From a virus (taxonomy: Duplodnaviria > Caudoviricetes): a stretch of DNA of 64,000 nucleotides. Below are positions 1 to 64,000 of this stretch, piece after piece. The position numbers were made by a program, and so were the translations under genes. Where the stretch lies: the IMG/VR virus record IMGVR_UViG_3300028171_000090, positions 64,001 to 128,000 of that record. One strand, given 5' to 3'. The notes beneath the pieces were generated by a model. The model did no database searches. It was given only the letters and a program-made list of their open reading frames with translations, and had not been told where the DNA came from. Each line of letters opens with the position of its first letter. Positions within the stretch are counted from its first letter, which is position 1.

Positions 1-150
1 GAGAAACACATGCCTGAACAAGGAGAATGGCAAATGCTAACTGAAGTAGCATGGGGTGAGGTCGGTATCGACCCAAACAAAGTAGCAGAACTTACTGATG
101 AAGAAAAAGAAAAGCTACGTAAACAAGGATTACTGAAAGATAAAGAGTAG
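1..150 (+). CDS. 3' end of a hypothetical protein (truncated by window)
   Basis: Open frame 1 (EKHMPEQGEW...LLKDKE*) ending TAG at 148-150, followed by a terminator. Confidence 0.7.
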   Translation, partial: EKHMPEQGEWQMLTEVAWGEVGIDPNKVAELTDEEKEKLRKQGLLKDKE

Positions 151-178
151 GGCTTATGCCTTACTCTTTATTTTTTTA
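142..178 (+). terminator. intrinsic terminator
   Basis: AAAGAGTAGGGC-TTAT-GCCTTACTCTTT then T-tract. Confidence 0.8.
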
Positions 179-196
179 TCATGAGGAGGAGAAACG

Positions 197-1309
197 ATGT
201 ATTACGATTATGAAACTTCAAATAAATCATTTACAGATTTAGTAGAGAAAATGAAGAAACGAGGACATAATGTAGAATTTATTCTACAATTAAATGACAA
301 GGATTTAGTCCATGTGGACCCATTTAATCCAACCCTCGATGAAGTTATGCAGAATAAAATTATAAATGAAGTGGAACGAAACTTCTGGTACTTTGCACGT
401 GAAGTTGCACGTATTCCTACATTTGAAAAAGGTGTTACTCGACCGGTAACAGCTCATAGAGGAAATATTGCGTTATGGTCGATTATGCAACATGGATTTA
501 ATGTATATAGTGAATTGCCTAGACAATTAGGAAATACAATGAATACCGCAGTATTTGTAACATGGAAAAATATTTGTGAAACTAAGTTTATAACTAGTTG
601 TGTATCGGATAGCCCTAATAATGCTATGCATAATATTAATCGTATGCAAAAATTATATAATATTCTTCCTAACTATTTTATTGATATAGCAGGCTATATG
701 ACTTCACATAATCCAACACAAGCTACACTTGTAGAAAAAGGGAATACAGTATATGTTGATTATTTGGATAGTGAGCATGTATCACCTGGTGCAATCCGAG
801 TAGAAGCTGAGAGAAATGAAAGTAACATCAAATGGATTGATCACTTTACATACTTAGCTTACAATGATCTTATTCTTGATATATATTTAACAGATTGTCA
901 TCATAAGAGTACTCGTCAAGTTGTATTAACATCCTCTATCGGCTTTGATAATGATAGACGTGATGTAGCAGCTCAAAGACTGATTATGGGTTCATTGAAA
1001 TTCGATGAGTCGATGTACGATATGACAATCCATCAGTTACAGAAAGAGTTAGAAAAATATCCAAGTCAAATGATTTACATTACATTTAACCCATTGGAAA
1101 TGGACATGGATGAGAAATATATTTTAGAACAAATTCCAGCTATGTGTGGAGATTTATATTCTATTATGAAAGAAATCTTTATGCAACGTCCAAGTCATAG
1201 CTTAATTAATTCTGTAAAACATATGAAAGAAAAAGGTGTCCCAGACCATGTAATTGAGAAAGTAATTGCACGATATGTCGAAGATATGACGGTGAAGTAC
1301 GATGATTAG
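197..1309 (+). CDS. terminase large subunit-like ATPase domain, degenerate and lacking the nuclease domain
   Basis: YYDYETSNKSF, VDPFNP, NFWYFAREVARIP and HRGNIAL recall the phiKZ/AR9-type TerL N-terminus. Walker A reads ELPRQLGNT (K to N) and Walker B reads WIDH (E to H). Only 370 aa. Confidence 0.65.
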   Translation: MYYDYETSNKSFTDLVEKMKKRGHNVEFILQLNDKDLVHVDPFNPTLDEVMQNKIINEVERNFWYFAREVARIPTFEKGVTRPVTAHRGNIALWSIMQHGFNVYSELPRQLGNTMNTAVFVTWKNICETKFITSCVSDSPNNAMHNINRMQKLYNILPNYFIDIAGYMTSHNPTQATLVEKGNTVYVDYLDSEHVSPGAIRVEAERNESNIKWIDHFTYLAYNDLILDIYLTDCHHKSTRQVVLTSSIGFDNDRRDVAAQRLIMGSLKFDESMYDMTIHQLQKELEKYPSQMIYITFNPLEMDMDEKYILEQIPAMCGDLYSIMKEIFMQRPSHSLINSVKHMKEKGVPDHVIEKVIARYVEDMTVKYDD

Positions 1310-1724
1310 TCATGTAGTATTTTGCACATTGTTTATTACTCAATTCGTGGGACATCGGATAGGTGACTATCTATTACAAACAAATACGCAAGCATTAAAG
1401 AAAACAACAGATGAGGACGCGCTAATTCGTCATTGTCTAGTATACTCAATAACTATTGCGTTACTAGTTCTAGCAATGTTTAACTGGAAATATGCCTTAG
1501 TCGTATTATTCCTAACATTAGCTGAGCATCTATTTATTGATACACGTAAACCAGTTATCTGGTGGAAGATGTTAATCGAGAAACATATAGCTAGAAATAA
1601 AAACTTCAAAATCGAAGATTTACCATTCTTCGTAATGATTGAAGTAGACCAGTCTATACATCTCGTTAGAATCTTCTTAATCTCATTAATATTAGCCCAC
1701 CCAATCGCATGGTTGACGCTATAA
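1302..1724 (+). CDS. DUF3307-like membrane protein
   Basis: HxxGDYLLQT, HCLVY, HLFID and DQSIH motifs on hydrophobic helices. Confidence 0.75.
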   Translation: MISHVVFCTLFITQFVGHRIGDYLLQTNTQALKKTTDEDALIRHCLVYSITIALLVLAMFNWKYALVVLFLTLAEHLFIDTRKPVIWWKMLIEKHIARNKNFKIEDLPFFVMIEVDQSIHLVRIFLISLILAHPIAWLTL

Positions 1725-1894
1725 TTTCATGTATCGTATTCCATATATGTGGAGTCGGTACAGCAGCGGGAATCTATTGGATCGGCAAACTGAATAAGTT
1801 TGAACGAGCTGGGAAATGGGTATCAATTACATATCTTGTATTATTAGTGATGCAAGATATTGTGCATATTGTATTATGGGGGCTTAATATATAA
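1709..1894 (+). CDS. small two-TM membrane protein
   Basis: 61 aa, two hydrophobic segments. Confidence 0.55.
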   Translation: MVDAIISCIVFHICGVGTAAGIYWIGKLNKFERAGKWVSITYLVLLVMQDIVHIVLWGLNI

Positions 1895-2073
1895 TGACAC
1901 TCAAAGGATTTCTATTGCTATTATTATTTATAGCATTCTTATTTGAAGTATGGATAATTAAAATTATGCACGATATAGGTATGGGTGGATTTAAGGTAGC
2001 ATTTGCTATAATAGCGTTAGCTACACTATTCTTACTACTTTGTGGCTTATTCGTTGCAGTATTTATGATGTAG
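1894..2073 (+). CDS. small two-TM membrane protein (59 aa, below ORF-track cutoff)
   Basis: ATG overlaps previous stop (TAATG); MTLKGFLLLLLFIAFLFEVW...GLFVAVFMM*. Confidence 0.6.
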   Translation: MTLKGFLLLLLFIAFLFEVWIIKIMHDIGMGGFKVAFAIIALATLFLLLCGLFVAVFMM

Positions 2074-2115
2074 AGCTTATTGCTCTACATCTTTTTATTT
2101 TGAGGAGGAATTCAC

Positions 2116-2304
2116 ATGGCAAAAGATTTATTTATTGCAGCTATAATATTAATGGTTTGTACACTGTACGCGCTTTATCTTGAAGTGACAGGTAAGCATG
2201 TCTTTAATCGATTTATATTACCTATATTATTAATTGTCTTTCCTGTCCTTAGTTTAATCTTTCTTCAAGTATCATGGATGATACTTATAAGAGGAGGTAA
2301 TTAA
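2116..2304 (+). CDS. small two-TM membrane protein
   Basis: SD GAGGAGG; 62 aa, hydrophobic. Confidence 0.7.
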   Translation: MAKDLFIAAIILMVCTLYALYLEVTGKHVFNRFILPILLIVFPVLSLIFLQVSWMILIRGGN

Positions 2305-2305
2305 A

Positions 2306-2485
2306 ATGAAAATAATTGTGTACATTATATTGGAAATACTATCCATATTTGCATTCGGGCTGAATTGTTATTTTATATGGACAGTACGGAATAAAAATAA
2401 ATTAGAATTAGCGTCACTAATCGTTACGCTACTATTAACGATCTTATTTATAAAAGGGATTACTTCGTTAATAGTAAATTACTAG
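2306..2485 (+). CDS. small two-TM membrane protein (59 aa, below ORF-track cutoff)
   Basis: SD GAGGAGG; MKIIVYIILEILSIFAFGLNCYFIW...ITSLIVNY*. Confidence 0.65.
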   Translation: MKIIVYIILEILSIFAFGLNCYFIWTVRNKNKLELASLIVTLLLTILFIKGITSLIVNY

Positions 2486-2497
2486 GAGGATAATAAA

Positions 2498-2728
2498 ATG
2501 ACAAAAACAGGAAAAGACTTATTAGCACATGTGGTAACTATAACAGAAGGAGAGTATGAAGGTGCTGGAGGTTATATCTCTAAATATGTACCGAAGAAGA
2601 AATCCGAAACAGGAGAAGCTTATTATGAAGCTTGGGTTACCCATAAAGGACAGCTTGCACATGTTGCAGTATATCCTAACGAATTTGAAGTTCGAAGCAG
2701 TAGCCCACTACCATGGGTGTCTCGATAA
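2498..2728 (+). CDS. hypothetical protein (small beta-rich, possibly SH3/KOW-like)
   Basis: SD AGGAGG; VTITEGEYEGAGGYI pattern. Confidence 0.7.
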   Translation: MTKTGKDLLAHVVTITEGEYEGAGGYISKYVPKKKSETGEAYYEAWVTHKGQLAHVAVYPNEFEVRSSSPLPWVSR

Positions 2729-2750
2729 TAATTGAAAAAGTATACGACTA

Positions 2751-2767
2751 TATATTATATAGGTGAG
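2751..2767 (+). promoter_or_regulatory. putative early (virion-RNAP) promoter
   Basis: TATATTATATAGGTGAG, matches recurring TAYATTAT-N4-RTGAR. Confidence 0.7.
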
Positions 2768-2799
2768 AAACCAATACATTATATAAGGGAGAGTTTTGA

Positions 2800-3489
2800 A
2801 TGAGAAACTTAGCAGATACTTTAAAAATTAGTGAACCAGGAGTTCACGTAATAGCAGGAGCAGTAGGTGACAGATTAACAACGTCTGCCCTACACCTTGC
2901 ATTGGAAATGGCATCTAAATTAGAGCATAAAGAAGGACAGAAACGTCCAGCAATTATCCTATTTACAAGAGACTTAGGAGCACACGACTTCATGAAGTAT
3001 GTATCAGACGAAGGTCAATACCCTAATGTATTGAACCGTATACATGAAAAGAATGTCGATATGTTATTCTTTAATACATATGATAGAGTATTAAAAGATT
3101 TAGAGTATGAAATCTTAAACGCGGCAAATACGTATGATATTAAAGCAATCATAACAGATGCGATTGTTTCCCTACGAGGAGAAGAAGAATCACGAGCATT
3201 GTTAGATACAATTGTATTTGCACATTCAATGAGAAAGCAATTTGATATACCTGTTACGATAGGTGTACGTATTAACTTAGCACAAGCTAAAACATTGATT
3301 CATGTACATGATGAGATTCGTAGTATTGGTAAGATACCTCATAACTACGATGTAGATACAGCTCTACGATTCATGTCTCATCATGAGTTACTAGATATTC
3401 ATTTTAGTAAATCGAATGAATTAGGTGGACAGCCACCATTAACAATCAATACAAATAAAGAATTCACATTTACAGCGGAGGAGTTTTAA
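2800..3489 (+). CDS. inactivated DnaB/RecA-fold ATPase paralogue 1
   Basis: GVHVIAG-AVGDRLTT-SALHLA (Walker A position without GKT), AIITD, MRKQFDIPVTI resembling DnaB LAKELNxPVV. Confidence 0.55.
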   Translation: MRNLADTLKISEPGVHVIAGAVGDRLTTSALHLALEMASKLEHKEGQKRPAIILFTRDLGAHDFMKYVSDEGQYPNVLNRIHEKNVDMLFFNTYDRVLKDLEYEILNAANTYDIKAIITDAIVSLRGEEESRALLDTIVFAHSMRKQFDIPVTIGVRINLAQAKTLIHVHDEIRSIGKIPHNYDVDTALRFMSHHELLDIHFSKSNELGGQPPLTINTNKEFTFTAEEF

Positions 3490-3490
3490 T

Positions 3491-4120
3491 ATGCAAATCA
3501 CATTAACGAACTATCCAAAAATATTCTTTGATACACCTGGGTTACATGTAATAGTGGCTCATACTACAAACAAAGAAAATGTAGAAAAATTTATGATAAA
3601 TGTGGCAGCACAATTCCTAAACATGCATGTTACACCTGACGATAAACCGTTTACTGTAGTAGGTCCTATGTACCATAATTGGGAAGATCGTTTAAATAAA
3701 TTAGGACAAGAGAATCGATTCATGTATGATCGTTTTATGGAATCCTACAATCCATTCGCTTCAGTTAAGTCTGATTTTATCAGTCAGTCTGAAGAACCTG
3801 GTGTAACAAATTATCGTGCAGGAGTAGCAAATGCTTTTATGAGTTTGACACACGGTAACAACTGGGGTATGCAAACAAGTGAGGATGCTCTTGACCGTCT
3901 GCATGAGATGGCAATGAAGCATAATATCCCACTTGTACTACCAGCGCTTATTGATCCAACAGTATTGGATATTACGAGTAAATCATTCTTAAAGAAATAT
4001 GAGAGTGTATTATTAATGCCAAGACCCAAAGATAATTTCCATCCAATCATGCCGTTCTACCATAAGACATTGACCGAAGGTGAAATGTTATATATTAATA
4101 CGGCTGAATACTTATTTTAA
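3491..4120 (+). CDS. inactivated DnaB/RecA-fold ATPase paralogue 2
   Basis: PGLHVIVA...FMINVAAQF and LHEMAMKHNIPLVL; colinear with 2800 and 5115. Confidence 0.45.
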   Translation: MQITLTNYPKIFFDTPGLHVIVAHTTNKENVEKFMINVAAQFLNMHVTPDDKPFTVVGPMYHNWEDRLNKLGQENRFMYDRFMESYNPFASVKSDFISQSEEPGVTNYRAGVANAFMSLTHGNNWGMQTSEDALDRLHEMAMKHNIPLVLPALIDPTVLDITSKSFLKKYESVLLMPRPKDNFHPIMPFYHKTLTEGEMLYINTAEYLF

Positions 4121-4126
4121 TTACTA

Positions 4127-4160
4127 TAACCCTAGCAGATAGCTAGGGTTACTTTTATTT
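4127..4160 (+). terminator. intrinsic terminator
   Basis: TAACCCTAGC-AGATA-GCTAGGGTTA then T-tract. Confidence 0.75.
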
Positions 4161-4174
4161 GAGGGGGATTTATT

Positions 4175-4648
4175 ATGTTAAAAGTTTCAAGATTTCATAA
4201 TACAAATTGTGTTATCGGTGGTGATAAGATTGAAGGTCTTATGGCAATAAAAAGCGACATCGGCATGTTTGATACGTACGCTGCTTTATTGCGAGATATT
4301 TTAGAATCGAATCCTGATGTTAAAGCAGACGAGGGTAAAATACCTCTGATACTAATTGTAACAGATGGTGAATTTACTAGATTATATGAAACTAGAACTC
4401 ATATTCATATTAAGACAATCATTGCAGACTTCTCAGCAGATATTAAATATATCGACTATATCAACGAAGTATTAACGACTGTGGAAGAGTATAAGAATTA
4501 CCAATTGATTAGCGTATTTATGGATGCACAGATGGCTGATATCGATGACTGTTTAGATATTCGACAAGAATATCCAGACATTCCAATCCTAGTAACAAAT
4601 TCAAGATATATAACAGAGGAGGATATAAAGAATGCTCAAAATAAATAA
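4175..4648 (+). CDS. hypothetical alpha/beta protein, paralogue of 4632-5084
   Basis: Shared (A/V)DEGKIPL(I/L)L, HI.(I/V)KTI and YQLI motifs. Confidence 0.75.
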   Translation: MLKVSRFHNTNCVIGGDKIEGLMAIKSDIGMFDTYAALLRDILESNPDVKADEGKIPLILIVTDGEFTRLYETRTHIHIKTIIADFSADIKYIDYINEVLTTVEEYKNYQLISVFMDAQMADIDDCLDIRQEYPDIPILVTNSRYITEEDIKNAQNK

Positions 4649-5084
4649 TGTTTATTTACAAGAAACTTTCTTTAAAGGTGAAAAAGAAGTGGATGGATTA
4701 TTCCTAATGGAGCAATTCTTATTCCATGAAGATATATTATCTATTGCTGATGACATCATCAAGTCGAATAGAGAAGTGAAAGTAGATGAGGGTAAAATAC
4801 CTTTACTATTAGTTATCGTACAAGATGACGAAGATGAAATATTAGAAATGATTCACGAGGATGAACCTATTCATGTGAAGACTATTCGTTCAAAGGTAAC
4901 CCCTCTTGATGTAGATAAATACAGTGAGCAAATCACAGAAGCAATGCAAAAAGATGAATTTAAATTATATCAATTAATCGGTATCCTTATCGACGATATG
5001 ATGATTGACTTCGAAGATTGTGTTGATATATCTAGTGTATTTGAATATCTGCCAATCATGGTTGCAGATTCAGCATTACTATAA
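4632..5084 (+). CDS. hypothetical alpha/beta protein, paralogue of 4175-4648
   Basis: Same motifs; very acidic. Confidence 0.75.
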   Translation: MLKINNVYLQETFFKGEKEVDGLFLMEQFLFHEDILSIADDIIKSNREVKVDEGKIPLLLVIVQDDEDEILEMIHEDEPIHVKTIRSKVTPLDVDKYSEQITEAMQKDEFKLYQLIGILIDDMMIDFEDCVDISSVFEYLPIMVADSALL

Positions 5085-5114
5085 AACTAAATTATATTAA
5101 GGGAGAGAATAATA

Positions 5115-5780
5115 ATGAAAACAATGATAAAAGCATATAACGTACCAGGAGCACATTTAGTAGTTACGACAGGTGACTATTTGGCATTACATTCATATCT
5201 TACAAATATTGCAATGGGATTTATGACCGTAGCAAATAGAGAACATAATGTCGATGAAACTGTTATTTATTTTAATTCTAACAGAACGTGGGATCAGATA
5301 TTAGTATCTGCTGCCATGCATGACTTATCGAATGCTAGTCACTTTGCAAATAGAATAAAAGGTAAGAAAGATGTATTTGCTACAAGTGACCTATTCGTAC
5401 ACGATGACCCGATTAATATTATTTCAGGTAAATACCCTGGAGAGAAGAAACAGCATATCCGAGCTATCATTATCGACTTAAAAGTAATTGACGCTGCATG
5501 TATATCGACTACAAAAATTAAACGTCTTGTTGATTATGCATGGCAATTACAGGTTCCTGTAATTATCGGTATGGATTGTATAGACTATCCTTTAACTCCA
5601 TATGATATTAAGAATGATAAATGGGATAGTTCTCTTAAATCAGAGTTCTTATCTATTCTTGAAGATGTACAGTCACTTCATCATGTATTACATAATATGG
5701 ATACCCATGATGTTCATGTATATAAGAACCGAGCATTTAATTTAGATATCCACCATTTAGAAGATGCACTATACGTTTAA
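5115..5780 (+). CDS. inactivated DnaB/RecA-fold ATPase paralogue 3
   Basis: PGAHLVVT...LTNIAMGF, VIYFN, AIIID, LVDYAWQLQVPVII. Confidence 0.5.
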   Translation: MKTMIKAYNVPGAHLVVTTGDYLALHSYLTNIAMGFMTVANREHNVDETVIYFNSNRTWDQILVSAAMHDLSNASHFANRIKGKKDVFATSDLFVHDDPINIISGKYPGEKKQHIRAIIIDLKVIDAACISTTKIKRLVDYAWQLQVPVIIGMDCIDYPLTPYDIKNDKWDSSLKSEFLSILEDVQSLHHVLHNMDTHDVHVYKNRAFNLDIHHLEDALYV

Positions 5781-5802
5781 AATTTAACCTATAATTTAAC
5801 TA

Positions 5803-5819
5803 TACATTATATAGGTGAG
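5803..5819 (+). promoter_or_regulatory. putative early promoter
   Basis: TACATTATATAGGTGAG. Confidence 0.7.
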
Positions 5820-5876
5820 TCAATATAAAAAATATATTTAAGGAGTTGATTTTCTATGTAATTCTACATTACATGA

Positions 5877-5888
5877 AACAAAGTATTG
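5877..5888 (+). promoter_or_regulatory. putative late (nvRNAP) promoter
   Basis: AACA-AAGTAT-TG, AR9-type AACA-N6-TR, followed by hairpin TGTGGG-AAAAA-CCTACA. Confidence 0.55.
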
Positions 5889-5940
5889 TGGGAAAAACCT
5901 ACATATAAAAATATAATTAGACTGAGGAGAGAGAAATATT

Positions 5941-7056
5941 ATGACACTTAAAATTGGAGTAATCGGTATTGGATCAGCAGGGAATCAGTTAGCAAACTTA
6001 GCATCAGAAGCAGGCTTCGATGTAATTGCAATTAATAGTACTGAGGCTGACTTAATGACAATGAACGAATCAGTTGAAAAGATGCTTATTGGGGAAGACG
6101 GATGTGGGAAAGACCGCAATCGTGCCAAAGCATTTGTGAAACAAAAATATAAACCAATCATTGGTGATATACAAACACTTCTAGGCGAGTGCAACGTAAT
6201 CGTTGTAGCGGGTTCTACAGGTGGAGGTACAGGCTCAGGGATGATTCCGATTATGACGGATTTACTACGTTCCCTTGTAAAAGGTCCTGTATACTTAAAC
6301 GCATTAATCATTCCAAGTGTAAAAGAATCTCCAGTAGCTCAAAAGAATACAATTGAGTGTATGGCTGAGATTAAGAACTTGGACTTAGGTTATCTAATGT
6401 ATGATAACGAAACAGTGAAAGGTCCAATTACAGAAGTATTCAAAACAATCAACAATGCTTTTGTAAATGATCTGAAAGTATTCAGAGGTGACTTATGTGA
6501 AACAACTGCTTACGGTGTAATGGATGACCGTGACAGATTGAAATTAATTGGTTCGAAAGGACTTATCACAGTAAGTAAAGTCTCTGGTATTAAAGAGAAC
6601 TATTTAAATGATAGAGATGTAAACGAATTAATGATTACATCAATCAAAGGAAGTAACAATGTGGATATCGAACGTGATCGTGCAATCAAACGTGTCGGTG
6701 TAATCCATACATTGCCTGAATCATTATTAAAGACAATTGATAGCTATTACACGAAGATGAAAGAAGTATATGGTGAGCCATATGAAATCTTCGAACATAT
6801 CAATTGCATTGGAGAATCTGAAGCAGGTTCTATCGTAACAATTATGGCTGGAATGTCTTACCCTGCAACACGCATAGAGGACATAGCAGAGAAGTTAAAC
6901 AGCATGAAAGAAAACTTAACTCGTAGCCGCAAGGATAACCTGGGTGAAATCGCAGGTTCTTTAGACTGGTTAAATAGCGAGGAAGATGATACAACAATCA
7001 AAGATTTAAATGAAGAACCTGAGACAGATGCAGATTCTATCTTAGGAAATTATTAA
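5941..7056 (+). CDS. tubZ: tubulin/FtsZ-family GTPase (TubZ/PhuZ-like)
   Basis: IGVIGIGSAGNQLA N-terminus, GSTGGGTGSG tubulin signature, MDDRD T7-like loop, acidic C-tail. Confidence 0.93.
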   Translation: MTLKIGVIGIGSAGNQLANLASEAGFDVIAINSTEADLMTMNESVEKMLIGEDGCGKDRNRAKAFVKQKYKPIIGDIQTLLGECNVIVVAGSTGGGTGSGMIPIMTDLLRSLVKGPVYLNALIIPSVKESPVAQKNTIECMAEIKNLDLGYLMYDNETVKGPITEVFKTINNAFVNDLKVFRGDLCETTAYGVMDDRDRLKLIGSKGLITVSKVSGIKENYLNDRDVNELMITSIKGSNNVDIERDRAIKRVGVIHTLPESLLKTIDSYYTKMKEVYGEPYEIFEHINCIGESEAGSIVTIMAGMSYPATRIEDIAEKLNSMKENLTRSRKDNLGEIAGSLDWLNSEEDDTTIKDLNEEPETDADSILGNY

Positions 7057-7141
7057 TTAGCTATTAATGTATAAGCACAGTGTAAGGGGAAGTGGACATC
7101 CATCCATTCCCCTTATAGGTGTATATAATTAATGAATATAT

Positions 7142-7153
7142 AACATATTACTA
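7142..7153 (+). promoter_or_regulatory. putative late promoter
   Basis: AACA-TATTAC-TA. Confidence 0.55.
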
Positions 7154-7196
7154 ATGAAAACCAAATTAAAGGTATATAACCGAGGAGGAAATAAAA

Positions 7197-8162
7197 ATGT
7201 CAAACGCAATCAAAGCAATCTACAAATTGGATCAATTAGCTCAAAGAAAGGCTCCTAAGCACAAACGTAACCGCCGTGGTAATGGAAACGGATACGGTCA
7301 TGGTAGCCATAGCAGCATTCCTTTAAAGACTCTATTGAAAACAAAGACTTTAAAGAAAATCGATCGCGATGAATTAGTAGATGAGTTAGACGGTAACATG
7401 AAAGAGTTTAAATCAAACTTATTCAAATACTTCCAACAAGGATACTCTAAACTGTTTGAAGATATCGATGATATCGCAGATGTATTCTTAAACAACAAGT
7501 TCGCAAGAGCTTTAACTGACATCTGTAAAGATGAAGGTGACATTGATCCACTATTAGTATTCACTATCAGTGAATTACATTTAAAGAAAGTCTTCCAAGA
7601 TGATGAGAAAGTATTAAAACGTTACTTACAAGTAATCGCTGACTCAGAGGAAGATCGTATTAAGAAATTACGTAAAGTATTAAAAGTATCAAACTTAGAT
7701 GCTTTACTTATCATTCTATTAGCACAATCTTACAAAGGTTGCCCACGCCGATTCATGCGTGACCGCACTTACCAGTTCCTAAACGTTCTATACGAAGCAG
7801 TAGCTTCTGAAGAATTAGGATACAAAGATGTAGAGAAAGCAATCAAGATTGTGCATGGTCGTAACATGGAAGAATTCATGTTAACCGTATTATTAGAGAA
7901 AGCTCAAAACCGTAACAACTTAGATGACCTTGAAAAAGAAGGATTCGACTTAGTTACTGAGTGGGCTTTAAAAACAATGAATAAAATGGACAACGATGAG
8001 CGTCGTTCTATCTTGAAAGAGTACACAAAAGCTCGTAGACAGAACGCTCATGTGAAACGTCGTATTAACTTCATGCAATTAGATGGTGAAGAATACCGTC
8101 GTATCAAGTTAACAGTTGACCGTTTAGTACGTAACAACATTAGCAAAGATTTATTAAGCTAA
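7197..8162 (+). CDS. all-alpha hypothetical protein with basic N-terminal tail
   Basis: Strong SD GAGGAGG; RKAPKHKRNRR N-tail; codon usage like the abundant structural genes (AAC/TTC/ATC/CGT). Confidence 0.85.
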   Translation: MSNAIKAIYKLDQLAQRKAPKHKRNRRGNGNGYGHGSHSSIPLKTLLKTKTLKKIDRDELVDELDGNMKEFKSNLFKYFQQGYSKLFEDIDDIADVFLNNKFARALTDICKDEGDIDPLLVFTISELHLKKVFQDDEKVLKRYLQVIADSEEDRIKKLRKVLKVSNLDALLIILLAQSYKGCPRRFMRDRTYQFLNVLYEAVASEELGYKDVEKAIKIVHGRNMEEFMLTVLLEKAQNRNNLDDLEKEGFDLVTEWALKTMNKMDNDERRSILKEYTKARRQNAHVKRRINFMQLDGEEYRRIKLTVDRLVRNNISKDLLS

Positions 8163-8168
8163 TGAATT

Positions 8169-8206
8169 GATAGATATACCTTCGGGTATATCTATCTTTT
8201 ATTTTA
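8169..8206 (+). terminator. intrinsic terminator
   Basis: GATAGATATACC-TTCG-GGTATATCTATC then T-tract. Confidence 0.85.
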
Positions 8207-8244
8207 TTTATAACCCAAATTTTTTTGGAGAGGAGACTTATAAA

Positions 8245-8853
8245 ATGAAAGAATCAAAGCTAATCGATTACTCGATTAAGATAACAAACTATGCTGAGGA
8301 GGATATGATTGGTATACGGAATGCACTAGAGGACTCACTTACAAATGATAAATTGATTGTAGGTGTACGTGAAGCTTTTGTAAATAATACCAATGGAGGA
8401 CTATCGGAAAATGATCATTTTCGTCAATTAATGTCGATTCAATTTCTAATGGACAACTATCCGATATTTAAGAATTTAGAAAGTACTGATGCATTTGAAA
8501 TTATGAAAGTGATGATTGAGGTTATGGATTATGAGAAACGTGAGATATTAAAAGCGTATACATGTCAAGATAGATTATCCATGATAAAGAAAATGGATCA
8601 TTTCATTTATAAAATCAGTGGCACGATTACTGAAACAAGTATGACTGAAGTATTTCGCGCCGAACTTACTTCAGATATAGATGTGGTAGACCGTATGAAG
8701 CAGTTATCTATGGATAAGAATGTGTATATCGATATTATGATAAAACGTGCCGATAAATCTATAGGCAATGTCACTTTTAATAACGGGGTAGTATATAAAG
8801 ACGAACCTACCACTTATCAAATTAGATATCGTGAATTAACAGAAGTTAACTAA
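8245..8853 (+). CDS. family B paralogue (YubB/DUF1281-like ferredoxin-fold candidate)
   Basis: Start moved to 8245 (SD GGAGAGGAG; the track start lies in the terminator); QFLMDNY motif shared with 8872 and 16176. Confidence 0.7.
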   Translation: MKESKLIDYSIKITNYAEEDMIGIRNALEDSLTNDKLIVGVREAFVNNTNGGLSENDHFRQLMSIQFLMDNYPIFKNLESTDAFEIMKVMIEVMDYEKREILKAYTCQDRLSMIKKMDHFIYKISGTITETSMTEVFRAELTSDIDVVDRMKQLSMDKNVYIDIMIKRADKSIGNVTFNNGVVYKDEPTTYQIRYRELTEVN

Positions 8854-8871
8854 TAATAAGGGGGATATAAA

Positions 8872-9489
8872 ATGAAAACATCAAATGCAAAAAGATATCA
8901 TGTTACTGTAGAGGAGCATGAATCATACGATGATACACATATACTACGTGCGGCTCAAGATGTATTAATGGATGATAGACTAATACTAGAAATGAAGGAT
9001 AGATATATAAATACCTTACAGGATAAAGAGTCTACCAATGAACGTCAGATAGAAATAGTATGTATGCAATATCTTATGGACAATTACGTTCAATTTAAAT
9101 CTATGCCTGTAGAGGAAGCATTAACTACTATTAAGGAAGAAAAATTACCAAAACTATGGATGAGAGAATTTTTAGAATTACAAAATAAATCAATACTTAA
9201 CCAAACACCGTTTCTAGATACAATCAATGAATTTATTGATTTAATTGACGGTAAGGTTGTAAGTGATGTATTTAGATATAGAGTTGATTTATATACGGAT
9301 GCTGATGTGGTAGCTCGAATGACAGAGTTATCTAAGATTCATTATCTATATGTCATGGTTGAAACTGAGCATGAGGATGGCACAAAGACTATACTACATT
9401 ACGATAATGGCTCAATTTATAATCATGAAGTTGTACAGCATTCGGTTAGAATGAGAGATTTATTTACTATTATTAAGGGAGAGAAATAA
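8872..9489 (+). CDS. family B paralogue
   Basis: QYLMDNY, DVV.RM..LS and Y.NG.(I/V)Y shared with 8245. Confidence 0.75.
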   Translation: MKTSNAKRYHVTVEEHESYDDTHILRAAQDVLMDDRLILEMKDRYINTLQDKESTNERQIEIVCMQYLMDNYVQFKSMPVEEALTTIKEEKLPKLWMREFLELQNKSILNQTPFLDTINEFIDLIDGKVVSDVFRYRVDLYTDADVVARMTELSKIHYLYVMVETEHEDGTKTILHYDNGSIYNHEVVQHSVRMRDLFTIIKGEK

Positions 9490-9490
9490 A

Positions 9491-10129
9491 ATGACAAGAT
9501 TAATGATTCAAGATATTTTCGAAAGTAAGATTATTATAACAGGAGATTCAAAAGAGCAGTTACAGCAGGCTAAAGAAGAAATAGCCGGATTTGCAGGCTC
9601 ACGTGAATTGGATGAACTATTACTTACTAATTTACGTAATAGGATTGTTAGAAAGACAAATAAAGGATACCCTATTTCAGATATACGTGATCTTGCAGTT
9701 GCAACACATTATATCACATCACGTTATCGATTATTCTATGAAATAGAGAACGTTGACTTAGCTATTAAGATGGCTACCCATATGATAAATATTGCAGATG
9801 AAGAAGAGAGTATGATTCATATTGATAGAATGAGACCACGCTTTGATCCAGTACGATTTGTACATAAATTAGATACTGTACTGGAATTACTGGAAGGCAA
9901 AGTTGTCGATACTGAAGCAGGTTGTATTATTATTGATACCTATACTGCACAAGATATGTCATCTGCTGTAAAAAATATATCGGCACAATACCCTGATTTA
10001 GAATGTAAAATAAATTGGGTTGAAGGTAACATTGGTAAATTTACAAAATGGTTTAAAGGTGGAGAAGAGTTTACGCCTAAGTTGGTAAAACTTGTTCCAT
10101 CAAAAGAAAGACGTGCAAACTTTAAATAA
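9491..10129 (+). CDS. family B paralogue
   Basis: IIITGDSKEQL N-terminus; ISAQYPDLECKI...FKGG C-terminus. Confidence 0.7.
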   Translation: MTRLMIQDIFESKIIITGDSKEQLQQAKEEIAGFAGSRELDELLLTNLRNRIVRKTNKGYPISDIRDLAVATHYITSRYRLFYEIENVDLAIKMATHMINIADEEESMIHIDRMRPRFDPVRFVHKLDTVLELLEGKVVDTEAGCIIIDTYTAQDMSSAVKNISAQYPDLECKINWVEGNIGKFTKWFKGGEEFTPKLVKLVPSKERRANFK

Positions 10130-10158
10130 AAGACTAGGACTTCCTAGTCTTCTTTTTT
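10130..10158 (+). terminator. intrinsic terminator
   Basis: AAGACTAGG-ACTT-CCTAGTCTT then T-tract. Confidence 0.8.
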
Positions 10159-10177
10159 GACGAATTAATAATACTAA

Positions 10178-10189
10178 AACAAGTAATTA
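10178..10189 (+). promoter_or_regulatory. putative late promoter
   Basis: AACA-AGTAAT-TA. Confidence 0.5.
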
Positions 10190-10215
10190 TAAAAGATAAT
10201 AAGGGAGAGAGTATA

Positions 10216-10839
10216 ATGACAATCACTAACATTTACTTTGACACAGAATTTACAGGATTACATATGGGGACTACACTTATTTCAATTGGATTGATTGCTG
10301 AGAATGGCAGTCAATTCTATGCTGAATTAACTGATTATGATTATTCTCAAATTGATGAATGGTTAGAGAAGAATGTAATCCAGAACTTATTATTACAGAA
10401 CTTAAACGATGGACAAACAATCAAGAAAGCATCAGGAGTTGTAGCTAAAGGGGATAAGCTACACGTACGTAAAGAACTATGTTCCTGGTTAAGTGATATG
10501 TCTGGAGAAATCCAATTCGTATCAGATGTATCCCATTTTGATTTCGCACTATTACTAGATTTACTATCTGATAATATCTTTGATATTCCAGACCGTATTA
10601 GTAAAACATGTGTAGACTTAAATGAGATTATTGCAGAGTACATGGGGATTAGTCCGAAGGAAGCATTTGATAAATGTAGAGAGGACTTACTTACTTTTGC
10701 AATTGAAGGATTCTCAGAAGATAACAAACATAACGCTCTATATGATGCATTAGTAATCAAAGCGATTTATGAAACTCGTCCGATTACTTGTATGCGTTCT
10801 AGTGATTATGAAGCAATGCTGAAGAAGGTTGGAAAATAA
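10216..10839 (+). CDS. DEDDh 3'-5' exonuclease (RNase AS/Rv2179c-like)
   Basis: YFDTEFTGL, LISIGLI, FYAE, FD, HNALYDA. Confidence 0.88.
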   Translation: MTITNIYFDTEFTGLHMGTTLISIGLIAENGSQFYAELTDYDYSQIDEWLEKNVIQNLLLQNLNDGQTIKKASGVVAKGDKLHVRKELCSWLSDMSGEIQFVSDVSHFDFALLLDLLSDNIFDIPDRISKTCVDLNEIIAEYMGISPKEAFDKCREDLLTFAIEGFSEDNKHNALYDALVIKAIYETRPITCMRSSDYEAMLKKVGK

Positions 10840-10859
10840 TAACATTTTACAATCAATCT

Positions 10860-10871
10860 AACAATTTATTG
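10860..10871 (+). promoter_or_regulatory. putative late promoter with 5' hairpin
   Basis: AACA-ATTTAT-TG then AGCGAA-AGGA-TTCGCT. Confidence 0.5.
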
Positions 10872-10931
10872 AGCGAAAGGATTCGCTGACTAGAAATATA
10901 AAAAATATAACTATCAAGGGAGAGATTTATT

Positions 10932-12029
10932 ATGCTACGCATTATTAACTTTGGAAAGAAAACATTCAAACAAAAAGGTTGGGACTACGATAAAAACAAT
11001 CCTAAGTTCCCAGCATTCTGGACAGCGAATCATACAATTGGGGAAGACAAAAAAGAAGTGGTTAAAAACACATTTGTCTCAGTCGGTACAGCAGCTAAGG
11101 AAGCATTTCCAAATGGAGCTTTCAATTATACTAAGCTGAAGGTTGTATTCAATAAGCAAGGACGTCCAGTTATCGGTATTAAAAAGGATAATGAAAAAGA
11201 TGACAATACATATGCGTTAATCAGTTTCTATACTGATGTAAACGAACGCATCATGGACATCCGTACGGATTCCGATATCGATGTTTATTTCTACGGTATC
11301 TTTAGTCATGATACTAAAGAAGGAAATCGCAATAATAAATATCGTAAACAATTCATTGCAATTGTAAATATGAAAACGAATCCAAATAATAAAATTGAAG
11401 TTATTACTGAAGATATGAAGAAAAAGCAGCAGTTCTCTCATGTAGTAACAGCAGGTAGTGAACCGAAGGTTACTCGTTTAAAAGAGAAACTAGAAGATAC
11501 TGCAAAAGCATTATTTACATTAACAAAAGCTGACGGTACAAAAGTAAAACCGGCATTACCAAAGCCTAAGAAAGTAAAAGCGGCTTCTAGATATGGTAAA
11601 GCTAATGGTAAACGACCAGTAGATAAGAAACCATTTGGTAAACCGGCAGCAAAACCAACACCTCGTGACGGCAAATGGCGTACAGGACAAGGTCAAGGTA
11701 AACCATTCGTTAAACGTGATGGAGCTAAATCAACTGAATCTCGCCACCCTCAAAACAAAGGTGTGCGAGTAAACAATAAACAAAAGAATCCAGGAACTGG
11801 ATTTAACATTGCAATTACAAACAAACAAAACTTTGGTAAAGTGTTAGATCACTTCAAAGGTAAAGTAACAGTTATTGCAGTAGACGCTGCGAAGAAAACA
11901 ATCAAAGGTGCACATCCAAATACAAACATCTTTATCGATGAGACTATTTCAATGGATAAGTTTCTACCTGTTCTCGAACAACTAAATAGAACAGATATGA
12001 CTAGCATCAAGATGATTAAGTTAGTATAA
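10932..12029 (+). CDS. basic hypothetical protein with a long K/R/G/P-rich linker
   Basis: 365 aa; low-complexity basic region around aa 200-290. Confidence 0.85.
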   Translation: MLRIINFGKKTFKQKGWDYDKNNPKFPAFWTANHTIGEDKKEVVKNTFVSVGTAAKEAFPNGAFNYTKLKVVFNKQGRPVIGIKKDNEKDDNTYALISFYTDVNERIMDIRTDSDIDVYFYGIFSHDTKEGNRNNKYRKQFIAIVNMKTNPNNKIEVITEDMKKKQQFSHVVTAGSEPKVTRLKEKLEDTAKALFTLTKADGTKVKPALPKPKKVKAASRYGKANGKRPVDKKPFGKPAAKPTPRDGKWRTGQGQGKPFVKRDGAKSTESRHPQNKGVRVNNKQKNPGTGFNIAITNKQNFGKVLDHFKGKVTVIAVDAAKKTIKGAHPNTNIFIDETISMDKFLPVLEQLNRTDMTSIKMIKLV

Positions 12030-12093
12030 TCTGTGAAGCTAGGCACTCATGTGTCTAGCTTTATATTATTTTTTCTTAGGAGGAAAAGAGGAT

Positions 12094-13380
12094 ATGCAAT
12101 TATATAACACAGCTGGTCAAAGTAAACTAGCAGACATGTTTCGAGCAGAAACTCGTAAATCAAAAGACCCTAGTATGTCATCTGAAGTAGATGTAGCTAT
12201 TGGGTATCCTACAACATTCTTACCATTAGATTTTAAGAATGGTATGTACAACACGATTGACAACATAGTAGATGGCGGTTCTTATCAGAACCAATGTTTA
12301 GGGATTGGTGACGGTACAATTGTAATGTGTATCGGTAAAGCAGGTACAGCTAAAACAACGTTCGCTGTACAAGCAGCTACTTCGATTGTAGCACCATATC
12401 CTAACTCCGTAATTATACATGAAGACTTAGAACGTGGTTCTTCTAAATCACGTATTCAGAACGTATCTGGTTGGACACCAGCTATGGTTCAGCATCGTTA
12501 CATCTTACGACAACAAGGGATTACAGCAGAGAGCTTCTATGAGCGTGTTAAAATCCACTGTAATCAGAAGATGGAAGCGGCAGCGAAAATGCCTGAAGAG
12601 TTTACATACTTTACAGGATTATTTAATTCATACGGTAAACCGATTTATAAAATTATCCCTTCAGTAATTATTTTGGATTCACTTCCATTATTAATGCCGA
12701 AGGACTTAACGGAAGAAGAGAAGTTAGCAGGACAAATGAGTACAACTTCTCAAGCAAAAACAAATGCTCGTATCTTCCGTACGATTGCGCCTGACTTAGC
12801 AAAAGCAAACGTAATCTTATTTGTGGTTAACCACATCAACCAAAACGTAAATATTTCTAATATGCCTAAAGCAGCACAAATCAACTACCTGAAACAAGAT
12901 GAAACATTACCAGGTGGTCACATGGCATTATACTTATCAAATAACATCATCAAGTTCACTACAAGCACGAAGTTAACTGATGAGAAAGAGTTCGGTATTA
13001 ACGGATTCTACAGTAAAGTACAGCTAGTTAAATCACGTACAAACCGTGCAGGTCAAGAAGTTAAGATGGTCTACAACCAAGATTATGGATTCGACCGGAT
13101 GCTTACAAACTTCGTGACTCTGAAAGAGGCGGGAGCAATACGTGGTTCTGGTTGGTATTACTTCGATGGCTTAGAACATATGAAGTTCCAACAGAAAGGC
13201 TTCCTGAAGAAGTTCTACGAAGAACCAATCATGAGAGAAGCAATGAGAGATTTAAGCTTAGAGGTATTCAATACATATATTCCGAAACATGATTTAGGTT
13301 CTTCTACAGACATGTCAGTGGATGATGTAATGGCGAATATCGTATCAGCGTACAACGATCCAAGTGAGTTCGCTGCATAA
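12094..13380 (+). CDS. uvsX: UvsX/RecA-like recombinase
   Basis: GKAGTAKTT Walker A, HEDLERG, IILDSLP Walker B, LFVVNHI, LVKSRTN; start at 12094 with SD GGAGG. Confidence 0.88.
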   Translation: MQLYNTAGQSKLADMFRAETRKSKDPSMSSEVDVAIGYPTTFLPLDFKNGMYNTIDNIVDGGSYQNQCLGIGDGTIVMCIGKAGTAKTTFAVQAATSIVAPYPNSVIIHEDLERGSSKSRIQNVSGWTPAMVQHRYILRQQGITAESFYERVKIHCNQKMEAAAKMPEEFTYFTGLFNSYGKPIYKIIPSVIILDSLPLLMPKDLTEEEKLAGQMSTTSQAKTNARIFRTIAPDLAKANVILFVVNHINQNVNISNMPKAAQINYLKQDETLPGGHMALYLSNNIIKFTTSTKLTDEKEFGINGFYSKVQLVKSRTNRAGQEVKMVYNQDYGFDRMLTNFVTLKEAGAIRGSGWYYFDGLEHMKFQQKGFLKKFYEEPIMREAMRDLSLEVFNTYIPKHDLGSSTDMSVDDVMANIVSAYNDPSEFAA

Positions 13381-13385
13381 TACCT

Positions 13386-13420
13386 GTGGGTGACTTAATT
13401 GTCACCCGCTTTTATTTTTT
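13386..13420 (+). terminator. intrinsic terminator
   Basis: GTGGGTGAC-TTAATT-GTCACCCGC then T-tract. Confidence 0.8.
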
Positions 13421-13444
13421 ACTAAAAAGAAAGAAGGTGTCTCT

Positions 13445-13750
13445 ATGTTTTATCATACAAAACTAAAGATAGCAAAATTTATATGGAAGCACAAGATGGA
13501 GCGTTCTGCGATTTCAGCTATGATAAAGTTACAGGATAAACATGGAGGTTTAATCAGACCTACAGTTTATAAGCAAGTACAAAATCAATATAGATCAATA
13601 TTTACTTTAGTACGTCATCAAATGTTGACAGATGAGATAAAGAAAATGTCTATAAATGAAATAATAAAATCATTTCCAATGCAACCAAATGATTATCATA
13701 ACTTTATTATGAGAGATTATGATAAACGCATGGAACTATTTAAGCAATAA
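13445..13750 (+). CDS. hypothetical protein
   Basis: 101-aa ORF with SD-like AAGGTG. Confidence 0.65.
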   Translation: MFYHTKLKIAKFIWKHKMERSAISAMIKLQDKHGGLIRPTVYKQVQNQYRSIFTLVRHQMLTDEIKKMSINEIIKSFPMQPNDYHNFIMRDYDKRMELFKQ

Positions 13751-13797
13751 GGGATATTCCCTTATTGTCTTTTATTAAGTCAAAGGGAGAGTTGGCT

Positions 13798-14424
13798 ATG
13801 AAATTAGACCCAAATACATTAAACTATTCTCAACGAGAAGCTTTTGATCAGTTATTACACCTCTGCTGGTATCACAAACCTAGCATGTTTACTACAGGTA
13901 AAACACGTGCAAGCAATGTTACTTCTTTAGCATATTATCTACATAACCATAGTAAGGGTAGACTAAGCTGGGAAGCAGCATGTGAAGTTGCAGAGGTTTG
14001 GTTTAATATACAATTAGAAATACCAATACATGATTGGGGATTTGAAATATATACTGATAATAAATATGAATTTTTAAAAGCTTGTCAACCTAGTAGTGTT
14101 ATGAATAATAGAACTGGGTTAGAAAAGAGAACTGAAAACATAGTTTTAAAAGGATTACCTACACAACACTTTTACAATTCCTCTTGTCAGGAAATGCCTG
14201 ATAAAGAGCCTAAACTAATTGTGGTATTAGAAAAAATAGAGATAAATGAATTAATATATGAGAGAGAGAAGGAGAATTATTATGTGGACAGCAGGAAAGA
14301 ATATCTTATGTATGACCATATGGCTTATCAGCCGAGACGTAACTGTCTCCGTCATGAGTACACAATACATATCTTTGAAGGATGTAGAGATAGATATGAG
14401 CTATTCCAAGGGGAAGGGATTTGA
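13798..14424 (+). CDS. family A-related hypothetical protein (divergent)
   Basis: SD AAGGGAG; C-terminal YTIHIFEG; N-terminus resembles 14421. Confidence 0.7.
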   Translation: MKLDPNTLNYSQREAFDQLLHLCWYHKPSMFTTGKTRASNVTSLAYYLHNHSKGRLSWEAACEVAEVWFNIQLEIPIHDWGFEIYTDNKYEFLKACQPSSVMNNRTGLEKRTENIVLKGLPTQHFYNSSCQEMPDKEPKLIVVLEKIEINELIYEREKENYYVDSRKEYLMYDHMAYQPRRNCLRHEYTIHIFEGCRDRYELFQGEGI

Positions 14425-14963
14425 GTCATATGTTCGTATACGATGATCACATTCAACAATTTAACAAATTTCAGAAAGAGGCATTCTTACCTCTAATGCA
14501 TTATCTACCAGATATAACTTCCCGTAGATCGGAACAGACCACAGCTATTATAAATCAATGGGCATATACATTACATGGAAGATGTGAAGCATTTTTACCA
14601 ATGTATGACGCGCACTATATTGCTGAGCGTTTATATCCATTGACAATTAGTAATAGTATTAATATTGTACCGATATTAATGGATAGAAAGTTCATGTTAG
14701 AATCGGGTATTCCAGGTCCACGTTCAACAAATTTATCGGATAGAGTGGATACTTGGTGTATTTATGGTGGTAGTGTAGATTGTTTCTATAATGGGAATAT
14801 TCCAGAGAATGATAGAGGTCCTATTGCATTTATTACACGAGCATTTTCAAATGTTAATACAATAGAGTTTAGTCTTCCATATCCTGTCGGAAAATTGAAA
14901 CCGGTTGAGCATCGACGTCCGATGTATTTCTTATACATATACGTACCACCTAAAATGAAGTGA
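14421..14963 (+). CDS. family A paralogue
   Basis: C-terminal FLYIYVPP. Confidence 0.75.
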   Translation: MSHMFVYDDHIQQFNKFQKEAFLPLMHYLPDITSRRSEQTTAIINQWAYTLHGRCEAFLPMYDAHYIAERLYPLTISNSINIVPILMDRKFMLESGIPGPRSTNLSDRVDTWCIYGGSVDCFYNGNIPENDRGPIAFITRAFSNVNTIEFSLPYPVGKLKPVEHRRPMYFLYIYVPPKMK

Positions 14964-14979
14964 AAGGGAGAGTTTTATT

Positions 14980-15456
14980 ATGCGAGTAAGTCAGTTTATA
15001 CCATACGAAGTGTTCGATACCCCAGCGGGTATCGAGCCATTATATCATTATTTAGAATTAGGTAATCTAGGATTGTCTAAAAAGAAGATTAATAAGATTA
15101 TCAATGCTTTAGATGACAACTGGACAAAATGTGTTCATGTTGGTATACATATTGGAAAGCATGGTATTCCTACATTCGAAGAGATGTCAGGGTATGCTTA
15201 CAAAGAAGTTGTAAAGCATGACAACGAGTATATATGCGACATGAAGCGCATTCATGTTCTTCTAGGAACGTTTGGTATTGGTATCCGTGCATGTAGTCGA
15301 GATGAGATGGAGGAAATATGTTACGGAGATTATAGTAAGCCAATCGTTACAAAGTCTACCTTTACAGAGATACGTAAGAGTGGAAAGCGTAATATACCAA
15401 AGGTTATGACAAGTATAGCTTTCCATATTTATATCCCTGGACCAGAAACGGAATAA
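14980..15456 (+). CDS. family A paralogue
   Basis: CVHVGIH, VLLGTFGIG, FHIYIPG. Confidence 0.8.
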   Translation: MRVSQFIPYEVFDTPAGIEPLYHYLELGNLGLSKKKINKIINALDDNWTKCVHVGIHIGKHGIPTFEEMSGYAYKEVVKHDNEYICDMKRIHVLLGTFGIGIRACSRDEMEEICYGDYSKPIVTKSTFTEIRKSGKRNIPKVMTSIAFHIYIPGPETE

Positions 15457-15471
15457 CGGTATTCTAAAACA

Positions 15472-15488
15472 TACATTATTTATATGAA
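15472..15488 (+). promoter_or_regulatory. putative early promoter
   Basis: TACATTATTTATATGAA. Confidence 0.5.
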
Positions 15489-15540
15489 TACAAGATAAAG
15501 TAAAAAGCTTTATCAATAATTTACTTGGAGGAATTATAAA

Positions 15541-16185
15541 ATGACAAGTTTAGACACAATCTTCAAACCGTATCGAAAGTGTGAAAGAATGAACAAACCG
15601 AAGCGTACTGACCTAACGGTCTTTACGATTAAAAACGCATTGCTTCAAGTATTACCGCGTAAACGCACATACTTCTTTGAAGGAAAGTATGATATGTTGG
15701 CGGGTAAAATTCATGCTCAAATCCAATCATTAGGAAAAACCATTGATGGATTCTACCTATATTATGGTACAGATGAGCATAATGATTTTGAGACTTATGG
15801 TATGGATGATATTCACCTATCTAGTAGAAGACCTGGGATGGATATCGCTGACACTGATTATGAAATGTTAAAAACAGTTATTATAGATGATGGTGATGTG
15901 CCTAGCCATCTACCTAAGCCGAAACTAGGTATGATGATGGCAGTAAATGTTGAGGAGCATTTTGCAAATGGACCGACTCGTAATCTTATCCCAGATTCAT
16001 TCCATTATGTATCACCAGTATGGGATAATACATTCTTTATGGTAACATTGTCTCACTATCGTCATTCTTCTTCTATCATGGAGCCTGATGGTGTGAAGGA
16101 TAAAGAATTTACTGCAAACTTTGTTCACATCTATGTTCCGAACGTGATGGCATCAGAATTAACACTGGATGGTGAATGGGAATGA
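15541..16185 (+). CDS. family A paralogue
   Basis: GFYLYYG, VHIYVPN. Confidence 0.8.
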   Translation: MTSLDTIFKPYRKCERMNKPKRTDLTVFTIKNALLQVLPRKRTYFFEGKYDMLAGKIHAQIQSLGKTIDGFYLYYGTDEHNDFETYGMDDIHLSSRRPGMDIADTDYEMLKTVIIDDGDVPSHLPKPKLGMMMAVNVEEHFANGPTRNLIPDSFHYVSPVWDNTFFMVTLSHYRHSSSIMEPDGVKDKEFTANFVHIYVPNVMASELTLDGEWE

Positions 16186-16823
16186 AGAAGATAGTTGAAC
16201 TTAGAATATTAATAGAAGGCATCGTAGAAGAAGATAAAGGATTGAGAGCGGATATACATTCGCTCTCTTTAGATAATACATTATTGGTTCAATTCCATAA
16301 TAGAATTGTGGATAGTATTAACTCTAAATACATTTGGGATAAACTATCAATCATGGCACAGTATGTAATGGACCATTATGAACAGTTTGAATCATATGAT
16401 ATCGATATGGTCATGGCGAGAGCTGATGATATCATAGAAGCATTGAAAAAGGAAGACTCTAAACAATATGACAAATATAATAAATTTGACCCAATATTGA
16501 TAGCAGGTCAATTGCGAGCTGGCATACGAGTATTGGAAGGTGAGCGTATTATCTTTAATGATAACATGCATCAATATAGTATTTATATTGATAAAGATTA
16601 TGATAAATTAGAAAGTACAAGAAAGAAGCTAGAAGAGATTTCTAAATCATATCCGTATTGTACATTCTCTTTACAGACTCTTACGAATGATGGCATGGAT
16701 GTAATGGAAATCCAAGACGGGGAAACTAGATTCGGTAACGTTGATCATAATGTATTTAAAGGCGATTATAAACTAACAGATATAAATGTAAAAAAATTAA
16801 CGGAAGAGGGATGGCTAAGATGA
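16176..16823 (+). CDS. family B paralogue
   Basis: AQYVMDHY, KFDP, LEG, LEEISKSYPYCTF...IQDG. Confidence 0.75.
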   Translation: MGMKKIVELRILIEGIVEEDKGLRADIHSLSLDNTLLVQFHNRIVDSINSKYIWDKLSIMAQYVMDHYEQFESYDIDMVMARADDIIEALKKEDSKQYDKYNKFDPILIAGQLRAGIRVLEGERIIFNDNMHQYSIYIDKDYDKLESTRKKLEEISKSYPYCTFSLQTLTNDGMDVMEIQDGETRFGNVDHNVFKGDYKLTDINVKKLTEEGWLR

Positions 16824-17335
16824 AAGGATTCTTTGTAACGGAGAAAATGAAGGAATTGTTCTTTGGAGGAATGCAGGAGTTGGTTGAGCCTACAGCTTTA
16901 GCAACAATTGATTCAGTAGCAACGCAAGAGTTAGAGAAAGATAAAACGATTAAAGAAATTACATTTTACTTTGGAGAAAAGGATTTAGATGATTTTAAGA
17001 ATACAGCTTGCTATACAAAAACAATGATGTCTACTATTCATGAAGGTGAGAATATCAAAATAGCAACACATAGCACAACTTGTAATGTATTGATCGGTCT
17101 TATTACAACAGGGGTACACCGAGAAACATCTACGATTATTAAGAAGCTATCAGGTGGCATCGATACAGAGAACTATCATAAATATGTATCATGTGAAATG
17201 GCTGACCAATTGGTTACAGTTATTAAGAATAATAAAGTAAATAAAACGGAAGATGGAGATAGAACACATACGGATGACCTAGGTACTGTACTAAGTATCT
17301 ATGTTCCTCAAGCGTATGTGATTGGAGAAGAATAG
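16811..17335 (+). CDS. family A paralogue
   Basis: EITFYFG, VLIGLITTG, LSIYVPQ. Confidence 0.8.
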   Translation: MAKMKGFFVTEKMKELFFGGMQELVEPTALATIDSVATQELEKDKTIKEITFYFGEKDLDDFKNTACYTKTMMSTIHEGENIKIATHSTTCNVLIGLITTGVHRETSTIIKKLSGGIDTENYHKYVSCEMADQLVTVIKNNKVNKTEDGDRTHTDDLGTVLSIYVPQAYVIGEE

Positions 17336-17355
17336 GGAATCCCTATTCTTTTTTT
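17329..17355 (+). terminator. intrinsic terminator
   Basis: AGAATAGGG-AAT-CCCTATTCT then T-tract. Confidence 0.7.
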
Positions 17356-17417
17356 GTAATCATTTATGAATATCTGTACATCCATATAATAGAGAGAAAC
17401 CGGAGAGGGAGATATTC

Positions 17418-17957
17418 ATGACTGAAACAATAGAGATGAAACGATATGTACTACAACGCATCTTAACAAATAATATAAAAGAAATTAAGAAGGCGTTACA
17501 TAATCCAAAATTAGAAATACTAACATCAGAAGAATTATCTACCATCGTTAACGGTGCTTCATGTGAAGAATTAAATGAAGCGACTGTTATTTTTTATATT
17601 GGAAACGCTGATATTTATCGTTTCGAACATAGTGCTACATATAATGAAAATCAATTCGTATATAAGGACGTACCTGAAGTGAAAAAAACGGTAACGTCTG
17701 CAAAAGTAGTACGACCAGTACTGACCGACATGTCAGTTGGTTTTAAACGAAAACAAACAACTCATCGTACTCAGACTGGACAAATGCGTGACACGTCCAC
17801 TTCAGATAATTGCAAATCTGTATTCGATGTAAACAAGTTACATGTAATAGAAACATATGAAATGGATAAGACAGTCAAAGAACATCCGTCTTATCACTAT
17901 AAAGAAGATAGTAAAGTGTATCTTCATATTTACATTCCAGAGAGTAGAATCCGTTAA
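17418..17957 (+). CDS. family A paralogue
   Basis: VIFYIG, PVLTDMSVG, LHIYIPESRI. Confidence 0.85.
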   Translation: MTETIEMKRYVLQRILTNNIKEIKKALHNPKLEILTSEELSTIVNGASCEELNEATVIFYIGNADIYRFEHSATYNENQFVYKDVPEVKKTVTSAKVVRPVLTDMSVGFKRKQTTHRTQTGQMRDTSTSDNCKSVFDVNKLHVIETYEMDKTVKEHPSYHYKEDSKVYLHIYIPESRIR

Positions 17958-17979
17958 GGATTCTACTTTTCTTTTTTTT
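17943..17979 (+). terminator. intrinsic terminator
   Basis: AGTAGAATCC-GTTAA-GGATTCTACT then T-tract. Confidence 0.8.
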
Positions 17980-18002
17980 CGTAATAAAGATATAATTGAC
18001 TA

Positions 18003-18019
18003 TATATTATAATAGTGAG
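18003..18019 (+). promoter_or_regulatory. putative early promoter
   Basis: TATATTATAATAGTGAG. Confidence 0.7.
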
Positions 18020-18095
18020 CACCATAAAAAAAGGTTGAATGTTATCCATGAAACATTACCTACTCAATTAAAACTTGAGTAAGAAAAGGGGAACT

Positions 18096-18560
18096 ATGAA
18101 ATCGATTAAAGTATCACCTTCTCAAAACAAGCCATCGGAAGAACTCACTTCTGAAATGATGGTATTGTTAAAAGAACACATTTCCGCAGGAAAGCTTTCT
18201 AAAAAGAACTTTGAAGTTCTTAAAGTCGAGTTAGCGAAAGGTGACATTTCAGAATTACATGTATACGATAAATATATTGACGATTACAACCGTTTCTGTG
18301 GCGGTGCATGTACGACAGTTTATCGTCAAGATATGGGATATGTATGGATTCAACGAGTAAAAGTATTGACATCGGATATTATTATCGGTGCAAATGATGA
18401 CTACGATGATCCTTTTAGTGTAGGATTATTATCCCAGGTATCAGGTCGTTGCAAACAAAATCAATTTGCAGCAACTGTAACATACAACCATAAGATTCGA
18501 AAGGATCAGAGAGTTACAAAAATTGTTGTTATTAAATCACTTCATGTGTATTTAGGTTAG
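18096..18560 (+). CDS. family A paralogue
   Basis: ELHVYD, KVLTSDIIIG, LHVYLG; start moved to the ATG with SD AGGGG. Confidence 0.75.
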   Translation: MKSIKVSPSQNKPSEELTSEMMVLLKEHISAGKLSKKNFEVLKVELAKGDISELHVYDKYIDDYNRFCGGACTTVYRQDMGYVWIQRVKVLTSDIIIGANDDYDDPFSVGLLSQVSGRCKQNQFAATVTYNHKIRKDQRVTKIVVIKSLHVYLG

Positions 18561-18686
18561 TAACACCTAGGAGAAGGGTCCCCATACCCTCCCTCCTAGC
18601 TTACAATATAGATATAAAAACTATGGTCCGATATACCAGACAAATATCATTCATACAATTAAAGATTGTATGAGGAGGAGAAACTT

Positions 18687-19196
18687 ATGTTAAAAATCGA
18701 TACGAATTCAATTTTAAGAGTAACCGATGAAGTGGTACAAACTTCAGGGGAAGAGTATAAACAAGCATTTTTAAATCAAGGATTATTAAATAAAACTGAA
18801 GCAAATATGCTACATGGTATTTACACTAATCCACAAAATAAATTTACACATGTACGAGTGTACTTTGGAACAGTGCAAGGTGAGTTCTTTGCTTATGATG
18901 CATGCACAGCTAAATTCCATACTACACATCAAACATTTGCAAAACGAAATAAAACAGTTGAAGTAACTGTTCAATTTGGTACTGTGACTAAAGGGACTGA
19001 ATCTATTGACCGTACTGGCGCTAACTTAGAGAATTCCAATATGGTTCAAGCTGGATTCAAAGCTACAGATGTAACAGCAACAATTACTATCGAACGATTA
19101 CATGAAACGTTTGGACAGCAACGTGCTGCAATTGCATTACCTGTAACAACATTAAATATCTATATTCCGCAAGAACGTTTACAAGAAAATAAATAA
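18687..19196 (+). CDS. family A paralogue
   Basis: VRVYFG, VQFGTVTKG, LNIYIPQERL; SD GAGGAGG. Confidence 0.85.
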   Translation: MLKIDTNSILRVTDEVVQTSGEEYKQAFLNQGLLNKTEANMLHGIYTNPQNKFTHVRVYFGTVQGEFFAYDACTAKFHTTHQTFAKRNKTVEVTVQFGTVTKGTESIDRTGANLENSNMVQAGFKATDVTATITIERLHETFGQQRAAIALPVTTLNIYIPQERLQENK

Positions 19197-19204
19197 TAAA
19201 AACA

Positions 19205-19278
19205 TATAAAGGTTTGAGGGTTGTCCATAACAACCCTTACTATCTAATGAAAAATTAGATAGCTAAGAGGAGAAAACA
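19205..19278 (+). promoter_or_regulatory. structured 5' leader, copy 1 (CCAUA-loop hairpin + GAAAA-loop hairpin)
   Basis: AGGGTTGT-CCATA-ACAACCCT; CTATCTAAT-GAAAA-ATTAGATAG; then CTAAGAGGAG SD. Confidence 0.7.
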
Positions 19279-19800
19279 ATGATCGAAATGACTACAGCAG
19301 ACGTATTAGAAGTAACAGAAAAAGAGATTTTAGAAAAAGGTAATGAGTGGGTAAATCACTTCTTTACTTTAGATTACGTTACATCTAATGAATTAGAAGC
19401 TTTAATGAATGTATATCGTGCACATACTATTAACAAAGTTGAAGTATACTTTGGTGCACGACATGTTGAAGAGTTCCTATTTAACGGTTGCACACAAAAA
19501 GAAATTCGCATGAAGAAACCTGGTGAAGAAGAATCTCGTGTAGTGAATATCTTCCCAGTTGCAGAATTTGGTGCAGTTAGTTTAGGAAACTATGTTGAAG
19601 TAAATCGTAACACTGTTGTGCATTCACGACCAATGATTAACTTTGACAATATCAATGCTACAGTTTGTCATCATACAAGTCGTAAAACAGTTCGTCGATT
19701 TGAAGTTGGACCTCGTAATAGAGCTTCACATTCACATGAAATTGTATTGCGTGTATACATTCCACAAGAACGTGTACGTCCAGGTCATGAAGTAAAGTAA
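19279..19800 (+). CDS. family A paralogue
   Basis: VEVYFG, FxxxGCTxKEI, LRVYIPQERV; close paralogue of 19882. Confidence 0.85.
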   Translation: MIEMTTADVLEVTEKEILEKGNEWVNHFFTLDYVTSNELEALMNVYRAHTINKVEVYFGARHVEEFLFNGCTQKEIRMKKPGEEESRVVNIFPVAEFGAVSLGNYVEVNRNTVVHSRPMINFDNINATVCHHTSRKTVRRFEVGPRNRASHSHEIVLRVYIPQERVRPGHEVK

Positions 19801-19807
19801 TATTATA

Positions 19808-19881
19808 TAATAAGGTTCGAGGGCTGTCCATAACAGCCCTCACTATCTAATGAAAAATTGGATAGCTAAGAGGAGACGGCA
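19808..19881 (+). promoter_or_regulatory. structured 5' leader, copy 2
   Basis: GAGGGCTGT-CCATA-ACAGCCCTC (compensatory change versus copy 1); CTATCTAAT-GAAAA-ATTGGATAG. Confidence 0.7.
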
Positions 19882-20382
19882 ATGATTAAATTAACTACAG
19901 AAAAAGTACTAACAGTACAACCTATCGATATTCAAGAAATGGGTGAAGAGTATGTGAATCACTTCTTTACCTTAGGCTATATCACTTCTAACGAGTTTGA
20001 TGTTTTATTAGATGTATTTAAAGACAAAGAAATCGATATTGTTGAAGTGTATTTCGGAGGACGTCATAACGAAGCATTCCGTTTACAAGGATGTACTGAG
20101 AAAGAAATTGTTCGAGAACATAAGACTACAAGTCGAACTGATACAGTTAAAATTGAACCTGTATTAAACGATGTGGAAGTTGGAAGATATGTCGAATACA
20201 ATCGTAAACCATTATCGACCAATCAATTACCAGCATTTAATGCAGATCATCTTACTGCTACGGTATGCTCCCATGTCGGTCGTGGAGCGACACGTGGTTT
20301 TGGAGGCATTGTCACTCCTCATTCTATCCCGAGTTTCAGAGCATTGCGAGTATATATTCCTCAGAGTCGTTTATCTGAGTAA
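19882..20382 (+). CDS. family A paralogue
   Basis: YVNHFFTLGYITSNE, VEVYFG, LRVYIPQSRL. Confidence 0.85.
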   Translation: MIKLTTEKVLTVQPIDIQEMGEEYVNHFFTLGYITSNEFDVLLDVFKDKEIDIVEVYFGGRHNEAFRLQGCTEKEIVREHKTTSRTDTVKIEPVLNDVEVGRYVEYNRKPLSTNQLPAFNADHLTATVCSHVGRGATRGFGGIVTPHSIPSFRALRVYIPQSRLSE

Positions 20383-20390
20383 TATAATGA

Positions 20391-20422
20391 AAGGTAGGTT
20401 CATTCCTACCTTTTATTTTTTT
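20391..20422 (+). terminator. intrinsic terminator
   Basis: AAGGTAGG-TTCATT-CCTACCTT then T-tract. Confidence 0.7.
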
Positions 20423-20483
20423 GTCTGTTTTACTATGCTCCTGACCGTAAATCTATGTTCCGTAATAACCCCCTTTTCAGTTA

Positions 20484-20500
20484 CATATTATATTAGTGAA
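20484..20500 (+). promoter_or_regulatory. putative early promoter
   Basis: CATATTATATTAGTGAA. Confidence 0.6.
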
Positions 20501-20540
20501 TACATCAAAACTATACTAATTATAAAGGGGATTTATTATT

Positions 20541-20852
20541 ATGAAAAAATTTACTGACTCAGAATTTTCAAGATTTATGCAGGAGAACGAAGCTTATGTT
20601 AACGGTACAATCATTAGAACTGGTATCTTAACTAAATTTGAAGTAGAAGAATTATTTGACGAAGTTACTTTAACTGACGATGTTGAGAACGTTATCTTCT
20701 ATACTGGTTTCAAAGATGGTGCAGCCTTTAAAGCCGCCGTTGAAGTACATGTCGTCCATCCATTAGATATCACCAAAGTATTTAAAGATAGGACAATCCA
20801 CATATTCATACCGCAGATGCGTATCATGAAGAGTGGATTAGGAGTAGCCTAA
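20541..20852 (+). CDS. family A paralogue, minimal 103-aa form
   Basis: VIFYTG and IHIFIPQMRI, without the central region. Confidence 0.75.
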   Translation: MKKFTDSEFSRFMQENEAYVNGTIIRTGILTKFEVEELFDEVTLTDDVENVIFYTGFKDGAAFKAAVEVHVVHPLDITKVFKDRTIHIFIPQMRIMKSGLGVA

Positions 20853-20874
20853 TTCTAGGTTATTCCTTTTTTTT
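20841..20874 (+). terminator. intrinsic terminator
   Basis: GGAGTAGCCTA-ATTC-TAGGTTATTCC then T8. Confidence 0.75.
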
Positions 20875-20910
20875 GTCTCCATTATGAACTCCCCACCCAT
20901 CTTCACTCTT

Positions 20911-20922
20911 AACAATATATTG
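20911..20922 (+). promoter_or_regulatory. putative late promoter with 5' hairpin
   Basis: AACA-ATATAT-TG then GAGACAA-CAAAC-TTGTCTC. Confidence 0.6.
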
Positions 20923-20968
20923 AGACAACAAACTTGTCTCATATCTTACTTAAAAGGAGTGGATATAT

Positions 20969-22015
20969 ATGGGTTTCATCGTTGATATTTCCCATCATAA
21001 TACTGTAGATTGGTCTTTAGCTAGTAAATACTTAGACTTAGCAATCATTCGTGTCCAATACGGTTCTAACACGGTTGATAGAAAGTATAAGTCTTTCGTT
21101 GAAGGCTGTAAACAATACGGTATTCCTTTCGGTCACTATGCATATGCTTTATTCGTAAGCGTCGAAGATGCTCGTGTGGAAGCACGTGACTTCATGAAAC
21201 GTGCGGATAAAGATGCGAAGTTCTTAGTTGTCGATGTAGAAGAATTGACAATCAAAGGACGCCCTGATTTAATGCTTCCTGCTACACAAGCTTACGTTGA
21301 TGAGTTACGTAAAGCAGGATGGAAAGTTGGCTTATACACTGGTCATCACGTATGGGATGAATTCCGTATGGATAAAGTGGATGCTGACTTCGTTTGGGTA
21401 CCACGTTACGGAGCTAACAAATCTCCTAACCCAGATGGTCCTAAACCAAAAATGCGTGTAGATATTTGGCAATATACTGAGTACGGTAACATTCCAGGTA
21501 TCCAAACACGTTCTGATGTAAATATGCTATTAGGTGATAAAACACTTGAATGGTATACTGGAGCGAGTGTTCCAACACCACCTCCAAGCATTGCACCTGA
21601 CAGTGGTAGTCTTGTTGATAAAAACGCAGGTCTTCCAATTGGTCGTGTAAAAGTAACTGGCACTGGTGTACGTTTACGTGAACAGCCATCTACAAATTCA
21701 AGAATCGTTAAAACACTTGATAAACTTGAGTATTTATACTACGGTTATGTCAAAGGTGAAGACGGTTACATTTGGTGGAACTTAGGTTCTGGATGGGTTC
21801 GTTCTGACGTAGGTGGAGACTTTATTTCTGGTGGAGCTGTAGTAACAGCATCTGTATTAAATGTACGTACAGGTCCAGGAACAAACTTCTCTATTAAGAA
21901 ACAACTTACAAGCGGTGCACAAGTACGCGTTTGGACACGTCAAGGTGATTGGTACTGCATCAATGATGACGAATGGGTTCATGGTGCATATATCACAGTT
22001 CGTGATAAATACTAA
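20969..22015 (+). CDS. endolysin: GH25 muramidase (PlyB-like) + two SH3b domains
   Basis: IVDISHHN, GIPFGHYAY, FVSVEDARVEARDF, DVEE, DIWQYTEYG; C-terminal VRLREQPS..S and LNVRTGPGTN...GWV/WVH SH3b repeats. Confidence 0.93.
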   Translation: MGFIVDISHHNTVDWSLASKYLDLAIIRVQYGSNTVDRKYKSFVEGCKQYGIPFGHYAYALFVSVEDARVEARDFMKRADKDAKFLVVDVEELTIKGRPDLMLPATQAYVDELRKAGWKVGLYTGHHVWDEFRMDKVDADFVWVPRYGANKSPNPDGPKPKMRVDIWQYTEYGNIPGIQTRSDVNMLLGDKTLEWYTGASVPTPPPSIAPDSGSLVDKNAGLPIGRVKVTGTGVRLREQPSTNSRIVKTLDKLEYLYYGYVKGEDGYIWWNLGSGWVRSDVGGDFISGGAVVTASVLNVRTGPGTNFSIKKQLTSGAQVRVWTRQGDWYCINDDEWVHGAYITVRDKY

Positions 22016-22019
22016 GAAA

Positions 22020-22050
22020 GAGAGTAGACTTCGGTCTACTCTTCTTTTTT
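22020..22050 (+). terminator. intrinsic terminator
   Basis: GAGAGTAGAC-TTCG-GTCTACTCTT then T-tract. Confidence 0.85.
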
Positions 22051-22108
22051 GTCATTTTTTAGAAATCATCCTACATTATATTGAGAAACCTTAGAGGAGG
22101 AAATAGAA

Positions 22109-22684
22109 ATGACGACAGACTTACATAAGGCTGAGAAAGTATATGAAAATATTCGCTTAGAGAATATAGATAAAGGACTTAATAAAATTACAAAATTATG
22201 TAGAGATGGCTCATTACTACATGAGCATCATGATATTATCTTAGATAGACTCGCACAAGGTGAAAAGGTTATCGATAGTATTGCAATCTTCGAAGGTCAG
22301 AATGATATGTTTACATTTATCGATGAGGCTACAAACAAGCACATATCTCGAATTGGTGTAAAACCATTCGATTCATTTGATACTCATAAAGTTACAGTAT
22401 TATTTGGAACTTATCAACCTAAAACAAGAAAAATTAAAAACTTTGCATATATGAATCGTAATGGTGTTATGCAAACTGAAATTATGGAATCATGTACCGC
22501 TTGTGATGAAGATGGTGTAGCAATTCCAATGTTTATAAATAATGTTATTATATGCGAAGTAGAAGTAGAAATAGCTACACGCCCAAATAATGAAATGCAA
22601 TGGTATAAACCTGCTGACGTTATGGGTGTTTACCGACATATTATGGTATATGTACCAACTACAGAAAAGGGAGAGAATAAATAA
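22109..22684 (+). CDS. family A paralogue
   Basis: SIAIFEG, VLFGT, IMVYVPT. Confidence 0.8.
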   Translation: MTTDLHKAEKVYENIRLENIDKGLNKITKLCRDGSLLHEHHDIILDRLAQGEKVIDSIAIFEGQNDMFTFIDEATNKHISRIGVKPFDSFDTHKVTVLFGTYQPKTRKIKNFAYMNRNGVMQTEIMESCTACDEDGVAIPMFINNVIICEVEVEIATRPNNEMQWYKPADVMGVYRHIMVYVPTTEKGENK

Positions 22685-23289
22685 TGATTACACTATCAAA
22701 AGAACTTACATTACAACATATCGAGAAGGACGGGCTGGATAAATTCCTTCCTAAGAATTCATCATTACACTTCTCACAAGATCATACAGATGCAATTAAA
22801 ACATTACTACAAGATGATACATATGGACTTAAATTAGTACACTTATACGATGGTGGGGATTGCTCATTATTCTCGAAGGACTTCTTAGACTTCGCATTTA
22901 AGTGTATTGATATGGATGAAACAGTTCCTACGAATATGCAATACCCTGTGGGAGAAGTTCCAAATATCTCTGAAATTATTGGTAATAAAACTACCACTCG
23001 ACGAGTGGATATCGTTAAGGGTGCTGACGCTATTCTTAAAGGTAATAAATGTATCCATACGTCACAGAAAATGACACATACTGGACAATTGGAAATCATG
23101 ACAACTACATCCGAAAAACTTACTAAGTTCCCGGGTAAAAAAGAGATTATTATTGCACTAGTAAAAGATTATGAATCTCATCGTATATTTGCAGAACGCT
23201 CTGCTACAAGTACGAAACCTGAATACTCATTACATATTCTAATGCCAGGTACCTTATTTGAAGAATTTACAGAAAGTGAGGAGAACTAG
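22684..23289 (+). CDS. family A paralogue
   Basis: LVHLYDG, LHILMPG. Confidence 0.75.
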   Translation: MITLSKELTLQHIEKDGLDKFLPKNSSLHFSQDHTDAIKTLLQDDTYGLKLVHLYDGGDCSLFSKDFLDFAFKCIDMDETVPTNMQYPVGEVPNISEIIGNKTTTRRVDIVKGADAILKGNKCIHTSQKMTHTGQLEIMTTTSEKLTKFPGKKEIIIALVKDYESHRIFAERSATSTKPEYSLHILMPGTLFEEFTESEEN

Positions 23290-23290
23290 T

Positions 23291-23830
23291 ATGCATATAT
23301 TTGGAGACGGACTAGAACATATTGGTCAATTAATAAAAACAATGCAAGCACGATATGATCACATGGTAGAGAATAATATCATATCGGAAATGGATAGAAA
23401 TATTACAGCTACATTACTGAAGAACTTATCATCTGATAAGTTTCTTCGTTTTGTATATCATCATAAAGATGATATTAACTCTCAAGAAATGTCTATCACT
23501 GACGTATTATATAATGAAAAGTATTACGGTAAAAATGATGAGTGTATGGAGATGTCAAGTATCTTTGTAAAGGCTATTGATAGTGATATTGAATTTGGTG
23601 ATAAGCATATTCGCCAGACAGTAGAGACTATTTTTGGTAAAACACGTCAGACTCTCATTGCTGATACAGATAAAGAATTTGAGAACTTTGATATTGAGAA
23701 GCCTCATATCTTTATTAGAACAATTACTCGTTGCGTAAAAGAGTTAACTACAGGAAAAGAGCATGATGAAGTGTATAATGAACTACATGTATATCAGCCT
23801 AATATTAACCCTACAATTCCAGTAGAATAA
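23291..23830 (+). CDS. family A paralogue
   Basis: DIEFG, LHVYQPN. Confidence 0.75.
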   Translation: MHIFGDGLEHIGQLIKTMQARYDHMVENNIISEMDRNITATLLKNLSSDKFLRFVYHHKDDINSQEMSITDVLYNEKYYGKNDECMEMSSIFVKAIDSDIEFGDKHIRQTVETIFGKTRQTLIADTDKEFENFDIEKPHIFIRTITRCVKELTTGKEHDEVYNELHVYQPNINPTIPVE

Positions 23831-23857
23831 AAAACGTAACAAATGTGTATTCAGTCA

Positions 23858-23874
23858 TACATTATATTAGTGAG
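23858..23874 (+). promoter_or_regulatory. putative early promoter
   Basis: TACATTATATTAGTGAG. Confidence 0.7.
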
Positions 23875-23884
23875 TAAGCCATTA

Positions 23885-23955
23885 ATAAAGGTTTTAGGGT
23901 TGTCCATAACAACCCTCCCCCATACTTATAAGGTATGGAGATAAGGAGCTAAGAA
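23885..23955 (+). promoter_or_regulatory. structured 5' leader, copy 3
   Basis: TAAAGGTTTT-AGGGTTGT-CCATA-ACAACCCT, then second hairpin CCATAC-TTATAAG-GTATGG. Confidence 0.65.
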
Positions 23956-24426
23956 ATGGAATTATACGTAAGAGAAGAACTTATGAAGTACAATGAATCT
24001 ATGATCCCGCATGGCGGATTAATGAAAGATTCAGAAAAGAAAGTATTAGTTTCACACTTAAAGAAGAATGATGATATCACAGGAGTTCGCTTCTTCTTTG
24101 GGAATGGAGAGTTATCGCCATTCAAGAAACTAGCGTGCTATGACAGTAACTTTAAACAAACGTCTGACCGAATGGAAATGCGTCGTATTAAAGTCTTATC
24201 AGGTAACGTGTCAGTAGGAAAAGTGGAAGACTCAGTCTATCCAAAGTATCAACCCAATAGTGAAAAACGAAGCGAATGCTTCGTTGATTCTAATCAGTTT
24301 ACTATGACCCTAGCAGAAGATTTAGTTGGAGTTATACATGCTGACAAAATGAAATATAGAGGCGATGGAAGTATTATGTATATACACATTCCAGAGAATC
24401 GCATTCTGCAAGCAGAACAGGGATAA
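23956..24426 (+). CDS. family A paralogue
   Basis: VRFFFG, KVLSGNVSVG, MYIHIPENRI. Confidence 0.85.
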   Translation: MELYVREELMKYNESMIPHGGLMKDSEKKVLVSHLKKNDDITGVRFFFGNGELSPFKKLACYDSNFKQTSDRMEMRRIKVLSGNVSVGKVEDSVYPKYQPNSEKRSECFVDSNQFTMTLAEDLVGVIHADKMKYRGDGSIMYIHIPENRILQAEQG

Positions 24427-24472
24427 AGCTAAAAGCTTTATCCTACTAATTTATTTGAGGAGAGATATTACA

Positions 24473-24973
24473 ATGAAAACACTATCACATGATGAAACAT
24501 TACACTCACTATTCTCACCGAACGTATTAGGTTTAAAAGACTTTATGTTAATGCATAATGAATTACACGTTCTACTCGCAACATTACACAAAGAAAAATT
24601 TGACTTAGTTCATATATACTCGGATCGAAATGAAGCGTATTCTAAAACACAAAAGTTTATAGATAATGCTTTAACTCGTATGTTAGTAAAATATGTATCA
24701 GTGACTGAACCAGATACTAAAATTACGTATGCTACAGCAAATTATGTATTATACGGAGAAGCTACATGCGGTTCATTAGAGTTTGCGGATGTAGCCTATG
24801 ATTGTCTTATGGAGCATCCACGTATAGGAGAAGTCGAACGACCTCATGTACAAGGAACTTTAAATGAAAGCAAGTTACAAATTGTTCAGGTAAATCGTTA
24901 TGGAACGAATGACGATGGGCAAGAACATGACCTCAAAGAATTACACATTTATATTCCTAATAATCGTATATAG
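24473..24973 (+). CDS. family A paralogue
   Basis: LVHIYSD, VLYGEATCG, LHIYIPNNRI; SD GAGGAG. Confidence 0.85.
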   Translation: MKTLSHDETLHSLFSPNVLGLKDFMLMHNELHVLLATLHKEKFDLVHIYSDRNEAYSKTQKFIDNALTRMLVKYVSVTEPDTKITYATANYVLYGEATCGSLEFADVAYDCLMEHPRIGEVERPHVQGTLNESKLQIVQVNRYGTNDDGQEHDLKELHIYIPNNRI

Positions 24974-25043
24974 GTTTATCAATGGTAACACCGGATGGAG
25001 ATAAAACTCCATCCGATAATATAATAGAAAGAGGTTATTAAAA

Positions 25044-25598
25044 ATGACTATTCTAACTAAAGAGGTGGCTTTACAATCATTAGACAGTAATGTGATTTTG
25101 GGAATTAGAGGATTTCAACCAGCTGAGAATGTAATTGCAGTTCTACGGCATCAATTGCAGTTCAGTAATATTATAGATGATGTAGCGGTATACATGGGAT
25201 ACAAGGAGTATCCTGTATTCACTATGCACGCTACCACAAAAAGAGATGGCATATACAAGCTTGATGGTGGGACATTAGAAATAAAGCAAAAGGTAACACC
25301 GGAATGGTTACTCATTCCAAAAGACATCAAGATTCCAGACACACATGTAAATGCGGCGGTTATATTCGATCCATTCAATAGTGGTCGATGTGTGGATGTT
25401 GATATCGATGTCAGAGGTGAGTCAAAAGACTATGACCCTAAAAATCTCCATGAGAATATTTTAATCATTCGAGTCACACATTCCTATCAGACTCTGGAAA
25501 ATGAAGAAGTAACTGATTCGGATATTAAGTCCAGGTTACATGTCTATATACCAGATACCGTTATGGAATTGTGTTACAACTACAGAGGGATAAAATAA
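25044..25598 (+). CDS. family A paralogue
   Basis: VAVYMG, LHVYIPD. Confidence 0.8.
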   Translation: MTILTKEVALQSLDSNVILGIRGFQPAENVIAVLRHQLQFSNIIDDVAVYMGYKEYPVFTMHATTKRDGIYKLDGGTLEIKQKVTPEWLLIPKDIKIPDTHVNAAVIFDPFNSGRCVDVDIDVRGESKDYDPKNLHENILIIRVTHSYQTLENEEVTDSDIKSRLHVYIPDTVMELCYNYRGIK

Positions 25599-25611
25599 GG
25601 GGGAAATAATA

Positions 25612-26136
25612 ATGACTACATTAAAACATGAAGAAGCATTCTTATCAATATTTGGACCAAGACCTTTTGGGATTAGTAGATTAGAATTAGGAGACGGAGA
25701 TAGATCAGCATTCATAGGTGTTTTCACAACACATCATATTGATGCAGTACACATTTATGCTGATGCCGCAGAAAGAGGTCCTGCATATCGCAAGTTCCTA
25801 TCAAATGCATGTACAGGAAGAGACTTCACATATACAATGATGGAGGATGGAAAAGAAGTAACAATCCGTCATGTGGCTATGCCTGTAGTGATAATCGGAG
25901 ATATTAAAATAACAAAAGCAAAAGCAAAAGCATCATTCCAAGCATATGGATATGGTTATAATTATGATACAGAAATCATCGAAGGTGTAAATATCGTCGA
26001 GGGTAAAACATTTGAAATTGGAAACATAGAAGATTTTGGTACACGTAACTTATTTGCAACTATGATCGTTAGGGAAGTAACGAGAGAAGAACAACCAATA
26101 AGTTTACATTATGAATTACACGTTTGTTTAACATAA
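25612..26136 (+). CDS. family A paralogue
   Basis: AVHIYAD, VIIGDIKI, LHVCL; close to 24473. Confidence 0.8.
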   Translation: MTTLKHEEAFLSIFGPRPFGISRLELGDGDRSAFIGVFTTHHIDAVHIYADAAERGPAYRKFLSNACTGRDFTYTMMEDGKEVTIRHVAMPVVIIGDIKITKAKAKASFQAYGYGYNYDTEIIEGVNIVEGKTFEIGNIEDFGTRNLFATMIVREVTREEQPISLHYELHVCLT

Positions 26137-26158
26137 CTAATTAGGAGGAATTTTAACA

Positions 26159-26665
26159 ATGTCGGAATTAAAAAATTATAAAACACTTAATATGGCGGAA
26201 CGAAAGGCGATTTTAATCGGAACGATTATCAAGCGTACGCGAGGTGCATTAACTAAATCTCAGATTGAAGCTGTAGTGAGTAATATGGATGTGATGGAAC
26301 AATACAGAATTAACGTATATGAAACTTCAAAGAAATTTGCTGAAAAATGTTTTGATAAAGATATTACTAAATCTAAAGCAGGTAACACAGTACCAACTTA
26401 CGTAAAACAATATTGCCGTGTAATCGTAGGTAATGTAGAAGTAGGTAAGAAGATTGAGAAGGAAGCTACTTTCTATAGTCAAGCTGAAAGTAAATTACAA
26501 TTACCAAACTTCTCAGTTGATGAAGTAGCAGTAATTGAGATTACAAGTAAAGACCCTAACTTTGATAAGATGCATAAAGAAGTTGCAATCTACTTACCAG
26601 AGGGTCAACCATATAAAATGGATAAAGAGATAGAAATCATTACGAAGTTATTTGACATCGTTTAA
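26159..26665 (+). CDS. family A paralogue
   Basis: INVYE, VIVGNVEVG, VAIYLPE. Confidence 0.8.
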   Translation: MSELKNYKTLNMAERKAILIGTIIKRTRGALTKSQIEAVVSNMDVMEQYRINVYETSKKFAEKCFDKDITKSKAGNTVPTYVKQYCRVIVGNVEVGKKIEKEATFYSQAESKLQLPNFSVDEVAVIEITSKDPNFDKMHKEVAIYLPEGQPYKMDKEIEIITKLFDIV

Positions 26666-26676
26666 TGATTAGGGGG

Positions 26677-26709
26677 AGGGTAAGCAAAAGCTTACCCTTA
26701 TTTTTTTTT
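26677..26709 (+). terminator. intrinsic terminator
   Basis: AGGGTAAGC-AAAA-GCTTACCCT then long T-tract. Confidence 0.85.
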
Positions 26710-26744
26710 GGGTTCATAGTAAATATTCACTCCTTCTATAAATA

Positions 26745-26761
26745 TACATTATAGTAGCGAA
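26745..26761 (+). promoter_or_regulatory. putative early promoter
   Basis: TACATTATAGTAGCGAA upstream of nvRNAP beta-C. Confidence 0.6.
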
Positions 26762-26806
26762 TGATGTAAACTATAACATCATAACTATAGGGAGTGTGAT
26801 TTTAAA

Positions 26807-28867
26807 ATGTCAATTAAAAACATTAAAGAGCAGATGCTAGAGTTAGATCGAAAGTATGAAGGAAAAGATGACATTCTAGGAAAGAATGTATTGACGATGG
26901 CGAATCGTACAAACTCATCTCGTGCAATCATGGTAAGTAGTCAGTTAGATCAGAACGTAGTTCTACTGAATCCAGAGATTCCGAAGATGTATACCAACTA
27001 TGAGAATATAGTTGGAGAATTTAGTTCTGCTTATTATCGAGCGGAAGCACAATTAGTCGTGGTAGGAAAAATTCAGAAGTTTGAAGATAATCCTGACCAC
27101 TTATATACATTACTCGTATTCAATACAGAAACACAAAAGTTCGATGTTATTGAAAAGAGAAGTAATGAACGCTTAACAGAGTCTTACGGGTATAAATATA
27201 ATACTCAGAAATTAGACTCAAAGGAAATAGATGATACAATTGAAGCAGGTGAAGTATTATTTAGCAGTACTTCATTTGATGAAAATATGAACTATCGTTA
27301 TGGTATCAATGTAAACTGTATGTATGGTATTGATAACCGAACGATAGAGGATGCGATTGTTATATCAGAATCTCTTCGAGATGGATTAAAGTCTATCGAA
27401 GTAGAGAACGTTCGCATCTCACTAAATGATAATGACCTTCTCATCAATATGTATGGAGGGGAAGATGGATATCGAGCATTCCCTGATATTGGAGAGATGA
27501 TTAATAAAGATACAATCTTGGCTTGTAAGCGTCGAATTACATACTCTCAATCTCTATATGATTTAAAGTATGAAAATATGCAGAAGCCTAACTTTAGAAA
27601 TGATACAACGTTCTATGCACAAGGAAAAGTAGTTGATATTAATATCTATTGTAATAAACCATATGACGAAATTCCAAAAGCAAAGTACAATAAACAAATT
27701 ATGAAATACTACGATAATGAATTACGTTATCATAGAGAAGTCGTACAAACGCTTGGAGAGATTATGAAGACTGGTCAATATACAGAAGACCTAGACTTTA
27801 TGTACAAGCGTTCGAAAGATATCTTAGACCCAACTTGTAGTTGGAAAGATAGCAATAACTCAACATTCAGTAACATGGTTATTGAGTTCGTTGTTGAGAA
27901 AGAATCTGGTGTTACAATCGGACAAAAACTTACAGGACGCTTCGGTGACAAAGGGGTTATCAGTCAGATTGTTCCTGATGATGAAATGCCTTTCACAGAA
28001 ACAGGTCTTCGTGTAGATGCCATATTCAACGTTCTAGGTGTTGTTAACCGTTTAAATCCAGGTCAGTTATATGAAGTGGAGTTAAATTTTATTGGACACC
28101 GAGTAAGAGAACGATTAGCAGAAATGGCATCATTAACTGATAAAGAAAACTTCTTATTCGATATCATTAATGATATTAATACAACTCAGGCTAATGCATT
28201 AATTAACTATTATTCACCATTAGCTGAGGATGAGAAGCTTGCCTTCTTTGAAGATATTGATAAGAATGGTATCATGATACATCAACCACCGATGTATGAT
28301 AATATGACACTTGATAAGTTTGAGTTTATTTATGACAAGTATGGATTCGAACCATATACTTGCTATGTAAACAAATTTGGTCGCAAGATCAAAATGCTAA
28401 ACAAAGTTGTTGTAGGAAGCAAATATATTCTGAAGTTGAAACATACACCGAAAGGTAAGTTCTCAACTCGTAGTACCGGATACTCAAACAGTAAAGACCT
28501 ACCATCTAAGTCTATTGCAAATAAACATCATCGTTCTATTTATCAAAAGACACCAGTACGTGTAGGGGAAATGGAGTATTCTAACTTACTGATGACACAA
28601 CGACCAGACCTATTAGCGTATATGTCTATGCTATATAGTACGTCTGTAATCGGTCGTCGTGATACAGGTCAGTTATATGAAAACAATGTATTAGATTTAG
28701 AGAATATTGAAATGTCAGATAATGCAAAGAACCGTGCAGCAGAGATTGCAACAGTGTACTTAAAGTCTATTGGTATCGGATTAGAATTCGAGATTGAAGA
28801 CGGGGAAGAAGTAGCTGATGAAACTCAATTAAACGGGGTTGTATTTGAAGATGAAGATGAGGAGTAG
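26807..28867 (+). CDS. non-virion RNA polymerase beta subunit, C-terminal part (AR9 gp089-like)
   Basis: EDAIVISES, GQKLTGRFGDKGVIS, DAIFNVLGVVNRLNPGQL, LKLKH, KFSTRSTG, PVRVGEME. Confidence 0.93.
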   Translation: MSIKNIKEQMLELDRKYEGKDDILGKNVLTMANRTNSSRAIMVSSQLDQNVVLLNPEIPKMYTNYENIVGEFSSAYYRAEAQLVVVGKIQKFEDNPDHLYTLLVFNTETQKFDVIEKRSNERLTESYGYKYNTQKLDSKEIDDTIEAGEVLFSSTSFDENMNYRYGINVNCMYGIDNRTIEDAIVISESLRDGLKSIEVENVRISLNDNDLLINMYGGEDGYRAFPDIGEMINKDTILACKRRITYSQSLYDLKYENMQKPNFRNDTTFYAQGKVVDINIYCNKPYDEIPKAKYNKQIMKYYDNELRYHREVVQTLGEIMKTGQYTEDLDFMYKRSKDILDPTCSWKDSNNSTFSNMVIEFVVEKESGVTIGQKLTGRFGDKGVISQIVPDDEMPFTETGLRVDAIFNVLGVVNRLNPGQLYEVELNFIGHRVRERLAEMASLTDKENFLFDIINDINTTQANALINYYSPLAEDEKLAFFEDIDKNGIMIHQPPMYDNMTLDKFEFIYDKYGFEPYTCYVNKFGRKIKMLNKVVVGSKYILKLKHTPKGKFSTRSTGYSNSKDLPSKSIANKHHRSIYQKTPVRVGEMEYSNLLMTQRPDLLAYMSMLYSTSVIGRRDTGQLYENNVLDLENIEMSDNAKNRAAEIATVYLKSIGIGLEFEIEDGEEVADETQLNGVVFEDEDEE

Positions 28868-28891
28868 ACCATTGGTCTACTCTTCTTTTTT
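28862..28891 (+). terminator. intrinsic terminator
   Basis: GAGTAGACC-ATT-GGTCTACTC then T-tract. Confidence 0.75.
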
Positions 28892-28970
28892 ACATATATT
28901 TGGTAATAAATAAAAATAATGACAACTAATTATTATAGAAAGAAAATACATTTCCTGAGGAGGAACTATA

Positions 28971-30014
28971 ATGGTTAGAAAGAATGTATCTGTAAAGCAT
29001 ATTAGACCACATCTACTACAGGTAGATGATATGGCATTAAAATTTACAGAATATGATTTACCTGTAAAGGCTACAAGTGGATCATTTAAAAAAGGATTAT
29101 CATTGCCTGCGGCATCTTATCGTACAATGGGTGTAACAGATGAGCAATGTAAAGAAGTACAGGATACATATAAGATTCCTGAAGACATTCATGTAAGTGC
29201 AGTTGTCCGAGGTGAATATAACGTTCGACGTAATAATGATACTAAAGATGGCATATACCGTGAATTTGTTGAAGATAAAAACGGTAAAGATATATTACTA
29301 CATGCAATGCATCCAACACTTATGACGTTTAGTGAATTCGATAAACTGAATGATAAGCATTTAATCGAACTATTCAGTCAAGATGAATTTGCAGCGGTAG
29401 GTGTTGTCTCTTGGTATGAATTTGGTTTGGTTCCAGTTAACGGAATGCCGGATCATGCAGGAGTACTTAATGCAAAATTAGTATTACGCAATGCATTAAA
29501 ACGTGTAGAAGTAGAAAAAGAAGAAGCTCTAATGAGAGCCAATAAAGTAACAAAATTAAAAGGTTTCCATGATTTTGAAATATGGGTACAGTCTGATAGC
29601 CCAGCTGCGGTTTTACCTGATGCTCGTATGCTATGGACACCATTGTCCGCAGACTTTGCATCTCAGGTTAAAGTGTCAGATAAAGTTATAACAAAAGCTG
29701 TCGTACAAGGAGCGCTTATATCAAAAATTAAACCTGGTGATGGGGGCGTGTACAAATATCTTGAAACGAGAAGTCATATTGCAGAGCCGACTAGCTATTT
29801 CCTTAAATTAACATTAGCAGCTCCGGCGACATACTCTCGTGAAACATTTGAGATTATGCGTACAAACTTAGAAGAAACAGCAAAACAATTTATCCGAGTT
29901 AATAGTCTTGTGATACCACATTTACTTGATTTTGATATGGACTCTATGACTATTAATGATGGTTATGTTGCAGGGTATCCTACATTATATGTAGTAGTAC
30001 CAAATGTTATTTAA
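28971..30014 (+). CDS. two-domain hypothetical protein; C-half related to 43459 / family A
   Basis: C-terminal GYPTLYVVVP versus GYPTVYMILP in 43459. Confidence 0.8.
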   Translation: MVRKNVSVKHIRPHLLQVDDMALKFTEYDLPVKATSGSFKKGLSLPAASYRTMGVTDEQCKEVQDTYKIPEDIHVSAVVRGEYNVRRNNDTKDGIYREFVEDKNGKDILLHAMHPTLMTFSEFDKLNDKHLIELFSQDEFAAVGVVSWYEFGLVPVNGMPDHAGVLNAKLVLRNALKRVEVEKEEALMRANKVTKLKGFHDFEIWVQSDSPAAVLPDARMLWTPLSADFASQVKVSDKVITKAVVQGALISKIKPGDGGVYKYLETRSHIAEPTSYFLKLTLAAPATYSRETFEIMRTNLEETAKQFIRVNSLVIPHLLDFDMDSMTINDGYVAGYPTLYVVVPNVI

Positions 30015-30101
30015 TATAAAGAAGTAACACTTTTCTCTTAAAAAATTAGAACTTATAATTAATATACTCAGATATAAAAAGTGGAGAGGGGACCATTAAC
30101 A

Positions 30102-30578
30102 ATGGCTACTAAAACAAATAAAGAGGCTAAAGCAACAACTAGAAAGACTACAAAGAAAGTTTCCGTACAAAAAGTAGATGCTATCAAAACAGTATCAGTA
30201 CGTAAACGTAAAGCAGGTTTATTAATTAAAGGTGGGTTAACGAGTAAGATAAACTTAGTTCGTTTAACTCGTAATGAAAACTATCTACCAAATAATTATA
30301 AAACAGTATTAGATATGGTACGTAAAGGGTATGCTACTTCTCGCGAACTAGCTGATGTGAATCCATTAAAACGTGCAAAAGCATCATCTGATACAACTAG
30401 AAATTACTATTATAGAATATTGAATGTGATGGCGGATATCGGGTTACTTAATAAAGAACGTCATTCATATCATAATGGAGTAACTTGTATTGTAGAAAAC
30501 AAGTATACTGCAATCGAATTGGAACCTATTAAAATGGGACCAGGGCAATACTTAGACGTAAACATCCGTCTACAATAG
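30102..30578 (+). CDS. basic winged-helix DNA-binding protein (putative)
   Basis: K/R-rich N-tail; VLDMVRKGYATSRELA...YRILNVMADIGLL wHTH pattern. Confidence 0.55.
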   Translation: MATKTNKEAKATTRKTTKKVSVQKVDAIKTVSVRKRKAGLLIKGGLTSKINLVRLTRNENYLPNNYKTVLDMVRKGYATSRELADVNPLKRAKASSDTTRNYYYRILNVMADIGLLNKERHSYHNGVTCIVENKYTAIELEPIKMGPGQYLDVNIRLQ

Positions 30579-30582
30579 TACG

Positions 30583-30613
30583 AGATAGGGAGAAATCCCT
30601 ATCTTTATTTTTT
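30583..30613 (+). terminator. intrinsic terminator
   Basis: AGATAGGGA-GAAA-TCCCTATCT then T-tract. Confidence 0.85.
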
Positions 30614-30658
30614 GTCATTTTTATACAATAACAATAAATTCAACATTTAATTTGATTA

Positions 30659-30675
30659 TACATTATATAGGTGAG
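30659..30675 (+). promoter_or_regulatory. putative early promoter
   Basis: TACATTATATAGGTGAG. Confidence 0.7.
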
Positions 30676-30733
30676 ATTGGATAATGAATCCAAAAGCTAC
30701 TAATGTATAAAGCTACATAGAGGAGGAATAACA

Positions 30734-32884
30734 ATGACTGAAATTAGAGTAGCGAGAGTCAAACGAATTAAGCCAGATGAACTAACAGTAGCTCCTGAAG
30801 AATTATTTGCAAAAGCATTGAAGCTTGCAAAGAAAGGAAAGCTACGTCAAGCGAAGAATACGCTGAAGAAAGCGGGCGTTGAATTATATATGGAACGCTT
30901 CGTTAAAGAAGGTAAAGAAAAGAAAATAGATGAAATGCTTGATAGTGTTGAAGACATTATCAAGGCATTAAAAATCATATACGAAAATGGAAAGGAGTTT
31001 GTAAGCGATAAGATATATGACATAACATTAGATAAATTTAAGTCTTATCGCGCTGAGCCAATTGAGGCTACATTATTTGTTGGTAGACGTACGAAAGATA
31101 CGACACATGAGTTTCCACTATTACGTGGTACATTAGACAAGGCTCATTTTATCTATACAGCAGATAACACACAAAGGAAAGAAGGTACGAAAGATGTTGA
31201 ATCCTTCATTAGAAGTTGGATGGCTAGAAGCCGTGGACCTCTTCGTATCAGATTATCATTAAAGTATGATGGCGTATCTGTCATCTTAGAAATAGATAGT
31301 GTAACAGGTAAAGTTGTATCAGCAATCACTCGTGGTGATGATGGTAATGGAACAGACCTAACACACTTATTTACAAATGTAAGATATCCGAATGCCTTAA
31401 ATGAAATGGGGTTAAACTTCGGATTGAAGACAGAGTTAATTGTAACAAAAGCAAACCGTGATTTATACATGGAAGAACGAGGAAAGAGTTATGCAAACTG
31501 TCGAAGCGCGGCAGTTAGTATTGTATCAGCTAGTAATGGAGCCAAGTATGCAAAGTACTTAACACCAGTTCCATTGTATGCCGTAACAGATACCGATGAG
31601 GAAGTATCCTATGCGGTAATAAACAAAATGTTTGCACAGAACTTAGCACTATCATTTATTGAGTTAGAAGTAACATCGGTAAAAGAAGCGATGGCTAAGA
31701 TTCATGACTTCATAGCAGACATTCGAGTAAAGCGTCCAGACTTAGGATTCGCAATTGATGGTATCGTTATCGATGTAATCAATGATGAGATTCGTGATGA
31801 GTTTGGAAGAAAGAATGCAATTAATAAATATCAGGTAGCTTACAAGTATCCACCCGATGAAGTGCAGACGACTGTTAAAGGATTCGAAGTAACCGTAGGT
31901 CGTACAGGATTATTAACACCGATCCTTTTCTATGATCCGATTGAACTAAATGGTACAATCCACAATCATAGTACACTATCATCTTATGAGAGATTTAGTA
32001 AGATGAATTTACATTACGGAGATACAGTTACAGTATCTTATAACGGTGATGTAATGCCTTATGTGCAACCAACCGTACGACATAACGGGATGGGTCCAGT
32101 CATTGGATATCCTGACCAATGTCCAAGCTGTGGAGGGTCTATAGTACAGAAAGGAAAGAACTATTTCTGTGCAAATGGTAATTGTACAACGAAACATTTG
32201 AATCGTATTACATTCTTTATCAAAGCATTAGGTCTGAAAGACTTTGCTGATAAGACAGTAACACGATTATATGATGAAGGTCTCCTTACGGATATCCCAT
32301 CATTATTTAATCTAGATTATTCAGCTATCTTACAATTAGATGGATTCGGAGAATCAAAAGTAAATAATATAAAGTCTGAGATTGAGAGAATTAGAACCGA
32401 ACCGATACATGATTATAACTTATGTAATGCGTTAGGTATCTCTGGTCCAAAGACGAGTGAGCAGATTTTAAATTGGTATACATTACAAGAAGTAATGAAG
32501 AACTCTTATTCTATCGGGACAGTTAATATTCCGAATGTAAGAGATGCTAAGAAAGAAAACTTTATTAATGGATTAGATGAAGTCATGCCGACTTTACAAT
32601 ATCTATTACAAGAAGTATTTACAAATAACATTATACATTCTAAGTTCGAAGCACATCAGGATACTGGTAAGAAGAAAGTTATGTTTACTGGATTCCGAGA
32701 TAAGGACTTAAAGAAAGAGTGTGAAGCAAAAGGATATAAAGTAGTAGACAGTGGATTCAAAGGGTTGACATATTTAGTGGCAACTGATCCACATGATACG
32801 AGTAAGAAGAAAGTAGCGAAGGCTTTAGACAAAGGTATTGAAGTAATTTCGCGTAAAGAGTTTGAAAAGAAGGTAAGAGGTTAA
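30734..32884 (+). CDS. ligA: NAD-dependent DNA ligase
   Basis: KYDG adenylation motif, TRGD, IDGIVI, AYKYP, VGRTG, CPSC..C..C zinc finger, HhH, BRCT (VMFTGFRD). Confidence 0.95.
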   Translation: MTEIRVARVKRIKPDELTVAPEELFAKALKLAKKGKLRQAKNTLKKAGVELYMERFVKEGKEKKIDEMLDSVEDIIKALKIIYENGKEFVSDKIYDITLDKFKSYRAEPIEATLFVGRRTKDTTHEFPLLRGTLDKAHFIYTADNTQRKEGTKDVESFIRSWMARSRGPLRIRLSLKYDGVSVILEIDSVTGKVVSAITRGDDGNGTDLTHLFTNVRYPNALNEMGLNFGLKTELIVTKANRDLYMEERGKSYANCRSAAVSIVSASNGAKYAKYLTPVPLYAVTDTDEEVSYAVINKMFAQNLALSFIELEVTSVKEAMAKIHDFIADIRVKRPDLGFAIDGIVIDVINDEIRDEFGRKNAINKYQVAYKYPPDEVQTTVKGFEVTVGRTGLLTPILFYDPIELNGTIHNHSTLSSYERFSKMNLHYGDTVTVSYNGDVMPYVQPTVRHNGMGPVIGYPDQCPSCGGSIVQKGKNYFCANGNCTTKHLNRITFFIKALGLKDFADKTVTRLYDEGLLTDIPSLFNLDYSAILQLDGFGESKVNNIKSEIERIRTEPIHDYNLCNALGISGPKTSEQILNWYTLQEVMKNSYSIGTVNIPNVRDAKKENFINGLDEVMPTLQYLLQEVFTNNIIHSKFEAHQDTGKKKVMFTGFRDKDLKKECEAKGYKVVDSGFKGLTYLVATDPHDTSKKKVAKALDKGIEVISRKEFEKKVRG

Positions 32885-32918
32885 TTCCTCTTACCTGTCT
32901 TTCATAAAGCAAAGGAGA

Positions 32919-33332
32919 ATGAAAATGACTAAGACTGTAAAATTAGAAGATGTAGAACCGGGTTCATTATTTAGATATAATGATACAATCGGGTTTAAGA
33001 CAGAATACCGTGATAATGATGGAACTGTTAAAGCATACATCATTGGTTCAGGGGAAACTTTCTGTGGAGGAAGATATACTGATATAAATGAATTAGATGT
33101 TATCCCAATTGATGTAGAGGAAGTTGGAAAAGGTTTGGGTATGCTAAAAGAGATTCTTGCTAGTAGTAGCAGAGATTGGAGCGAATCCTCGGAATTAGCT
33201 TTAATTTGGGGAATTGTATTTGGCTGGGGTAAGAAGGCTATGATAGAAATGCAAGATAAACATGGCTGGTCAAATAAGGATGCTAAGAAATTAAAAAAAG
33301 CTGGAAAGAATGTTTCACGTTTAGCTAAATAA
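32919..33332 (+). CDS. hypothetical protein
   Basis: 137-aa ORF, SD AAGGAG. Confidence 0.75.
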   Translation: MKMTKTVKLEDVEPGSLFRYNDTIGFKTEYRDNDGTVKAYIIGSGETFCGGRYTDINELDVIPIDVEEVGKGLGMLKEILASSSRDWSESSELALIWGIVFGWGKKAMIEMQDKHGWSNKDAKKLKKAGKNVSRLAK

Positions 33333-33365
33333 TAAAAATAATATAAACTAAGGGAGCTAATTAAA

Positions 33366-33887
33366 ATGACAAACGTAAATAAAATAGACGCACTAAACAC
33401 GACAGTAGATATTATCACAGGACCATCATTCACAGTATTTCAAGAAACAGATATTCCTGTAGCAACACCATTTAACTATCTTGAAAAAGGATACAAGAGA
33501 GCATATACATTACCTGATTCAAAACCACATCTTACAAAGGAATATTATTTACCAGAAAATATTGAAGTTCAACTATCATGGATTGGTCATTATATTAACT
33601 TTGATATGCATACTTTTACTGTCAATAATGATGGTAACTTTATGCTACTTAGATTATTTGATAAAAATTTAACACCAATGATATTCAATGCATACGGTGA
33701 TAATGAGCATATTGATATTGCATTAAATAAACATTTTGGGTTACTTGCATCATGGCACGAAACTTCTCTTGTACCATCTAAAGAAAATGAAAATATGGGC
33801 AATCTAGTTTATTATGTCATTATAAAACTAGAAGCCATCGAAAAAATGAAACAAGCGGAAGAAATTAAAGAAAATAATAAACGATAA
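33366..33887 (+). CDS. hypothetical protein (weak similarity to 43459)
   Basis: FTVNNDGNFMLL versus FDINKNGAFMLV. Confidence 0.75.
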   Translation: MTNVNKIDALNTTVDIITGPSFTVFQETDIPVATPFNYLEKGYKRAYTLPDSKPHLTKEYYLPENIEVQLSWIGHYINFDMHTFTVNNDGNFMLLRLFDKNLTPMIFNAYGDNEHIDIALNKHFGLLASWHETSLVPSKENENMGNLVYYVIIKLEAIEKMKQAEEIKENNKR

Positions 33888-33896
33888 GGAAGAAGA

Positions 33897-34196
33897 ATGG
33901 TGAATAAACGATTAGTAGAATACTTGCCTGAGATTACGCAGATTAGAGATTACTTACATAAAGAGTGCGGAGCACCCTTTATGGAAACAAACGTATTAGA
34001 AACATTATTACTTGCAACACATCGATTTACGGTGGTAGAGCAAAGTAAGATACTAATCAGAAAGAAAATGCGTTTCACAAACTTTGTCCTCGATAATTAC
34101 GGGGACAAGTTACCACCAATACGTAAAGCATTAATATTCCATATCGGCTCTAGCATGATTCATTATGCTAGAGTGAAGGAGGAAGAACAGTGTTAA
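33897..34196 (+). CDS. small helical protein, paralogue of 34190
   Basis: L.EY+.E+..I.+++ N-terminus; R+..+++..Y pattern. Confidence 0.7.
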   Translation: MVNKRLVEYLPEITQIRDYLHKECGAPFMETNVLETLLLATHRFTVVEQSKILIRKKMRFTNFVLDNYGDKLPPIRKALIFHIGSSMIHYARVKEEEQC

Positions 34197-34468
34197 GTGA
34201 ATATATTCAAGAATTAAGAATCATTCATGAATTTGTAGAAAGAGCAAATGATGGTATGAAGTTTGAAAGACGTGATGTACAACTAGTACTATCAGCGTTT
34301 ATGAAATACTATCAATCAGGACCTTGGTGGCGTAGATGGTCACCAAGGAGAAATCCGAAACGAGTTGCAAAATATATTGTAAAGAAATATCCAAGTAAAG
34401 ATAAAGATACAATAGAACGAATTACAGTAGCTTTACAAGCCTATTTAATAGTAATGGATTCTATGTAA
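34190..34468 (+). CDS. small helical protein, paralogue of 33897
   Basis: As above. Confidence 0.7.
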   Translation: MLSEYIQELRIIHEFVERANDGMKFERRDVQLVLSAFMKYYQSGPWWRRWSPRRNPKRVAKYIVKKYPSKDKDTIERITVALQAYLIVMDSM

Positions 34469-34503
34469 TTAAAATAAATTAGACTATGCGGGGGAATATA
34501 ACC

Positions 34504-35448
34504 ATGACACAATTAACAATTAATAGAAACTATACTGATAGAGACTGTCTTACGCATGTTGCAGATGATATTCAAATGTATGCGGAACTACTAAGAGGTA
34601 TAGGATATACAAGAGAAGATTTAGAAGCTAACTTCACACATACTGAGGTAGAGTTATTTGACGACTTATTAGTACACAATTATTTCAATACAACTATTGA
34701 GTACTCAAAGTTCTCAGGAGATGCAATGTCAAACTGTATGCAGAAACAGCGTCGTTTAGCAAACAGATTACGTCAAGTATTTACATCTAAAATCAGCACA
34801 CAATTTATGCAACGTGCTGGTATTGAAAGTGATATGCGTACGTTCATAGATGTGCGGACAGAAGAAGTAAAAGAATATGTACAAGAGTATGAGATTGACA
34901 AATGTGCTCAATTGAAATTCTATGCTGAAAGTCTTGTAGAATCATTAGTTAAACCTTCTGATTCAATCATTAAACGTAAGAGAACATTTGATGATTCAAG
35001 AATAGATAAGATACAAATGTATTTAGAGATAGCGTTAAATGAACTTAGAATTCCTATGTATAAATTAAACTTCTGTGGGTTAAGAGGTATTGGTTTGGAA
35101 ATGGTTCAGTTAACAATATTTGAAAATAAATACAATAGTGATGAAGAACTTGCAGAGCATTATGGTACATCTAGACCTCTTATTGAGAGAAGATGGCTAC
35201 CGGTTTTACGCGCTGTAAGAGATTGTACAGCTTATATGTTAGCTGAAAGATTTAGAGAGAAAGTAGATTTACCTAAATACGTAAAAGAATATAATATCCA
35301 CTTTGGAATGCATCTAGAAGGTAGTGACTATACATCTCATTACGCAGAGCAATTATGTGGAGATTATTTAAAAATGCATGTTGAAGGCAAAGCTGAAGGC
35401 ATGAGAGATATTGTATCACATTTAAACTTACAATTAGAATCCGAGTAA
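34504..35448 (+). CDS. hypothetical protein with HTH (sigma region-4-like) motif
   Basis: SDEELAEHYGTSRPLIERRW. Confidence 0.55.
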   Translation: MTQLTINRNYTDRDCLTHVADDIQMYAELLRGIGYTREDLEANFTHTEVELFDDLLVHNYFNTTIEYSKFSGDAMSNCMQKQRRLANRLRQVFTSKISTQFMQRAGIESDMRTFIDVRTEEVKEYVQEYEIDKCAQLKFYAESLVESLVKPSDSIIKRKRTFDDSRIDKIQMYLEIALNELRIPMYKLNFCGLRGIGLEMVQLTIFENKYNSDEELAEHYGTSRPLIERRWLPVLRAVRDCTAYMLAERFREKVDLPKYVKEYNIHFGMHLEGSDYTSHYAEQLCGDYLKMHVEGKAEGMRDIVSHLNLQLESE

Positions 35449-35486
35449 TATAAAACTAAAATAATTAGACTAAGGGAGAAATTAAA

Positions 35487-36266
35487 ATGACATCTAAATT
35501 CGTAAAATCAATCAAACAATATGAGCATACATTAATCGTAGAAGGTAACCCATCTCAATTAGAGAAATTCAATAAAGTATTTGGTGATTCAGCAGACAGA
35601 GTAAAACAAAGTTTCGGTTATAATAACTTAAAGAAAGTTGACTTCTTCTACCAATACTTTTTAATGAAGTTAGGTGGAAAAGCATTTTCTGAGAAGCAAT
35701 ATAAAGGTCATCATATCGAAGACCTTTTTAAATTTATGTATGCAAACTATAATCACTTAAATTTATCATGGGTTACACTTCAACGAATGGATATTGATCA
35801 GGTTGCGGATGGAGTGTTTGATATTGCATTGAAACGTATGAATGCAACACCTGAAGAAAAAGCAGAAGCTGATGAATTATATGTGAAGTTTCTACGTTCC
35901 CATACGCCTGACTATTGCTTCTTCAATTTAATTGAACCAAGTGAGTTTACAAAGTATAGAAAGGAATCTCCTGCTATACCAAGTCACTTGACATATGATG
36001 AATGGAGCACAAAGGTGTTTGGATTAGGTACATTACAATTATATAATATTCCAATTGAACTTAAACGTGAAAAGAAAAGTCGTCATGAATATTCATTCGA
36101 CGTACGTGCTGAAATGAGTCATGATGCAATTAAAAAAATCTCTAAACAGTTTCCTAAGTTAGAGTTTACAATGAAGATTAAGTATAACGATCAAACCCGA
36201 TTTGCTAATAAAACAATAACTGATAAGAAATTTAAAGATGGAAAAGAAAAATCTAAAAAGAAATAA
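35487..36266 (+). CDS. family B paralogue (YubB/DUF1281-like)
   Basis: LIVEGNPSQLEKF, FFNLIEP, YSFD, IKKISKQFPKLEF...FKDG. Confidence 0.6.
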   Translation: MTSKFVKSIKQYEHTLIVEGNPSQLEKFNKVFGDSADRVKQSFGYNNLKKVDFFYQYFLMKLGGKAFSEKQYKGHHIEDLFKFMYANYNHLNLSWVTLQRMDIDQVADGVFDIALKRMNATPEEKAEADELYVKFLRSHTPDYCFFNLIEPSEFTKYRKESPAIPSHLTYDEWSTKVFGLGTLQLYNIPIELKREKKSRHEYSFDVRAEMSHDAIKKISKQFPKLEFTMKIKYNDQTRFANKTITDKKFKDGKEKSKKK

Positions 36267-36291
36267 TCCAATCAAAGGGAGAGAAAGAAAA

Positions 36292-37086
36292 ATGACAAAT
36301 CCACTTAAACGAGTAACAATGACAATGGTTAAACCTGATAAAGTAAAGGCTGAACAATTCTTTACAGTAATTAGAACAGGTTTCCAACCTGATATCCAAA
36401 AAGAGATTGTTGCAATTAATGGGCAAATCTTAGAACAGTTAGTCCAAGCATATAAGTTTGGACTACGTTCAGCTTTTCCTGAAAGAGCAAGTGAGAACTT
36501 ATGGAGATTAAAACAGAATTTAGGATTACCACATTTAATCTCAGCTGTACATAATATGGGGAAAAGGGAGTATGTCGATTATATCAATTCACTACATTTT
36601 ACATTGGAAGATATAGATGCAAACCGCGGGTCAGCGACAAATGAAATTTATATCTACCAAGACCGCTACAATAAACATGTGACAGATATAGAAGTGGACG
36701 GTAGACGTACATGTGTAAGCTTAGCAATGGGTGCTTATAAAGCCCGTAAGAATACATGGACATCTAATCTAGAGTATACAATACAAAGTAAGATGGAATT
36801 AGATATTGAAGCTATGTACACTCTATTAGCAGATTTAGAAAAGACGAAGATATGGGATGTTGTCCATAACTTTGATACAATGAATTTTAGTAGTAAAGAT
36901 AATTTCGTATTTGAATTTACTACTACAAGTGAATGTGACATTGAAGAACTATTCCGACTATTGTCTTATGACGTTGTAGGTGAAATGAATATAACGTCGC
37001 ATACAATTATACCAGAACCTAAATCATTCTCAGCAGGTAGTGGTAGAGTAGTACGACAAGGAGATGCTCGGAAGCTAGTAAAATAA
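36292..37086 (+). CDS. hypothetical protein, probable divergent family B member
   Basis: FVFEFTT...LFRLLS C-terminal pattern; SD AAGGGAG. Confidence 0.65.
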   Translation: MTNPLKRVTMTMVKPDKVKAEQFFTVIRTGFQPDIQKEIVAINGQILEQLVQAYKFGLRSAFPERASENLWRLKQNLGLPHLISAVHNMGKREYVDYINSLHFTLEDIDANRGSATNEIYIYQDRYNKHVTDIEVDGRRTCVSLAMGAYKARKNTWTSNLEYTIQSKMELDIEAMYTLLADLEKTKIWDVVHNFDTMNFSSKDNFVFEFTTTSECDIEELFRLLSYDVVGEMNITSHTIIPEPKSFSAGSGRVVRQGDARKLVK

Positions 37087-37108
37087 AAATTAAAAGAAAT
37101 TATAACTA

Positions 37109-37125
37109 TACATTATAGAGGTGAG
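37109..37125 (+). promoter_or_regulatory. putative early promoter
   Basis: TACATTATAGAGGTGAG. Confidence 0.7.
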
Positions 37126-37189
37126 ACCAAATAAAATATAAGGAGGAATCACTTCTATAATCGATGTTATTAAAAATTAATATCGGCTT

Positions 37190-37201
37190 AACAAGGTATT
37201 G
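37190..37201 (+). promoter_or_regulatory. putative late promoter with 5' hairpin
   Basis: AACA-AGGTAT-TG then GATGAG-ACTG-CTCATC. Confidence 0.55.
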
Positions 37202-37307
37202 GGAGAGATGAGACTGCTCATCCCAATAACCAAATATTAACAAACTACAATAACCATAACAAATTATTGTAGGAAAAATATACTTAACTTAATTGGAGGA
37301 AATTAAA

Positions 37308-37616
37308 ATGACTAAAACAATCGAAATGAACGAAGAATTCTTCAAAGGACTTTCAGCTTTCCTAGTAGAAAACAATGGAGTTGACTATGATCCTGAAGAT
37401 TTAGATTTATTAGAAATGGTTGTTAAAGGTAACCACCAATATGCTGGTGAAGTACTTGGAGCAAATAAAAATGAAGAAGAACCAGTAGCTTTAGAATTAG
37501 ATGGATTAGTTACATACCAAGCTTCTTATCGTGCAGGTGCAGATGAGTCTGAAGGTAACTTCGGTATTGGTATTACTGCTGGTGAAGAATTAGTTGAATT
37601 AGCAAACGAAGCTTAA
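37308..37616 (+). CDS. acidic HU/IHF-fold-like protein 1 (putative)
   Basis: LELDGLVTYQASYRAG...GITAGEELVELAN resembles HU beta-strands and last helix; about 23 D/E versus 5 K/R. Confidence 0.45.
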   Translation: MTKTIEMNEEFFKGLSAFLVENNGVDYDPEDLDLLEMVVKGNHQYAGEVLGANKNEEEPVALELDGLVTYQASYRAGADESEGNFGIGITAGEELVELANEA

Positions 37617-37680
37617 TTATAAATTGTAGTAAACGTATTACTATTAAAATAAACTAACCAATATACTGGAGGAAATTACA

Positions 37681-38010
37681 ATGGCTAAAACAATTAAAAT
37701 GGACAAGAAATTCTTTGAAGGACAAACACAATTCATCGAGGACAACATGCGTGTACGTTTCGAAGACGCATCATTCGTTGAAGATACTGTGAAAGGTTAC
37801 TACCAATACGTTGGTACTGTAATCGGCGAAGAATTAAAAGATGCTGAAAATGGAGCATCAGTAGTAGTTAAACTTGCTGACTACATCGAGTTCAAAGGTG
37901 TTAAACAGGAAGATGAAATCGTTATCGGAATCACAGCTCATGCTGAGATCAAGAAACGTATTAAATCAGATGCTCAACTAGAAGAGTTAGAAGAATCTGA
38001 CGAAGAATAA
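37681..38010 (+). CDS. acidic HU/IHF-fold-like protein 2 (putative), paralogue of 37308
   Basis: Shared KTI.M...FF.G, VKG..QY.G.V+G and IGITA. Confidence 0.45.
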   Translation: MAKTIKMDKKFFEGQTQFIEDNMRVRFEDASFVEDTVKGYYQYVGTVIGEELKDAENGASVVVKLADYIEFKGVKQEDEIVIGITAHAEIKKRIKSDAQLEELEESDEE

Positions 38011-38026
38011 GCGTGAGCTTACAATA

Positions 38027-38063
38027 TAGCGGTGACCGAGAGGTTACCGCTACTTATTTTTTT
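38027..38063 (+). terminator. intrinsic terminator
   Basis: TAGCGGTGACC-GAGA-GGTTACCGCTA then T-tract. Confidence 0.8.
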
Positions 38064-38097
38064 ATTGTCACTACAGAAAGCCACGAGGGGGAGTAAC

Positions 38098-39858
38098 ATG
38101 AGTTTTTCAAAATTTATATCACAGTATGAGAATCCCAACAGAAAGAGAATCAATGAAGAGTTAATCTACGGGATGAGAAATGAACCTCTGGTTGATTATA
38201 TCTTAGATGCATTTAAATCACTAGAAGTAATTAATAACATCAAAATGCTAGACTATGACTACATTGAGCATGAGTCTCAGTTCGATACAGATGTTGTTAA
38301 TGAGAAGTATTTAAAGTCTAAGAAAAGCAAAGGAAAGAATATCAAAAAGCACATCAATATTGATGTGACTCGTTACAATATGCTTCGTGTAAACTTTAAG
38401 TTAACGCTAAACAATGAAGTTCAGTATAAGCAAGTAGAACTTCTGTTATTGAAGCAATATAAGAAATACTATCTGATGATGAGTGGGAATAAGTTCTATC
38501 CAATCTATCAGATTGTAGATAGTAGTACCTATAATAATAAGGATTACGTGACATTGAAAACAATGTACATGCCAATTATTATTAAACGGAACACAGGAAA
38601 ACTGAACTCTATAGCAGGAGATTCATTCCAGGTTCCACATTATACATTATGTATCTTCAAGAAGAAATGTAATGCTGTCCTATACTATTTAGCAACAATG
38701 GGATTAGAGAATACATTACGCTTCATGAATGTAGAGGATGCTATCGATGTAGTTGCTGAACCAAACTGGGATGATGAAGAACATCATTATTTCAAGTGTA
38801 ACCATGTATACGTAAAAGTAGTAAAATACTTATTTGACAACGATCACTTCGTTCAGTCAATGGTATATGCGTTACACGAGTTATGTAAGAAGACAGAATT
38901 CCATCAATTAGAAGATGTTGATTATTGGGTCACTTCATTAGGTGCTGAGTTCGCAAAGAATACCAATGGACAGTTAGAGAAAGGAAAGAATGTATTACTT
39001 TCGTTCTATCGTCTATTGGATAACACGACTCGTAAGAGTCTGAAGCTACAACCATTCAACAAAGAAAACATCTATGCATTAATTAGATGGTTACTATGTA
39101 ACTTCTCTGAGTTGAAAGCTAAGGATAATATGGACTTAGCAAACAAACGTATTCGTATGGCTGAGTACATTGCATTCTACTTTATTCGTAAACTATCTAC
39201 GAAAGTAAATATGTTATTAAGCCGTAAACGTAATGCAGTAACAATGGCTGACTTAGTGGGACTCTTAACATTCCCACCAGATGAGTTAATCAAACAGTTA
39301 CACAAAAGTAAATCCAGCTTACTGCGCTATGATAACACTGTGAATGACATGGACTTCTTTACAGCGTTGAAGTATTCAACGAAGGGTCCTGGTTCACTTG
39401 GTGAGCATAGTAGCAATGCTGTAAACATAAAGTATCGCGGAGTACATCCATCACACGTTGGACGACTCGACATTAATACATCAGGTTCATCTGATCCAGG
39501 TATGGGTGGCGTATTTACACCGTTCATGGAGAACTTCGGAATGTACTTTGATGATACGCCTGAACCGGATAATTGGTTAGCAAACTATAAGAAATTATAT
39601 GCGAACCACTTTGAAGGAAAACAATATGAAATTAAAGGTCTTGACTACTTCTATCAACAAGAGAAGAAATCTCGTAAGATGGTAGAACGTCTAGAAGATG
39701 TCCATTACTTCATCCGTAACGATGAGTATAACAAAGGATATAATATATTAGATGTGGATGATAAACTACGAATTGCAAAAGTAGTTCGAGTTGACCCAGC
39801 TAGGGTCAAGACAAAACCAAAAGCAAGAAAAGTGAAAGCAACACGGCTAGAGGATTAA
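38098..39858 (+). CDS. non-virion RNA polymerase beta subunit, N-terminal part (AR9 gp105-like)
   Basis: GNKFYPIYQIVDSSTY, TLKTMYMPI, KDNMDLANKRIRMAEY, LLRYDNTVN, RGVHPSHVGRLDINTSGSSDPGMGGVFTPF. Confidence 0.92.
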   Translation: MSFSKFISQYENPNRKRINEELIYGMRNEPLVDYILDAFKSLEVINNIKMLDYDYIEHESQFDTDVVNEKYLKSKKSKGKNIKKHINIDVTRYNMLRVNFKLTLNNEVQYKQVELLLLKQYKKYYLMMSGNKFYPIYQIVDSSTYNNKDYVTLKTMYMPIIIKRNTGKLNSIAGDSFQVPHYTLCIFKKKCNAVLYYLATMGLENTLRFMNVEDAIDVVAEPNWDDEEHHYFKCNHVYVKVVKYLFDNDHFVQSMVYALHELCKKTEFHQLEDVDYWVTSLGAEFAKNTNGQLEKGKNVLLSFYRLLDNTTRKSLKLQPFNKENIYALIRWLLCNFSELKAKDNMDLANKRIRMAEYIAFYFIRKLSTKVNMLLSRKRNAVTMADLVGLLTFPPDELIKQLHKSKSSLLRYDNTVNDMDFFTALKYSTKGPGSLGEHSSNAVNIKYRGVHPSHVGRLDINTSGSSDPGMGGVFTPFMENFGMYFDDTPEPDNWLANYKKLYANHFEGKQYEIKGLDYFYQQEKKSRKMVERLEDVHYFIRNDEYNKGYNILDVDDKLRIAKVVRVDPARVKTKPKARKVKATRLED

Positions 39859-39876
39859 TCCTCTAGCTGTTTTATT
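39846..39876 (+). terminator. intrinsic terminator
   Basis: GCTAGAGGA-TTAA-TCCTCTAGC then TGTTTT. Confidence 0.7.
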
Positions 39877-39911
39877 AACGTAAATTACATATAGAAAAAG
39901 GGGAAATAACA

Positions 39912-40664
39912 ATGACTATGCAAATTACTAAGAAACTACCTAAAACAGGAACTAACAGTGTAAAGCTAATTCAGGGAGAGGTGACGAAAACTTACGCACG
40001 TAAATTCTTTGGAAACTTATTTGAAGAGATTATCGATAAGAGTATCAAAGACAAATTTCTTTACAATAACTTATATATTGAGAAAGATGATCATTATATC
40101 ATTCGAGTATATGTAGCAATGGTTGACCATTATTATGACGTACTGATTGATAAAGATATGCAACCTATCTTGAAGAATTTCTTTGTACGTGTTAATACAA
40201 CTTCTACAGGAAAAGCAATCGATGCAGTTATTACAAAGTCTACAAATAATGTAGCCAGAAAAACTCCGATTGTAAAAGTGTTAACAGATGATAATTGGGA
40301 TGCTCATGCTTCTCGTAGCGCTGATCAAGATTTCCCAGAAGATACATACGGATTTGTCAATGGGAATGTATTAGACTTACGTAGAAAGAATGTTGTAGAG
40401 AAGAAAAGTCGAGATGCGTTCAGAGAATTGTTAATGACTATCGGTGCTTATAAAGGTGAAGAACATTTCAATACATATTATAAATGTATCCAGTTTGATG
40501 AGCATACACAATGTATTACCGCAGTCGTTACCGATTGTACTGGAAAGAAAGAGAAACAACGTTACCGTAAGTTCCCAATCGATTGGCAACCAGCAGAAGC
40601 ATCTATTCGATTGGCGATAGATTATGTGAATCGTGCAACAAAACGCTATAAGGCGTCAGTATAA
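39912..40664 (+). CDS. hypothetical protein
   Basis: 250-aa ORF, SD AGGGG. Confidence 0.8.
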   Translation: MTMQITKKLPKTGTNSVKLIQGEVTKTYARKFFGNLFEEIIDKSIKDKFLYNNLYIEKDDHYIIRVYVAMVDHYYDVLIDKDMQPILKNFFVRVNTTSTGKAIDAVITKSTNNVARKTPIVKVLTDDNWDAHASRSADQDFPEDTYGFVNGNVLDLRRKNVVEKKSRDAFRELLMTIGAYKGEEHFNTYYKCIQFDEHTQCITAVVTDCTGKKEKQRYRKFPIDWQPAEASIRLAIDYVNRATKRYKASV

Positions 40665-40695
40665 AGAGTAGGATATTCCTACTCTTTTATTTTTT
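40664..40695 (+). terminator. intrinsic terminator
   Basis: AAGAGTAGGA-TAT-TCCTACTCTT then T-tract. Confidence 0.75.
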
Positions 40696-40741
40696 GATTA
40701 AACTTACGACAATGTATTAATAAGATACAGGGAGAGATTAT

Positions 40742-43414
40742 ATGAAAGTCCTTTATTTAAAACTAAAGAACTATATAGGTATTTATAATGGAATGGGACT
40801 GAAGTCTATTGAGATAGATTTCACCAAGAGTGAGCATAAGTTTTATATTTATGCTGGAGCCAATGGTAGTGGAAAATCTACCATTCAGAATGAGATTCAA
40901 CCATTCGCAAAAGCTGGTGGGTCTCACATGCGATTTATACGTCCAGGGAAGAATGGATATAAAGAAATCCATATCAGTAAGGACGAAAATACTACGTACC
41001 TGATTAAGCATTACTTTGATGCAAAAGGGGATAAACATTCAACGAAGAGTTTCATTGCAAAACAGATTGGATTTGCAGACCCAGTTGAATTAAATGAGAA
41101 TGGTAATGTAACATCTTTTGAAGAATGTGTCTTCATGGAATTAGGAATTAATAGTGATTACTTGAACCTAATTCAGATGGGTGTTAACTTAAAGAATATC
41201 ATTGGAATGTCAGCAACTGAACGTAAGAAATATATTAGTCAATTTATTTCAGAAGCTGATATCTATTTGAAGATGTTTAAAAACATTAATACAAAAGCCC
41301 GAGAGTATAAAGGGGTTATCAAGAACTTAACGGATAAGTTAAATAAGCTAGATGATATATCTATCCTACAAGAAGATATTGAGATAGCTGAACGTAAGTT
41401 AGAGCAGTTACAAATAGAACGAGATAAGTTCCATGCTCAAATGAATAACGCTGTAGGAGCTATAGCAGCATTAGACCCGAATGGGATACTAGAAAGTGAG
41501 TATAATAAGCTCGTAACGGAGTTACGTCTAATCGATAGTTCAATTAAGGACTTAGAAATCATTGAGGGTCAAAGTGTATATCGTGCAGAATCCTTACAGG
41601 ATGCACAGAAGAAACTAACTTCATTGAATAAGTCTATTGCGTTAGATCAAGAATCAATTGAAAGAGAAACGAGTATCTTAAATAGTAAGCTGGAAGAGTT
41701 CCATACAATTCAGAACCAGATTACAGATTATCAATCTCAGTTATTCTCTATGAACGATTATAACTTAGAAGAGACTCGTAGTGTATATAGACAATATAAG
41801 AAAGCATACGATAACTTACAACATCGTATTCGAATCATGATTGATGAACCGACATTATCATCACAAGAGATTAAGTCTATCTATGGAACAGTTGACTCGA
41901 TTCAAGATAGTATTGATGCGATGCGTCAACGTGGTGAGAATGTCATCAATCTAGTTGGTACAAAACCAATGAGTGAATTACAACAAATGTATTTATATTC
42001 TAGCTCAGCATTAGAAAGAGCTGAGAAGGATTTAGCTGATATAGAACGTAAGCTGGCAGAGAATAAAGGTGCCGTTACACTAGCAAATACATTACAGCTT
42101 CGTCCAAAAGAATGTAAGATTGACACCTGTCCGTTTATACAAGAGGCGTTGTCTTCTATGCATTTAATTGAAGCTTATCATGCCAATGAGCGTCGTCAAG
42201 ACGAACTAAATCATGAAATAGAACGACTAGAGCAAGAACTTACATGGGTTGGAGAATGTATTGAGATGGAGCGAACTATTAAACAACTTCATGTACAATT
42301 AGGACGTCAAGCCCATATGATTAATCAAACGCGTAATCCCCATCTATTAGATAAAGATCATCTTATCAAATGCGTAAAGACTGGTAAGCCTTTATATAAT
42401 AAAGAGATGATGATACAAGAGATTGAGGATGCAGACACATTAAAAGAAATGAAAACATATGAAGAGAAAGTACCTATGTTAGAGAAAGAGTTAGAGCTAC
42501 TAGAATCTAATGATAGAATGGTACAATCTCTGAAGATGAATATCAATTTATTAGAGAAACAATCGCAACGTCTACAAGATGAGATTAAAGTATTGAAAGA
42601 TACGACAAATACTTCAGAAAGACGTTTACATCAGAATCAACTTCTCACACAAGGTATTGAAACAATGATGAGTACCTTAGAAGAGAAGGAAGAAATGATA
42701 CAAGAGAAAAGAAAGATTGAATCAAGTATTGTAAAGTATACGGATTCAATTAATAAGATTCATGCTTGTCGTATTGGGATTCAAACCAATCGAGAAGCGA
42801 TAGCTCCAATAGACTTCTCTATCTCTGAATTAAATAAACGTCGGGATAAACTTAAAATCAAAGAGAAGATGGCAAAACGATTTAAGAAAGAGAAAGATGC
42901 TTTAGAGAAAGACTATGTGGAGATTGAATTACTACGTACAGCTTTATCTGGTAATAAAGGTATCCCGATTGTATTCGTAGATATGTATTTACGTAAGACT
43001 CGGGTTATTGCAAATAAGATACTAGAGAAAGCATTTGATGGAAAACTGAAGTTAGATAAGTTTGAGATTAATGAGAAAGAGTTCCGTATTCCTTGCTCAG
43101 GTAAGGGAGAGAAGAACGGAGATATTAGCACGTGTTCTTCAGGTGAGAAAGCGATTATCGGTCTTGCCTTATGTTATGCATTATCGACACAAGCGTCTAG
43201 TAGTTATGATATCATGCTAGTAGATGAGTTAGATGCGACATTAGATAAGTATCATCGTCGATTATTCTTAGAGTTATTAGAGAAGATGGATACAGGTCAA
43301 TGTCATATCATCTCACATAATGATGCATTCTCTACTAAAGATGCCGGGCTTGTACTATTGTATAAGCATCAACTGGACAATTACAAAGAGAAGAACATAG
43401 TATATGAGTATTAG
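40742..43414 (+). CDS. sbcC: SbcC/Rad50 SMC-family ATPase
   Basis: GANGSGKST Walker A, Q-loop, long coiled coil with central CKIDTCPF hook, CSSGEK signature, LVDELD Walker B, ISHN. Confidence 0.93.
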   Translation: MKVLYLKLKNYIGIYNGMGLKSIEIDFTKSEHKFYIYAGANGSGKSTIQNEIQPFAKAGGSHMRFIRPGKNGYKEIHISKDENTTYLIKHYFDAKGDKHSTKSFIAKQIGFADPVELNENGNVTSFEECVFMELGINSDYLNLIQMGVNLKNIIGMSATERKKYISQFISEADIYLKMFKNINTKAREYKGVIKNLTDKLNKLDDISILQEDIEIAERKLEQLQIERDKFHAQMNNAVGAIAALDPNGILESEYNKLVTELRLIDSSIKDLEIIEGQSVYRAESLQDAQKKLTSLNKSIALDQESIERETSILNSKLEEFHTIQNQITDYQSQLFSMNDYNLEETRSVYRQYKKAYDNLQHRIRIMIDEPTLSSQEIKSIYGTVDSIQDSIDAMRQRGENVINLVGTKPMSELQQMYLYSSSALERAEKDLADIERKLAENKGAVTLANTLQLRPKECKIDTCPFIQEALSSMHLIEAYHANERRQDELNHEIERLEQELTWVGECIEMERTIKQLHVQLGRQAHMINQTRNPHLLDKDHLIKCVKTGKPLYNKEMMIQEIEDADTLKEMKTYEEKVPMLEKELELLESNDRMVQSLKMNINLLEKQSQRLQDEIKVLKDTTNTSERRLHQNQLLTQGIETMMSTLEEKEEMIQEKRKIESSIVKYTDSINKIHACRIGIQTNREAIAPIDFSISELNKRRDKLKIKEKMAKRFKKEKDALEKDYVEIELLRTALSGNKGIPIVFVDMYLRKTRVIANKILEKAFDGKLKLDKFEINEKEFRIPCSGKGEKNGDISTCSSGEKAIIGLALCYALSTQASSSYDIMLVDELDATLDKYHRRLFLELLEKMDTGQCHIISHNDAFSTKDAGLVLLYKHQLDNYKEKNIVYEY

Positions 43415-43417
43415 AAG

Positions 43418-43448
43418 GTACATCCCACTCGGGATGTACTTATTTTTT
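43418..43448 (+). terminator. intrinsic terminator
   Basis: GTACATCCC-ACTC-GGGATGTAC then T-tract. Confidence 0.8.
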
Positions 43449-43458
43449 TGTAGGAGGA

Positions 43459-43986
43459 ATGGAAATTATGAGAGCATTTGGAGCTTCAGGAGTGACAATG
43501 CCGTCACCCGACAAACTTACTATTTATTATAAAAGAGAAGCTTTAAGGGATTTAATATCAAAAGACCTTAATGCAAAAGAACGTCATAAGCAAGGAGACA
43601 AATTACTTAAATCTCTTGCTCATGCAACAGGAATGATTGATACTTGGGAACGGTTCAAGTTGAATCCGCTATATGAAGTGGAATATATTTTATATGGAAA
43701 TTGTGGACTATTAGGTTACTCTTATGATGGAGTACCAGTAGTATTTGATATAAATAAAAATGGTGCGTTTATGTTAGTAAAGTTTACAACTTACTTAGAT
43801 TGTGTAGCACCTGAAGAATTACGAGTAAGTGATATTATGGATTTAAACGCTGTATTCTTAGCGGAAGAACTCTTTATGGATTTGGGAATTGAACGTTGTG
43901 GAGAAACTGTATCGAAAGGTTATCCGACAGTATACATGATTTTACCTAGGACGTACCAGATACCAGACCCATATATAAAATCGTAA
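43459..43986 (+). CDS. family A-related hypothetical protein
   Basis: YILYG, GYPTVYMILP. Confidence 0.7.
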   Translation: MEIMRAFGASGVTMPSPDKLTIYYKREALRDLISKDLNAKERHKQGDKLLKSLAHATGMIDTWERFKLNPLYEVEYILYGNCGLLGYSYDGVPVVFDINKNGAFMLVKFTTYLDCVAPEELRVSDIMDLNAVFLAEELFMDLGIERCGETVSKGYPTVYMILPRTYQIPDPYIKS

Positions 43987-44004
43987 TAACAGTATCCTTG
44001 GCTA

Positions 44005-44021
44005 TACATTATATCTGTGAG
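44005..44021 (+). promoter_or_regulatory. putative early promoter
   Basis: TACATTATATCTGTGAG. Confidence 0.7.
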
Positions 44022-44103
44022 TATAGTTAGTACTCGTTAAATAAATAAGCTTCCCAGGATAGCAGGGACAAAAAGCATATGCTATCATGTGTCTTAAATA
44101 CAA

Positions 44104-44169
44104 TACTGTAAAAAACAGTAGGGTATAGAAAAACTATTAGATAAGCATAGTATGTAAAAAGCATACTAT
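44104..44169 (+). promoter_or_regulatory. leader with three tandem AAAAA-loop hairpins
   Basis: TACTGT-A5-ACAGTA; ATAG-A5-CTAT; ATAGTATGT-A5-GCATACTAT, immediately before SD AGGAGGAG. Confidence 0.55.
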
Positions 44170-44186
44170 CAGGAGGAGAAACCGAA

Positions 44187-44696
44187 ATGACAATCACAAC
44201 AGTAGCTAGACCAGAAATGATGAAGGACATCGCGTTAGAGAATCAGAAGATTAATCTTTTAGAGTTAATCGTTCAGAAAGCTGAAGGGGATATCTCTACT
44301 ACATACCTAAAGAAAATCATTGATACTGTCGATGTAAGTTTAGGTTACATGGTACACGTAACTCGTGACCCAAAGGAATTTGAAAACACACTGACATTGC
44401 GTAACTATAATCGTTCAAATTCAGTATCAGGTTCTGAAGGAACTGAAGAGTTTGGACAATGCGTAATCGGTAATGAATTAGTATTTGGAACTCGTAAGAG
44501 TACAGAACATCACGGAATGTTTATTCCAAGTAAAACAACGTTTGATTTCGTTAAGCCTGAGTTTGATGAAACAAAAGTGAATGTCGTTACAATCCATCGA
44601 CATGTATGGAATAACTTGTCTGGTTCTGGAATTCCTGAATTTGACTCACATTATTTTATCCTAAATATCTATGTTCCCAGAATGGACTTAATGTAA
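44187..44696 (+). CDS. family A paralogue
   Basis: MVHVTRD, VIGNELVFG, FDETKVNVV, LNIYVPR. Confidence 0.85.
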   Translation: MTITTVARPEMMKDIALENQKINLLELIVQKAEGDISTTYLKKIIDTVDVSLGYMVHVTRDPKEFENTLTLRNYNRSNSVSGSEGTEEFGQCVIGNELVFGTRKSTEHHGMFIPSKTTFDFVKPEFDETKVNVVTIHRHVWNNLSGSGIPEFDSHYFILNIYVPRMDLM

Positions 44697-44754
44697 ATGT
44701 ATAGAAGAGGAGATAATCCTCTTCTATCTATTATAATTTTTGGAGGGATAGCAC

Positions 44755-45249
44755 ATGAATACAGCACAGTTATTCATAACACAAGATATGGAATTTTCAA
44801 AGGATAAAATTAGACCTATAGATAATAACGAAATAAAGTTAAATAAACCGGTAGGAGGACTTTGGACATCAACTTTCCTGCAAACAGATTACTCATGGTG
44901 GTATCAATATTGTACAGATATCGGTTCACCATATTGGCAGAATACCCAGCACTACGGTCATGTCATTCATCCAAGAGAAGATGCTAGACTCTTATGTGTG
45001 ACAAAGAAAGAAATGGAACGTTTACTTGAACATTACTCCATAAGTGATGTATTATTAGATTATGAAAAATTGGCTAAAGATTATGATGGCATTTATTATT
45101 CGCCACAAATAATCAAGTATGATATGACGTATCAAGAAAGTCTATCATTCATGATTAATGATAACCCATTCTTCTATTGGGAATGTGAATCAATTCTTTG
45201 GTTAAACCCAGCATTTGATGTAAAGCAATCTATCAAGATAGCTAAGTAG
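44755..45249 (+). CDS. conserved phage protein, possible ADP-ribosyltransferase-like fold
   Basis: KPVGGLWTST, DYEKLAKDYDGI, WECESILWLN. Confidence 0.4.
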   Translation: MNTAQLFITQDMEFSKDKIRPIDNNEIKLNKPVGGLWTSTFLQTDYSWWYQYCTDIGSPYWQNTQHYGHVIHPREDARLLCVTKKEMERLLEHYSISDVLLDYEKLAKDYDGIYYSPQIIKYDMTYQESLSFMINDNPFFYWECESILWLNPAFDVKQSIKIAK

Positions 45250-45275
45250 TATAATAAAATACGGAGGTTTACAAA

Positions 45276-45818
45276 ATGAGTCTCTTATATACGAATGCAA
45301 GAAAGACCGTTATTTATAAAGTAAATAACGTTGATCGGATTTTATTTGATGTGGACTGGTTACAGATGAGGATGGGAGAAAGACATATCACCTTAGACGA
45401 ATGGACAAAAGAAGGAACGATTCGAGCAATAGAATCTTTCCCAGCTGTATTCGGAAAGCAAGTAGATCGAAAGATTGGCTTTGCTTCTATACAAGATTTC
45501 CTGAAAGCTAAATTTGAGTGTGATATGAAAGAACGGAAAATCGTTCCCGTCATACTTCACCCAAAGGATATTCGAACAACAAGTTTCACATACTTTGAGT
45601 TTGAAGGCACTTATAAGAAACCATATGTTTCATCATCAGGTGGAACATTTATCATGACATCCGAGAATCCTACACATCGTATTATTAGAACTCATTTGAA
45701 TCGAAGGTCGTTAGAGAAATTGATATTCGATGATCCAAGATTAGAAGCGGTGTTTTACAATATAAAAGAAGAATATCCAAAGCATACTATCGCTTATGCA
45801 ATCGTTCGGATATATTGA
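45276..45818 (+). CDS. family D paralogue
   Basis: FEFEGT...GGTFIM...THRII. Confidence 0.7.
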   Translation: MSLLYTNARKTVIYKVNNVDRILFDVDWLQMRMGERHITLDEWTKEGTIRAIESFPAVFGKQVDRKIGFASIQDFLKAKFECDMKERKIVPVILHPKDIRTTSFTYFEFEGTYKKPYVSSSGGTFIMTSENPTHRIIRTHLNRRSLEKLIFDDPRLEAVFYNIKEEYPKHTIAYAIVRIY

Positions 45819-45831
45819 GGGAGAGAATATA

Positions 45832-46419
45832 ATGGCAGCTATTTATGTAAAATCATTTGATATAACACTTAACGGTGTTGCAAAAACACTTTATGTGGAA
45901 TTAAGTTCGGATAAGATTATCAGTTTAATTAATCATATTAAACGTTTAACACAAAAGATTACAGTTGACTCTTTAACTATTAGCAAGGGTCGATTCTTCA
46001 TTGAAGGTTCTTATGATGGTGAATCATTTGATTTCGATGAAGCTTTTGAATGTGCTTTATACCTAGGTGGTATTGCTCGACGAGCAATCTATGATATGGC
46101 TGAAACATTCGGTAAAGATCAATCTCGTGTAAATGGAGGATACATCATGTTATCAAGTAGTAACCTAATTGATGCGAATGATGAAATCTTATTCTCCATG
46201 ACACCAGGTTCAAATGAGATATATTCATATACAGCATTTGAATACGGTGGTGACCTTGATGATTATGTATACGTATACGACAATACAAATAAAATTGATA
46301 CATTATATACAATCGGTGAGTCTAACGTAGAGCGTTATGATGGTAAGCGCTGTAATCGAATTCATTTCATTAAACGAGTAAAAGCAGGTCATCCAATGGA
46401 TGAAATCACATTAAGCTAA
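45832..46419 (+). CDS. hypothetical protein (possible divergent family D)
   Basis: VELSSDKIISLI N-terminal pattern; SD GAGGGAG. Confidence 0.7.
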   Translation: MAAIYVKSFDITLNGVAKTLYVELSSDKIISLINHIKRLTQKITVDSLTISKGRFFIEGSYDGESFDFDEAFECALYLGGIARRAIYDMAETFGKDQSRVNGGYIMLSSSNLIDANDEILFSMTPGSNEIYSYTAFEYGGDLDDYVYVYDNTNKIDTLYTIGESNVERYDGKRCNRIHFIKRVKAGHPMDEITLS

Positions 46420-46445
46420 AAACGTAACAAGAAGTAATATAAAGA

Positions 46446-46462
46446 TACATTATATTAATGAG
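46446..46462 (+). promoter_or_regulatory. putative early promoter
   Basis: TACATTATATTAATGAG. Confidence 0.65.
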
Positions 46463-46509
46463 CATATACAAAATATATGCTTCTAAATTATACTGAGGAG
46501 TGTTTAAAA

Positions 46510-47046
46510 ATGACAAACGAAACTAAGAATTTACCAGAAACAATGGACGAGGTTTTAACTGAATACGGAATGCCTACTGTGAAGATTACAGTAAGCACAC
46601 AAGCAATCAACGATGGGTTAGCAGAAATAGATTTACCTGCAATTAAAGAAGTTCGATTAGATGGTACAATCATTTTAGAAAATAAAGATATGCATTTTGG
46701 TCTATTCCAACTATTTAAAGACCTTAGTGAAATTGCAACGAGACATCATCCAGATTCATTAAGCTTTACAAAGCGTACTCGTATCCATCCAGGAAACTTT
46801 ATGGGAGTAAGTGGTCGTTGCACAAGAACTGAAATGGGAGAATTTATATTTGAAGCAACAGATCAAGATATTACACATATGATTATCCAAGTTGTTACTG
46901 GACCATCAGACGAAATTAAAGACTTTGATTACGGTTCTGCGAAACAGTTATACCGACATAATTATCAGTTAGGTGTACTAACAGCGCACTTTGCTATTCT
47001 TGAATTTGATCCTGAGATTATGAATGTAATTAAACCAATCTGGTAA
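46510..47046 (+). CDS. family D paralogue
   Basis: FMGVSG...GEFIF...ITHMII. Confidence 0.7.
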   Translation: MTNETKNLPETMDEVLTEYGMPTVKITVSTQAINDGLAEIDLPAIKEVRLDGTIILENKDMHFGLFQLFKDLSEIATRHHPDSLSFTKRTRIHPGNFMGVSGRCTRTEMGEFIFEATDQDITHMIIQVVTGPSDEIKDFDYGSAKQLYRHNYQLGVLTAHFAILEFDPEIMNVIKPIW

Positions 47047-47179
47047 GGAGATATAATTTGTCAGACCTCAATAAGAAACTATTTGAACTTGAGAACTTAT
47101 TACTAGAATTTAAAATGAAACAATTAGAAGAGAAAAAGAACGAAGATAGAGACTTATCCATTACGGATAAGTCTAAAGA

Positions 47180-47207
47180 AGAAAGACCTAAACGTCTTTC
47201 TTTTTTT
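47180..47207 (+). terminator. intrinsic terminator
   Basis: AGAAAGAC-CTAAAC-GTCTTTCT then T-tract. Confidence 0.7.
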
Positions 47208-47256
47208 GTATAAATCTAGAAAAGTTTGACCATTATATTATACTATAAAGGGAGAG

Positions 47257-47832
47257 ATGAAAATGTTATATGAAAGAAAATTAGAAGATAAAGGTTTCCC
47301 AGAGATTACATTCGTGTACGAAACATCGGATGTAGAGGAGCTACAGAAGCTACCTGATACATTTAGAATTATTAAAGAAGATACTACAACTGGGAAGTTT
47401 ACAATAGAAGATTTAAAAATGCCTGGACGTGAGATCACATTGGGTGGATATGAGATTATCCAGCAATATGTAGCACCTATGTTAGCACAGGACTCTATGT
47501 TTAATTTCTTTAGTTCAATTAATCAAGTGTCTGCAACAATGGTATCTATCGTATTTGGCGATGCTACACAAAAAGGTGAAAAGATTGAATTTAAAACATC
47601 GACACAGCCATTCCATGTTATGGTAACAGTTCGTTGGGGTGGATTCACTTCTAACGATATTACGGATGTAGAGTGGCTTGGTAAATATGAGTCTGATTCT
47701 ACAGTTATCTATAATAAAACATATAAATCTGGAAGTGCGGTATTTGATAATGAAACAATGTTTATCATTGAACTACCAGAGTTCTATCTTGGTGGAATGG
47801 AATTTCTTGAAGATATTGAGATCGTACGATGA
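47257..47832 (+). CDS. hypothetical protein (family E)
   Basis: Colinear weak similarity with 47952 and 48574. Confidence 0.75.
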   Translation: MKMLYERKLEDKGFPEITFVYETSDVEELQKLPDTFRIIKEDTTTGKFTIEDLKMPGREITLGGYEIIQQYVAPMLAQDSMFNFFSSINQVSATMVSIVFGDATQKGEKIEFKTSTQPFHVMVTVRWGGFTSNDITDVEWLGKYESDSTVIYNKTYKSGSAVFDNETMFIIELPEFYLGGMEFLEDIEIVR

Positions 47833-47863
47833 GCTAGGGATTAATTTCCCTAGCTTTTTTTTT
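47832..47863 (+). terminator. intrinsic terminator
   Basis: AGCTAGGGA-TTAATT-TCCCTAGCT then T-tract. Confidence 0.8.
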
Positions 47864-47951
47864 CGTAATAAACGCTCTTATACATATACATTATCATATT
47901 AGACGTGTATAAAATACAAGTCACTATAAAGCCGAGGGAGAGAGTTATAAA

Positions 47952-48572
47952 ATGACAAAGTTTCACGAAAACGAACTGGCAGTAGAATTAAAGAATTTTG
48001 GGTTTAAAGGAGACTATCGTTTCATTATTGAACGTAAAGATGTCTCTAAAATGAGTGAATGGTCTGGTGCATTTGGTGTTAATAGTACTGCAAATGATGT
48101 TGTAGACATCAACGATGTAGCTACAGGGGAAAGACGCTATTTAGATGCATTTACGTTTATGAGACTATATTGGAGTCGATTAAATGACCATAACCCAGGA
48201 ATCGATTTCTGTTATGATAAAGGATTCGATGTAACAAAGGTAATGAGTATTGGAGTAGATGTACCGGAATATACTCTAGCTGACGTAAACATTGTTGGTT
48301 CTACAATAGTTGAAGTAGATCGAAATGTTATAGTGAGCGAATCAGATAACACACCTGACGTAACCGATATCAGATTGAATTTGGAAGACCCTAAATTCTT
48401 AATGTTTGTATTTGAATGGGGTACTGAACACACATTAGCACTACATTACTTACAGTATATCGTACATGCTAAAACAGTAACATCTGATGATAAGAATCTA
48501 TTATTAATTGTCGTACCAAATCAAGAAGTAACGTACAACAGAATCAGTCGCATCGGAAAGGTGGAACAATAA
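47952..48572 (+). CDS. hypothetical protein (family E)
   Basis: 206-aa ORF, SD GAGGGAG. Confidence 0.75.
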   Translation: MTKFHENELAVELKNFGFKGDYRFIIERKDVSKMSEWSGAFGVNSTANDVVDINDVATGERRYLDAFTFMRLYWSRLNDHNPGIDFCYDKGFDVTKVMSIGVDVPEYTLADVNIVGSTIVEVDRNVIVSESDNTPDVTDIRLNLEDPKFLMFVFEWGTEHTLALHYLQYIVHAKTVTSDDKNLLLIVVPNQEVTYNRISRIGKVEQ

Positions 48573-48573
48573 C

Positions 48574-48993
48574 ATGGAAAATACAGAAAACATATATAGC
48601 TTTGATATTTCAACAAACTTAACAATAGCAGGTGTTTCAGAGGAGTATTTAGAAGCATTGCCTCAACATCCAGAAGTGTATACAGATACAGCGTTAGAAA
48701 CAATGTGCTTACGAAATGGAATTCCTATATCAAATGTTATTTCACTGGAGGGTGAGGTAACGATTGGTAAGAATAAACACGTTACATTTAGAGCGTTAAC
48801 AAAAGGTGCATATCAACGATTCATCAAAATTAACTGGGGTAGTCAATCTTCAATGTACCATGACTTTACAGTTGATATGGATGAATGCTATCATCTAACT
48901 ACAAGACGTGCAACACAGGAGCATCCTTATAATGAAACTTATATTGTAATCAATAATTATGCTCAAGTATTAAATTCAATTAATATTAGATAA
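48574..48993 (+). CDS. hypothetical protein (family E, shorter)
   Basis: 139-aa ORF. Confidence 0.7.
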   Translation: MENTENIYSFDISTNLTIAGVSEEYLEALPQHPEVYTDTALETMCLRNGIPISNVISLEGEVTIGKNKHVTFRALTKGAYQRFIKINWGSQSSMYHDFTVDMDECYHLTTRRATQEHPYNETYIVINNYAQVLNSINIR

Positions 48994-49052
48994 ATAAAAA
49001 ATATAAACGGGTGTATCCAAAAGGTACACCCTTAAAAAGGGGAAAGGCTCAA

Positions 49053-49709
49053 ATGAGAAACGGATATTTAAAAAGACACTTTGATACACATAAAATTAGC
49101 TTATTGTCGGATAGTGCATCGGAAGATTTTAAAATACACATACCACATAAAGTAATTACAGCTATGCTAAGTGAATATGTGGAAGGTGTAAAAATTATTG
49201 ATAGTGTGAAAGCTCAATCCGTATCTATTACCTATATAGAGAATGGTAAGGTATGGAACAAAGAATATTATACACCACTAGATGTGCTGGAGGATGTCAT
49301 GCGTTTACGGAATGATGCGCTTTCAGAAGATATGTACGAGAACGGGATAAGTACGTACAACTACATTGAAGTAAGTGGGACGTTAGATGAATCTGGTGGA
49401 TGCTTTACTATTCAAGAAGAAGCTATTTGCTCAGACACATTATCTATTTTATACTATGTCAATTGCGGTATCGATAAAGAATATATTGATGCAACGAAAC
49501 CATGGGCTACATATGTGAATGATATGTTACCAACGTTTAGTTATGCAATGTATTTAGCAGGGGATAGAAAATGGGATGTCGGTGAATTAGTCACTGGATT
49601 AGAAGGTAGAGCAACACATCCAGATGAATCTGATGAGGAATATGCTAATTTAAGCACGGGGGAGTTTGACGAATTATTCGGTCCAAGCGGAAGCAAATGG
49701 AAACGATAA
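49053..49709 (+). CDS. family D paralogue
   Basis: IPHKVITAML, SVSITY, VSGT...GGCFTI...DTLSILY. Confidence 0.75.
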   Translation: MRNGYLKRHFDTHKISLLSDSASEDFKIHIPHKVITAMLSEYVEGVKIIDSVKAQSVSITYIENGKVWNKEYYTPLDVLEDVMRLRNDALSEDMYENGISTYNYIEVSGTLDESGGCFTIQEEAICSDTLSILYYVNCGIDKEYIDATKPWATYVNDMLPTFSYAMYLAGDRKWDVGELVTGLEGRATHPDESDEEYANLSTGEFDELFGPSGSKWKR

Positions 49710-49756
49710 GATAAAAAGTATATTAAAAAAATATACCTTAGAGGGAGACAAGTACG

Positions 49757-50260
49757 ATGGGAACACAGCCACATTTATTAAAATTGCTTTCTTCAAGTAC
49801 AGACTTAAAGGGGTTAGTATTAACTATTGCTCACGATGAGATAATTGCTATGATCCGTCGTGAGATTGCAGGTCATGTAAGGCTTACAGAATATGATAAT
49901 ACTAAGTCAGTCACAATTGCATATAATGATGGCGAATCAGGGGAGATTACTCATTGCTTTACTGGTCCATTAGAAGTATTAGAGTTTATAAAAGCAATGG
50001 AAACAAAGAACAATGAATTTGTCGATAACTACCGCTTTGATTTAATTGGAGCCAATGGTACATTCCAACCTATGAAAGAAGAGTTTGTCATTCATAGTTT
50101 AGGTACAGATAGCCTGTCTATTGCCTATCGTGCAAAAGATGGGGTAGCTAGTATCAAAGGACTTAAACCAAATCTATTTACTTCTAGACGATTAGGTACA
50201 GGAGGATTTAGAAACTTCCATAACATAATCGTTGATGCGGCAACCGATAAAGATTTGTAA
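49757..50260 (+). CDS. family D paralogue
   Basis: IAHDEIIAMI, SVTIAY, ANGT...EEFVI...DSLSIAY. Confidence 0.75.
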   Translation: MGTQPHLLKLLSSSTDLKGLVLTIAHDEIIAMIRREIAGHVRLTEYDNTKSVTIAYNDGESGEITHCFTGPLEVLEFIKAMETKNNEFVDNYRFDLIGANGTFQPMKEEFVIHSLGTDSLSIAYRAKDGVASIKGLKPNLFTSRRLGTGGFRNFHNIIVDAATDKDL

Positions 50261-50267
50261 TAAATGA

Positions 50268-50301
50268 AAAGGAAGCGAATTAACGCTTCCTTTCTTTTTT
50301 T
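50268..50301 (+). terminator. intrinsic terminator
   Basis: AAAGGAAGCG-AATTAA-CGCTTCCTTT then T-tract. Confidence 0.85.
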
Positions 50302-50336
50302 GTCTATTTTACTCTTACATTACCCAACATTATTAT

Positions 50337-50436
50337 AATCGGAAAATATTCCGAATTTCCTCCTCAGGTATATTATTGTACTTAGACTATGGACAAAGAA
50401 AGTGGTATAGGCGCTCAGCCTATACCACTCCTTTTT
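50337..50436 (+). ncRNA. candidate late small RNA 1 with anti-SD tract
   Basis: AACA-TTATTA-TA promoter (50326-50337), 5' hairpin UCGGAA-AAUA-UUCCGA, AUUUCCUCCUCAG, terminator at 50401-50436, no SD-led ORF. Confidence 0.4.
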
Positions 50437-50437
50437 A
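50396..50437. terminator. bidirectional intrinsic terminator
   Basis: AGTGGTATAGGC-GCTCA-GCCTATACCACT with T-tracts on both strands. Confidence 0.8.
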
Positions 50438-51529
50438 TCTCGAATACATAACCTCATAAACCGTACCTAATCTGTCACGTGCAATTCCTTTATCTTTATC
50501 GAATTGAATACGTCCAACAGAGTCTCTATCTGGTAACGGATGATCATCTAACACTTCTCCTAAAGCGTTAACCGCTTCGAACTCCCATCTTTCTGATGGT
50601 AACCATTTACGGATAACAATCTTAATACCAGTATCACCTTCATAATGGAATGCTTGCTCATTGTCTGTTAAGACAATATCTTCAGCCTCAACGAGCTGAT
50701 CGAAGCGTGCATCAATCATATCATCGAAATCCTCTTCACCCAAGTCTTCCAATGCAATTTCATCTTCAGGAATACCGAAGTTATAATTCGGGTCTTCTTC
50801 CAATTTCTTTTTCTTCTTCTTTTTCTTCGTTGTAACGGTAGGTGTATCAGTATCCATTAATTGAGCAAATGCTTGGTTGATTAAGAATTCATCACTAGCA
50901 CCAGCTCCACCCGCAGCGTTACCTTCTTTCGCTTCTCTAGCCGCACGTTTAAGCTCAAGGTCAGAGATACTTTTATTAACAGATGTAATCTCTTTTACGA
51001 TACTTAACTTTGTATTTACTAGTGAAGCTAAGTTAGATGTTTGGTTCGTAATAGCTGTTAAGTAGCCTCTATAATGAGGTGTCTTTTTCAGCATATCTAA
51101 GAATGCTTGACCATCTTCTGTCATATGATTAATATTTTTAAGTAGGTCGCGTAGCATCATAATGGAGCCATCGAAACGTTGTTCGTAGAAGTCTTCTGCA
51201 CTCTTATCTGCTTTTGTTGCAGGTACAGGAGTTCCACCACCACCTTCTCCAAATATATCTTTATTTGTTCCACTCATCTCGTAAAGTGCTGATATAGCAC
51301 TTTGACGTTTCTTACCGCTTTTTTTCTTCTTCGATGGTTTCTCTTTCTTTTTTTTCTCTTTTTCTTTTTTATCTTCGTGCATTTTATCTCGTATACGAGT
51401 ACTAGCCATTAGGCTATTTAAGATTGCTAAGTCCTTATCATTTTCTTCTTTATACACGCTTGGTATAGAAGTAGGTAACTTTTGTGATTTGGGTTCTACA
51501 CGTTTTACCTTTGCTATTCTTAATTTCAT
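50435..51529 (-). CDS. late hypothetical protein with central coiled coil (possible T4 gp16-like small terminase)
   Basis: N-terminal MKLRIAKVKRVEP, K-rich and acidic low-complexity tracts, helical hairpin EDGQAFLDMLKK...NTKLSIVKEI. Confidence 0.8.
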   Translation of the reverse strand: MKLRIAKVKRVEPKSQKLPTSIPSVYKEENDKDLAILNSLMASTRIRDKMHEDKKEKEKKKKEKPSKKKKSGKKRQSAISALYEMSGTNKDIFGEGGGGTPVPATKADKSAEDFYEQRFDGSIMMLRDLLKNINHMTEDGQAFLDMLKKTPHYRGYLTAITNQTSNLASLVNTKLSIVKEITSVNKSISDLELKRAAREAKEGNAAGGAGASDEFLINQAFAQLMDTDTPTVTTKKKKKKKKLEEDPNYNFGIPEDEIALEDLGEEDFDDMIDARFDQLVEAEDIVLTDNEQAFHYEGDTGIKIVIRKWLPSERWEFEAVNALGEVLDDHPLPDRDSVGRIQFDKDKGIARDRLGTVYEVMYSR

Positions 51530-51551
51530 ATATATTCCTCCTCTACGTATA

Positions 51552-51563
51552 TAATATATTGTT
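51552..51563 (-). promoter_or_regulatory. putative late promoter
   Basis: AACA-ATATAT-TA on the minus strand. Confidence 0.6.
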
Positions 51564-51588
51564 TTAAGTTTAACATTCGTCTTAAATA

Positions 51589-51605
51589 TATATTATCTAA
51601 GTGAA
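51589..51605 (+). promoter_or_regulatory. putative early promoter
   Basis: TATATTATCTAAGTGAA upstream of the polymerase. Confidence 0.65.
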
Positions 51606-51675
51606 AGAGAAAAGACTTGAAATTGAAAAGGAGGGAAACACTTCATTAACCGAGAATAAAGGGAGGAATTTTAAT

Positions 51676-53547
51676 ATGGATATGACCAAACTACTGGGAC
51701 TGCCAGAAGGCGGGGATTACATCTTATTAAATCAGATGTACCACAAGCCTAAACGTGATGGAGATGATATGACTCCAGACGCTATCTCACTAATTATTAA
51801 AAACATAAAGACGGGTGAGAAGCAATTAAAGATTATTGAGAATCCACAGATTGAAGCATATGTGGCAAAGGATGATGTCCAAATAGACTATCCTATGATT
51901 TGTATAGAAGCCGATAAAGTTAATAAGGTTGATTTAAGTTACCGTTATGTCTTGAAAGATATAGCTGGTCTAATTGGTGAGCAAGCCGTCAACCAGTATT
52001 GGCAGATGATTAAAGAACGACGTTCTTCTGAATTAAAGAACTTCCATAAATGGAATCGTATCTTCTCATCTGATGTAGATGTAGAGGATTTCTATAAGTT
52101 TAAATGTCTAGAACACTTTGGAACAAAAGAGAAGTTTAAGTTAACTAAGGGGTTCCTAGATATAGAGGCAGATATCTATGCAGGAAACATTGATATGAAG
52201 AATGTAGAAGGTTCTGCTCCTATTAATGCTGTAACACTTGTGGACAATGATAAGAAACAATCGTTCACTCTATTATTACGTAACTCAGAGAATCCATTGA
52301 TTGCGGAATTCGAGCAAGACATTCCAGGATTCATTGAAGAGATTGAAGCTGAGTTCGAACCAGAATTCGGTAAACTTGAGTACCATATTATCATGTGTGA
52401 TACTGAGATAGAATTAATCAGAAAGTTATTCCAGATTATTAATATTATCCGTGTAGACTTTATGATGGTATGGAACCTCGGGTTCGATTTTCAGTACATT
52501 ATGCACCGTATCGAACGATTAGGAATTGACCCAGAAGACATCATGACGGATGAAGCATTCAAGTATAAAGAGTGTTGGTACTATGCAGATAAACGTAACT
52601 TTAAAATTAACCGTAAAGGTGATTATGCAACACTAACTAGCTTTACAGTATGGGTAGACCAAATGATTAACTATGCAGCGATTCGTAAATCGGGTGCAGA
52701 GTTAGATAGCTATAAGTTAGATTACATAGGTGATAGAGAAGTAGGAGCTAAGAAGTTAGAATATACGGGTACAGCAAACTTCAGAAACTTACCTTATGTA
52801 GATTACAAGATGTTTGTACGATACAATATTCGAGATGTACTTATTCAGATGAAAATCGAAAATAAATTAAATGATATCGAGTTACTGTTTAATAAAGCAT
52901 ATGACTCTAGTACACGATTCAATAAAACATATAAAGAAACTGTGTTCCTGAGAAATAAAGCAGCAATGGAGTTCCAGGAGCAAGGATTAGTTATGGGTAA
53001 TAATCATAATATTACCTATGGTGAAAGTTCAGGAGATAGTGAGAACCAAGAGCGCTTCGAGGGTGCCGTAGTTGGTGATCCGAAGTTAAACTTGCCTACA
53101 GGTATGAATATCTTGAAGAACTATCAATCACGAAATGTATTTAATAACGTAATGGACTTTGACTATAGTTCACTATATCCATCGATTATCATGATATTCA
53201 ACATATTTGCTACGACGCAGCTGGGTCGAGTCATTATGGATAATCGTAACATTACGAAACGAGAAGTTATCACTGATATGGACAAGTATGATAGAGGTGG
53301 TAAGTTCATTGAAGATTTAGAATTAAACGAACCAGTTCAATTCATGCATCGTTGGATGGGTATGCCATCTGCTGAAGATATGCTTGAAGAGTTCGGACAT
53401 GAGCTTGGGGAACGTGCTATACGTAAGGCTCGTGTACAATATGTATCTAAAGTTAAGAAAGATGACAAGAAGAAGAATAAGAAAGGTGTCGAAATACGTA
53501 AAGTAAAAGCGACCAGACTATCGGAGAAGGTGAAGGTTACATGGTAG
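51676..53547 (+). CDS. family B DNA polymerase, N-terminal part (3'-5' exonuclease + motif A) of a split PolB
   Basis: FLDIEAD (ExoI), VWNLGFDFQYI (ExoII), SYKLD, YNIRDV (ExoIII), DFDYSSLYPSII (motif A); ends without motifs B/C. Confidence 0.9.
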   Translation: MDMTKLLGLPEGGDYILLNQMYHKPKRDGDDMTPDAISLIIKNIKTGEKQLKIIENPQIEAYVAKDDVQIDYPMICIEADKVNKVDLSYRYVLKDIAGLIGEQAVNQYWQMIKERRSSELKNFHKWNRIFSSDVDVEDFYKFKCLEHFGTKEKFKLTKGFLDIEADIYAGNIDMKNVEGSAPINAVTLVDNDKKQSFTLLLRNSENPLIAEFEQDIPGFIEEIEAEFEPEFGKLEYHIIMCDTEIELIRKLFQIINIIRVDFMMVWNLGFDFQYIMHRIERLGIDPEDIMTDEAFKYKECWYYADKRNFKINRKGDYATLTSFTVWVDQMINYAAIRKSGAELDSYKLDYIGDREVGAKKLEYTGTANFRNLPYVDYKMFVRYNIRDVLIQMKIENKLNDIELLFNKAYDSSTRFNKTYKETVFLRNKAAMEFQEQGLVMGNNHNITYGESSGDSENQERFEGAVVGDPKLNLPTGMNILKNYQSRNVFNNVMDFDYSSLYPSIIMIFNIFATTQLGRVIMDNRNITKREVITDMDKYDRGGKFIEDLELNEPVQFMHRWMGMPSAEDMLEEFGHELGERAIRKARVQYVSKVKKDDKKKNKKGVEIRKVKATRLSEKVKVTW

Positions 53548-54182
53548 AGTTTAACCCGAAAGTATTAAACGCAATGAATCAAGATTGTAAAAACTTGCGT
53601 AAAGACAGTGGATACATTATCAAAGATGGTAAAGTAATGTCTGCGGTAATAGATGTATTTGGAGATGAAACAGTCGGAGTATCAGTCGTTACTCCGATTT
53701 CCTCCGAATATAAAGAATTATTCAGTCTACTAGATGGTATTTGTGTAGATGGAAAAGAACTCTTTGGCTTGTATAAAGTAGTGAAACAGCCAGAGATTCT
53801 AGATGTGACCAGTAAGTACATTAGACTAGGTAATGACGAAGAATCAATTGAATTATCTAGACGAAAGAAAGACTTGAAACCTATCGTACAGAAGGTGAAT
53901 AAATATAATAATATACCTACGGTATCGGATTCAGGTACAGTTATCTCAGGGGATATGTCAGAAGTAGCTTATGAAATTAATGAAACAAAATCAGTACATA
54001 CCGTTCAGATAGGAAGTATGATAGTCCGAGTGAGTAAGAAGATGATTAAGGGATATAAGAAAAATGATAAAGTATACGTGACTTTTCATCAGACAGATGA
54101 ACCTCATCTATTTAAAGCAATAATAGATGTACATAAAAAACACTATATTATATCAAATATGTATCTCATAATTAACTTCTAA
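53541..54182 (+). CDS. putative sliding clamp (T4 gp45-like pattern), overlapping the polymerase stop
   Basis: KNLRKDSGYIIKDGKVMS and ICVDGKELFGLYKVV...IRLG...SIEL recall the gp45 N-domain; about 210 aa with two similar alpha/beta halves. Confidence 0.4.
   Translation: MVEFNPKVLNAMNQDCKNLRKDSGYIIKDGKVMSAVIDVFGDETVGVSVVTPISSEYKELFSLLDGICVDGKELFGLYKVVKQPEILDVTSKYIRLGNDEESIELSRRKKDLKPIVQKVNKYNNIPTVSDSGTVISGDMSEVAYEINETKSVHTVQIGSMIVRVSKKMIKGYKKNDKVYVTFHQTDEPHLFKAIIDVHKKHYIISNMYLIINF
54139..54150 (+). promoter_or_regulatory. putative late promoter for the portal
   Basis: AACA-CTATAT-TA inside the 3' end of 53541-54182. Confidence 0.45.
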
Positions 54183-54203
54183 AAACTCAAAGGGGAGGTG
54201 TAG

Positions 54204-54240
54204 AAGACTTATGGGTAAAACCATAAGTCTTTATTTTTTT
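54204..54240 (+). terminator. terminator-like hairpin overlapping the portal start codon
   Basis: AAGACTTATGG-GTAAAA-CCATAAGTCTT then TATTTTTTT; ATG 54211 lies in the 5' arm. Confidence 0.6.
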
Positions 54241-56529
54241 ATGAAAAAAACGGAAAATCTATCCAATATTAACATAAAACCAGTAGAGCCTTTATTAAAA
54301 GCTCAAGCTGATATTAACCGTGACCTGGAAACACAGGTATATGGTACAGCCAATGATGTACAACGTGATGGAGAACGTACAAGATCACGTGTCAATGATG
54401 TCGTATCGGAATTAATCCAAAGGGAGACAGGTTCTGCCAATGGAGACTTAATAGGTGGACTGGAAAGTTACTACGGTAACTCAGGTGGTAAAGATAAAGA
54501 AACATTTAACCGTATTAAAGATGCTTTATCTAATCCTGATGGAGCTAGTGACATCTATAAAATCTACTCTGAATTAAACTCGACAATTAGTAAGAACGAG
54601 GATTTAAATGTTGTCGTTAACTTAATCCCTCAGCTTGGTGACGCAATCAATGCGATAACAGATTCCATTCTATCACCAGATGATTTCACGAAACAAGTAG
54701 TGTTATCTCTTATGAAAGCTGATGTAGAATTAAAAGAAGATGACGATTTCAGAAAAGAGTCAATGCAAGTATTATCTGAGTATAAGTACAATAAGCATAT
54801 CAAAGAGATTGTAAATAAAACTGCTATCCAAGGTAAGCATTACGTGGCAGCTATCCCTTACAGTCGAGCATTCCAATATCTTTTAAATGATAAAGATATG
54901 CAACTTGCAAAACAGCAAATGATGGGTAGAACGACTTTATCTGAATCTTACAAAGGTAAGACGGAGGAAGTAACAGAACTTCTAACTGAATCGTTTACGA
55001 TGAATCTTTCAGAATGTTATGAATCAAAATCTATTGAAGACCTGAAAGGTAGTATCGTGGAAACGGTAGACTCATTCGTTCTTCAAGAAGGTGCTGTAAA
55101 TCTTGTAGATATGGAGCTACTACAAGAGGCAAAGAAACAAAACATGATTAAGAAGAAAGCTCCGAAGAAGAAAGATAAATCGGAAACACTTGCGAAAGAA
55201 TTAGAAGCAAACGGTAAGATTATAAATGACGGATTTAAATCTACCGATGAGATAAAAGAACTAACTGATGCTGATACAGCTTCTTTAAAAGGGGTCGTTA
55301 TCAAGCAGTTAGATATCCGTAAAGTCATTCCATTAGAAGTAGACGATATCTGTCTAGGGTATTACTACATTGAATCAGATGATACACAACAAGCTCTCCG
55401 TAAGAGCTATAATCCACAACAGTGGGCACAGAACATTAAGAAAAGTGCTTCGAAGCAGACGGTATCTAACTCTGTTGAGAATGCTTACAGTAACTTGTCG
55501 AAACTATTATTGCATCGTCTAGATAAGAAGTTCTTAGAGAAGAATGCTCACATTAAAGATGAGATTTACGGATTATTAAAATACCACCAAGTACTTCATA
55601 ACCGTAATGCTGTTAAAGTAACATACTTACGTCCTGATGAAGTATACAAGTTTGAAATCAATGGTGGGAAATCTGTATTAGACAATGTATTATTCTTTGC
55701 GAAGTTATACTTAGGATTATTAATGTCTAATATCATGATGCGTATTTCTCGTTCTAATGATATTCGTGCATACTACATTAATAGTGGTGTAGCACCAGAT
55801 GTATCAAGCGTAGTAAACCATGCAATCAATGAGATTAAAAAGGACAATCGTTCTTTAATGCATTTAAATAACATTCCTCGTATGATTGCAACTACGACTA
55901 AATTTACAGATTTATTCTTACCTACAGATAAAGATGGTAAACGTCCGATTGACTTTGACATCATTCAAGGTCAAGATGTGCAGGTAAAAGATGAAATGAT
56001 GGAGATGCTAGAAGAGATTATTGTCAGTGGGACCGGAGTTCCAAGCGTGCTATTGAACGCTTCTAATGACGTAGACTTTGCTAAGACCTTAACTATGTTA
56101 AGTACCAAGTACCTACGTCGGGTATTAGGTTGGCAGTTGGATTTAAATGAACCGAATACGGAATTCATTAAAGCAATTCTTCGTAGTGAGTTGGATGATA
56201 GAGAAAGTGAAATCAATAGCTTAACAACTTCATTCCAAGCACCGACGAATCTAGTATTACAGAATGCATTAGATGAAATTAATAATGCAAGAGATTTAGC
56301 GAATGCTATCTCAGGAGCAATGATTGGAGATAACAACCAAGATGAAGATGCACAACGTTTATTAGATATACTAAACTTATCTATTATGAAACAGTATGCA
56401 CCATCTGTCCCTTGGGCATCATTTGCTGAAATGGAGAAACAGGCTCGTGTGCAATTAGAGAAAGAAAAAGCAGAGAAAGCGGCTAAAGCGAAGAACGCTG
56501 GTGGCGGCGATGATACATCAGGTTACTAA
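54211..56529 (+). CDS. portal protein (phiKZ/AR9-type)
   Basis: IxDSILSPDDF, LGYYYIE, GKSVLDNVLF..KLY, RAYYIN, SGTGVP..LL; 772 aa; adjacent to tube and sheath; SD GGAGGTG. Confidence 0.75.
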   Translation: MGKTISLYFFMKKTENLSNINIKPVEPLLKAQADINRDLETQVYGTANDVQRDGERTRSRVNDVVSELIQRETGSANGDLIGGLESYYGNSGGKDKETFNRIKDALSNPDGASDIYKIYSELNSTISKNEDLNVVVNLIPQLGDAINAITDSILSPDDFTKQVVLSLMKADVELKEDDDFRKESMQVLSEYKYNKHIKEIVNKTAIQGKHYVAAIPYSRAFQYLLNDKDMQLAKQQMMGRTTLSESYKGKTEEVTELLTESFTMNLSECYESKSIEDLKGSIVETVDSFVLQEGAVNLVDMELLQEAKKQNMIKKKAPKKKDKSETLAKELEANGKIINDGFKSTDEIKELTDADTASLKGVVIKQLDIRKVIPLEVDDICLGYYYIESDDTQQALRKSYNPQQWAQNIKKSASKQTVSNSVENAYSNLSKLLLHRLDKKFLEKNAHIKDEIYGLLKYHQVLHNRNAVKVTYLRPDEVYKFEINGGKSVLDNVLFFAKLYLGLLMSNIMMRISRSNDIRAYYINSGVAPDVSSVVNHAINEIKKDNRSLMHLNNIPRMIATTTKFTDLFLPTDKDGKRPIDFDIIQGQDVQVKDEMMEMLEEIIVSGTGVPSVLLNASNDVDFAKTLTMLSTKYLRRVLGWQLDLNEPNTEFIKAILRSELDDRESEINSLTTSFQAPTNLVLQNALDEINNARDLANAISGAMIGDNNQDEDAQRLLDILNLSIMKQYAPSVPWASFAEMEKQARVQLEKEKAEKAAKAKNAGGGDDTSGY

Positions 56530-56535
56530 AATGAC

Positions 56536-56576
56536 AAAAGATATAGACTATACCATTACGGTATAGTCTATTTTTA
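56536..56576. terminator. bidirectional terminator between convergent portal and tail tube
   Basis: ATAGACTATACC-ATTAC-GGTATAGTCTAT. Confidence 0.8.
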
Positions 56577-57338
56577 TCACACTTCTGGTAATACAGGACG
56601 GAATTGATCGTATCTCTCGATCTTACGTCGCGCTTGAACGATTTTGTTAGCGTATTCGTTAATGTAAACGGATTCGTATTTAACACCAGTGAATTCAAGG
56701 TCAATTTGTACAAGACCGTGTTCACCGTGGTTCAAGTTCAAGTGAGATTTTGGAATCTTTGTTGGTACAATATTAGCGATTAATGCAGCGTACTCAATAC
56801 CTTTAGAACCACCAGTAGGGTCAGTTACTACGTATAGTAATTCGCCAGAGTGGTTTTTAGCACAGTATCCACCGTCAATTGTATCAGCTAATCCGTGGTA
56901 AGTAGCGTAACCAGTTTTAGGGTCACGAATACCTGTTGCCCAGTAGTTGATCGCTTCACGAACAGGAGAACCTTGTAATTCATATACTTTCATAGTGAAA
57001 GTATCGAAGTCATCCTTCATATTTGTAACCATTTTGAATTGGTTACCAGCGATACCACCAGTCATATCCTCAGAGTCTACTGCCATATCTTGAATTCCAT
57101 CGAATGAAGTATGACCTTTCTCTGTGTAGTTGCGGAAACGCGTAGTTAATTCTGGGTGACCTTGCGTCATGAACGGAGGTAGTTTAACCCAGTAGAATTG
57201 AGCGTAACCAGTAATCATTGGGTCGAACTGGTTAATGTTAGCATTATCCAATTTCAGTATACCCTTAAATAAATCTACATCATCGTATGCACGAGTTACT
57301 TGACGTAAACCAGTTTGAGATGTGTGTAATGTAGACAT
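56577..57338 (-). CDS. tail tube protein
   Basis: FTMKVYELQGSPVREAINYWATGIRDPKTG tube-like motif; directly downstream of the sheath. Confidence 0.75.
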   Translation of the reverse strand: MSTLHTSQTGLRQVTRAYDDVDLFKGILKLDNANINQFDPMITGYAQFYWVKLPPFMTQGHPELTTRFRNYTEKGHTSFDGIQDMAVDSEDMTGGIAGNQFKMVTNMKDDFDTFTMKVYELQGSPVREAINYWATGIRDPKTGYATYHGLADTIDGGYCAKNHSGELLYVVTDPTGGSKGIEYAALIANIVPTKIPKSHLNLNHGEHGLVQIDLEFTGVKYESVYINEYANKIVQARRKIERYDQFRPVLPEV

Positions 57339-57374
57339 AGGTTGATCTCTCCTTTCTTATAAAAAGACCGCGAA

Positions 57375-59273
57375 TTACACGCGGTCAATTGAGATTGTAA
57401 TATCATTGATTTCAGTGATAGATTTAAATCCGACACGGATAGCCGTTTGGATACGACGAGGAGTGTCAGGGTTTGAACTCTTCGTAATCACACCTTCAAT
57501 GAACTTACATTTGAAGTCACGATATTTAGCTAGACGCATGTCCAACATACGGTTGAATTCTTTTAAGTCCTCTTCCGTTTCATTTGGTTTGTAACGGAAT
57601 TTAGGGCTAAGCATTTCAACATCGCGTTTGATATCGTATAACGTATGAACGTTGTTCATGTCTAATAACTGAGAGTCTTTAGACTGAGAAGATAACTGAG
57701 TACCGAATGTGATTTCACCGTACTCTTCTTCTAAGTAGTTCAAACGTAATTCGTAAAGATCAGATTTATCTGCATCTTCAGCCACAGCAGGACGTACACT
57801 ATTAGGAATAATGTATTGGTTCAGCTTCACGAAGTCACCTGCTAATGGAATATGATTTCCATAAGAAGCGAAATGTGCTGGCATTGTATTAGCTACAAGG
57901 TAAGTCATTGTTACTGGAATATCCTTACCTGTGTATTCATCATAAGTCATGAAGTTTTGAGCCATGATAGTTACTCCGTAAGAGTTAACTGTTAACTCAG
58001 TTTGTCTCCATGTCTTTAAGTCAAGAATTGTGTGAGACATACCTGCATCTAAGTACAATGGTAGGTCATCACGTAGGTAACGCCAGTTAATCATAGCTTG
58101 CTTAACTTCCAATGGATAGTTTGCATCTAAAGCTACGTTAGCAGGGTTACGTTTACGGTCTAAGATTGTTTTATCAATCTTTCCGTCGAACGCATCAATT
58201 AAACGTTCGTTGATAGCGATTTGACGGTCACGGTTAGAACGTTTGAACGCTCCATCGTCACCAGCTGCTAATGGGTAACCTTCGTATAAACTTAGGTTAA
58301 TGCTATCTTTAGCAGTTGTGATGTGTTTGTAGTTCGTAGTATCACGGTTACGGAAGAATAAGAAGTCGATTTCTTCTGGTTTAATCTCCGCTTCTGGATG
58401 CTCTTGTTGAACTACAGGGCGTAACATTTCAGCCATTTGATAGAATGAATCTTCAATAGCGAAAGTGTTAATTGGGAAGATGTTACGTTTTAGTACATCT
58501 TCAATGTACTCGCTTCGGCTGTAGACACTACGAGCATCTGGGAATGTAGAGATGTTTAATGGTACCTCAACACGTTGTAACCCGTTCTCGTTGTTAAATA
58601 ACTCGAAGCTGTAGTTACGATAAACAGTTTCTTTATCGCGAGATGGAGATGGAGTTAAGCGGATGCGGTAAGCATTACCGAATTCTCCACGACCTTTTGA
58701 TACGAATAAGTAAAGTGGGAAAATAATCCCATCCGCAGCATTAGAGTCATCGTATTTCTCTTTCATAAGAATTTCGATGTCATCGTTCACGTCGCGTAAG
58801 TTGTCATACTTTTCAGCGAAAAGTTTAACTTCAGCTTTCTTTTCTTTAATAGGAACGTTACCTGAAGCAGTAGTAGTCTCTTGACCAGTTACAGCATCAA
58901 TGTAAAGAGGGTTCCCTTTAGAGTCAGTCTTTTGTTTGTCAAAGACTGCCACTTTTGCCATGATAAGTACGTTTGCATATGTAGCATCTTTCGCTGTAAT
59001 ACGCATTCCTCGTACTTGTCCACCATTACGCAACCAAGATAGTACGTTGTAGTACCCTTGACCGTGTACTTTAAAGTTTCCTTTACCGTAATCTCTTTCG
59101 GTGATAGCTAAGTCACGTAAAAGTGTCATTTGACCATCGATACCTTTGTCAGAGATGAATGGAGCAATTAATACTGCACCATTGTTTACGAAGGAATCTG
59201 TTTTAATTTCGGTATTGTCCTGAACACGAAGTGTATCGTGTGGATGTTTGTATAAACCTGGAGCAATAGCCAT
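57375..59273 (-). CDS. tail sheath protein
   Basis: 632 aa; DGQMT, LDANYP, RDDLP.YLDAG, LYELRLNY, FGTQ, NNVHTL..IKR; start moved to MAIAP (SD GGAGG). Confidence 0.85.
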   Translation of the reverse strand: MAIAPGLYKHPHDTLRVQDNTEIKTDSFVNNGAVLIAPFISDKGIDGQMTLLRDLAITERDYGKGNFKVHGQGYYNVLSWLRNGGQVRGMRITAKDATYANVLIMAKVAVFDKQKTDSKGNPLYIDAVTGQETTTASGNVPIKEKKAEVKLFAEKYDNLRDVNDDIEILMKEKYDDSNAADGIIFPLYLFVSKGRGEFGNAYRIRLTPSPSRDKETVYRNYSFELFNNENGLQRVEVPLNISTFPDARSVYSRSEYIEDVLKRNIFPINTFAIEDSFYQMAEMLRPVVQQEHPEAEIKPEEIDFLFFRNRDTTNYKHITTAKDSINLSLYEGYPLAAGDDGAFKRSNRDRQIAINERLIDAFDGKIDKTILDRKRNPANVALDANYPLEVKQAMINWRYLRDDLPLYLDAGMSHTILDLKTWRQTELTVNSYGVTIMAQNFMTYDEYTGKDIPVTMTYLVANTMPAHFASYGNHIPLAGDFVKLNQYIIPNSVRPAVAEDADKSDLYELRLNYLEEEYGEITFGTQLSSQSKDSQLLDMNNVHTLYDIKRDVEMLSPKFRYKPNETEEDLKEFNRMLDMRLAKYRDFKCKFIEGVITKSSNPDTPRRIQTAIRVGFKSITEINDITISIDRV

Positions 59274-59308
59274 AAATAAAACCTCCAATCTTTTAAGTCA
59301 TAAGATAT

Positions 59309-59320
59309 TAATCTTATGTT
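59309..59320 (-). promoter_or_regulatory. putative late promoter
   Basis: AACA-TAAGAT-TA upstream of the sheath. Confidence 0.65.
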
Positions 59321-59343
59321 CCATTACAAGATTGCGAGGAGGC

Positions 59344-59385
59344 AAAAAAAGACCCCATACTACCTGAATGTAGTATGGGTTTTTC
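59344..59385 (-). terminator. intrinsic terminator
   Basis: CCCATACTAC/GTAGTATGGG stem with T-tracts on both sides. Confidence 0.75.
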
Positions 59386-60135
59386 TTATACTTTAATAAG
59401 TTCTTCTACTGGTGTGTAAGCCTGACTTCGATTGTGTCGAGTACGGTTAATTGATGATGTTACCATAGAATCTAAGTCCTCGAATGTCAATGCTGTGAAC
59501 GTTGAGTTCATTGAACATACCGTACGGTTATTAACACCTATGTAGTCATATACAGATACATTCGGATTCTTACCAATCTCTAAACGGAATGGTTTCGCAA
59601 TATCTTTCTTCGAACGAGATAACTCTGAGATAATACAAGACATTAGTGTGCCTGGAACTTGTAGGTTAACAGAGTTTAATTCTAAGTTACGAATCATGAT
59701 ATTTAATAACTGGTCGTAAGGAATCGTTCTAGGAATCTTTCCATCATTCAGCATCTTAATAAATGCTTCTACATTATCAATCGTTGCGATAACGTTTGTA
59801 GAAGTCATAACGACATCACCGTTAAAGTATTTTAATACATAATACTTCTCTTCTTCATGACCAGGAATTAATGTAAGTGTTTCCTTCTCAATGATATTCG
59901 GCTTCGTAATCATCTTACAAGGAACGTTGAACGTTTTTAATTTAGAGAAATCTCTCTTGTCAGTGGGCTTATTCATCACACAGAAGTTGAATAATCCCAT
60001 CGTTTCCACTTTCTCTCCTATAACCGTGGCAATACCCGATGAGAATAAACTATCAGGAATATAGACTTCTAAGTAGCCACCAGTGAAGATTAACTTCTCA
60101 TCTTTCTCTGCAAAGTAAGATGGTTTTGTCTTCAT
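59386..60135 (-). CDS. virion RNA polymerase beta'-like C-terminal subunit (putative)
   Basis: CIISEL.R and STFTALTFED...SS...TPVEELIK parallel the beta' C-terminal SFLSAASFQET...KENVI block; late promoter. Confidence 0.6.
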   Translation of the reverse strand: MKTKPSYFAEKDEKLIFTGGYLEVYIPDSLFSSGIATVIGEKVETMGLFNFCVMNKPTDKRDFSKLKTFNVPCKMITKPNIIEKETLTLIPGHEEEKYYVLKYFNGDVVMTSTNVIATIDNVEAFIKMLNDGKIPRTIPYDQLLNIMIRNLELNSVNLQVPGTLMSCIISELSRSKKDIAKPFRLEIGKNPNVSVYDYIGVNNRTVCSMNSTFTALTFEDLDSMVTSSINRTRHNRSQAYTPVEELIKV

Positions 60136-60155
60136 AATATCACTCCTCTATTTTA

Positions 60156-60167
60156 TAATTAGATGTT
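60156..60167 (-). promoter_or_regulatory. putative late promoter
   Basis: AACA-TCTAAT-TA. Confidence 0.6.
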
Positions 60168-60170
60168 ACG

Positions 60171-60205
60171 AAAATAAAAGTGAGTAGAACCCGAAGGTTC
60201 TACTC
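60171..60205 (-). terminator. intrinsic terminator
   Basis: GAGTAGAACC-TTCG-GGTTCTACTC-ACTTTTATTTT. Confidence 0.85.
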
Positions 60206-60262
60206 GTGCTTAATCTCATGGATACATGATAATACAAACTAGACAGAGGGAAGATTTCCCTT
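60171..60262 (-). ncRNA. candidate late small RNA 2
   Basis: AACA-TATTTA-TA promoter (60273-60262), 5' hairpin AGGGAA-AUC-UUCCCU, UUCG terminator 60205-60171, no SD-led ORF. Confidence 0.3.
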
Positions 60263-60280
60263 ATAAATATGTTTAGTATA

Positions 60281-61468
60281 TTATTTCAATAAAGTTGCTA
60301 AGTCGATTAAGCTTTGTTTAAATTCAGCAACGTTTCGGTCTTCGTTTTCATTGTTCTCTACACACTTCGTAACGTTTACTAAGAAGTAGTTAACAAATGA
60401 AGCTGTAGACATAGTGATCTTTTTATTCTTTGTGACTTCACGGTATAATAGGTATAAGATACCTTCGATTTGACCATGGAAGCGGTTCGGAATAATTTTC
60501 TTTAAGTCTGTTAGTAAGTAACGTGGGTCTAAGAACATATTCTTCTTATCGTTCTTTACGTAACGATTAAAGTTCTTTTCTTCTTTCTTGAAGTCCTTCT
60601 TCACACGTTTCATTACAGCAGCTTTACCACCTAGGTTATGGAAACGATCAGTTAAATTGTTTAAGTATAAGCTACCATGTAGGATGTTACGTAATTCAAT
60701 TAATTGACGTTTCTTTTCAGGATCAGTTGTTTCTTCAATCTCTTTTTCCACTTTAAGAATTTCTTCTTGTGAATCAAGGTTCTTAACTAATCCAGCTAAT
60801 TCCTGATGGAATTGTTGCATCATTGTTTCTAATACTTTTTTCTCTTCCTCGATAACTTTATCAAGGTTAGTTTGAGCAACCATATACTTTAAGAAGTCAC
60901 GACGGAATTCTTCAGGTGTATGTTCTCCAACTTCACTTACAAATTTCTCAGAGTTCTGAACCATGACTGGAGGAAGGACTTTACAAATCTCTTCATCAGT
61001 CATTTCATCAATCTTTTCAGGAGTTAATCCATCAAATAATTGATTAAACTGAGCATTTGCTAATTCACCAGCAGATTTATTCTTTAAGTCATCTGGTGAG
61101 ATATATGTAATATTTGTTTGATCAGGTCGTGTAGAAACATCAGTTCCTAGTACCTGCACATTCATGTCTTGTAATTCTCTTAACATTTTTGGATCAATTC
61201 TATGGCTACCTGCTCCTGCAATTACTACAGCGTTAGATTTCTTTTCTTCTTGTGTAGCTACAATATCAGAACCAGTAATAGTAATACCGTCAGTAGAATT
61301 GATATTAGCAAGTTCAGCAGCTTCTTGTTCTGCTAATCCTTGTAGTGCTCCATCGAATTTTTCAATAGTATTAGTTAGAGCTTCTTTAAATCCAGGTTGT
61401 ACTTGGTCTTCTTTACCTTCTAATACCTGTCCTACTACTGTTTCGATTTCTTCACGTTTGTTTTGCAT
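60281..61468 (-). CDS. helical/coiled-coil hypothetical protein with acidic N-half
   Basis: 395 aa, SD GAGGAGG. Confidence 0.85.
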   Translation of the reverse strand: MQNKREEIETVVGQVLEGKEDQVQPGFKEALTNTIEKFDGALQGLAEQEAAELANINSTDGITITGSDIVATQEEKKSNAVVIAGAGSHRIDPKMLRELQDMNVQVLGTDVSTRPDQTNITYISPDDLKNKSAGELANAQFNQLFDGLTPEKIDEMTDEEICKVLPPVMVQNSEKFVSEVGEHTPEEFRRDFLKYMVAQTNLDKVIEEEKKVLETMMQQFHQELAGLVKNLDSQEEILKVEKEIEETTDPEKKRQLIELRNILHGSLYLNNLTDRFHNLGGKAAVMKRVKKDFKKEEKNFNRYVKNDKKNMFLDPRYLLTDLKKIIPNRFHGQIEGILYLLYREVTKNKKITMSTASFVNYFLVNVTKCVENNENEDRNVAEFKQSLIDLATLLK

Positions 61469-61525
61469 TTTAATTTCCTCCTCGGTTTCTCTTAATTTAT
61501 GGTTTATATTTTCTTTTTCTAATAT

Positions 61526-61789
61526 TTATGTAGCGGGTGTTAACGCTGTACAAATAAGATTATACGCTACACTTCTATACTCTTCATCAATAAAGTTCTT
61601 TGAGCATTGATGGGCAAGTTCTTTTACCATAGATGAACTATTGAGCATCAACTCTAAATCAAGTTTAGTCTTACAACATTCATCTATTTCTTTCTCTACT
61701 TTAGTTCGAAGAGAAGCTGGTAATTGTTTACCAGCTATCCTCTGACGAAATGATGCTATAGCTTCAGTGATATTTTCCATAGCTATCAC
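61526..61789 (-). CDS. hypothetical protein
   Basis: 87-aa helical ORF. Confidence 0.6.
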   Translation of the reverse strand: MIAMENITEAIASFRQRIAGKQLPASLRTKVEKEIDECCKTKLDLELMLNSSSMVKELAHQCSKNFIDEEYRSVAYNLICTALTPAT

Positions 61790-62038
61790 CTAGGCACGCA
61801 TAGAAGTAGATTTGAAGTGATTGTAATCCTCTTCAGATAATACAGCTACCATACCATCATCTGTAATTACAGCATGGTCATGTAAGTCTTCCGCAGTAAT
61901 TTCTACAGCTGTAGCCATATCAATTTCATAACGAGCTAGGTAAGGAAGGTCTTCCCCATTTACCATAACCGTTGGTTCATCGTCCTCATTATAAGGTGTA
62001 ATAATATATTTGTCACAATCTTTTAATACTACTGTCAT
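61790..62038 (-). CDS. family F single-domain protein
   Basis: PTVMVNG...LARY...DDG..AVLSEED. Confidence 0.7.
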   Translation of the reverse strand: MTVVLKDCDKYIITPYNEDDEPTVMVNGEDLPYLARYEIDMATAVEITAEDLHDHAVITDDGMVAVLSEEDYNHFKSTSMRA

Positions 62039-62063
62039 TGTTAGTTCCTCCTCAGGAATAGTT

Positions 62064-62882
62064 TTATTTTTTATTTGGTACTTCTGATGGGTCTACTACT
62101 CCCGCAGCATCAGTTACTGTTGGACGAATACCCATAATACTTTCACTAGCAAGAATGAAACATTTACCGTGTGAAGTTTCAAGTCTAGGCGCTCCATCAG
62201 CATCAGGTACAAGGTGACCATCATAGAATCCACCATATCTACCTTCTACTGCATAGCGACCATTATACATTAAATGATAATGTCTGATATGTTTATCTAG
62301 CATCATTACAGTACATTCATCATTCCAAACCTTACCAACGATTAATTGGTTAGCCATATGTGTTCTGTTGAGATTAATACGATCTTGATCGATAAATACC
62401 ATGGCATCATGTGATACCATAACAGCATCCCCATAATCAGTTCTTACAATACGGCTCATTTCACTATCACCTAAGGTATCCAATTCTTCGTCAGTGATAT
62501 AACGAATAATTTCATGCTGTAAACCATCTATCAATACTTTAGGTTGAGATTTATTCCATTCATATGGCACCATTATGATATTATCATTATCTTTATGCAT
62601 CTCTTTAAGAGATACTATACACGCTTCATTGTCAGAAGCTAATACAGCTCGTATTAACGTGTAGTCGCCATGTAGCATCATAGGGATTTCCATATATACT
62701 GTGGATGTTCTCCAGTCAGTATGACGTTTCTTTAATTGCCCTTGAAGAATTTCTCCTTCTGGACTAATAACAAAATACATTCGATCTGCTCGAATTGCAG
62801 CAATATTAAAATTAGTATTAAATAATACCATATATTGTCCTGCAAAGTTTTTATACATAGTTCCTAATACTTCATGTGCCAT
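62064..62882 (-). CDS. multi-domain protein with family F domain
   Basis: PKVLIDG...IIRY...TDYG; start moved to MAHEV (SD GAGGAGG). Confidence 0.75.
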   Translation of the reverse strand: MAHEVLGTMYKNFAGQYMVLFNTNFNIAAIRADRMYFVISPEGEILQGQLKKRHTDWRTSTVYMEIPMMLHGDYTLIRAVLASDNEACIVSLKEMHKDNDNIIMVPYEWNKSQPKVLIDGLQHEIIRYITDEELDTLGDSEMSRIVRTDYGDAVMVSHDAMVFIDQDRINLNRTHMANQLIVGKVWNDECTVMMLDKHIRHYHLMYNGRYAVEGRYGGFYDGHLVPDADGAPRLETSHGKCFILASESIMGIRPTVTDAAGVVDPSEVPNKK

Positions 62883-62883
62883 T

Positions 62884-63648
62884 TTATTTTTCCTCCTCAG
62901 CTTGCTCAATTGCAATTTCTTTATTAGCTAGAACTGGAATACCGTTAATTGTACAGTGACCTTCAAGTTCTCTTGTAAGTTCACCAGTAACCGTTCTAAC
63001 AGATGTTTTATATGCATACGTATGACCTAATAATAGCTCATGACGTTTAACATCTGGGTTTAATTTAATAGAATCTTTATAAATTTCACCTATCATATCA
63101 ATAGGTTTCATATCAATACAGCTATTACAATATTCTGTATACTTAGCCATATCTTCGTCATTTAATAATACGTAATACCCATCATCTGAAAGAATAGCTT
63201 TATCTCCAAACATACGCTTGATATCAAGCTTTGGATTTGCACGTTCTACAGATGGATAATGGATACCTTTAATTAAGATTTGGTCAGATGGTACTGTAAA
63301 TGCACGATTACTAATCGCGATTGTACCAAGACCTTTTTCTTTAATCTTTTTAAATATATCTAAGTTACCTACAATTCTTACATATCGAATTGCATGGTCA
63401 AGTTCTAGTTTAAGATAAAGGTTTGCATCAGGATGGTCAGACTCTTTTACGAGTTTAGCTTCCGTATAGAAGTTATCTCCTGCACCTTTTTCTTTATTAA
63501 AATGAAAACTCATAATTGGGTATCTCTTACCTACTTCTAGGTCATCGATACTGATGAATTCGGCACCTTCTTTTAATGTGCATAGGTATCCTAATACCCC
63601 ATTCCATCCTGTGATTCCCAATGTTTTAATCGTTCCTACTGTTTCCAT
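62884..63648 (-). CDS. multi-domain protein with family F domain
   Basis: ILIKGIHYP.VER...SDDGYYVLLNDED. Confidence 0.75.
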   Translation of the reverse strand: METVGTIKTLGITGWNGVLGYLCTLKEGAEFISIDDLEVGKRYPIMSFHFNKEKGAGDNFYTEAKLVKESDHPDANLYLKLELDHAIRYVRIVGNLDIFKKIKEKGLGTIAISNRAFTVPSDQILIKGIHYPSVERANPKLDIKRMFGDKAILSDDGYYVLLNDEDMAKYTEYCNSCIDMKPIDMIGEIYKDSIKLNPDVKRHELLLGHTYAYKTSVRTVTGELTRELEGHCTINGIPVLANKEIAIEQAEEEK

Positions 63649-63671
63649 TCCGATTCCTCCTCAGTATGTAA

Positions 63672-63989
63672 TTAGTCTACAATACTAAAATCTTTTACAT
63701 TCTTTGCATATAATTCATATAGCTCTGTTACGACAGTGGATTTGATTTCTGTATAGCCGTCCTCTTTACGTAAGACTGGAGCTAAGAATTCTTCCAATAA
63801 ATTCTCCTCGCAACTAATAGTTTGTTTCTCTACGAATAATTTCTTAATAGCTACGTTCACACTTGTGTCATCGTAGTCTACAATATATTTTAAGAATTCT
63901 GTATCATCATCGATATCAAACGCATTTGGAATAATATCAAAGATGATTTTATTTGCTTGTGTAATAATCAGCGCTTCTTGCTGATTCAC
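63672..63989 (-). CDS. hypothetical acidic protein
   Basis: 105-aa ORF. Confidence 0.65.
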   Translation of the reverse strand: MNQQEALIITQANKIIFDIIPNAFDIDDDTEFLKYIVDYDDTSVNVAIKKLFVEKQTISCEENLLEEFLAPVLRKEDGYTEIKSTVVTELYELYAKNVKDFSIVD

Positions 63990-64000
63990 AATTAGTTCTT

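Follow-up and report, generated by a model that had tools for sequence, protein, structure and literature searches.

About 18 very diverged paralogs of a protein family without a curated family or fold match in an uncultured soil jumbo phage

Family A genes and their membership

The window analyzed here is a 64,000-nucleotide stretch from the 223-kb record of an uncultured soil jumbo phage, a relative of Bacillus phage AR9 that probably infects a member of the Bacillota. Between a UvsX-like recombinase gene on one side and the nvRNAP beta-C gene on the other lies a 12-kb same-strand block with 17 copies of a small gene (14980 to 26665; genes are named by their start positions in the window). 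One further copy, 44187, was found 17.5 kb away from the array. All are on the plus strand, which fits a jumbo-phage tandem paralog array (many homologous head-to-tail genes on one strand of a genome exceeding 200 kb), and profile searches identified no copies in the rest of the 223-kb genome.

These genes, termed family A, represent a real protein family of about 18 very diverged copies. Fourteen of the 93 window open reading frames (ORFs) of at least 80 amino acids carried the C-terminal motif [LIVMFA]x[IV][YF][IVL]P within their last 30 residues, compared with a mean of 0.1 and a maximum of 2 after residue shuffling, and an iterative HMM confined to the window converged at 14 members. Membership was assessed using an HMM of 55 sequences, comprising 14 strong members and relatives from other phage contigs, with borderline copies excluded. 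With this HMM the strong members (n = 14) had E values of 2e-44 to 2e-19, and four moderate members had E values of 4e-6 (44187), 3e-4 (15541 and 23291), and 1e-2 (22684), while the best non-member ORF in the window scored 0.16. Comparisons of ortholog groups with the core profile using hhalign gave 89.0 to 93.7% for the three moderate members within the array and 68% for 44187. The 18 supported members are listed below, with orthologs drawn from four related phage contigs (L001, L002, L007, and L013).

14980..15456, plus strand: 158 aa, strong (HMM E value, 1.6e-31; ortholog identity 98% in L001, 89% in L002, and 59% in L007)
15541..16185, plus strand: 214 aa, moderate (E value, 3e-4; hhalign 92.7% against the core profile; terminal VHIYVP)
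16811..17335, plus strand: 174 aa, strong (E value, 4.6e-34; hhalign 96.6% against the 23956 group)
17418..17957, plus strand: 179 aa, strong (E value, 8e-37; followed by a terminator-like site at 17940-17970)
18096..18560, plus strand: 154 aa, strong (E value, 1.3e-27; L001 ortholog only 58% identical, none in L002)
18687..19196, plus strand: 169 aa, strong (E value, 5.4e-39; BLASTP matches to 19279 and 19882)
19279..19800, plus strand: 173 aa, strong, the modeled copy (E value, 3.5e-41; AF2 pLDDT 83.4, pTM 0.78)
19882..20382, plus strand: 166 aa, strong, youngest duplicate in the tree (of 19279, 44% identity; BLASTP E value, 1e-40)
20541..20852, plus strand: short member, 103 aa, strong (E value, 1.8e-19; own promoter motif and terminator)
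22109..22684, plus strand: 191 aa, strong (E value, 8.2e-34; extra paralog of this gene in L002, hhalign 99.5%)
22684..23289, plus strand: 201 aa, moderate (E value, 1e-2; hhalign 93.7% across 132 columns)
23291..23830, plus strand: 179 aa, moderate (E value, 3.2e-4; hhalign 89%)
23956..24426, plus strand: 156 aa, strong (E value, 3.9e-38)
24473..24973, plus strand: 166 aa, strong (E value, 2.1e-30; hhalign 99.2% against the 25612 group; no L001 ortholog)
25044..25598, plus strand: 184 aa, strong (E value, 6.3e-36)
25612..26136, plus strand: 174 aa, strong (E value, 2.4e-25), with a degenerate terminal motif in the alignment, LHVCLT
26159..26665, plus strand: 168 aa, strong, the last member before the nvRNAP beta promoter (E value, 9.1e-30; terminator at 26676-26699)
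44187..44696, plus strand: outlying member, 169 aa, moderate (E value, 4.2e-6; hhalign 68% as a single sequence; BLASTP against 26159, E value, 0.002; promoter motif at 44006)

The short member 20541 lacks the central strands; what remains is its N-terminal part plus the last strand, matching profile positions 1 to 69 and 128 to 172.

The initial annotation had described an expanded family of 22 genes. HMM E values and hhalign upheld the expansion, with 18 members; for the remaining four listed genes, membership was not shown. Of its 17 "clear" members 16 were supported, the exception being 14421, and among its five "weaker" ones 18096 and 25612 had strong E values while 13798, 28971, and 43459 dropped out. 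No hhalign signal was obtained for 28971 or 43459, which were rejected. For 13798 and 14421 the probability against family A was only 14.7% (E value, 0.0018) over a colinear 68-column alignment. Non-member genes beside and within the array were as follows.

13798..14963, plus strand: separate mini-family of two genes (13798-14424 and 14421-14963; mutual hhalign 93.8%, against family A 14.7% with an E value of 0.0018)
20969..22015, plus strand: mid-array GH25 plus SH3 endolysin gene (from the Pfam families of its orthologs), with a late-type AACA-N6-TG at 20911 upstream

The AF2 model of the mini-family (pLDDT 68) has N-terminal helices and then a beta-alpha-beta-beta-beta part. From the sequence comparisons, remote kinship with family A is possible at most.

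Conservation, predicted fold, and homologs

Three colinear blocks noted in the initial annotation (V.VYFG, V..G.V..G, and a terminal LxIYIP) proved to be the most conserved columns of the paralog alignment, and all lie in predicted strands. The accompanying description of a conserved scaffold whose inter-block segments vary also agreed with this alignment, in which the scaffold was mostly hydrophobic. Conserved columns held hydrophobic residues, Gly, and Pro within strands, with the terminal beta strand the most conserved; one Phe was the sole invariant or near-invariant column, and no polar residue was conserved across the paralogs. As this leaves just glycines and a hydrophobic core in common among the paralogs, the proteins are unlikely to be enzymes and are more likely binding modules. 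They are single-domain and soluble, with neither a signal peptide nor a membrane segment evident, and their pI values range from 5.2 to 8.9, mostly acidic to neutral.

AlphaFold produced a confident model of 19279 with the family as the alignment (pLDDT 83; pTM 0.78). The predicted architecture opens with a short strand and two helices, continues through the V.VYFG strand and a single helix, and closes with a six-strand meander of mostly long strands with LxIYIP at its end; one member was modeled, and a fold common to all members is indicated by the sequence profiles. No structural match to this model was identified in the PDB, BFVD, or ESM Atlas. No curated family in Pfam, PHROGs, or NCBIfam matched at cutoff (best E values 0.002 to 0.2, to unrelated models). 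These results support the earlier view of an unrecognized family and fold. We read the domain, about 170 residues long, as an alpha+beta domain that had not been described before.

Family A is rare, with 36 matches at an E value of ≤1e-3 in 1.84 billion cluster representatives, and no homologs were found in AR9 or GenBank phages. True homologs also occur as fusion proteins of two to three domains, encoded on the chromosomes of a few gut Clostridia among ordinary housekeeping genes, where their neighbors are proteins of about 875 aa and 85 to 109 aa with no toxin domain detected. These homologs show that the cellular role of the domain need not concern phage-host conflict. No toxin gene was recognizable beside the phage or Clostridia copies, and no Imm or SUKH match was obtained in Pfam or NCBIfam.

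Age of the expansion and selection

The array is syntenic in all four related contigs, among which nvRNAP beta is 77% identical at the deepest split. Paralogs are 10 to 25% identical to one another, the 19279/19882 pair (44%) excepted, and the tree places every paralog in a separate 1:1 ortholog clade spanning the four phages. The expansion is therefore old rather than a recent gene accordion. Close relatives differ by only one or two copies: L002 lacks 18096 and has one extra copy, and L001 lacks 24473. The initial annotation had attributed the expansion to gene-accordion duplication, which these identities, clades, and copy numbers contradict; gene accordions, such as poxvirus K3L, have near-identical copies that vary in number among close isolates, a pattern not found here.

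Ortholog identity is uneven, with some genes down to 26 to 30% and others near 60%. Gene-wide omega values of 0.03 to 0.48 across orthologs indicate purifying selection. Between orthologs, omega was 0.22 to 0.28 in variable columns versus 0.12 to 0.14 in core columns, and this dN/dS comparison did not support an arms-race reading of the segments that the initial annotation had called hypervariable. Purifying selection on the variable segments is a poor fit to a fast arms race with host defenses.

Promoters, terminators, and leaders

The initial annotation had noted promoter-like and terminator elements beside many copies, and both were recovered. The putative regulatory features were as follows.

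18004..18023, plus strand: intergenic early-like promoter motif, consensus cTATA[CT]ATTATA..GTGAG
20485, 22073, 23859, 26746 (5′ of nvRNAP beta), and 44006 (starts), plus strand: other intergenic copies of this motif
19216..19237, plus strand: conserved leader hairpin, also at 19819-19840 and 23895-23916 (three matches versus zero expected; 9-pair stem, one compensatory pair)

All copies of the early-like motif are on the plus strand and intergenic, 22 to 183 nt 5′ of gene starts, and L001, L002, L007, and L013 retain them at the matching intergenic positions. The motif precedes array operons, nvRNAP beta, and DNA ligase alike. It resembles the early consensus of AR9, AAATATATATTAT-N6-G (PMC5312081), without being identical to it, and its promoter class is assigned purely by analogy with AR9, in which the validated early promoter P087 occupies a site syntenic to the array. 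Terminators were enriched (25 versus 6.1); sigma-70-like sites were not. The late motif AACA-N6-T[AG], also found 5′ of minus-strand virion-side genes, occurred in the intergenic DNA of 13.3 to 29 kb only at 20911 (before the endolysin gene) and 23838, and an AR9-type late transcription class for the array was rejected on this distribution.

Terminators and a promoter motif resembling that of AR9 early (virion-RNAP) genes split the block into short operons, and family A proteins are therefore most likely produced at the onset of infection. The phage was present in RNA-labeled soil libraries as contigs of >100 kb, and such libraries therefore do not demonstrate transcription.

Possible functions of family A

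We tentatively read family A as an old lineage-specific expansion of early-made, nonenzymatic binders with distinct host partners, a reading with a little under an even chance of being correct; the early timing, the binding function, and the host targets are all matters that we infer. By analogy with AR9, the vRNAP-type motif would drive the short operons of the block as infection begins. Each paralog would then bind its own nonredundant partner, as the retention of 1:1 orthologs and purifying selection in related phages suggest. Partners would most probably be host macromolecules, and the outcome of binding would be host takeover or counter-defense. In a bolder and rather unlikely version, the domain would found a new superfamily with a new alpha+beta fold, common to jumbo phages of soil and some few Clostridia of the gut. 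The phage would have multiplied it into a stable set of about 18 specific proteins, inhibitors or adaptors, each of which would neutralize or redirect its own host protein early in infection. Takeover or anti-defense proteins for Bacillota would then have a large source that is wholly unexplored. If the copies prove to bind host proteins specifically, they would provide many new tools and targets for Gram-positive phage-host biology.

The strict 1:1 retention of nearly every paralog in four relatives is also what an obligate multisubunit complex would produce, and the copies could be subunits of one early-built heteromeric phage assembly (a scaffold, ring, or lattice), in which subunits would meet through the conserved V.VYFG and terminal LxIYIP edge strands while the variable parts faced outward. 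The terminal beta strand is indeed the most conserved element, and the bacterial homologs carry two to three domain copies per chain, like fused neighboring subunits. However, the gains and losses of copies in L001 and L002 and the uneven divergence of orthologs count against an assembly, which we regard as unlikely; if the copies do co-assemble, a new phage-built structure would be defined. The phiKZ-like jumbo phages have paralogous families of proteins inside the head, and family A proteins have a size and solubility compatible with packaged or ejected virion proteins, whether internal to the head or injected, like the phiKZ-type inner-body paralogs. Such a role appears very improbable, as the array has the early-like motif in place of the late motif of virion-side genes (but for the endolysin gene and 23838), and the residue after YIP varies (E, Q, G, T, N, or D), leaving no conserved protease site.

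A role as accessory factors for phage transcription or DNA metabolism, for example as specificity or regulatory partners of nvRNAP or of replication and recombination enzymes, would explain the position of the array between uvsX and nvRNAP beta. The array adjoins the genes for nvRNAP beta, the recombinase, and the ligase, with which it has a promoter type in common, and the roughly 35 zinc-ribbon copies of phage G, proposed as transcription factors, offer a precedent (PMC7824862). Yet family A is absent from AR9, PBS1, and other phages that have these polymerases, so this machinery does not need it, and the mostly acidic to neutral proteins gave no match to a nucleic acid-binding family; we consider this role quite improbable.

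Comparison with known systems

The preferred reading, early-made binders of host partners, has its working model in the host-takeover module of Bacillus phage SPO1, which comprises 24 small early genes (gp37 to gp60) in the terminal redundancy, mostly mutually unrelated and transcribed by host RNA polymerase. Both belong to large phages and group small genes of early type into short operons with strong ribosome-binding sites, whereas the family A block is a single family, is internal to the genome, and has a virion-RNAP-type promoter motif. No PHROG match connected the two. Poly-immunity loci of polymorphic toxin systems (SUKH/SMI1 and other Imm families) encode nonenzymatic alpha+beta binders and, like family A, consist of tandem diverged paralogs with occasional multicopy fusions in bacteria and large viruses; family A differs in having no Pfam or NCBIfam immunity match, fold match, or recognizable adjacent toxin gene.

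In AR9, the early genes g087 and g088 lie behind P087, between UvsX and nvRNAP beta-C, and thus share both slot and kind of promoter with the array; the slot holds two small genes in AR9 but 21 here. Neither family A nor the 13798/14421 pair showed detectable similarity to g087-g088.

Among other jumbo phages, G and 121Q have arrays of >30 similar genes (Hua et al. 2017, PMC5646251), and a zinc-ribbon expansion to about 35 copies was described for phage G (Iyer et al. 2021, PMC7824862). Family A resembles these arrays as a same-strand block of many diverged small-protein copies that occupies several percent of a jumbo genome. It has no sequence or fold match to them, and it has fewer copies (18), which are very old with 1:1 orthologs, unlike the "very similar genes" of phage G and 121Q, and have cellular homologs in the tandem-domain fusions of Clostridia. 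Large blocks of duplicated genes without known function are recurrent and unexplained in jumbo phages. Whichever reading holds, the domain merits a family entry, which databases currently lack. Family A is also unusually tractable, with 18 small soluble proteins, a confident model, a putative promoter class, cellular homologs, and clear orthologs in four or five related genomes.

Membership of family A

Listing of the ORFs showed a run of same-strand genes, each encoding 150 to 215 amino acids, from 13.8 to 26.7 kb; pairwise BLAST connects just a few of them. An iterative HMM search within the window converged on 14 members of family A, small proteins ending in LxIYIP that are named here by their gene starts. 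Four related phage contigs (L001, L002, L007/L008, and L013) were found via protein databases, and adding their orthologues recruited 15541, 22684, 23291, and 44187, the last lying outside the array. To control for circularity, the profile was remade from 55 sequences without these four genes and searched against all 93 ORFs of ≥80 amino acids. The 14 strong members were recovered with E values of 2e−44 to 2e−19, followed by 44187 (4e−6), 15541 and 23291 (3e−4), and 22684 (1e−2), and the best remaining ORF gave an E value of 0.16. Profile-profile comparison to family A gave 89 to 94% for 15541, 22684, and 23291 and 68% for 44187, and the terminal motif was C-terminal in 14 ORFs versus 0.1 expected from shuffles.

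Genes 13798 and 14421 are mutually homologous (profile-profile, 93.8%) and reached only 14.7% (E value, 0.0018) against family A, in a colinear alignment of a strand, a Phe-bearing helix, and a Gly-containing strand. No signal to family A was obtained for 16176, 28971, or 43459 in profile comparisons. Taken together, the profile, profile-profile, and motif results indicate that family A comprises 18 members, with 13798 and 14421 as possible remote relatives. The initial annotation had proposed about 20 copies; 28971 and 43459 are thus dropped from that list, and 13798 and 14421 are set apart as a second small family:

13798–14963, + strand, second small family (genes 13798 and 14421), with a third copy in L007 at 1567–2163

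In this second family the N-terminal helical part is predicted to be larger, and the C-terminal beta-alpha-beta-beta-beta part weakly recalls a glyoxalase-type module.

Genomic context of the array

The window covers bases 64001–128000 of an IMG/VR virus record of 223 kb. A split RNA polymerase beta gene (26807–28867) shares 39 to 40% identity with the beta-C gene of the non-virion RNA polymerase (nvRNAP) of Bacillus phages PBS1 and AR9, and megablast identified no DNA-level match to the array in GenBank phages. On these grounds the phage is an uncultured, distant AR9-like jumbo phage. Using family A in tblastn of GenBank phages and 14980 in an IMG/VR pattern scan gave no match, a scan anchored on the endolysin returned unrelated phages only, and neither AR9 nor 0305phi8-36 carries family A.

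Two small genes lie between the UvsX-like recombinase and nvRNAP beta-C genes of AR9, following P087, an early promoter validated by experiment (PMC5312081). These genes are unrelated to those of the window, where this slot holds 21 genes: 17 of family A, the pair 13798/14421, the orphan 16176, and, midway along the array, a GH25-SH3 endolysin. AR9 g087, g088, and g091 showed no similarity to family A. Other jumbo phages with tandem arrays of paralogues have been described (PMC5646251; PMC7824862). In this phage genome tandem duplication is common, since three further adjacent paralogue pairs lie outside family A:

4175–5084, pair 4175/4632, 34% identity
8167–9489, pair 8167/8872, 26% identity
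37293–38010, pair 37293/37681, 33% identity

Age of the expansion and selection

Gene order in the array was the same in the four relatives. Maximum-likelihood phylogeny placed almost all window paralogues in separate, well-supported clades, each with a single orthologue from each phage. Across the deepest split among the relatives, family A orthologues were 26 to 59% identical, compared with 77% for nvRNAP beta and 86% for the endolysin. The one-to-one clades and these identities argue that the expansion predates this phage clade and that its copies evolve more rapidly than core genes do. Omega computed over whole genes ranged from 0.03 to 0.48 in family A. Paralogue-variable columns (0.22 to 0.28, versus 0.12 to 0.14 for core columns) are under relaxed yet purifying selection, and neither gene-wide nor column-class dN/dS gave any sign of positive selection, which does not bear out an arms-race reading of the hypervariable segments.

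Comparing the window with the nearest of its relatives gave dS values anywhere between 0.07 and 1.0, depending on the gene. Along 13798–26665, comparison with L001 showed leaps from 0.07 to 1.0 between neighboring genes (for example, at 14421, 18096, and 25612), and these jumps point to allele replacement by recombination within the array. Copy turnover was also seen, in that L002 lacks 18096 and carries an additional 22109 paralogue, and L001 lacks 24473. Gene-to-gene dS variation and the gain or loss of single copies suggest that the block is a recombination mosaic with slow turnover and not a recent accordion. The gene-accordion duplication first proposed fits poorly with paralogue identities of 10 to 25%, one-to-one orthologue clades, and few copy differences between relatives.

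Promoter motifs, terminator-like sites, and a leader hairpin

A repeated intergenic motif with the consensus cTATA[CT]ATTATA..GTGAG was identified, on the + strand at every site:

18004, 20485, 22073, and 23859, + strand, inside the array
44006, + strand, ahead of the outlying member 44187
26746, + strand, ahead of nvRNAP beta
30660, + strand, ahead of the DNA ligase gene
2752, 5804, 37110, and 46447, + strand, ahead of genes

It occupies identical intergenic sites in all four relatives, the most distant included, and resembles, yet differs from, the AR9 early consensus AAATATATATTAT-N6-G (PMC5312081). It is probably the early (virion RNA polymerase) promoter of this phage. Terminator-like hairpins were enriched (25 versus 6.1 expected), and host sigma-70-like sites were not (73 versus 80 expected). 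Promoter-like and terminator-like elements do flank many copies, as was noted at the outset, and by analogy with AR9 we infer that the virion RNA polymerase may transcribe the array early, as a series of short operons.

The AR9 late consensus, AACA-N6-T[AG], precedes minus-strand virion-side genes in the window:

50435–51529, − strand, late-type motif upstream
57375–59288, − strand, late-type motif upstream
59386–60135, − strand, late-type motif upstream

Within 13.3 to 29 kb it was found only at 20911 and 23838. The first of these lies ahead of the endolysin gene, which therefore appears to be a late gene, timed apart from the early array around it.

Three family A genes share a leader hairpin with a 9-bp stem, AGGGTTGT-CCATA-ACAACCCT:

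19216–19237, leader of 19279
19819–19840, leader of 19882
23895–23916, leader of 23956

A second hairpin, this one variable, comes after it. The shared hairpin has one compensatory change and is retained in L001, L002, and L013. A role as a terminator was ruled out because it has no T tract, and an Rfam search of 13 to 30 kb returned nothing relevant, leaving the hairpin without a match.

Predicted fold and searches against known families

With 14 paralogues supplied as the alignment, AlphaFold2 modeled 19279 confidently (pLDDT, 83.4; pTM, 0.78). The predicted order is a short strand, two helices, the V.VYFG strand, one helix carrying the single near-invariant residue of the family (a Phe), and six mostly long strands ending in LxIYIP. 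The 33 paralogue-conserved columns are hydrophobic, Gly, or Pro and lie in predicted secondary-structure elements, and length variation is concentrated in the hairpins linking them, in agreement with the conserved scaffold and variable segments originally described. The product of 20541 is naturally shorter and lacks the central strands. Family A proteins are soluble (pI, 5.2 to 8.9). No polar residue is common to the paralogues, which makes a shared catalytic or ligand site unlikely.

The family had been reported as unrecognized, and this held: Pfam, PHROGs, and NCBIfam gave no match at threshold, Foldseek found nothing in PDB or BFVD at an E value of ≤1e−3, an Atlas shape search (TM ≤0.39) and a VIA wide search gave nothing above noise, and an ESM Atlas feature search with 19279 and P0039, a two-domain Clostridia homologue, gave no usable match. 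Empty fold searches are not proof of a new fold. A weak PDB-sequence profile match to coproporphyrin ferrochelatase 9vi5 (E value, 0.0016; 21.6 bits) was judged spurious. Searching 1.84 billion cluster representatives with hmmsearch yielded just 36 proteins at an E value of ≤1e−3. One candidate from the representative search, P0029 (574 amino acids, four repeats), was a false positive, a different cysteine-rich repeat protein matching only the V.VY.G strand region.

Homologues in Clostridia

Three database matches were proteins of 355 to 567 amino acids with two or three domain copies each, every copy ending in I.IY[IL]P. Their domain alignment matched the phage profile over 136 columns (97% probability; E value, 1e−10). 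One homologue is encoded next to recD2, tdk, spoVT, and gap-pgk-tpi on a 43-kb contig, and the GAPDH from this contig shares 89% identity with its counterpart in an uncultured Clostridia MAG. Of 301 genomes sampled from that Clostridia order, 3 had homologues, in ordinary chromosomal surroundings, and long-form clusters numbered only nine in a 5.8-billion-protein collection. A contig search of genomes using P0039 found nothing, and the five genomes nearest to the Clostridia locus L011 held no homologue. The bacterial domains conserve polar R, D, D, and Q residues and a SHSWAG motif that are gone from the phage copies. In two Clostridia genomes (L011, 7084–11319; L101, 8741–13512), a trio recurs of a family A homologue, a protein of ∼875 amino acids, and one of 85 to 109 amino acids, with a LysR regulator alongside.

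Possible roles of family A

The best-supported reading, held tentatively, is that family A could be a set of non-enzymatic binders made early, in which every protein has a conserved partner of its own. In the main competing reading the paralogues assemble with one another, with which both their strict one-to-one retention and the fused bacterial forms are consistent; a homodimer prediction for 19279 from a 48-row alignment scored 0.00, which is evidence neither for binding nor against it. It is less likely that the proteins serve transcription or replication of the phage itself or are packaged. New here are the family itself and its unmatched predicted fold, its great age with one-to-one orthology, and the link to tandem-domain Clostridia proteins.

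Occurrence in soil

The public runs containing the phage are soil metagenomes. In soil libraries labeled metatranscriptomic (X2, X3, X5, and X7), window positions 12000–31900 were present as contigs of 19 to 117 kb at depths of 9 to 52. These were rejected as evidence of transcription because long contigs, up to 116 kb, cover everything. Their lengths and depths suggest either much phage DNA in the libraries or an active phage at very high abundance in the soils sampled.

Follow-up and report, generated by a model that had tools for sequence, protein, structure and literature searches.

Four unrelated proteins of an uncultured AR9-like jumbo phage carry closely similar short basic peptides at their ends. 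The question raised by this locus is what such a peptide does on proteins of different fold, and what reads it. The window analysed here is a stretch of 64,000 nucleotides (positions 64,001 to 128,000 of the IMG/VR record IMGVR_UViG_3300028171_000090), and positions refer to it unless given as genome positions. The peptide is probably an address tag: a short linear motif for docking, which lies in disordered tails at the N- or C-terminus of proteins that work on the phage genome; its partner is a candidate only.

Tagged genes in the window

The NAD-dependent DNA ligase (30734..32884, plus strand) possesses the N-terminal tag IRVARVKRI at residues 4-12 (nt 30743-30769). GAGGAGG ribosome sites precede the start codons of the N-terminally tagged genes, the ligase ATG included. 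Pfam domains of the ligase begin at residue 143, with DNA_ligase_aden (143-374) followed by OB and BRCT domains, and its orthologues show their own tag flavour at the same end. The N-terminal half of the nvRNAP beta subunit (beta-N; 38098..39858, plus strand) is the orthologue of AR9 gp105. It likely starts with the ATG at 38098, its database copy P0005 begins with MSFSKF, and two tags, LRIAKVVRV (39766-39792) and ARKVKATRL (39823-39849), are found in its C-terminal tail. AR9 gp105, of the non-virion RNAP, aligns only to residues 19-511 of the 608. P3 (P0003; 50435..51529, minus strand) is a 364-aa protein of the AR9 gp142 family (phrog_27823) with the N-terminal tag LRIAKVKRV at residues 3-11 (nt 51523-51497). 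Behind the tag come a stretch of acidic residues and a linker rich in K, then the internal motif DIFGEG, a hairpin of helices and, at the C-terminus, a small beta domain. The N-terminal part of the family B DNA polymerase (PolB-N; 51601..53547, plus strand) contains the exonuclease domain and motif A, while PolB-C is a separate gene (genome 149487-151427). Its C-terminal tail has the tags IRKARVQYV (53419-53445) and IRKVKATRL (53494-53520) with a K-rich linker between them, and the PHROG match stops at residue 604 of 648. In PolB-N orthologues the local flavour occurs two or three times per tail.

The translations agreed with the earlier note at all four sites, and the domain limits given above place the tags outside the regions of catalytic homology, as it had held. 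Recounting also gave the 10 of 12 identical residues claimed for the P3 and beta-N tags (KLRIAKVKRVEP versus KLRIAKVVRVDP). The octapeptide RKVKATRL is identical in beta-N and PolB-N, and the codon comparison reproduced the difference in codons at 5 of these residues. Generally, 3-6 identical residues per tag pair are written with different codons, and such synonymous differences uphold the proposed selection at the protein level.

Frequency and position of the motif in the genome

The nine-residue pattern of the earlier note, hydrophobic-R-x-[AV]-[KR]-[AV]-x-R-hydrophobic, was scanned in the proteome and the six-frame translation of the 223-kb genome. It matched 10 times, against a mean of 0.03 with shuffled proteins of the whole proteome. 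Shuffling was also confined to the terminal 40-mers, to preserve the basic make-up of the tails; this gave 0.018 matches, so the motif exceeds the random expectation for basic tails. All 10 matches are 1-45 residues from a protein end, in line with the predicted terminal enrichment, and 8 of them are within 20 residues (such positions make up 14% of all). The non-coding frames contained no match. A profile search ranked 14 terminal instances on top and extended the set to DnaB and a PC4-like DNA-binding protein, with weaker cases besides; the beta'-N part of RNAP and RusA are weak tag cases. In all 12 instances R occupies both of the flanking basic positions, although the search also permitted K. 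The motif is pseudo-palindromic, with alternating aliphatic and polar residues, and the two-copy tails (beta-N, PolB-N and a 321-aa protein) have one R-x-A-[KR]-V-x-R-[VI] and one R-K-V-K-A-x-R-L each. These data show a strongly non-random tag which is terminal and under selection as a protein sequence.

The initial view that the motif is limited to four proteins in the window had to be given up. Further bearers outside the window are GyrA (genome 53191-55656), DnaB (44704-46353), the 321-aa protein (48530-49495), a 291-aa protein (3128-4003), the PC4-like protein of 125 aa (172624-173001), a DUF1281_C protein of 323 aa (205849-206820) and a 73-aa protein (210691-210912). Every bearer of known function (NAD ligase, GyrA, DnaB, PolB-N and nvRNAP beta-N) has DNA or RNA as substrate. 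Among the recognised proteins of the genome the tag is absent from GyrB, PolB-C, capsid, terminase, sheath and portal-like proteins, and none of the recognised virion proteins carries it. Tagging appears to be usually limited to one subunit per complex, as GyrA but not GyrB, and PolB-N but not PolB-C, are tagged.

Lineage-specific flavours at orthologous ends

Sequence comparison showed that, throughout a large clade of AR9-related jumbo phages, orthologous proteins have retained a tag at the same end, in a flavour particular to each lineage; the expected conservation in orthologues was borne out in this form. In 20 or more beta-N homologues, at 38-56% identity, the tails end in one or two lineage-specific tags. 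Relatives L006, L007, L074 and L076 have tags at the ligase N-end, P3 N-end and PolB-N C-end, while L073 and L075 possess K-x-L-F-K-N-K at the corresponding ends instead of the basic tag. The N-terminal GyrA tag is present in P0082, P0084 and P0087 and absent in bacterial GyrA. The flavours by lineage are the basic alternating one of the present clade, K-x-L-F-K-N-K, P-L-Y-V-N-L-D-L and K-K-x-M-C-x-I-V. In the complete relative G001, [PK]-[LM]-[YVI]-[VI]-[ND]-L-[DN]-L is C-terminal on PolB-N, beta-N, beta-C, a 165-aa protein and the orthologue of the PC4-like protein, and N-terminal on P3 and GyrA. The regex gave 8 matches in this genome against 1.2 expected, 6 of the 8 within 20 residues of an end. 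At orthologous ends in sister clades the tags are neutral or acidic and come after acidic linkers, for example ..EEEEGPMYINLDL and ..DDGPLYVNLDL. In G002, [KR]-K-x-M-C-x-I-V stands at the end of DnaB, of an HTH protein and of an HNH endonuclease, and PolB-N has three copies of it in its tail. HNH endonucleases, which are mobile, carry the local flavour in two lineages. The motif had been predicted to be absent in AR9 gp105. Its basic flavour is indeed missing there, but the end of gp105 (..INLNIDDISID..) and the start of gp142 (MADNINIDIS) suggestively share an I-N-I-D-type flavour of AR9 itself, a cultured phage, the match being short.

Each genome has its own tag sequence, in which its unrelated proteins vary together, as judged from tail similarity. 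The best 7-mer score was 21.2 for within-genome tails of different proteins, while tails of different genomes scored 16.9 and orthologous ends 17.4. A permutation test gave P = 2e-4 for this excess; low-complexity windows were excluded, but shared tail composition may inflate the statistic. The N-terminal tag of P3 tracks the C-terminal tag of beta-N in most of eight genomes compared. The flip in tag charge between clades disfavours a plain DNA-binding tail and points to a co-evolving common partner.

Candidate reader, rival explanations and known systems

Most likely, the tag is an undescribed address signal which brings enzymes to one shared partner on phage DNA. A single co-evolving partner would read all the tags of a given phage, probably through an extended strand added to a groove, a mode suggested by the alternation of aliphatic and polar residues and by the low confidence with which the free tail is modelled. 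Ligase, gyrase, helicase, polymerase and nvRNAP would be concentrated at the site of phage replication and transcription, and the small DNA-binding proteins may be gathered there by the same means, as may even the resident HNH endonucleases. The shared docking or targeting peptide of the earlier note is thus favoured by terminal enrichment, codon differences, orthologous conservation and flavour co-variation including the charge change, while its hub stays a candidate. The acidic HU-like proteins, suggested there as hub, are core genes present also in clades with non-basic tags, which gives no support to that role.

It is rather unlikely that an importer or a receptor in a shell recognises the tag and admits its bearers to, or keeps them in, a phage-made replication compartment or factory, in parallel to chimallivirus nuclear import but by a linear signal. 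The tagged set (helicase, ligase, topoisomerase, nvRNAP, polymerase, resolvase and small DNA-binding proteins) mirrors the reported cargo of the chimallivirus nucleus (PMC13282480), the local flavour on selfish HNH endonucleases in two lineages is expected of an entry ticket to DNA, and a single tag per complex is compatible with piggy-back import. The genome has a tubulin gene, and the basic tag with its K-rich linker is NLS-like. Against this, AR9-like phages are without chimallin and no nucleus is known for them (PMC13282480), and none of the larger proteins scanned was recognised as chimallin, as another shell protein or as a possible importer, which tells against the compartment targeting proposed earlier. 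Chimallivirus import is explicitly without terminal signals (PMC12908238), and translocation signals usually hold their physico-chemical class, whereas the tag shifts from basic to neutral or acidic between sister clades.

Association of tags with each other is improbable. Self-complementary amphipathic strands would pair, possibly with DNA as counter-ion, and assemble replication and transcription without a separate reader. The alternating, pseudo-palindromic motif, the two mirror-like subtypes found once each per two-copy tail, and the likeness of the beta-N C-end to the P3 N-end (nearly identical here, alike in most other genomes) agree with it, and mutual recognition alone would account for the likeness of all tags in a genome. 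Like-charged basic strands would however repel each other, stable pairing is hard with nine residues, and the mirror subtypes are missing in other basic-tag genomes. A generic nucleic-acid-binding tail, in which basic peptide and K-rich linker raise DNA affinity and the motif reflects composition and convergent selection, is very improbable. All bearers of known function act on DNA or RNA, tags and linkers are strongly basic in the present clade, and a pseudo-symmetric R-x-small-x-small-x-R peptide could fit a DNA groove both ways; but electrostatic DNA binding is impossible for the neutral or acidic sister-clade ends, and the tail shuffle, the strict choice of R over K and the discrete flavours co-varying inside genomes do not fit composition. 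Hardly any weight falls on a processing signal that marks proteins for proteolysis, or on a capsid-targeting signal that, like the T4 capsid-targeting sequence, loads them into the prohead. The virion RNAP is packaged and a prohead protease is encoded in AR9-type phages, yet tags are found at C-ends as well as N-ends, the hydrophobic-x-Glu protease site is absent after them, and the bearers are non-virion RNAP, ligase, gyrase, helicase and polymerase, recognised virion proteins being untagged.

For the address signal, the likeliest reader, though at low probability, is a sliding-clamp-fold protein (P0069, 213 aa; 53541..54182, plus strand). Its gene immediately follows PolB-N, with a start that overlaps the PolB-N stop, and it would be a processivity factor which apparently needs no loader. 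Its AF2 model (pLDDT 75) retrieved only sliding clamps among the best 50 Foldseek PDB matches, including PCNA, beta, T4 gp45, UL44 and 9-1-1, and it reached TM 0.67 to gp45-type clusters in ESM Atlas; the predicted fold supports the clamp-like nature suggested before. Among the fold matches are solved structures of clamps bound to terminal peptides from ligase, FEN-1, RNase HII, MutL and UmuC. The gene is syntenic in L006, L074, L076 and G001, in the last as a 216-aa gene after PolB-N. The non-basic flavours look like classical clamp-binding peptides, among them QL[SD]LF and the C-termini of the T4/RB69 polymerases. Against the clamp, its global charge does not show the co-variation expected of simple clamp-tag pairing, as P0069 is slightly basic (pI 8.3, net +2) alongside strongly basic tags and K-rich linkers, and its counterpart in G001, with non-basic tags, has pI 6.8. 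A screen for orthologues whose charge shifts along with tag flavour gave no candidate.

Other known systems share some features with the tags. In the acidic C-tails of T7 gp4 helicase and gp2.5 SSB, and in the C-terminal tip of E. coli SSB, near-identical flexible tails compete for one site. Similarly, the PC4-like ssDNA-binding-type protein of G001 and AR9 ends in an acidic linker and a hydrophobic tip. However, at least 10 proteins are tagged here, N-ends included, the tag is basic in the present clade, and the enzymes of the SSB system contribute pockets rather than the tag itself. The T4 capsid-targeting sequence is also a single short terminal peptide on many unrelated phage proteins, but it is confined to one kind of end, its bearers are virion-internal and it is cleaved after hydrophobic-x-Glu, whereas the present tags occur at N-ends or C-ends of conserved non-virion DNA enzymes. 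Chimalliviruses are distant relatives with split PolB and nvRNAP genes as in the present phage, and their nuclear import (PicA/Imp1) singles out the same functional classes. It differs in reading surface patches of folded cargo rather than terminal signals (PMC12908238, PMC13282480), and neither chimallin nor PicA was recognised among the proteins scanned in the present phage. In Goslar and PhiKZ the clamp-derived Rhc associates with DNA polymerase, nvRNAP and PicA; its direct binding to the DNA polymerase, and its co-purification with subunits of DNA polymerase and of nvRNAP, in the related Chimalliviridae (PMC13648698) favour the clamp as reader.

Clamp client peptides (PIP box, QL[SD]LF, the gp45-binding C-termini of T4/RB69 gp43, gp33 and gp55, and the T4 ligase peptide of PDB 6drt) are likewise short peptides in disordered N- or C-tails, common to replicative polymerase, ligase and other DNA enzymes. 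In T4, transcription factors are also clients, which places replication and late transcription on one hub, and in the present phage the clamp-fold gene adjoins the polymerase gene. The basic alternating consensus matches no published clamp-binding motif, and clamp motifs are usually stable while the tags change radically between related phages. GyrA, DnaB, HTH regulators, HNH endonucleases and a core RNAP subunit would be unusual clients, an RFC-type clamp loader was looked for in the phage and not found, and the clamp is a candidate reader only. If it is the reader, the tags would represent a much-diverged analogue of clamp-client peptide networks, reaching the phage RNA polymerase.

Terminal peptides in the phage genome

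The window (bases 64001-128000) belongs to a 223,016-bp IMG/VR virus record with an estimated completeness of 90%, and the G+C content of the phage is about 34%; genome coordinates below refer to the whole record. The RNA polymerase subunit at window 38032-39858 is about 31% identical to gp105 of AR9 and PBS1, the N-terminal half of the beta subunit (beta-N) of their non-virion RNA polymerase (nvRNAP). The genes around it follow the order of AR9-type phages, namely beta-C, ligase, HU-like, beta-N, SbcC-like and PolB-N. On sequence grounds, this identity and gene order place the phage among the uncultured, distant relatives of the AR9/PBS1 group. Genes for a GroEL-like chaperonin (genome 154470-156209) and for a protein of the tubulin/FtsZ family (window 5941-7056) are present too.

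An earlier note had described a basic peptide, hydrophobic-R-x-[AV]-[KR]-[AV]-x-R-hydrophobic, at the termini of the ligase, beta-N, PolB-N and P3, a 364-aa protein of the AR9 gp142 family (window 50435-51529, minus strand). All four sites were present as claimed when re-read in the sequence. In a six-frame translation of the whole genome, the same pattern with no condition on position gave 10 matches, all of them in long ORFs at a distance of 1-45 residues from an end and none in non-coding frames. Eight of the 10 lie within 20 residues of an end, in positions which make up 14% of the total. Shuffling of each protein gave a mean of 0.03 matches, and shuffling of the terminal 40-mers alone, in which the tails retain their basic composition, gave 0.018; these shuffles exclude chance or composition as the origin of the tag. 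The proteome-wide scan proposed in the note thus found a frequency above random and a terminal placement. A reversed-proteome control was uninformative because the pattern is palindromic. Unbiased all-versus-all comparison of terminal 8-mers recovered the tags in all four complete genomes, and no statistic was taken from it since paralogue families dominate. One big paralogue family of this kind, with C-ends of the form ..[LV]-[HRN]-[IV]-Y-[IV]-P.., is found at window about 13800-30000 and 43459-44000 (for example genome 81418-89598, 92971-94014 and 107459-107986).

A small profile made from the matches ranked 14 terminal instances first, adding the N-end of DnaB (MRKARVKRT) and the C-end of a 125-aa DNA-binding protein (..RKVKAIRL), with weaker instances on the RNAP beta'-N part and RusA. 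N-terminal tags begin 1-12 residues past start codons which are preceded by GAGGAGG. For GyrA (genome 53191-55656), beta-N (window 38032) and PolB-N (window 51601), translation probably does not begin at the longest-ORF start. The likeliest start of GyrA is the ATG of residue 8, with AGGAGG just upstream, and that of beta-N is MSFSKF (window 38098); PolB-N probably starts at an internal ATG. Within tag pairs, codons differ at 3-6 of 9 positions despite identical residues, so a repeated DNA element or a recent DNA copy was rejected and the selection at protein level proposed in the note was borne out. The tags occupy flexible N- or C-terminal tails beyond the Pfam, PHROG and AR9 homology ranges, in agreement with the claim that they lie outside the catalytic folds. 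In the predicted structure of P3, the N-terminal 29 residues have a pLDDT of about 45; this low confidence and the alternating pattern of the peptide fit a disordered tail which would bind as an extended strand.

Tag bearers with recognisable function are the NAD ligase, GyrA, the DnaB-type helicase, PolB-N, nvRNAP beta-N, a PC4-like DNA-binding protein (its AR9 orthologue gp093 carries the PC4-family annotation) and, weakly, RusA. The five others, of 291, 321, 323, 73 and 364 aa, have no recognisable function. For P3 and the 321-aa bearer, ESM Atlas, AF2 and BFVD gave uncharacterised relatives only, AR9 gp142 among them; peptide patterns found no close P3 relatives in IMG/VR, and a megablast search of phage records with the ligase region found no match. 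Within this genome no tag was found on GyrB, PolB-C, beta-C, SbcCD, the Dda-like helicase or RNase H, nor on any recognised virion protein (major head, terminase, sheath, portal-like and other structural proteins), and usually one subunit per complex is tagged. The instances fall in three subtypes. I-R-x-A-R-V-x-R-[VI] is found on the ligase, GyrA, DnaB, the 291-aa protein, the 321-aa protein (copy 2) and PolB-N (copy 1). [VI]-R-K-V-K-A-x-R-L is found on the 321-aa protein (copy 1), beta-N (copy 2), PolB-N (copy 2), the 73-aa and 125-aa proteins and, nearly, the 323-aa protein. K-L-R-I-A-K-V-x-R-V-[ED]-P is found on beta-N (copy 1) and P3. Each two-copy tail combines one A-R/K-V-type and one V-K-A-type tag.

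Lineage-specific versions in relatives

About 60 homologues of beta-N are present in the database. Those which are 38-56% identical possess tails of 80-130 extra residues, with one or two peptides of alternating aliphatic and basic residues at the end; the AR9-type beta-N proteins, 490 aa long, are without such tails. The neighbourhoods of seven of these relatives and of three complete relatives (G001, G002 and AR9) were examined, the basic-tag and K-x-L-F-K-N-K clades being represented by sampled contigs. In four loci (L006, L007, L074 and L076) the N-ends of ligase and P3 and the C-ends of beta-N and PolB-N are all tagged, which shows that the tag is conserved in orthologues. The variants change genome by genome, for example K-I-K-I-R-R-K, K-V-K-V-R-R-L, K-V-K-I-K-R-I and V-L-K-I-K-K-K. 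Two other loci, L073 and L075, carry another peptide at these same ends: KKLFSK or KKLFKKD at the ligase N-end, RPLFKNKK at the P3 N-end, and SLFKN...ELFKRK or KRLFKN...KKLFKNK at the beta-N C-end. In close relatives GyrA has K-rich N-terminal extensions with the local tag, which bacterial GyrA lacks.

G001 (234 kb) has a neutral or acidic peptide at the orthologous ends. Its PC4-like orthologue ends in ..GPLYVNLDL, a 165-aa acidic protein in ..GPMYINLDL, nvRNAP beta-C in ..KMVIDLDL, PolB-N in ..PLIIDLGEVM and beta-N in ..MYVRLNMNGDDDWI, and the P3 N-end is ..MYVNIDLP. The pattern [PK]-[LM]-[YVI]-[VI]-[ND]-L-[DN]-L gave 8 matches in G001 against 1.2 expected, six of them within 20 residues of an end, and two of the bearers it detected had no part in building it. 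G002 (259 kb) has [KR]-K-x-M-C-x-I-V three times in the PolB-N tail and again as the C-terminal tag of DnaB, of an HNH endonuclease, of an HTH protein and of one further protein. The earlier note had proposed to check AR9 gp105 for absence of the motif. The ends there are indeed neutral or acidic instead of basic; a short match between the gp105 C-end (..EPEINLNIDDISIDEV..) and the N-end of gp142, the P3 orthologue (MADNINIDIS), is only suggestive of AR9 having its own version. The paper on the structure of AR9 nvRNAP says nothing about the C-terminal tail of gp105. The DnaB-type helicase of AR9 (3583-5268, plus strand) ends in ..DSGIPF, similar to the acidic-hydrophobic tip at the C-end of bacterial SSB.

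HNH endonucleases carry the local version at their C-ends in two lineages, ..KVRIKRII in L007 (3186-3854, plus strand) and ..KKEMCIIVRKD in G002 (genome 160047-160964, equal to L115:47-964, plus strand). This suggests that selfish mobile-type nucleases copy the resident address tag. A second short motif, D-[IL]-F-G-[DEN]-[GD], occurs in P3 after a K-rich linker (KDIFGEGG, residues about 85-100), at the ligase N-end of L073 (3731-5968; LLDIFGND) and at the extreme beta-N C-end of the G002-type clade (..DIFGDGLMFY.., loci L013-L034). By its sequence it looks like another docking peptide of the tag system.

Across eight genomes, with low-complexity windows left out, the best 7-mer similarity between tails of different proteins in the same genome was 21.2, against 16.9 for different proteins and 17.4 for orthologous ends between genomes. 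When genome labels were permuted 5000 times within protein classes, the observed similarity was never reached (P = 2e-4). Uniformity within a genome with change between genomes is what a common co-evolving partner would produce, and mutual recognition between tags would do so too. From this pattern the peptide is read as a docking or address tag for proteins working on the phage genome, and docking on a common partner (the reader of the tag) is moderately probable; one co-evolving partner would keep all tags of a genome alike. The orthologous ends and the within-genome co-variation lend comparative support to the docking or targeting function put forward earlier.

Candidate readers and rival explanations

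Clamps recruit polymerase, ligase and nucleases through terminal client peptides. P0069, a 213-aa protein (window 53541-54182), has a sliding-clamp fold in an AF2 model (pLDDT 75); its best 50 PDB fold matches are all clamps, and ESM Atlas gives a TM of 0.67 to gp45-type clusters, which supports the clamp-like call of the note. Pfam and PHROG searches with P0069 did not recognise it as a clamp. Its gene overlaps the stop codon of PolB-N, which has two tags; the arrangement is kept in L006, L074, L076 and G001. About half of the confidence placed in common-partner docking goes to P0069 as the candidate reader. The phage encodes a clamp-fold protein, and the tag is common to the replicative polymerase (PolB-N) and several other DNA-transaction proteins (ligase, GyrA, DnaB, beta-N, PC4-like and others), as expected of clamp clients. 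The basic tag does not fit the known clamp-binding consensus sequences (Qxx[LIM]xx[FY][FY], QL[SD]LF, APIM, T4 type), having no Q and no aromatic pair; the non-basic versions (..N-L-D-L, K-x-L-F-K-N-K and D-I-F-G-D-G) recall classical clamp-binding peptides. Against P0069, its charge is not complementary to the basic tags and does not shift with their version, and several bearers would be odd clamp clients. A complex prediction of P0069 with P3 residues 1-32 scored 0.00; run without controls, it counts neither for nor against.

Despite the clamp-fold protein, no RFC/gamma-type clamp loader was detectable in the whole genome, and P0069 is mildly basic. It may therefore act as a processivity factor without a loader, as do herpesvirus UL42/UL44, or resemble the clamp-derived domain in the Rhc protein of chimalliviruses. 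Rhc binds directly to DNA polymerase, and both DNA polymerase and nvRNAP subunits co-purify with it (PMC13648698). A comparative review reports the classical clamp to be absent in one jumbo-phage group, assumed here to be phiKZ/AR9. In a 2,457-aa database protein (P0071), 24 separate stretches match P0069 residues 129-192, and it appears to be a giant repeat protein of clamp-domain-like units.

The earlier note had also named the acidic HU-like proteins as a possible hub. Two such paralogues (window 37293-37616 and 37681-38010, plus strand) are encoded upstream of beta-N, and the family is kept there in all clades sampled. They were rejected as a clade-specific reader, being core genes which are present too in clades with non-basic tags. 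Their acidic C-terminal tail is longer in basic-tag clades (8-14 acidic residues) than elsewhere, which is a weak lead. A screen for proteins more acidic here than in G001, G002 and AR9, as expected of a basic-tag reader, gave no convincing candidate. The most acidic proteins were also considered as hubs and set aside; among them is P0074 (213 aa, net charge -38; genome 134559-135200, minus strand, equal to L077:6559-7200), with an N-terminal D/G/T-rich acidic disordered stretch of about 115 residues, a helical domain and no family match.

The bearers form a cargo-like list, homing endonucleases included, as would be expected if the tag were an entry ticket to a phage compartment or replication factory. 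This is unlikely, as AR9-type phages, placed outside Chimalliviridae, have no chimallin (PMC13282480) and chimallivirus import uses no terminal signals (PMC12908238, PMC13282480). General family searches among the large proteins scanned recognised no chimallivirus shell or importer families. In a further and rather doubtful reading, protein termini in AR9-type phages, which lack the chimallin shell, would bear a linear address code specific to each genome that decides access to phage DNA or the replication factory; equally doubtful is that this code includes the phage's own RNA polymerase and is copied by resident homing endonucleases. Fast co-evolution of code and reader would then exclude proteins of the host and of co-infecting phages.

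Assembly of tags with each other, which would also account for their uniformity within a genome, is improbable. A generic basic DNA-binding tail (AT-hook/SPKK-like) is very improbable. A function based on charge predicts conserved basicity, yet in G001, G002 and AR9 the orthologous ends are neutral or acidic, and acidic linkers precede the equivalent ends of sister clades. Residue order should also matter little, yet shuffles which preserve composition lose the pattern, and both flanking basic positions are arginine in 12 of 12 instances where the pattern permits lysine. The neutral or acidic ends of sister clades and the invariant arginines make such a tail poorly compatible with the data. 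A T4-type capsid-targeting sequence, an N-terminal leader of head-internal proteins which the prohead protease cuts off at a hydrophobic-x-Glu site, was rejected since half of the tags are C-terminal, the bearers are non-virion enzymes and no such site follows the tag.

Significance and relation to known systems

The branch of jumbo phages concerned is large and little studied and includes the cultured Bacillus phages AR9 and PBS1. If one reader serves all tags, replication, repair and middle/late transcription would be organised around it; this would show by what means a phage RNA polymerase couples to the replisome outside T4 and would account for the terminal extensions which ligase, gyrase and helicase of phages carry. 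The genome-specific versions would be a natural experiment, with a dozen peptide-receptor contacts co-evolving in concert. Such tags could also predict which uncharacterised phage proteins act on phage DNA, here those of 291, 321, 323, 73 and 364 aa. As AR9 and PBS1 are cultured and seemingly have their own version, the reader should be findable by peptide pull-down. An address code, if true, would be a terminal-signal sorting or exclusion system in infected bacteria, different in kind from both clamp docking and chimallivirus import.

Literature searches gave no description of this motif family in AR9-related phages. That replisome proteins share docking peptides at their termini is a known principle, and this tag family follows it. 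Apparently new, with no description found, are the reach of the tag to a core nvRNAP subunit, gyrase, helicase, small DNA-binding proteins and HNH endonucleases, and the genome-specific versions with charge inversion at conserved positions.
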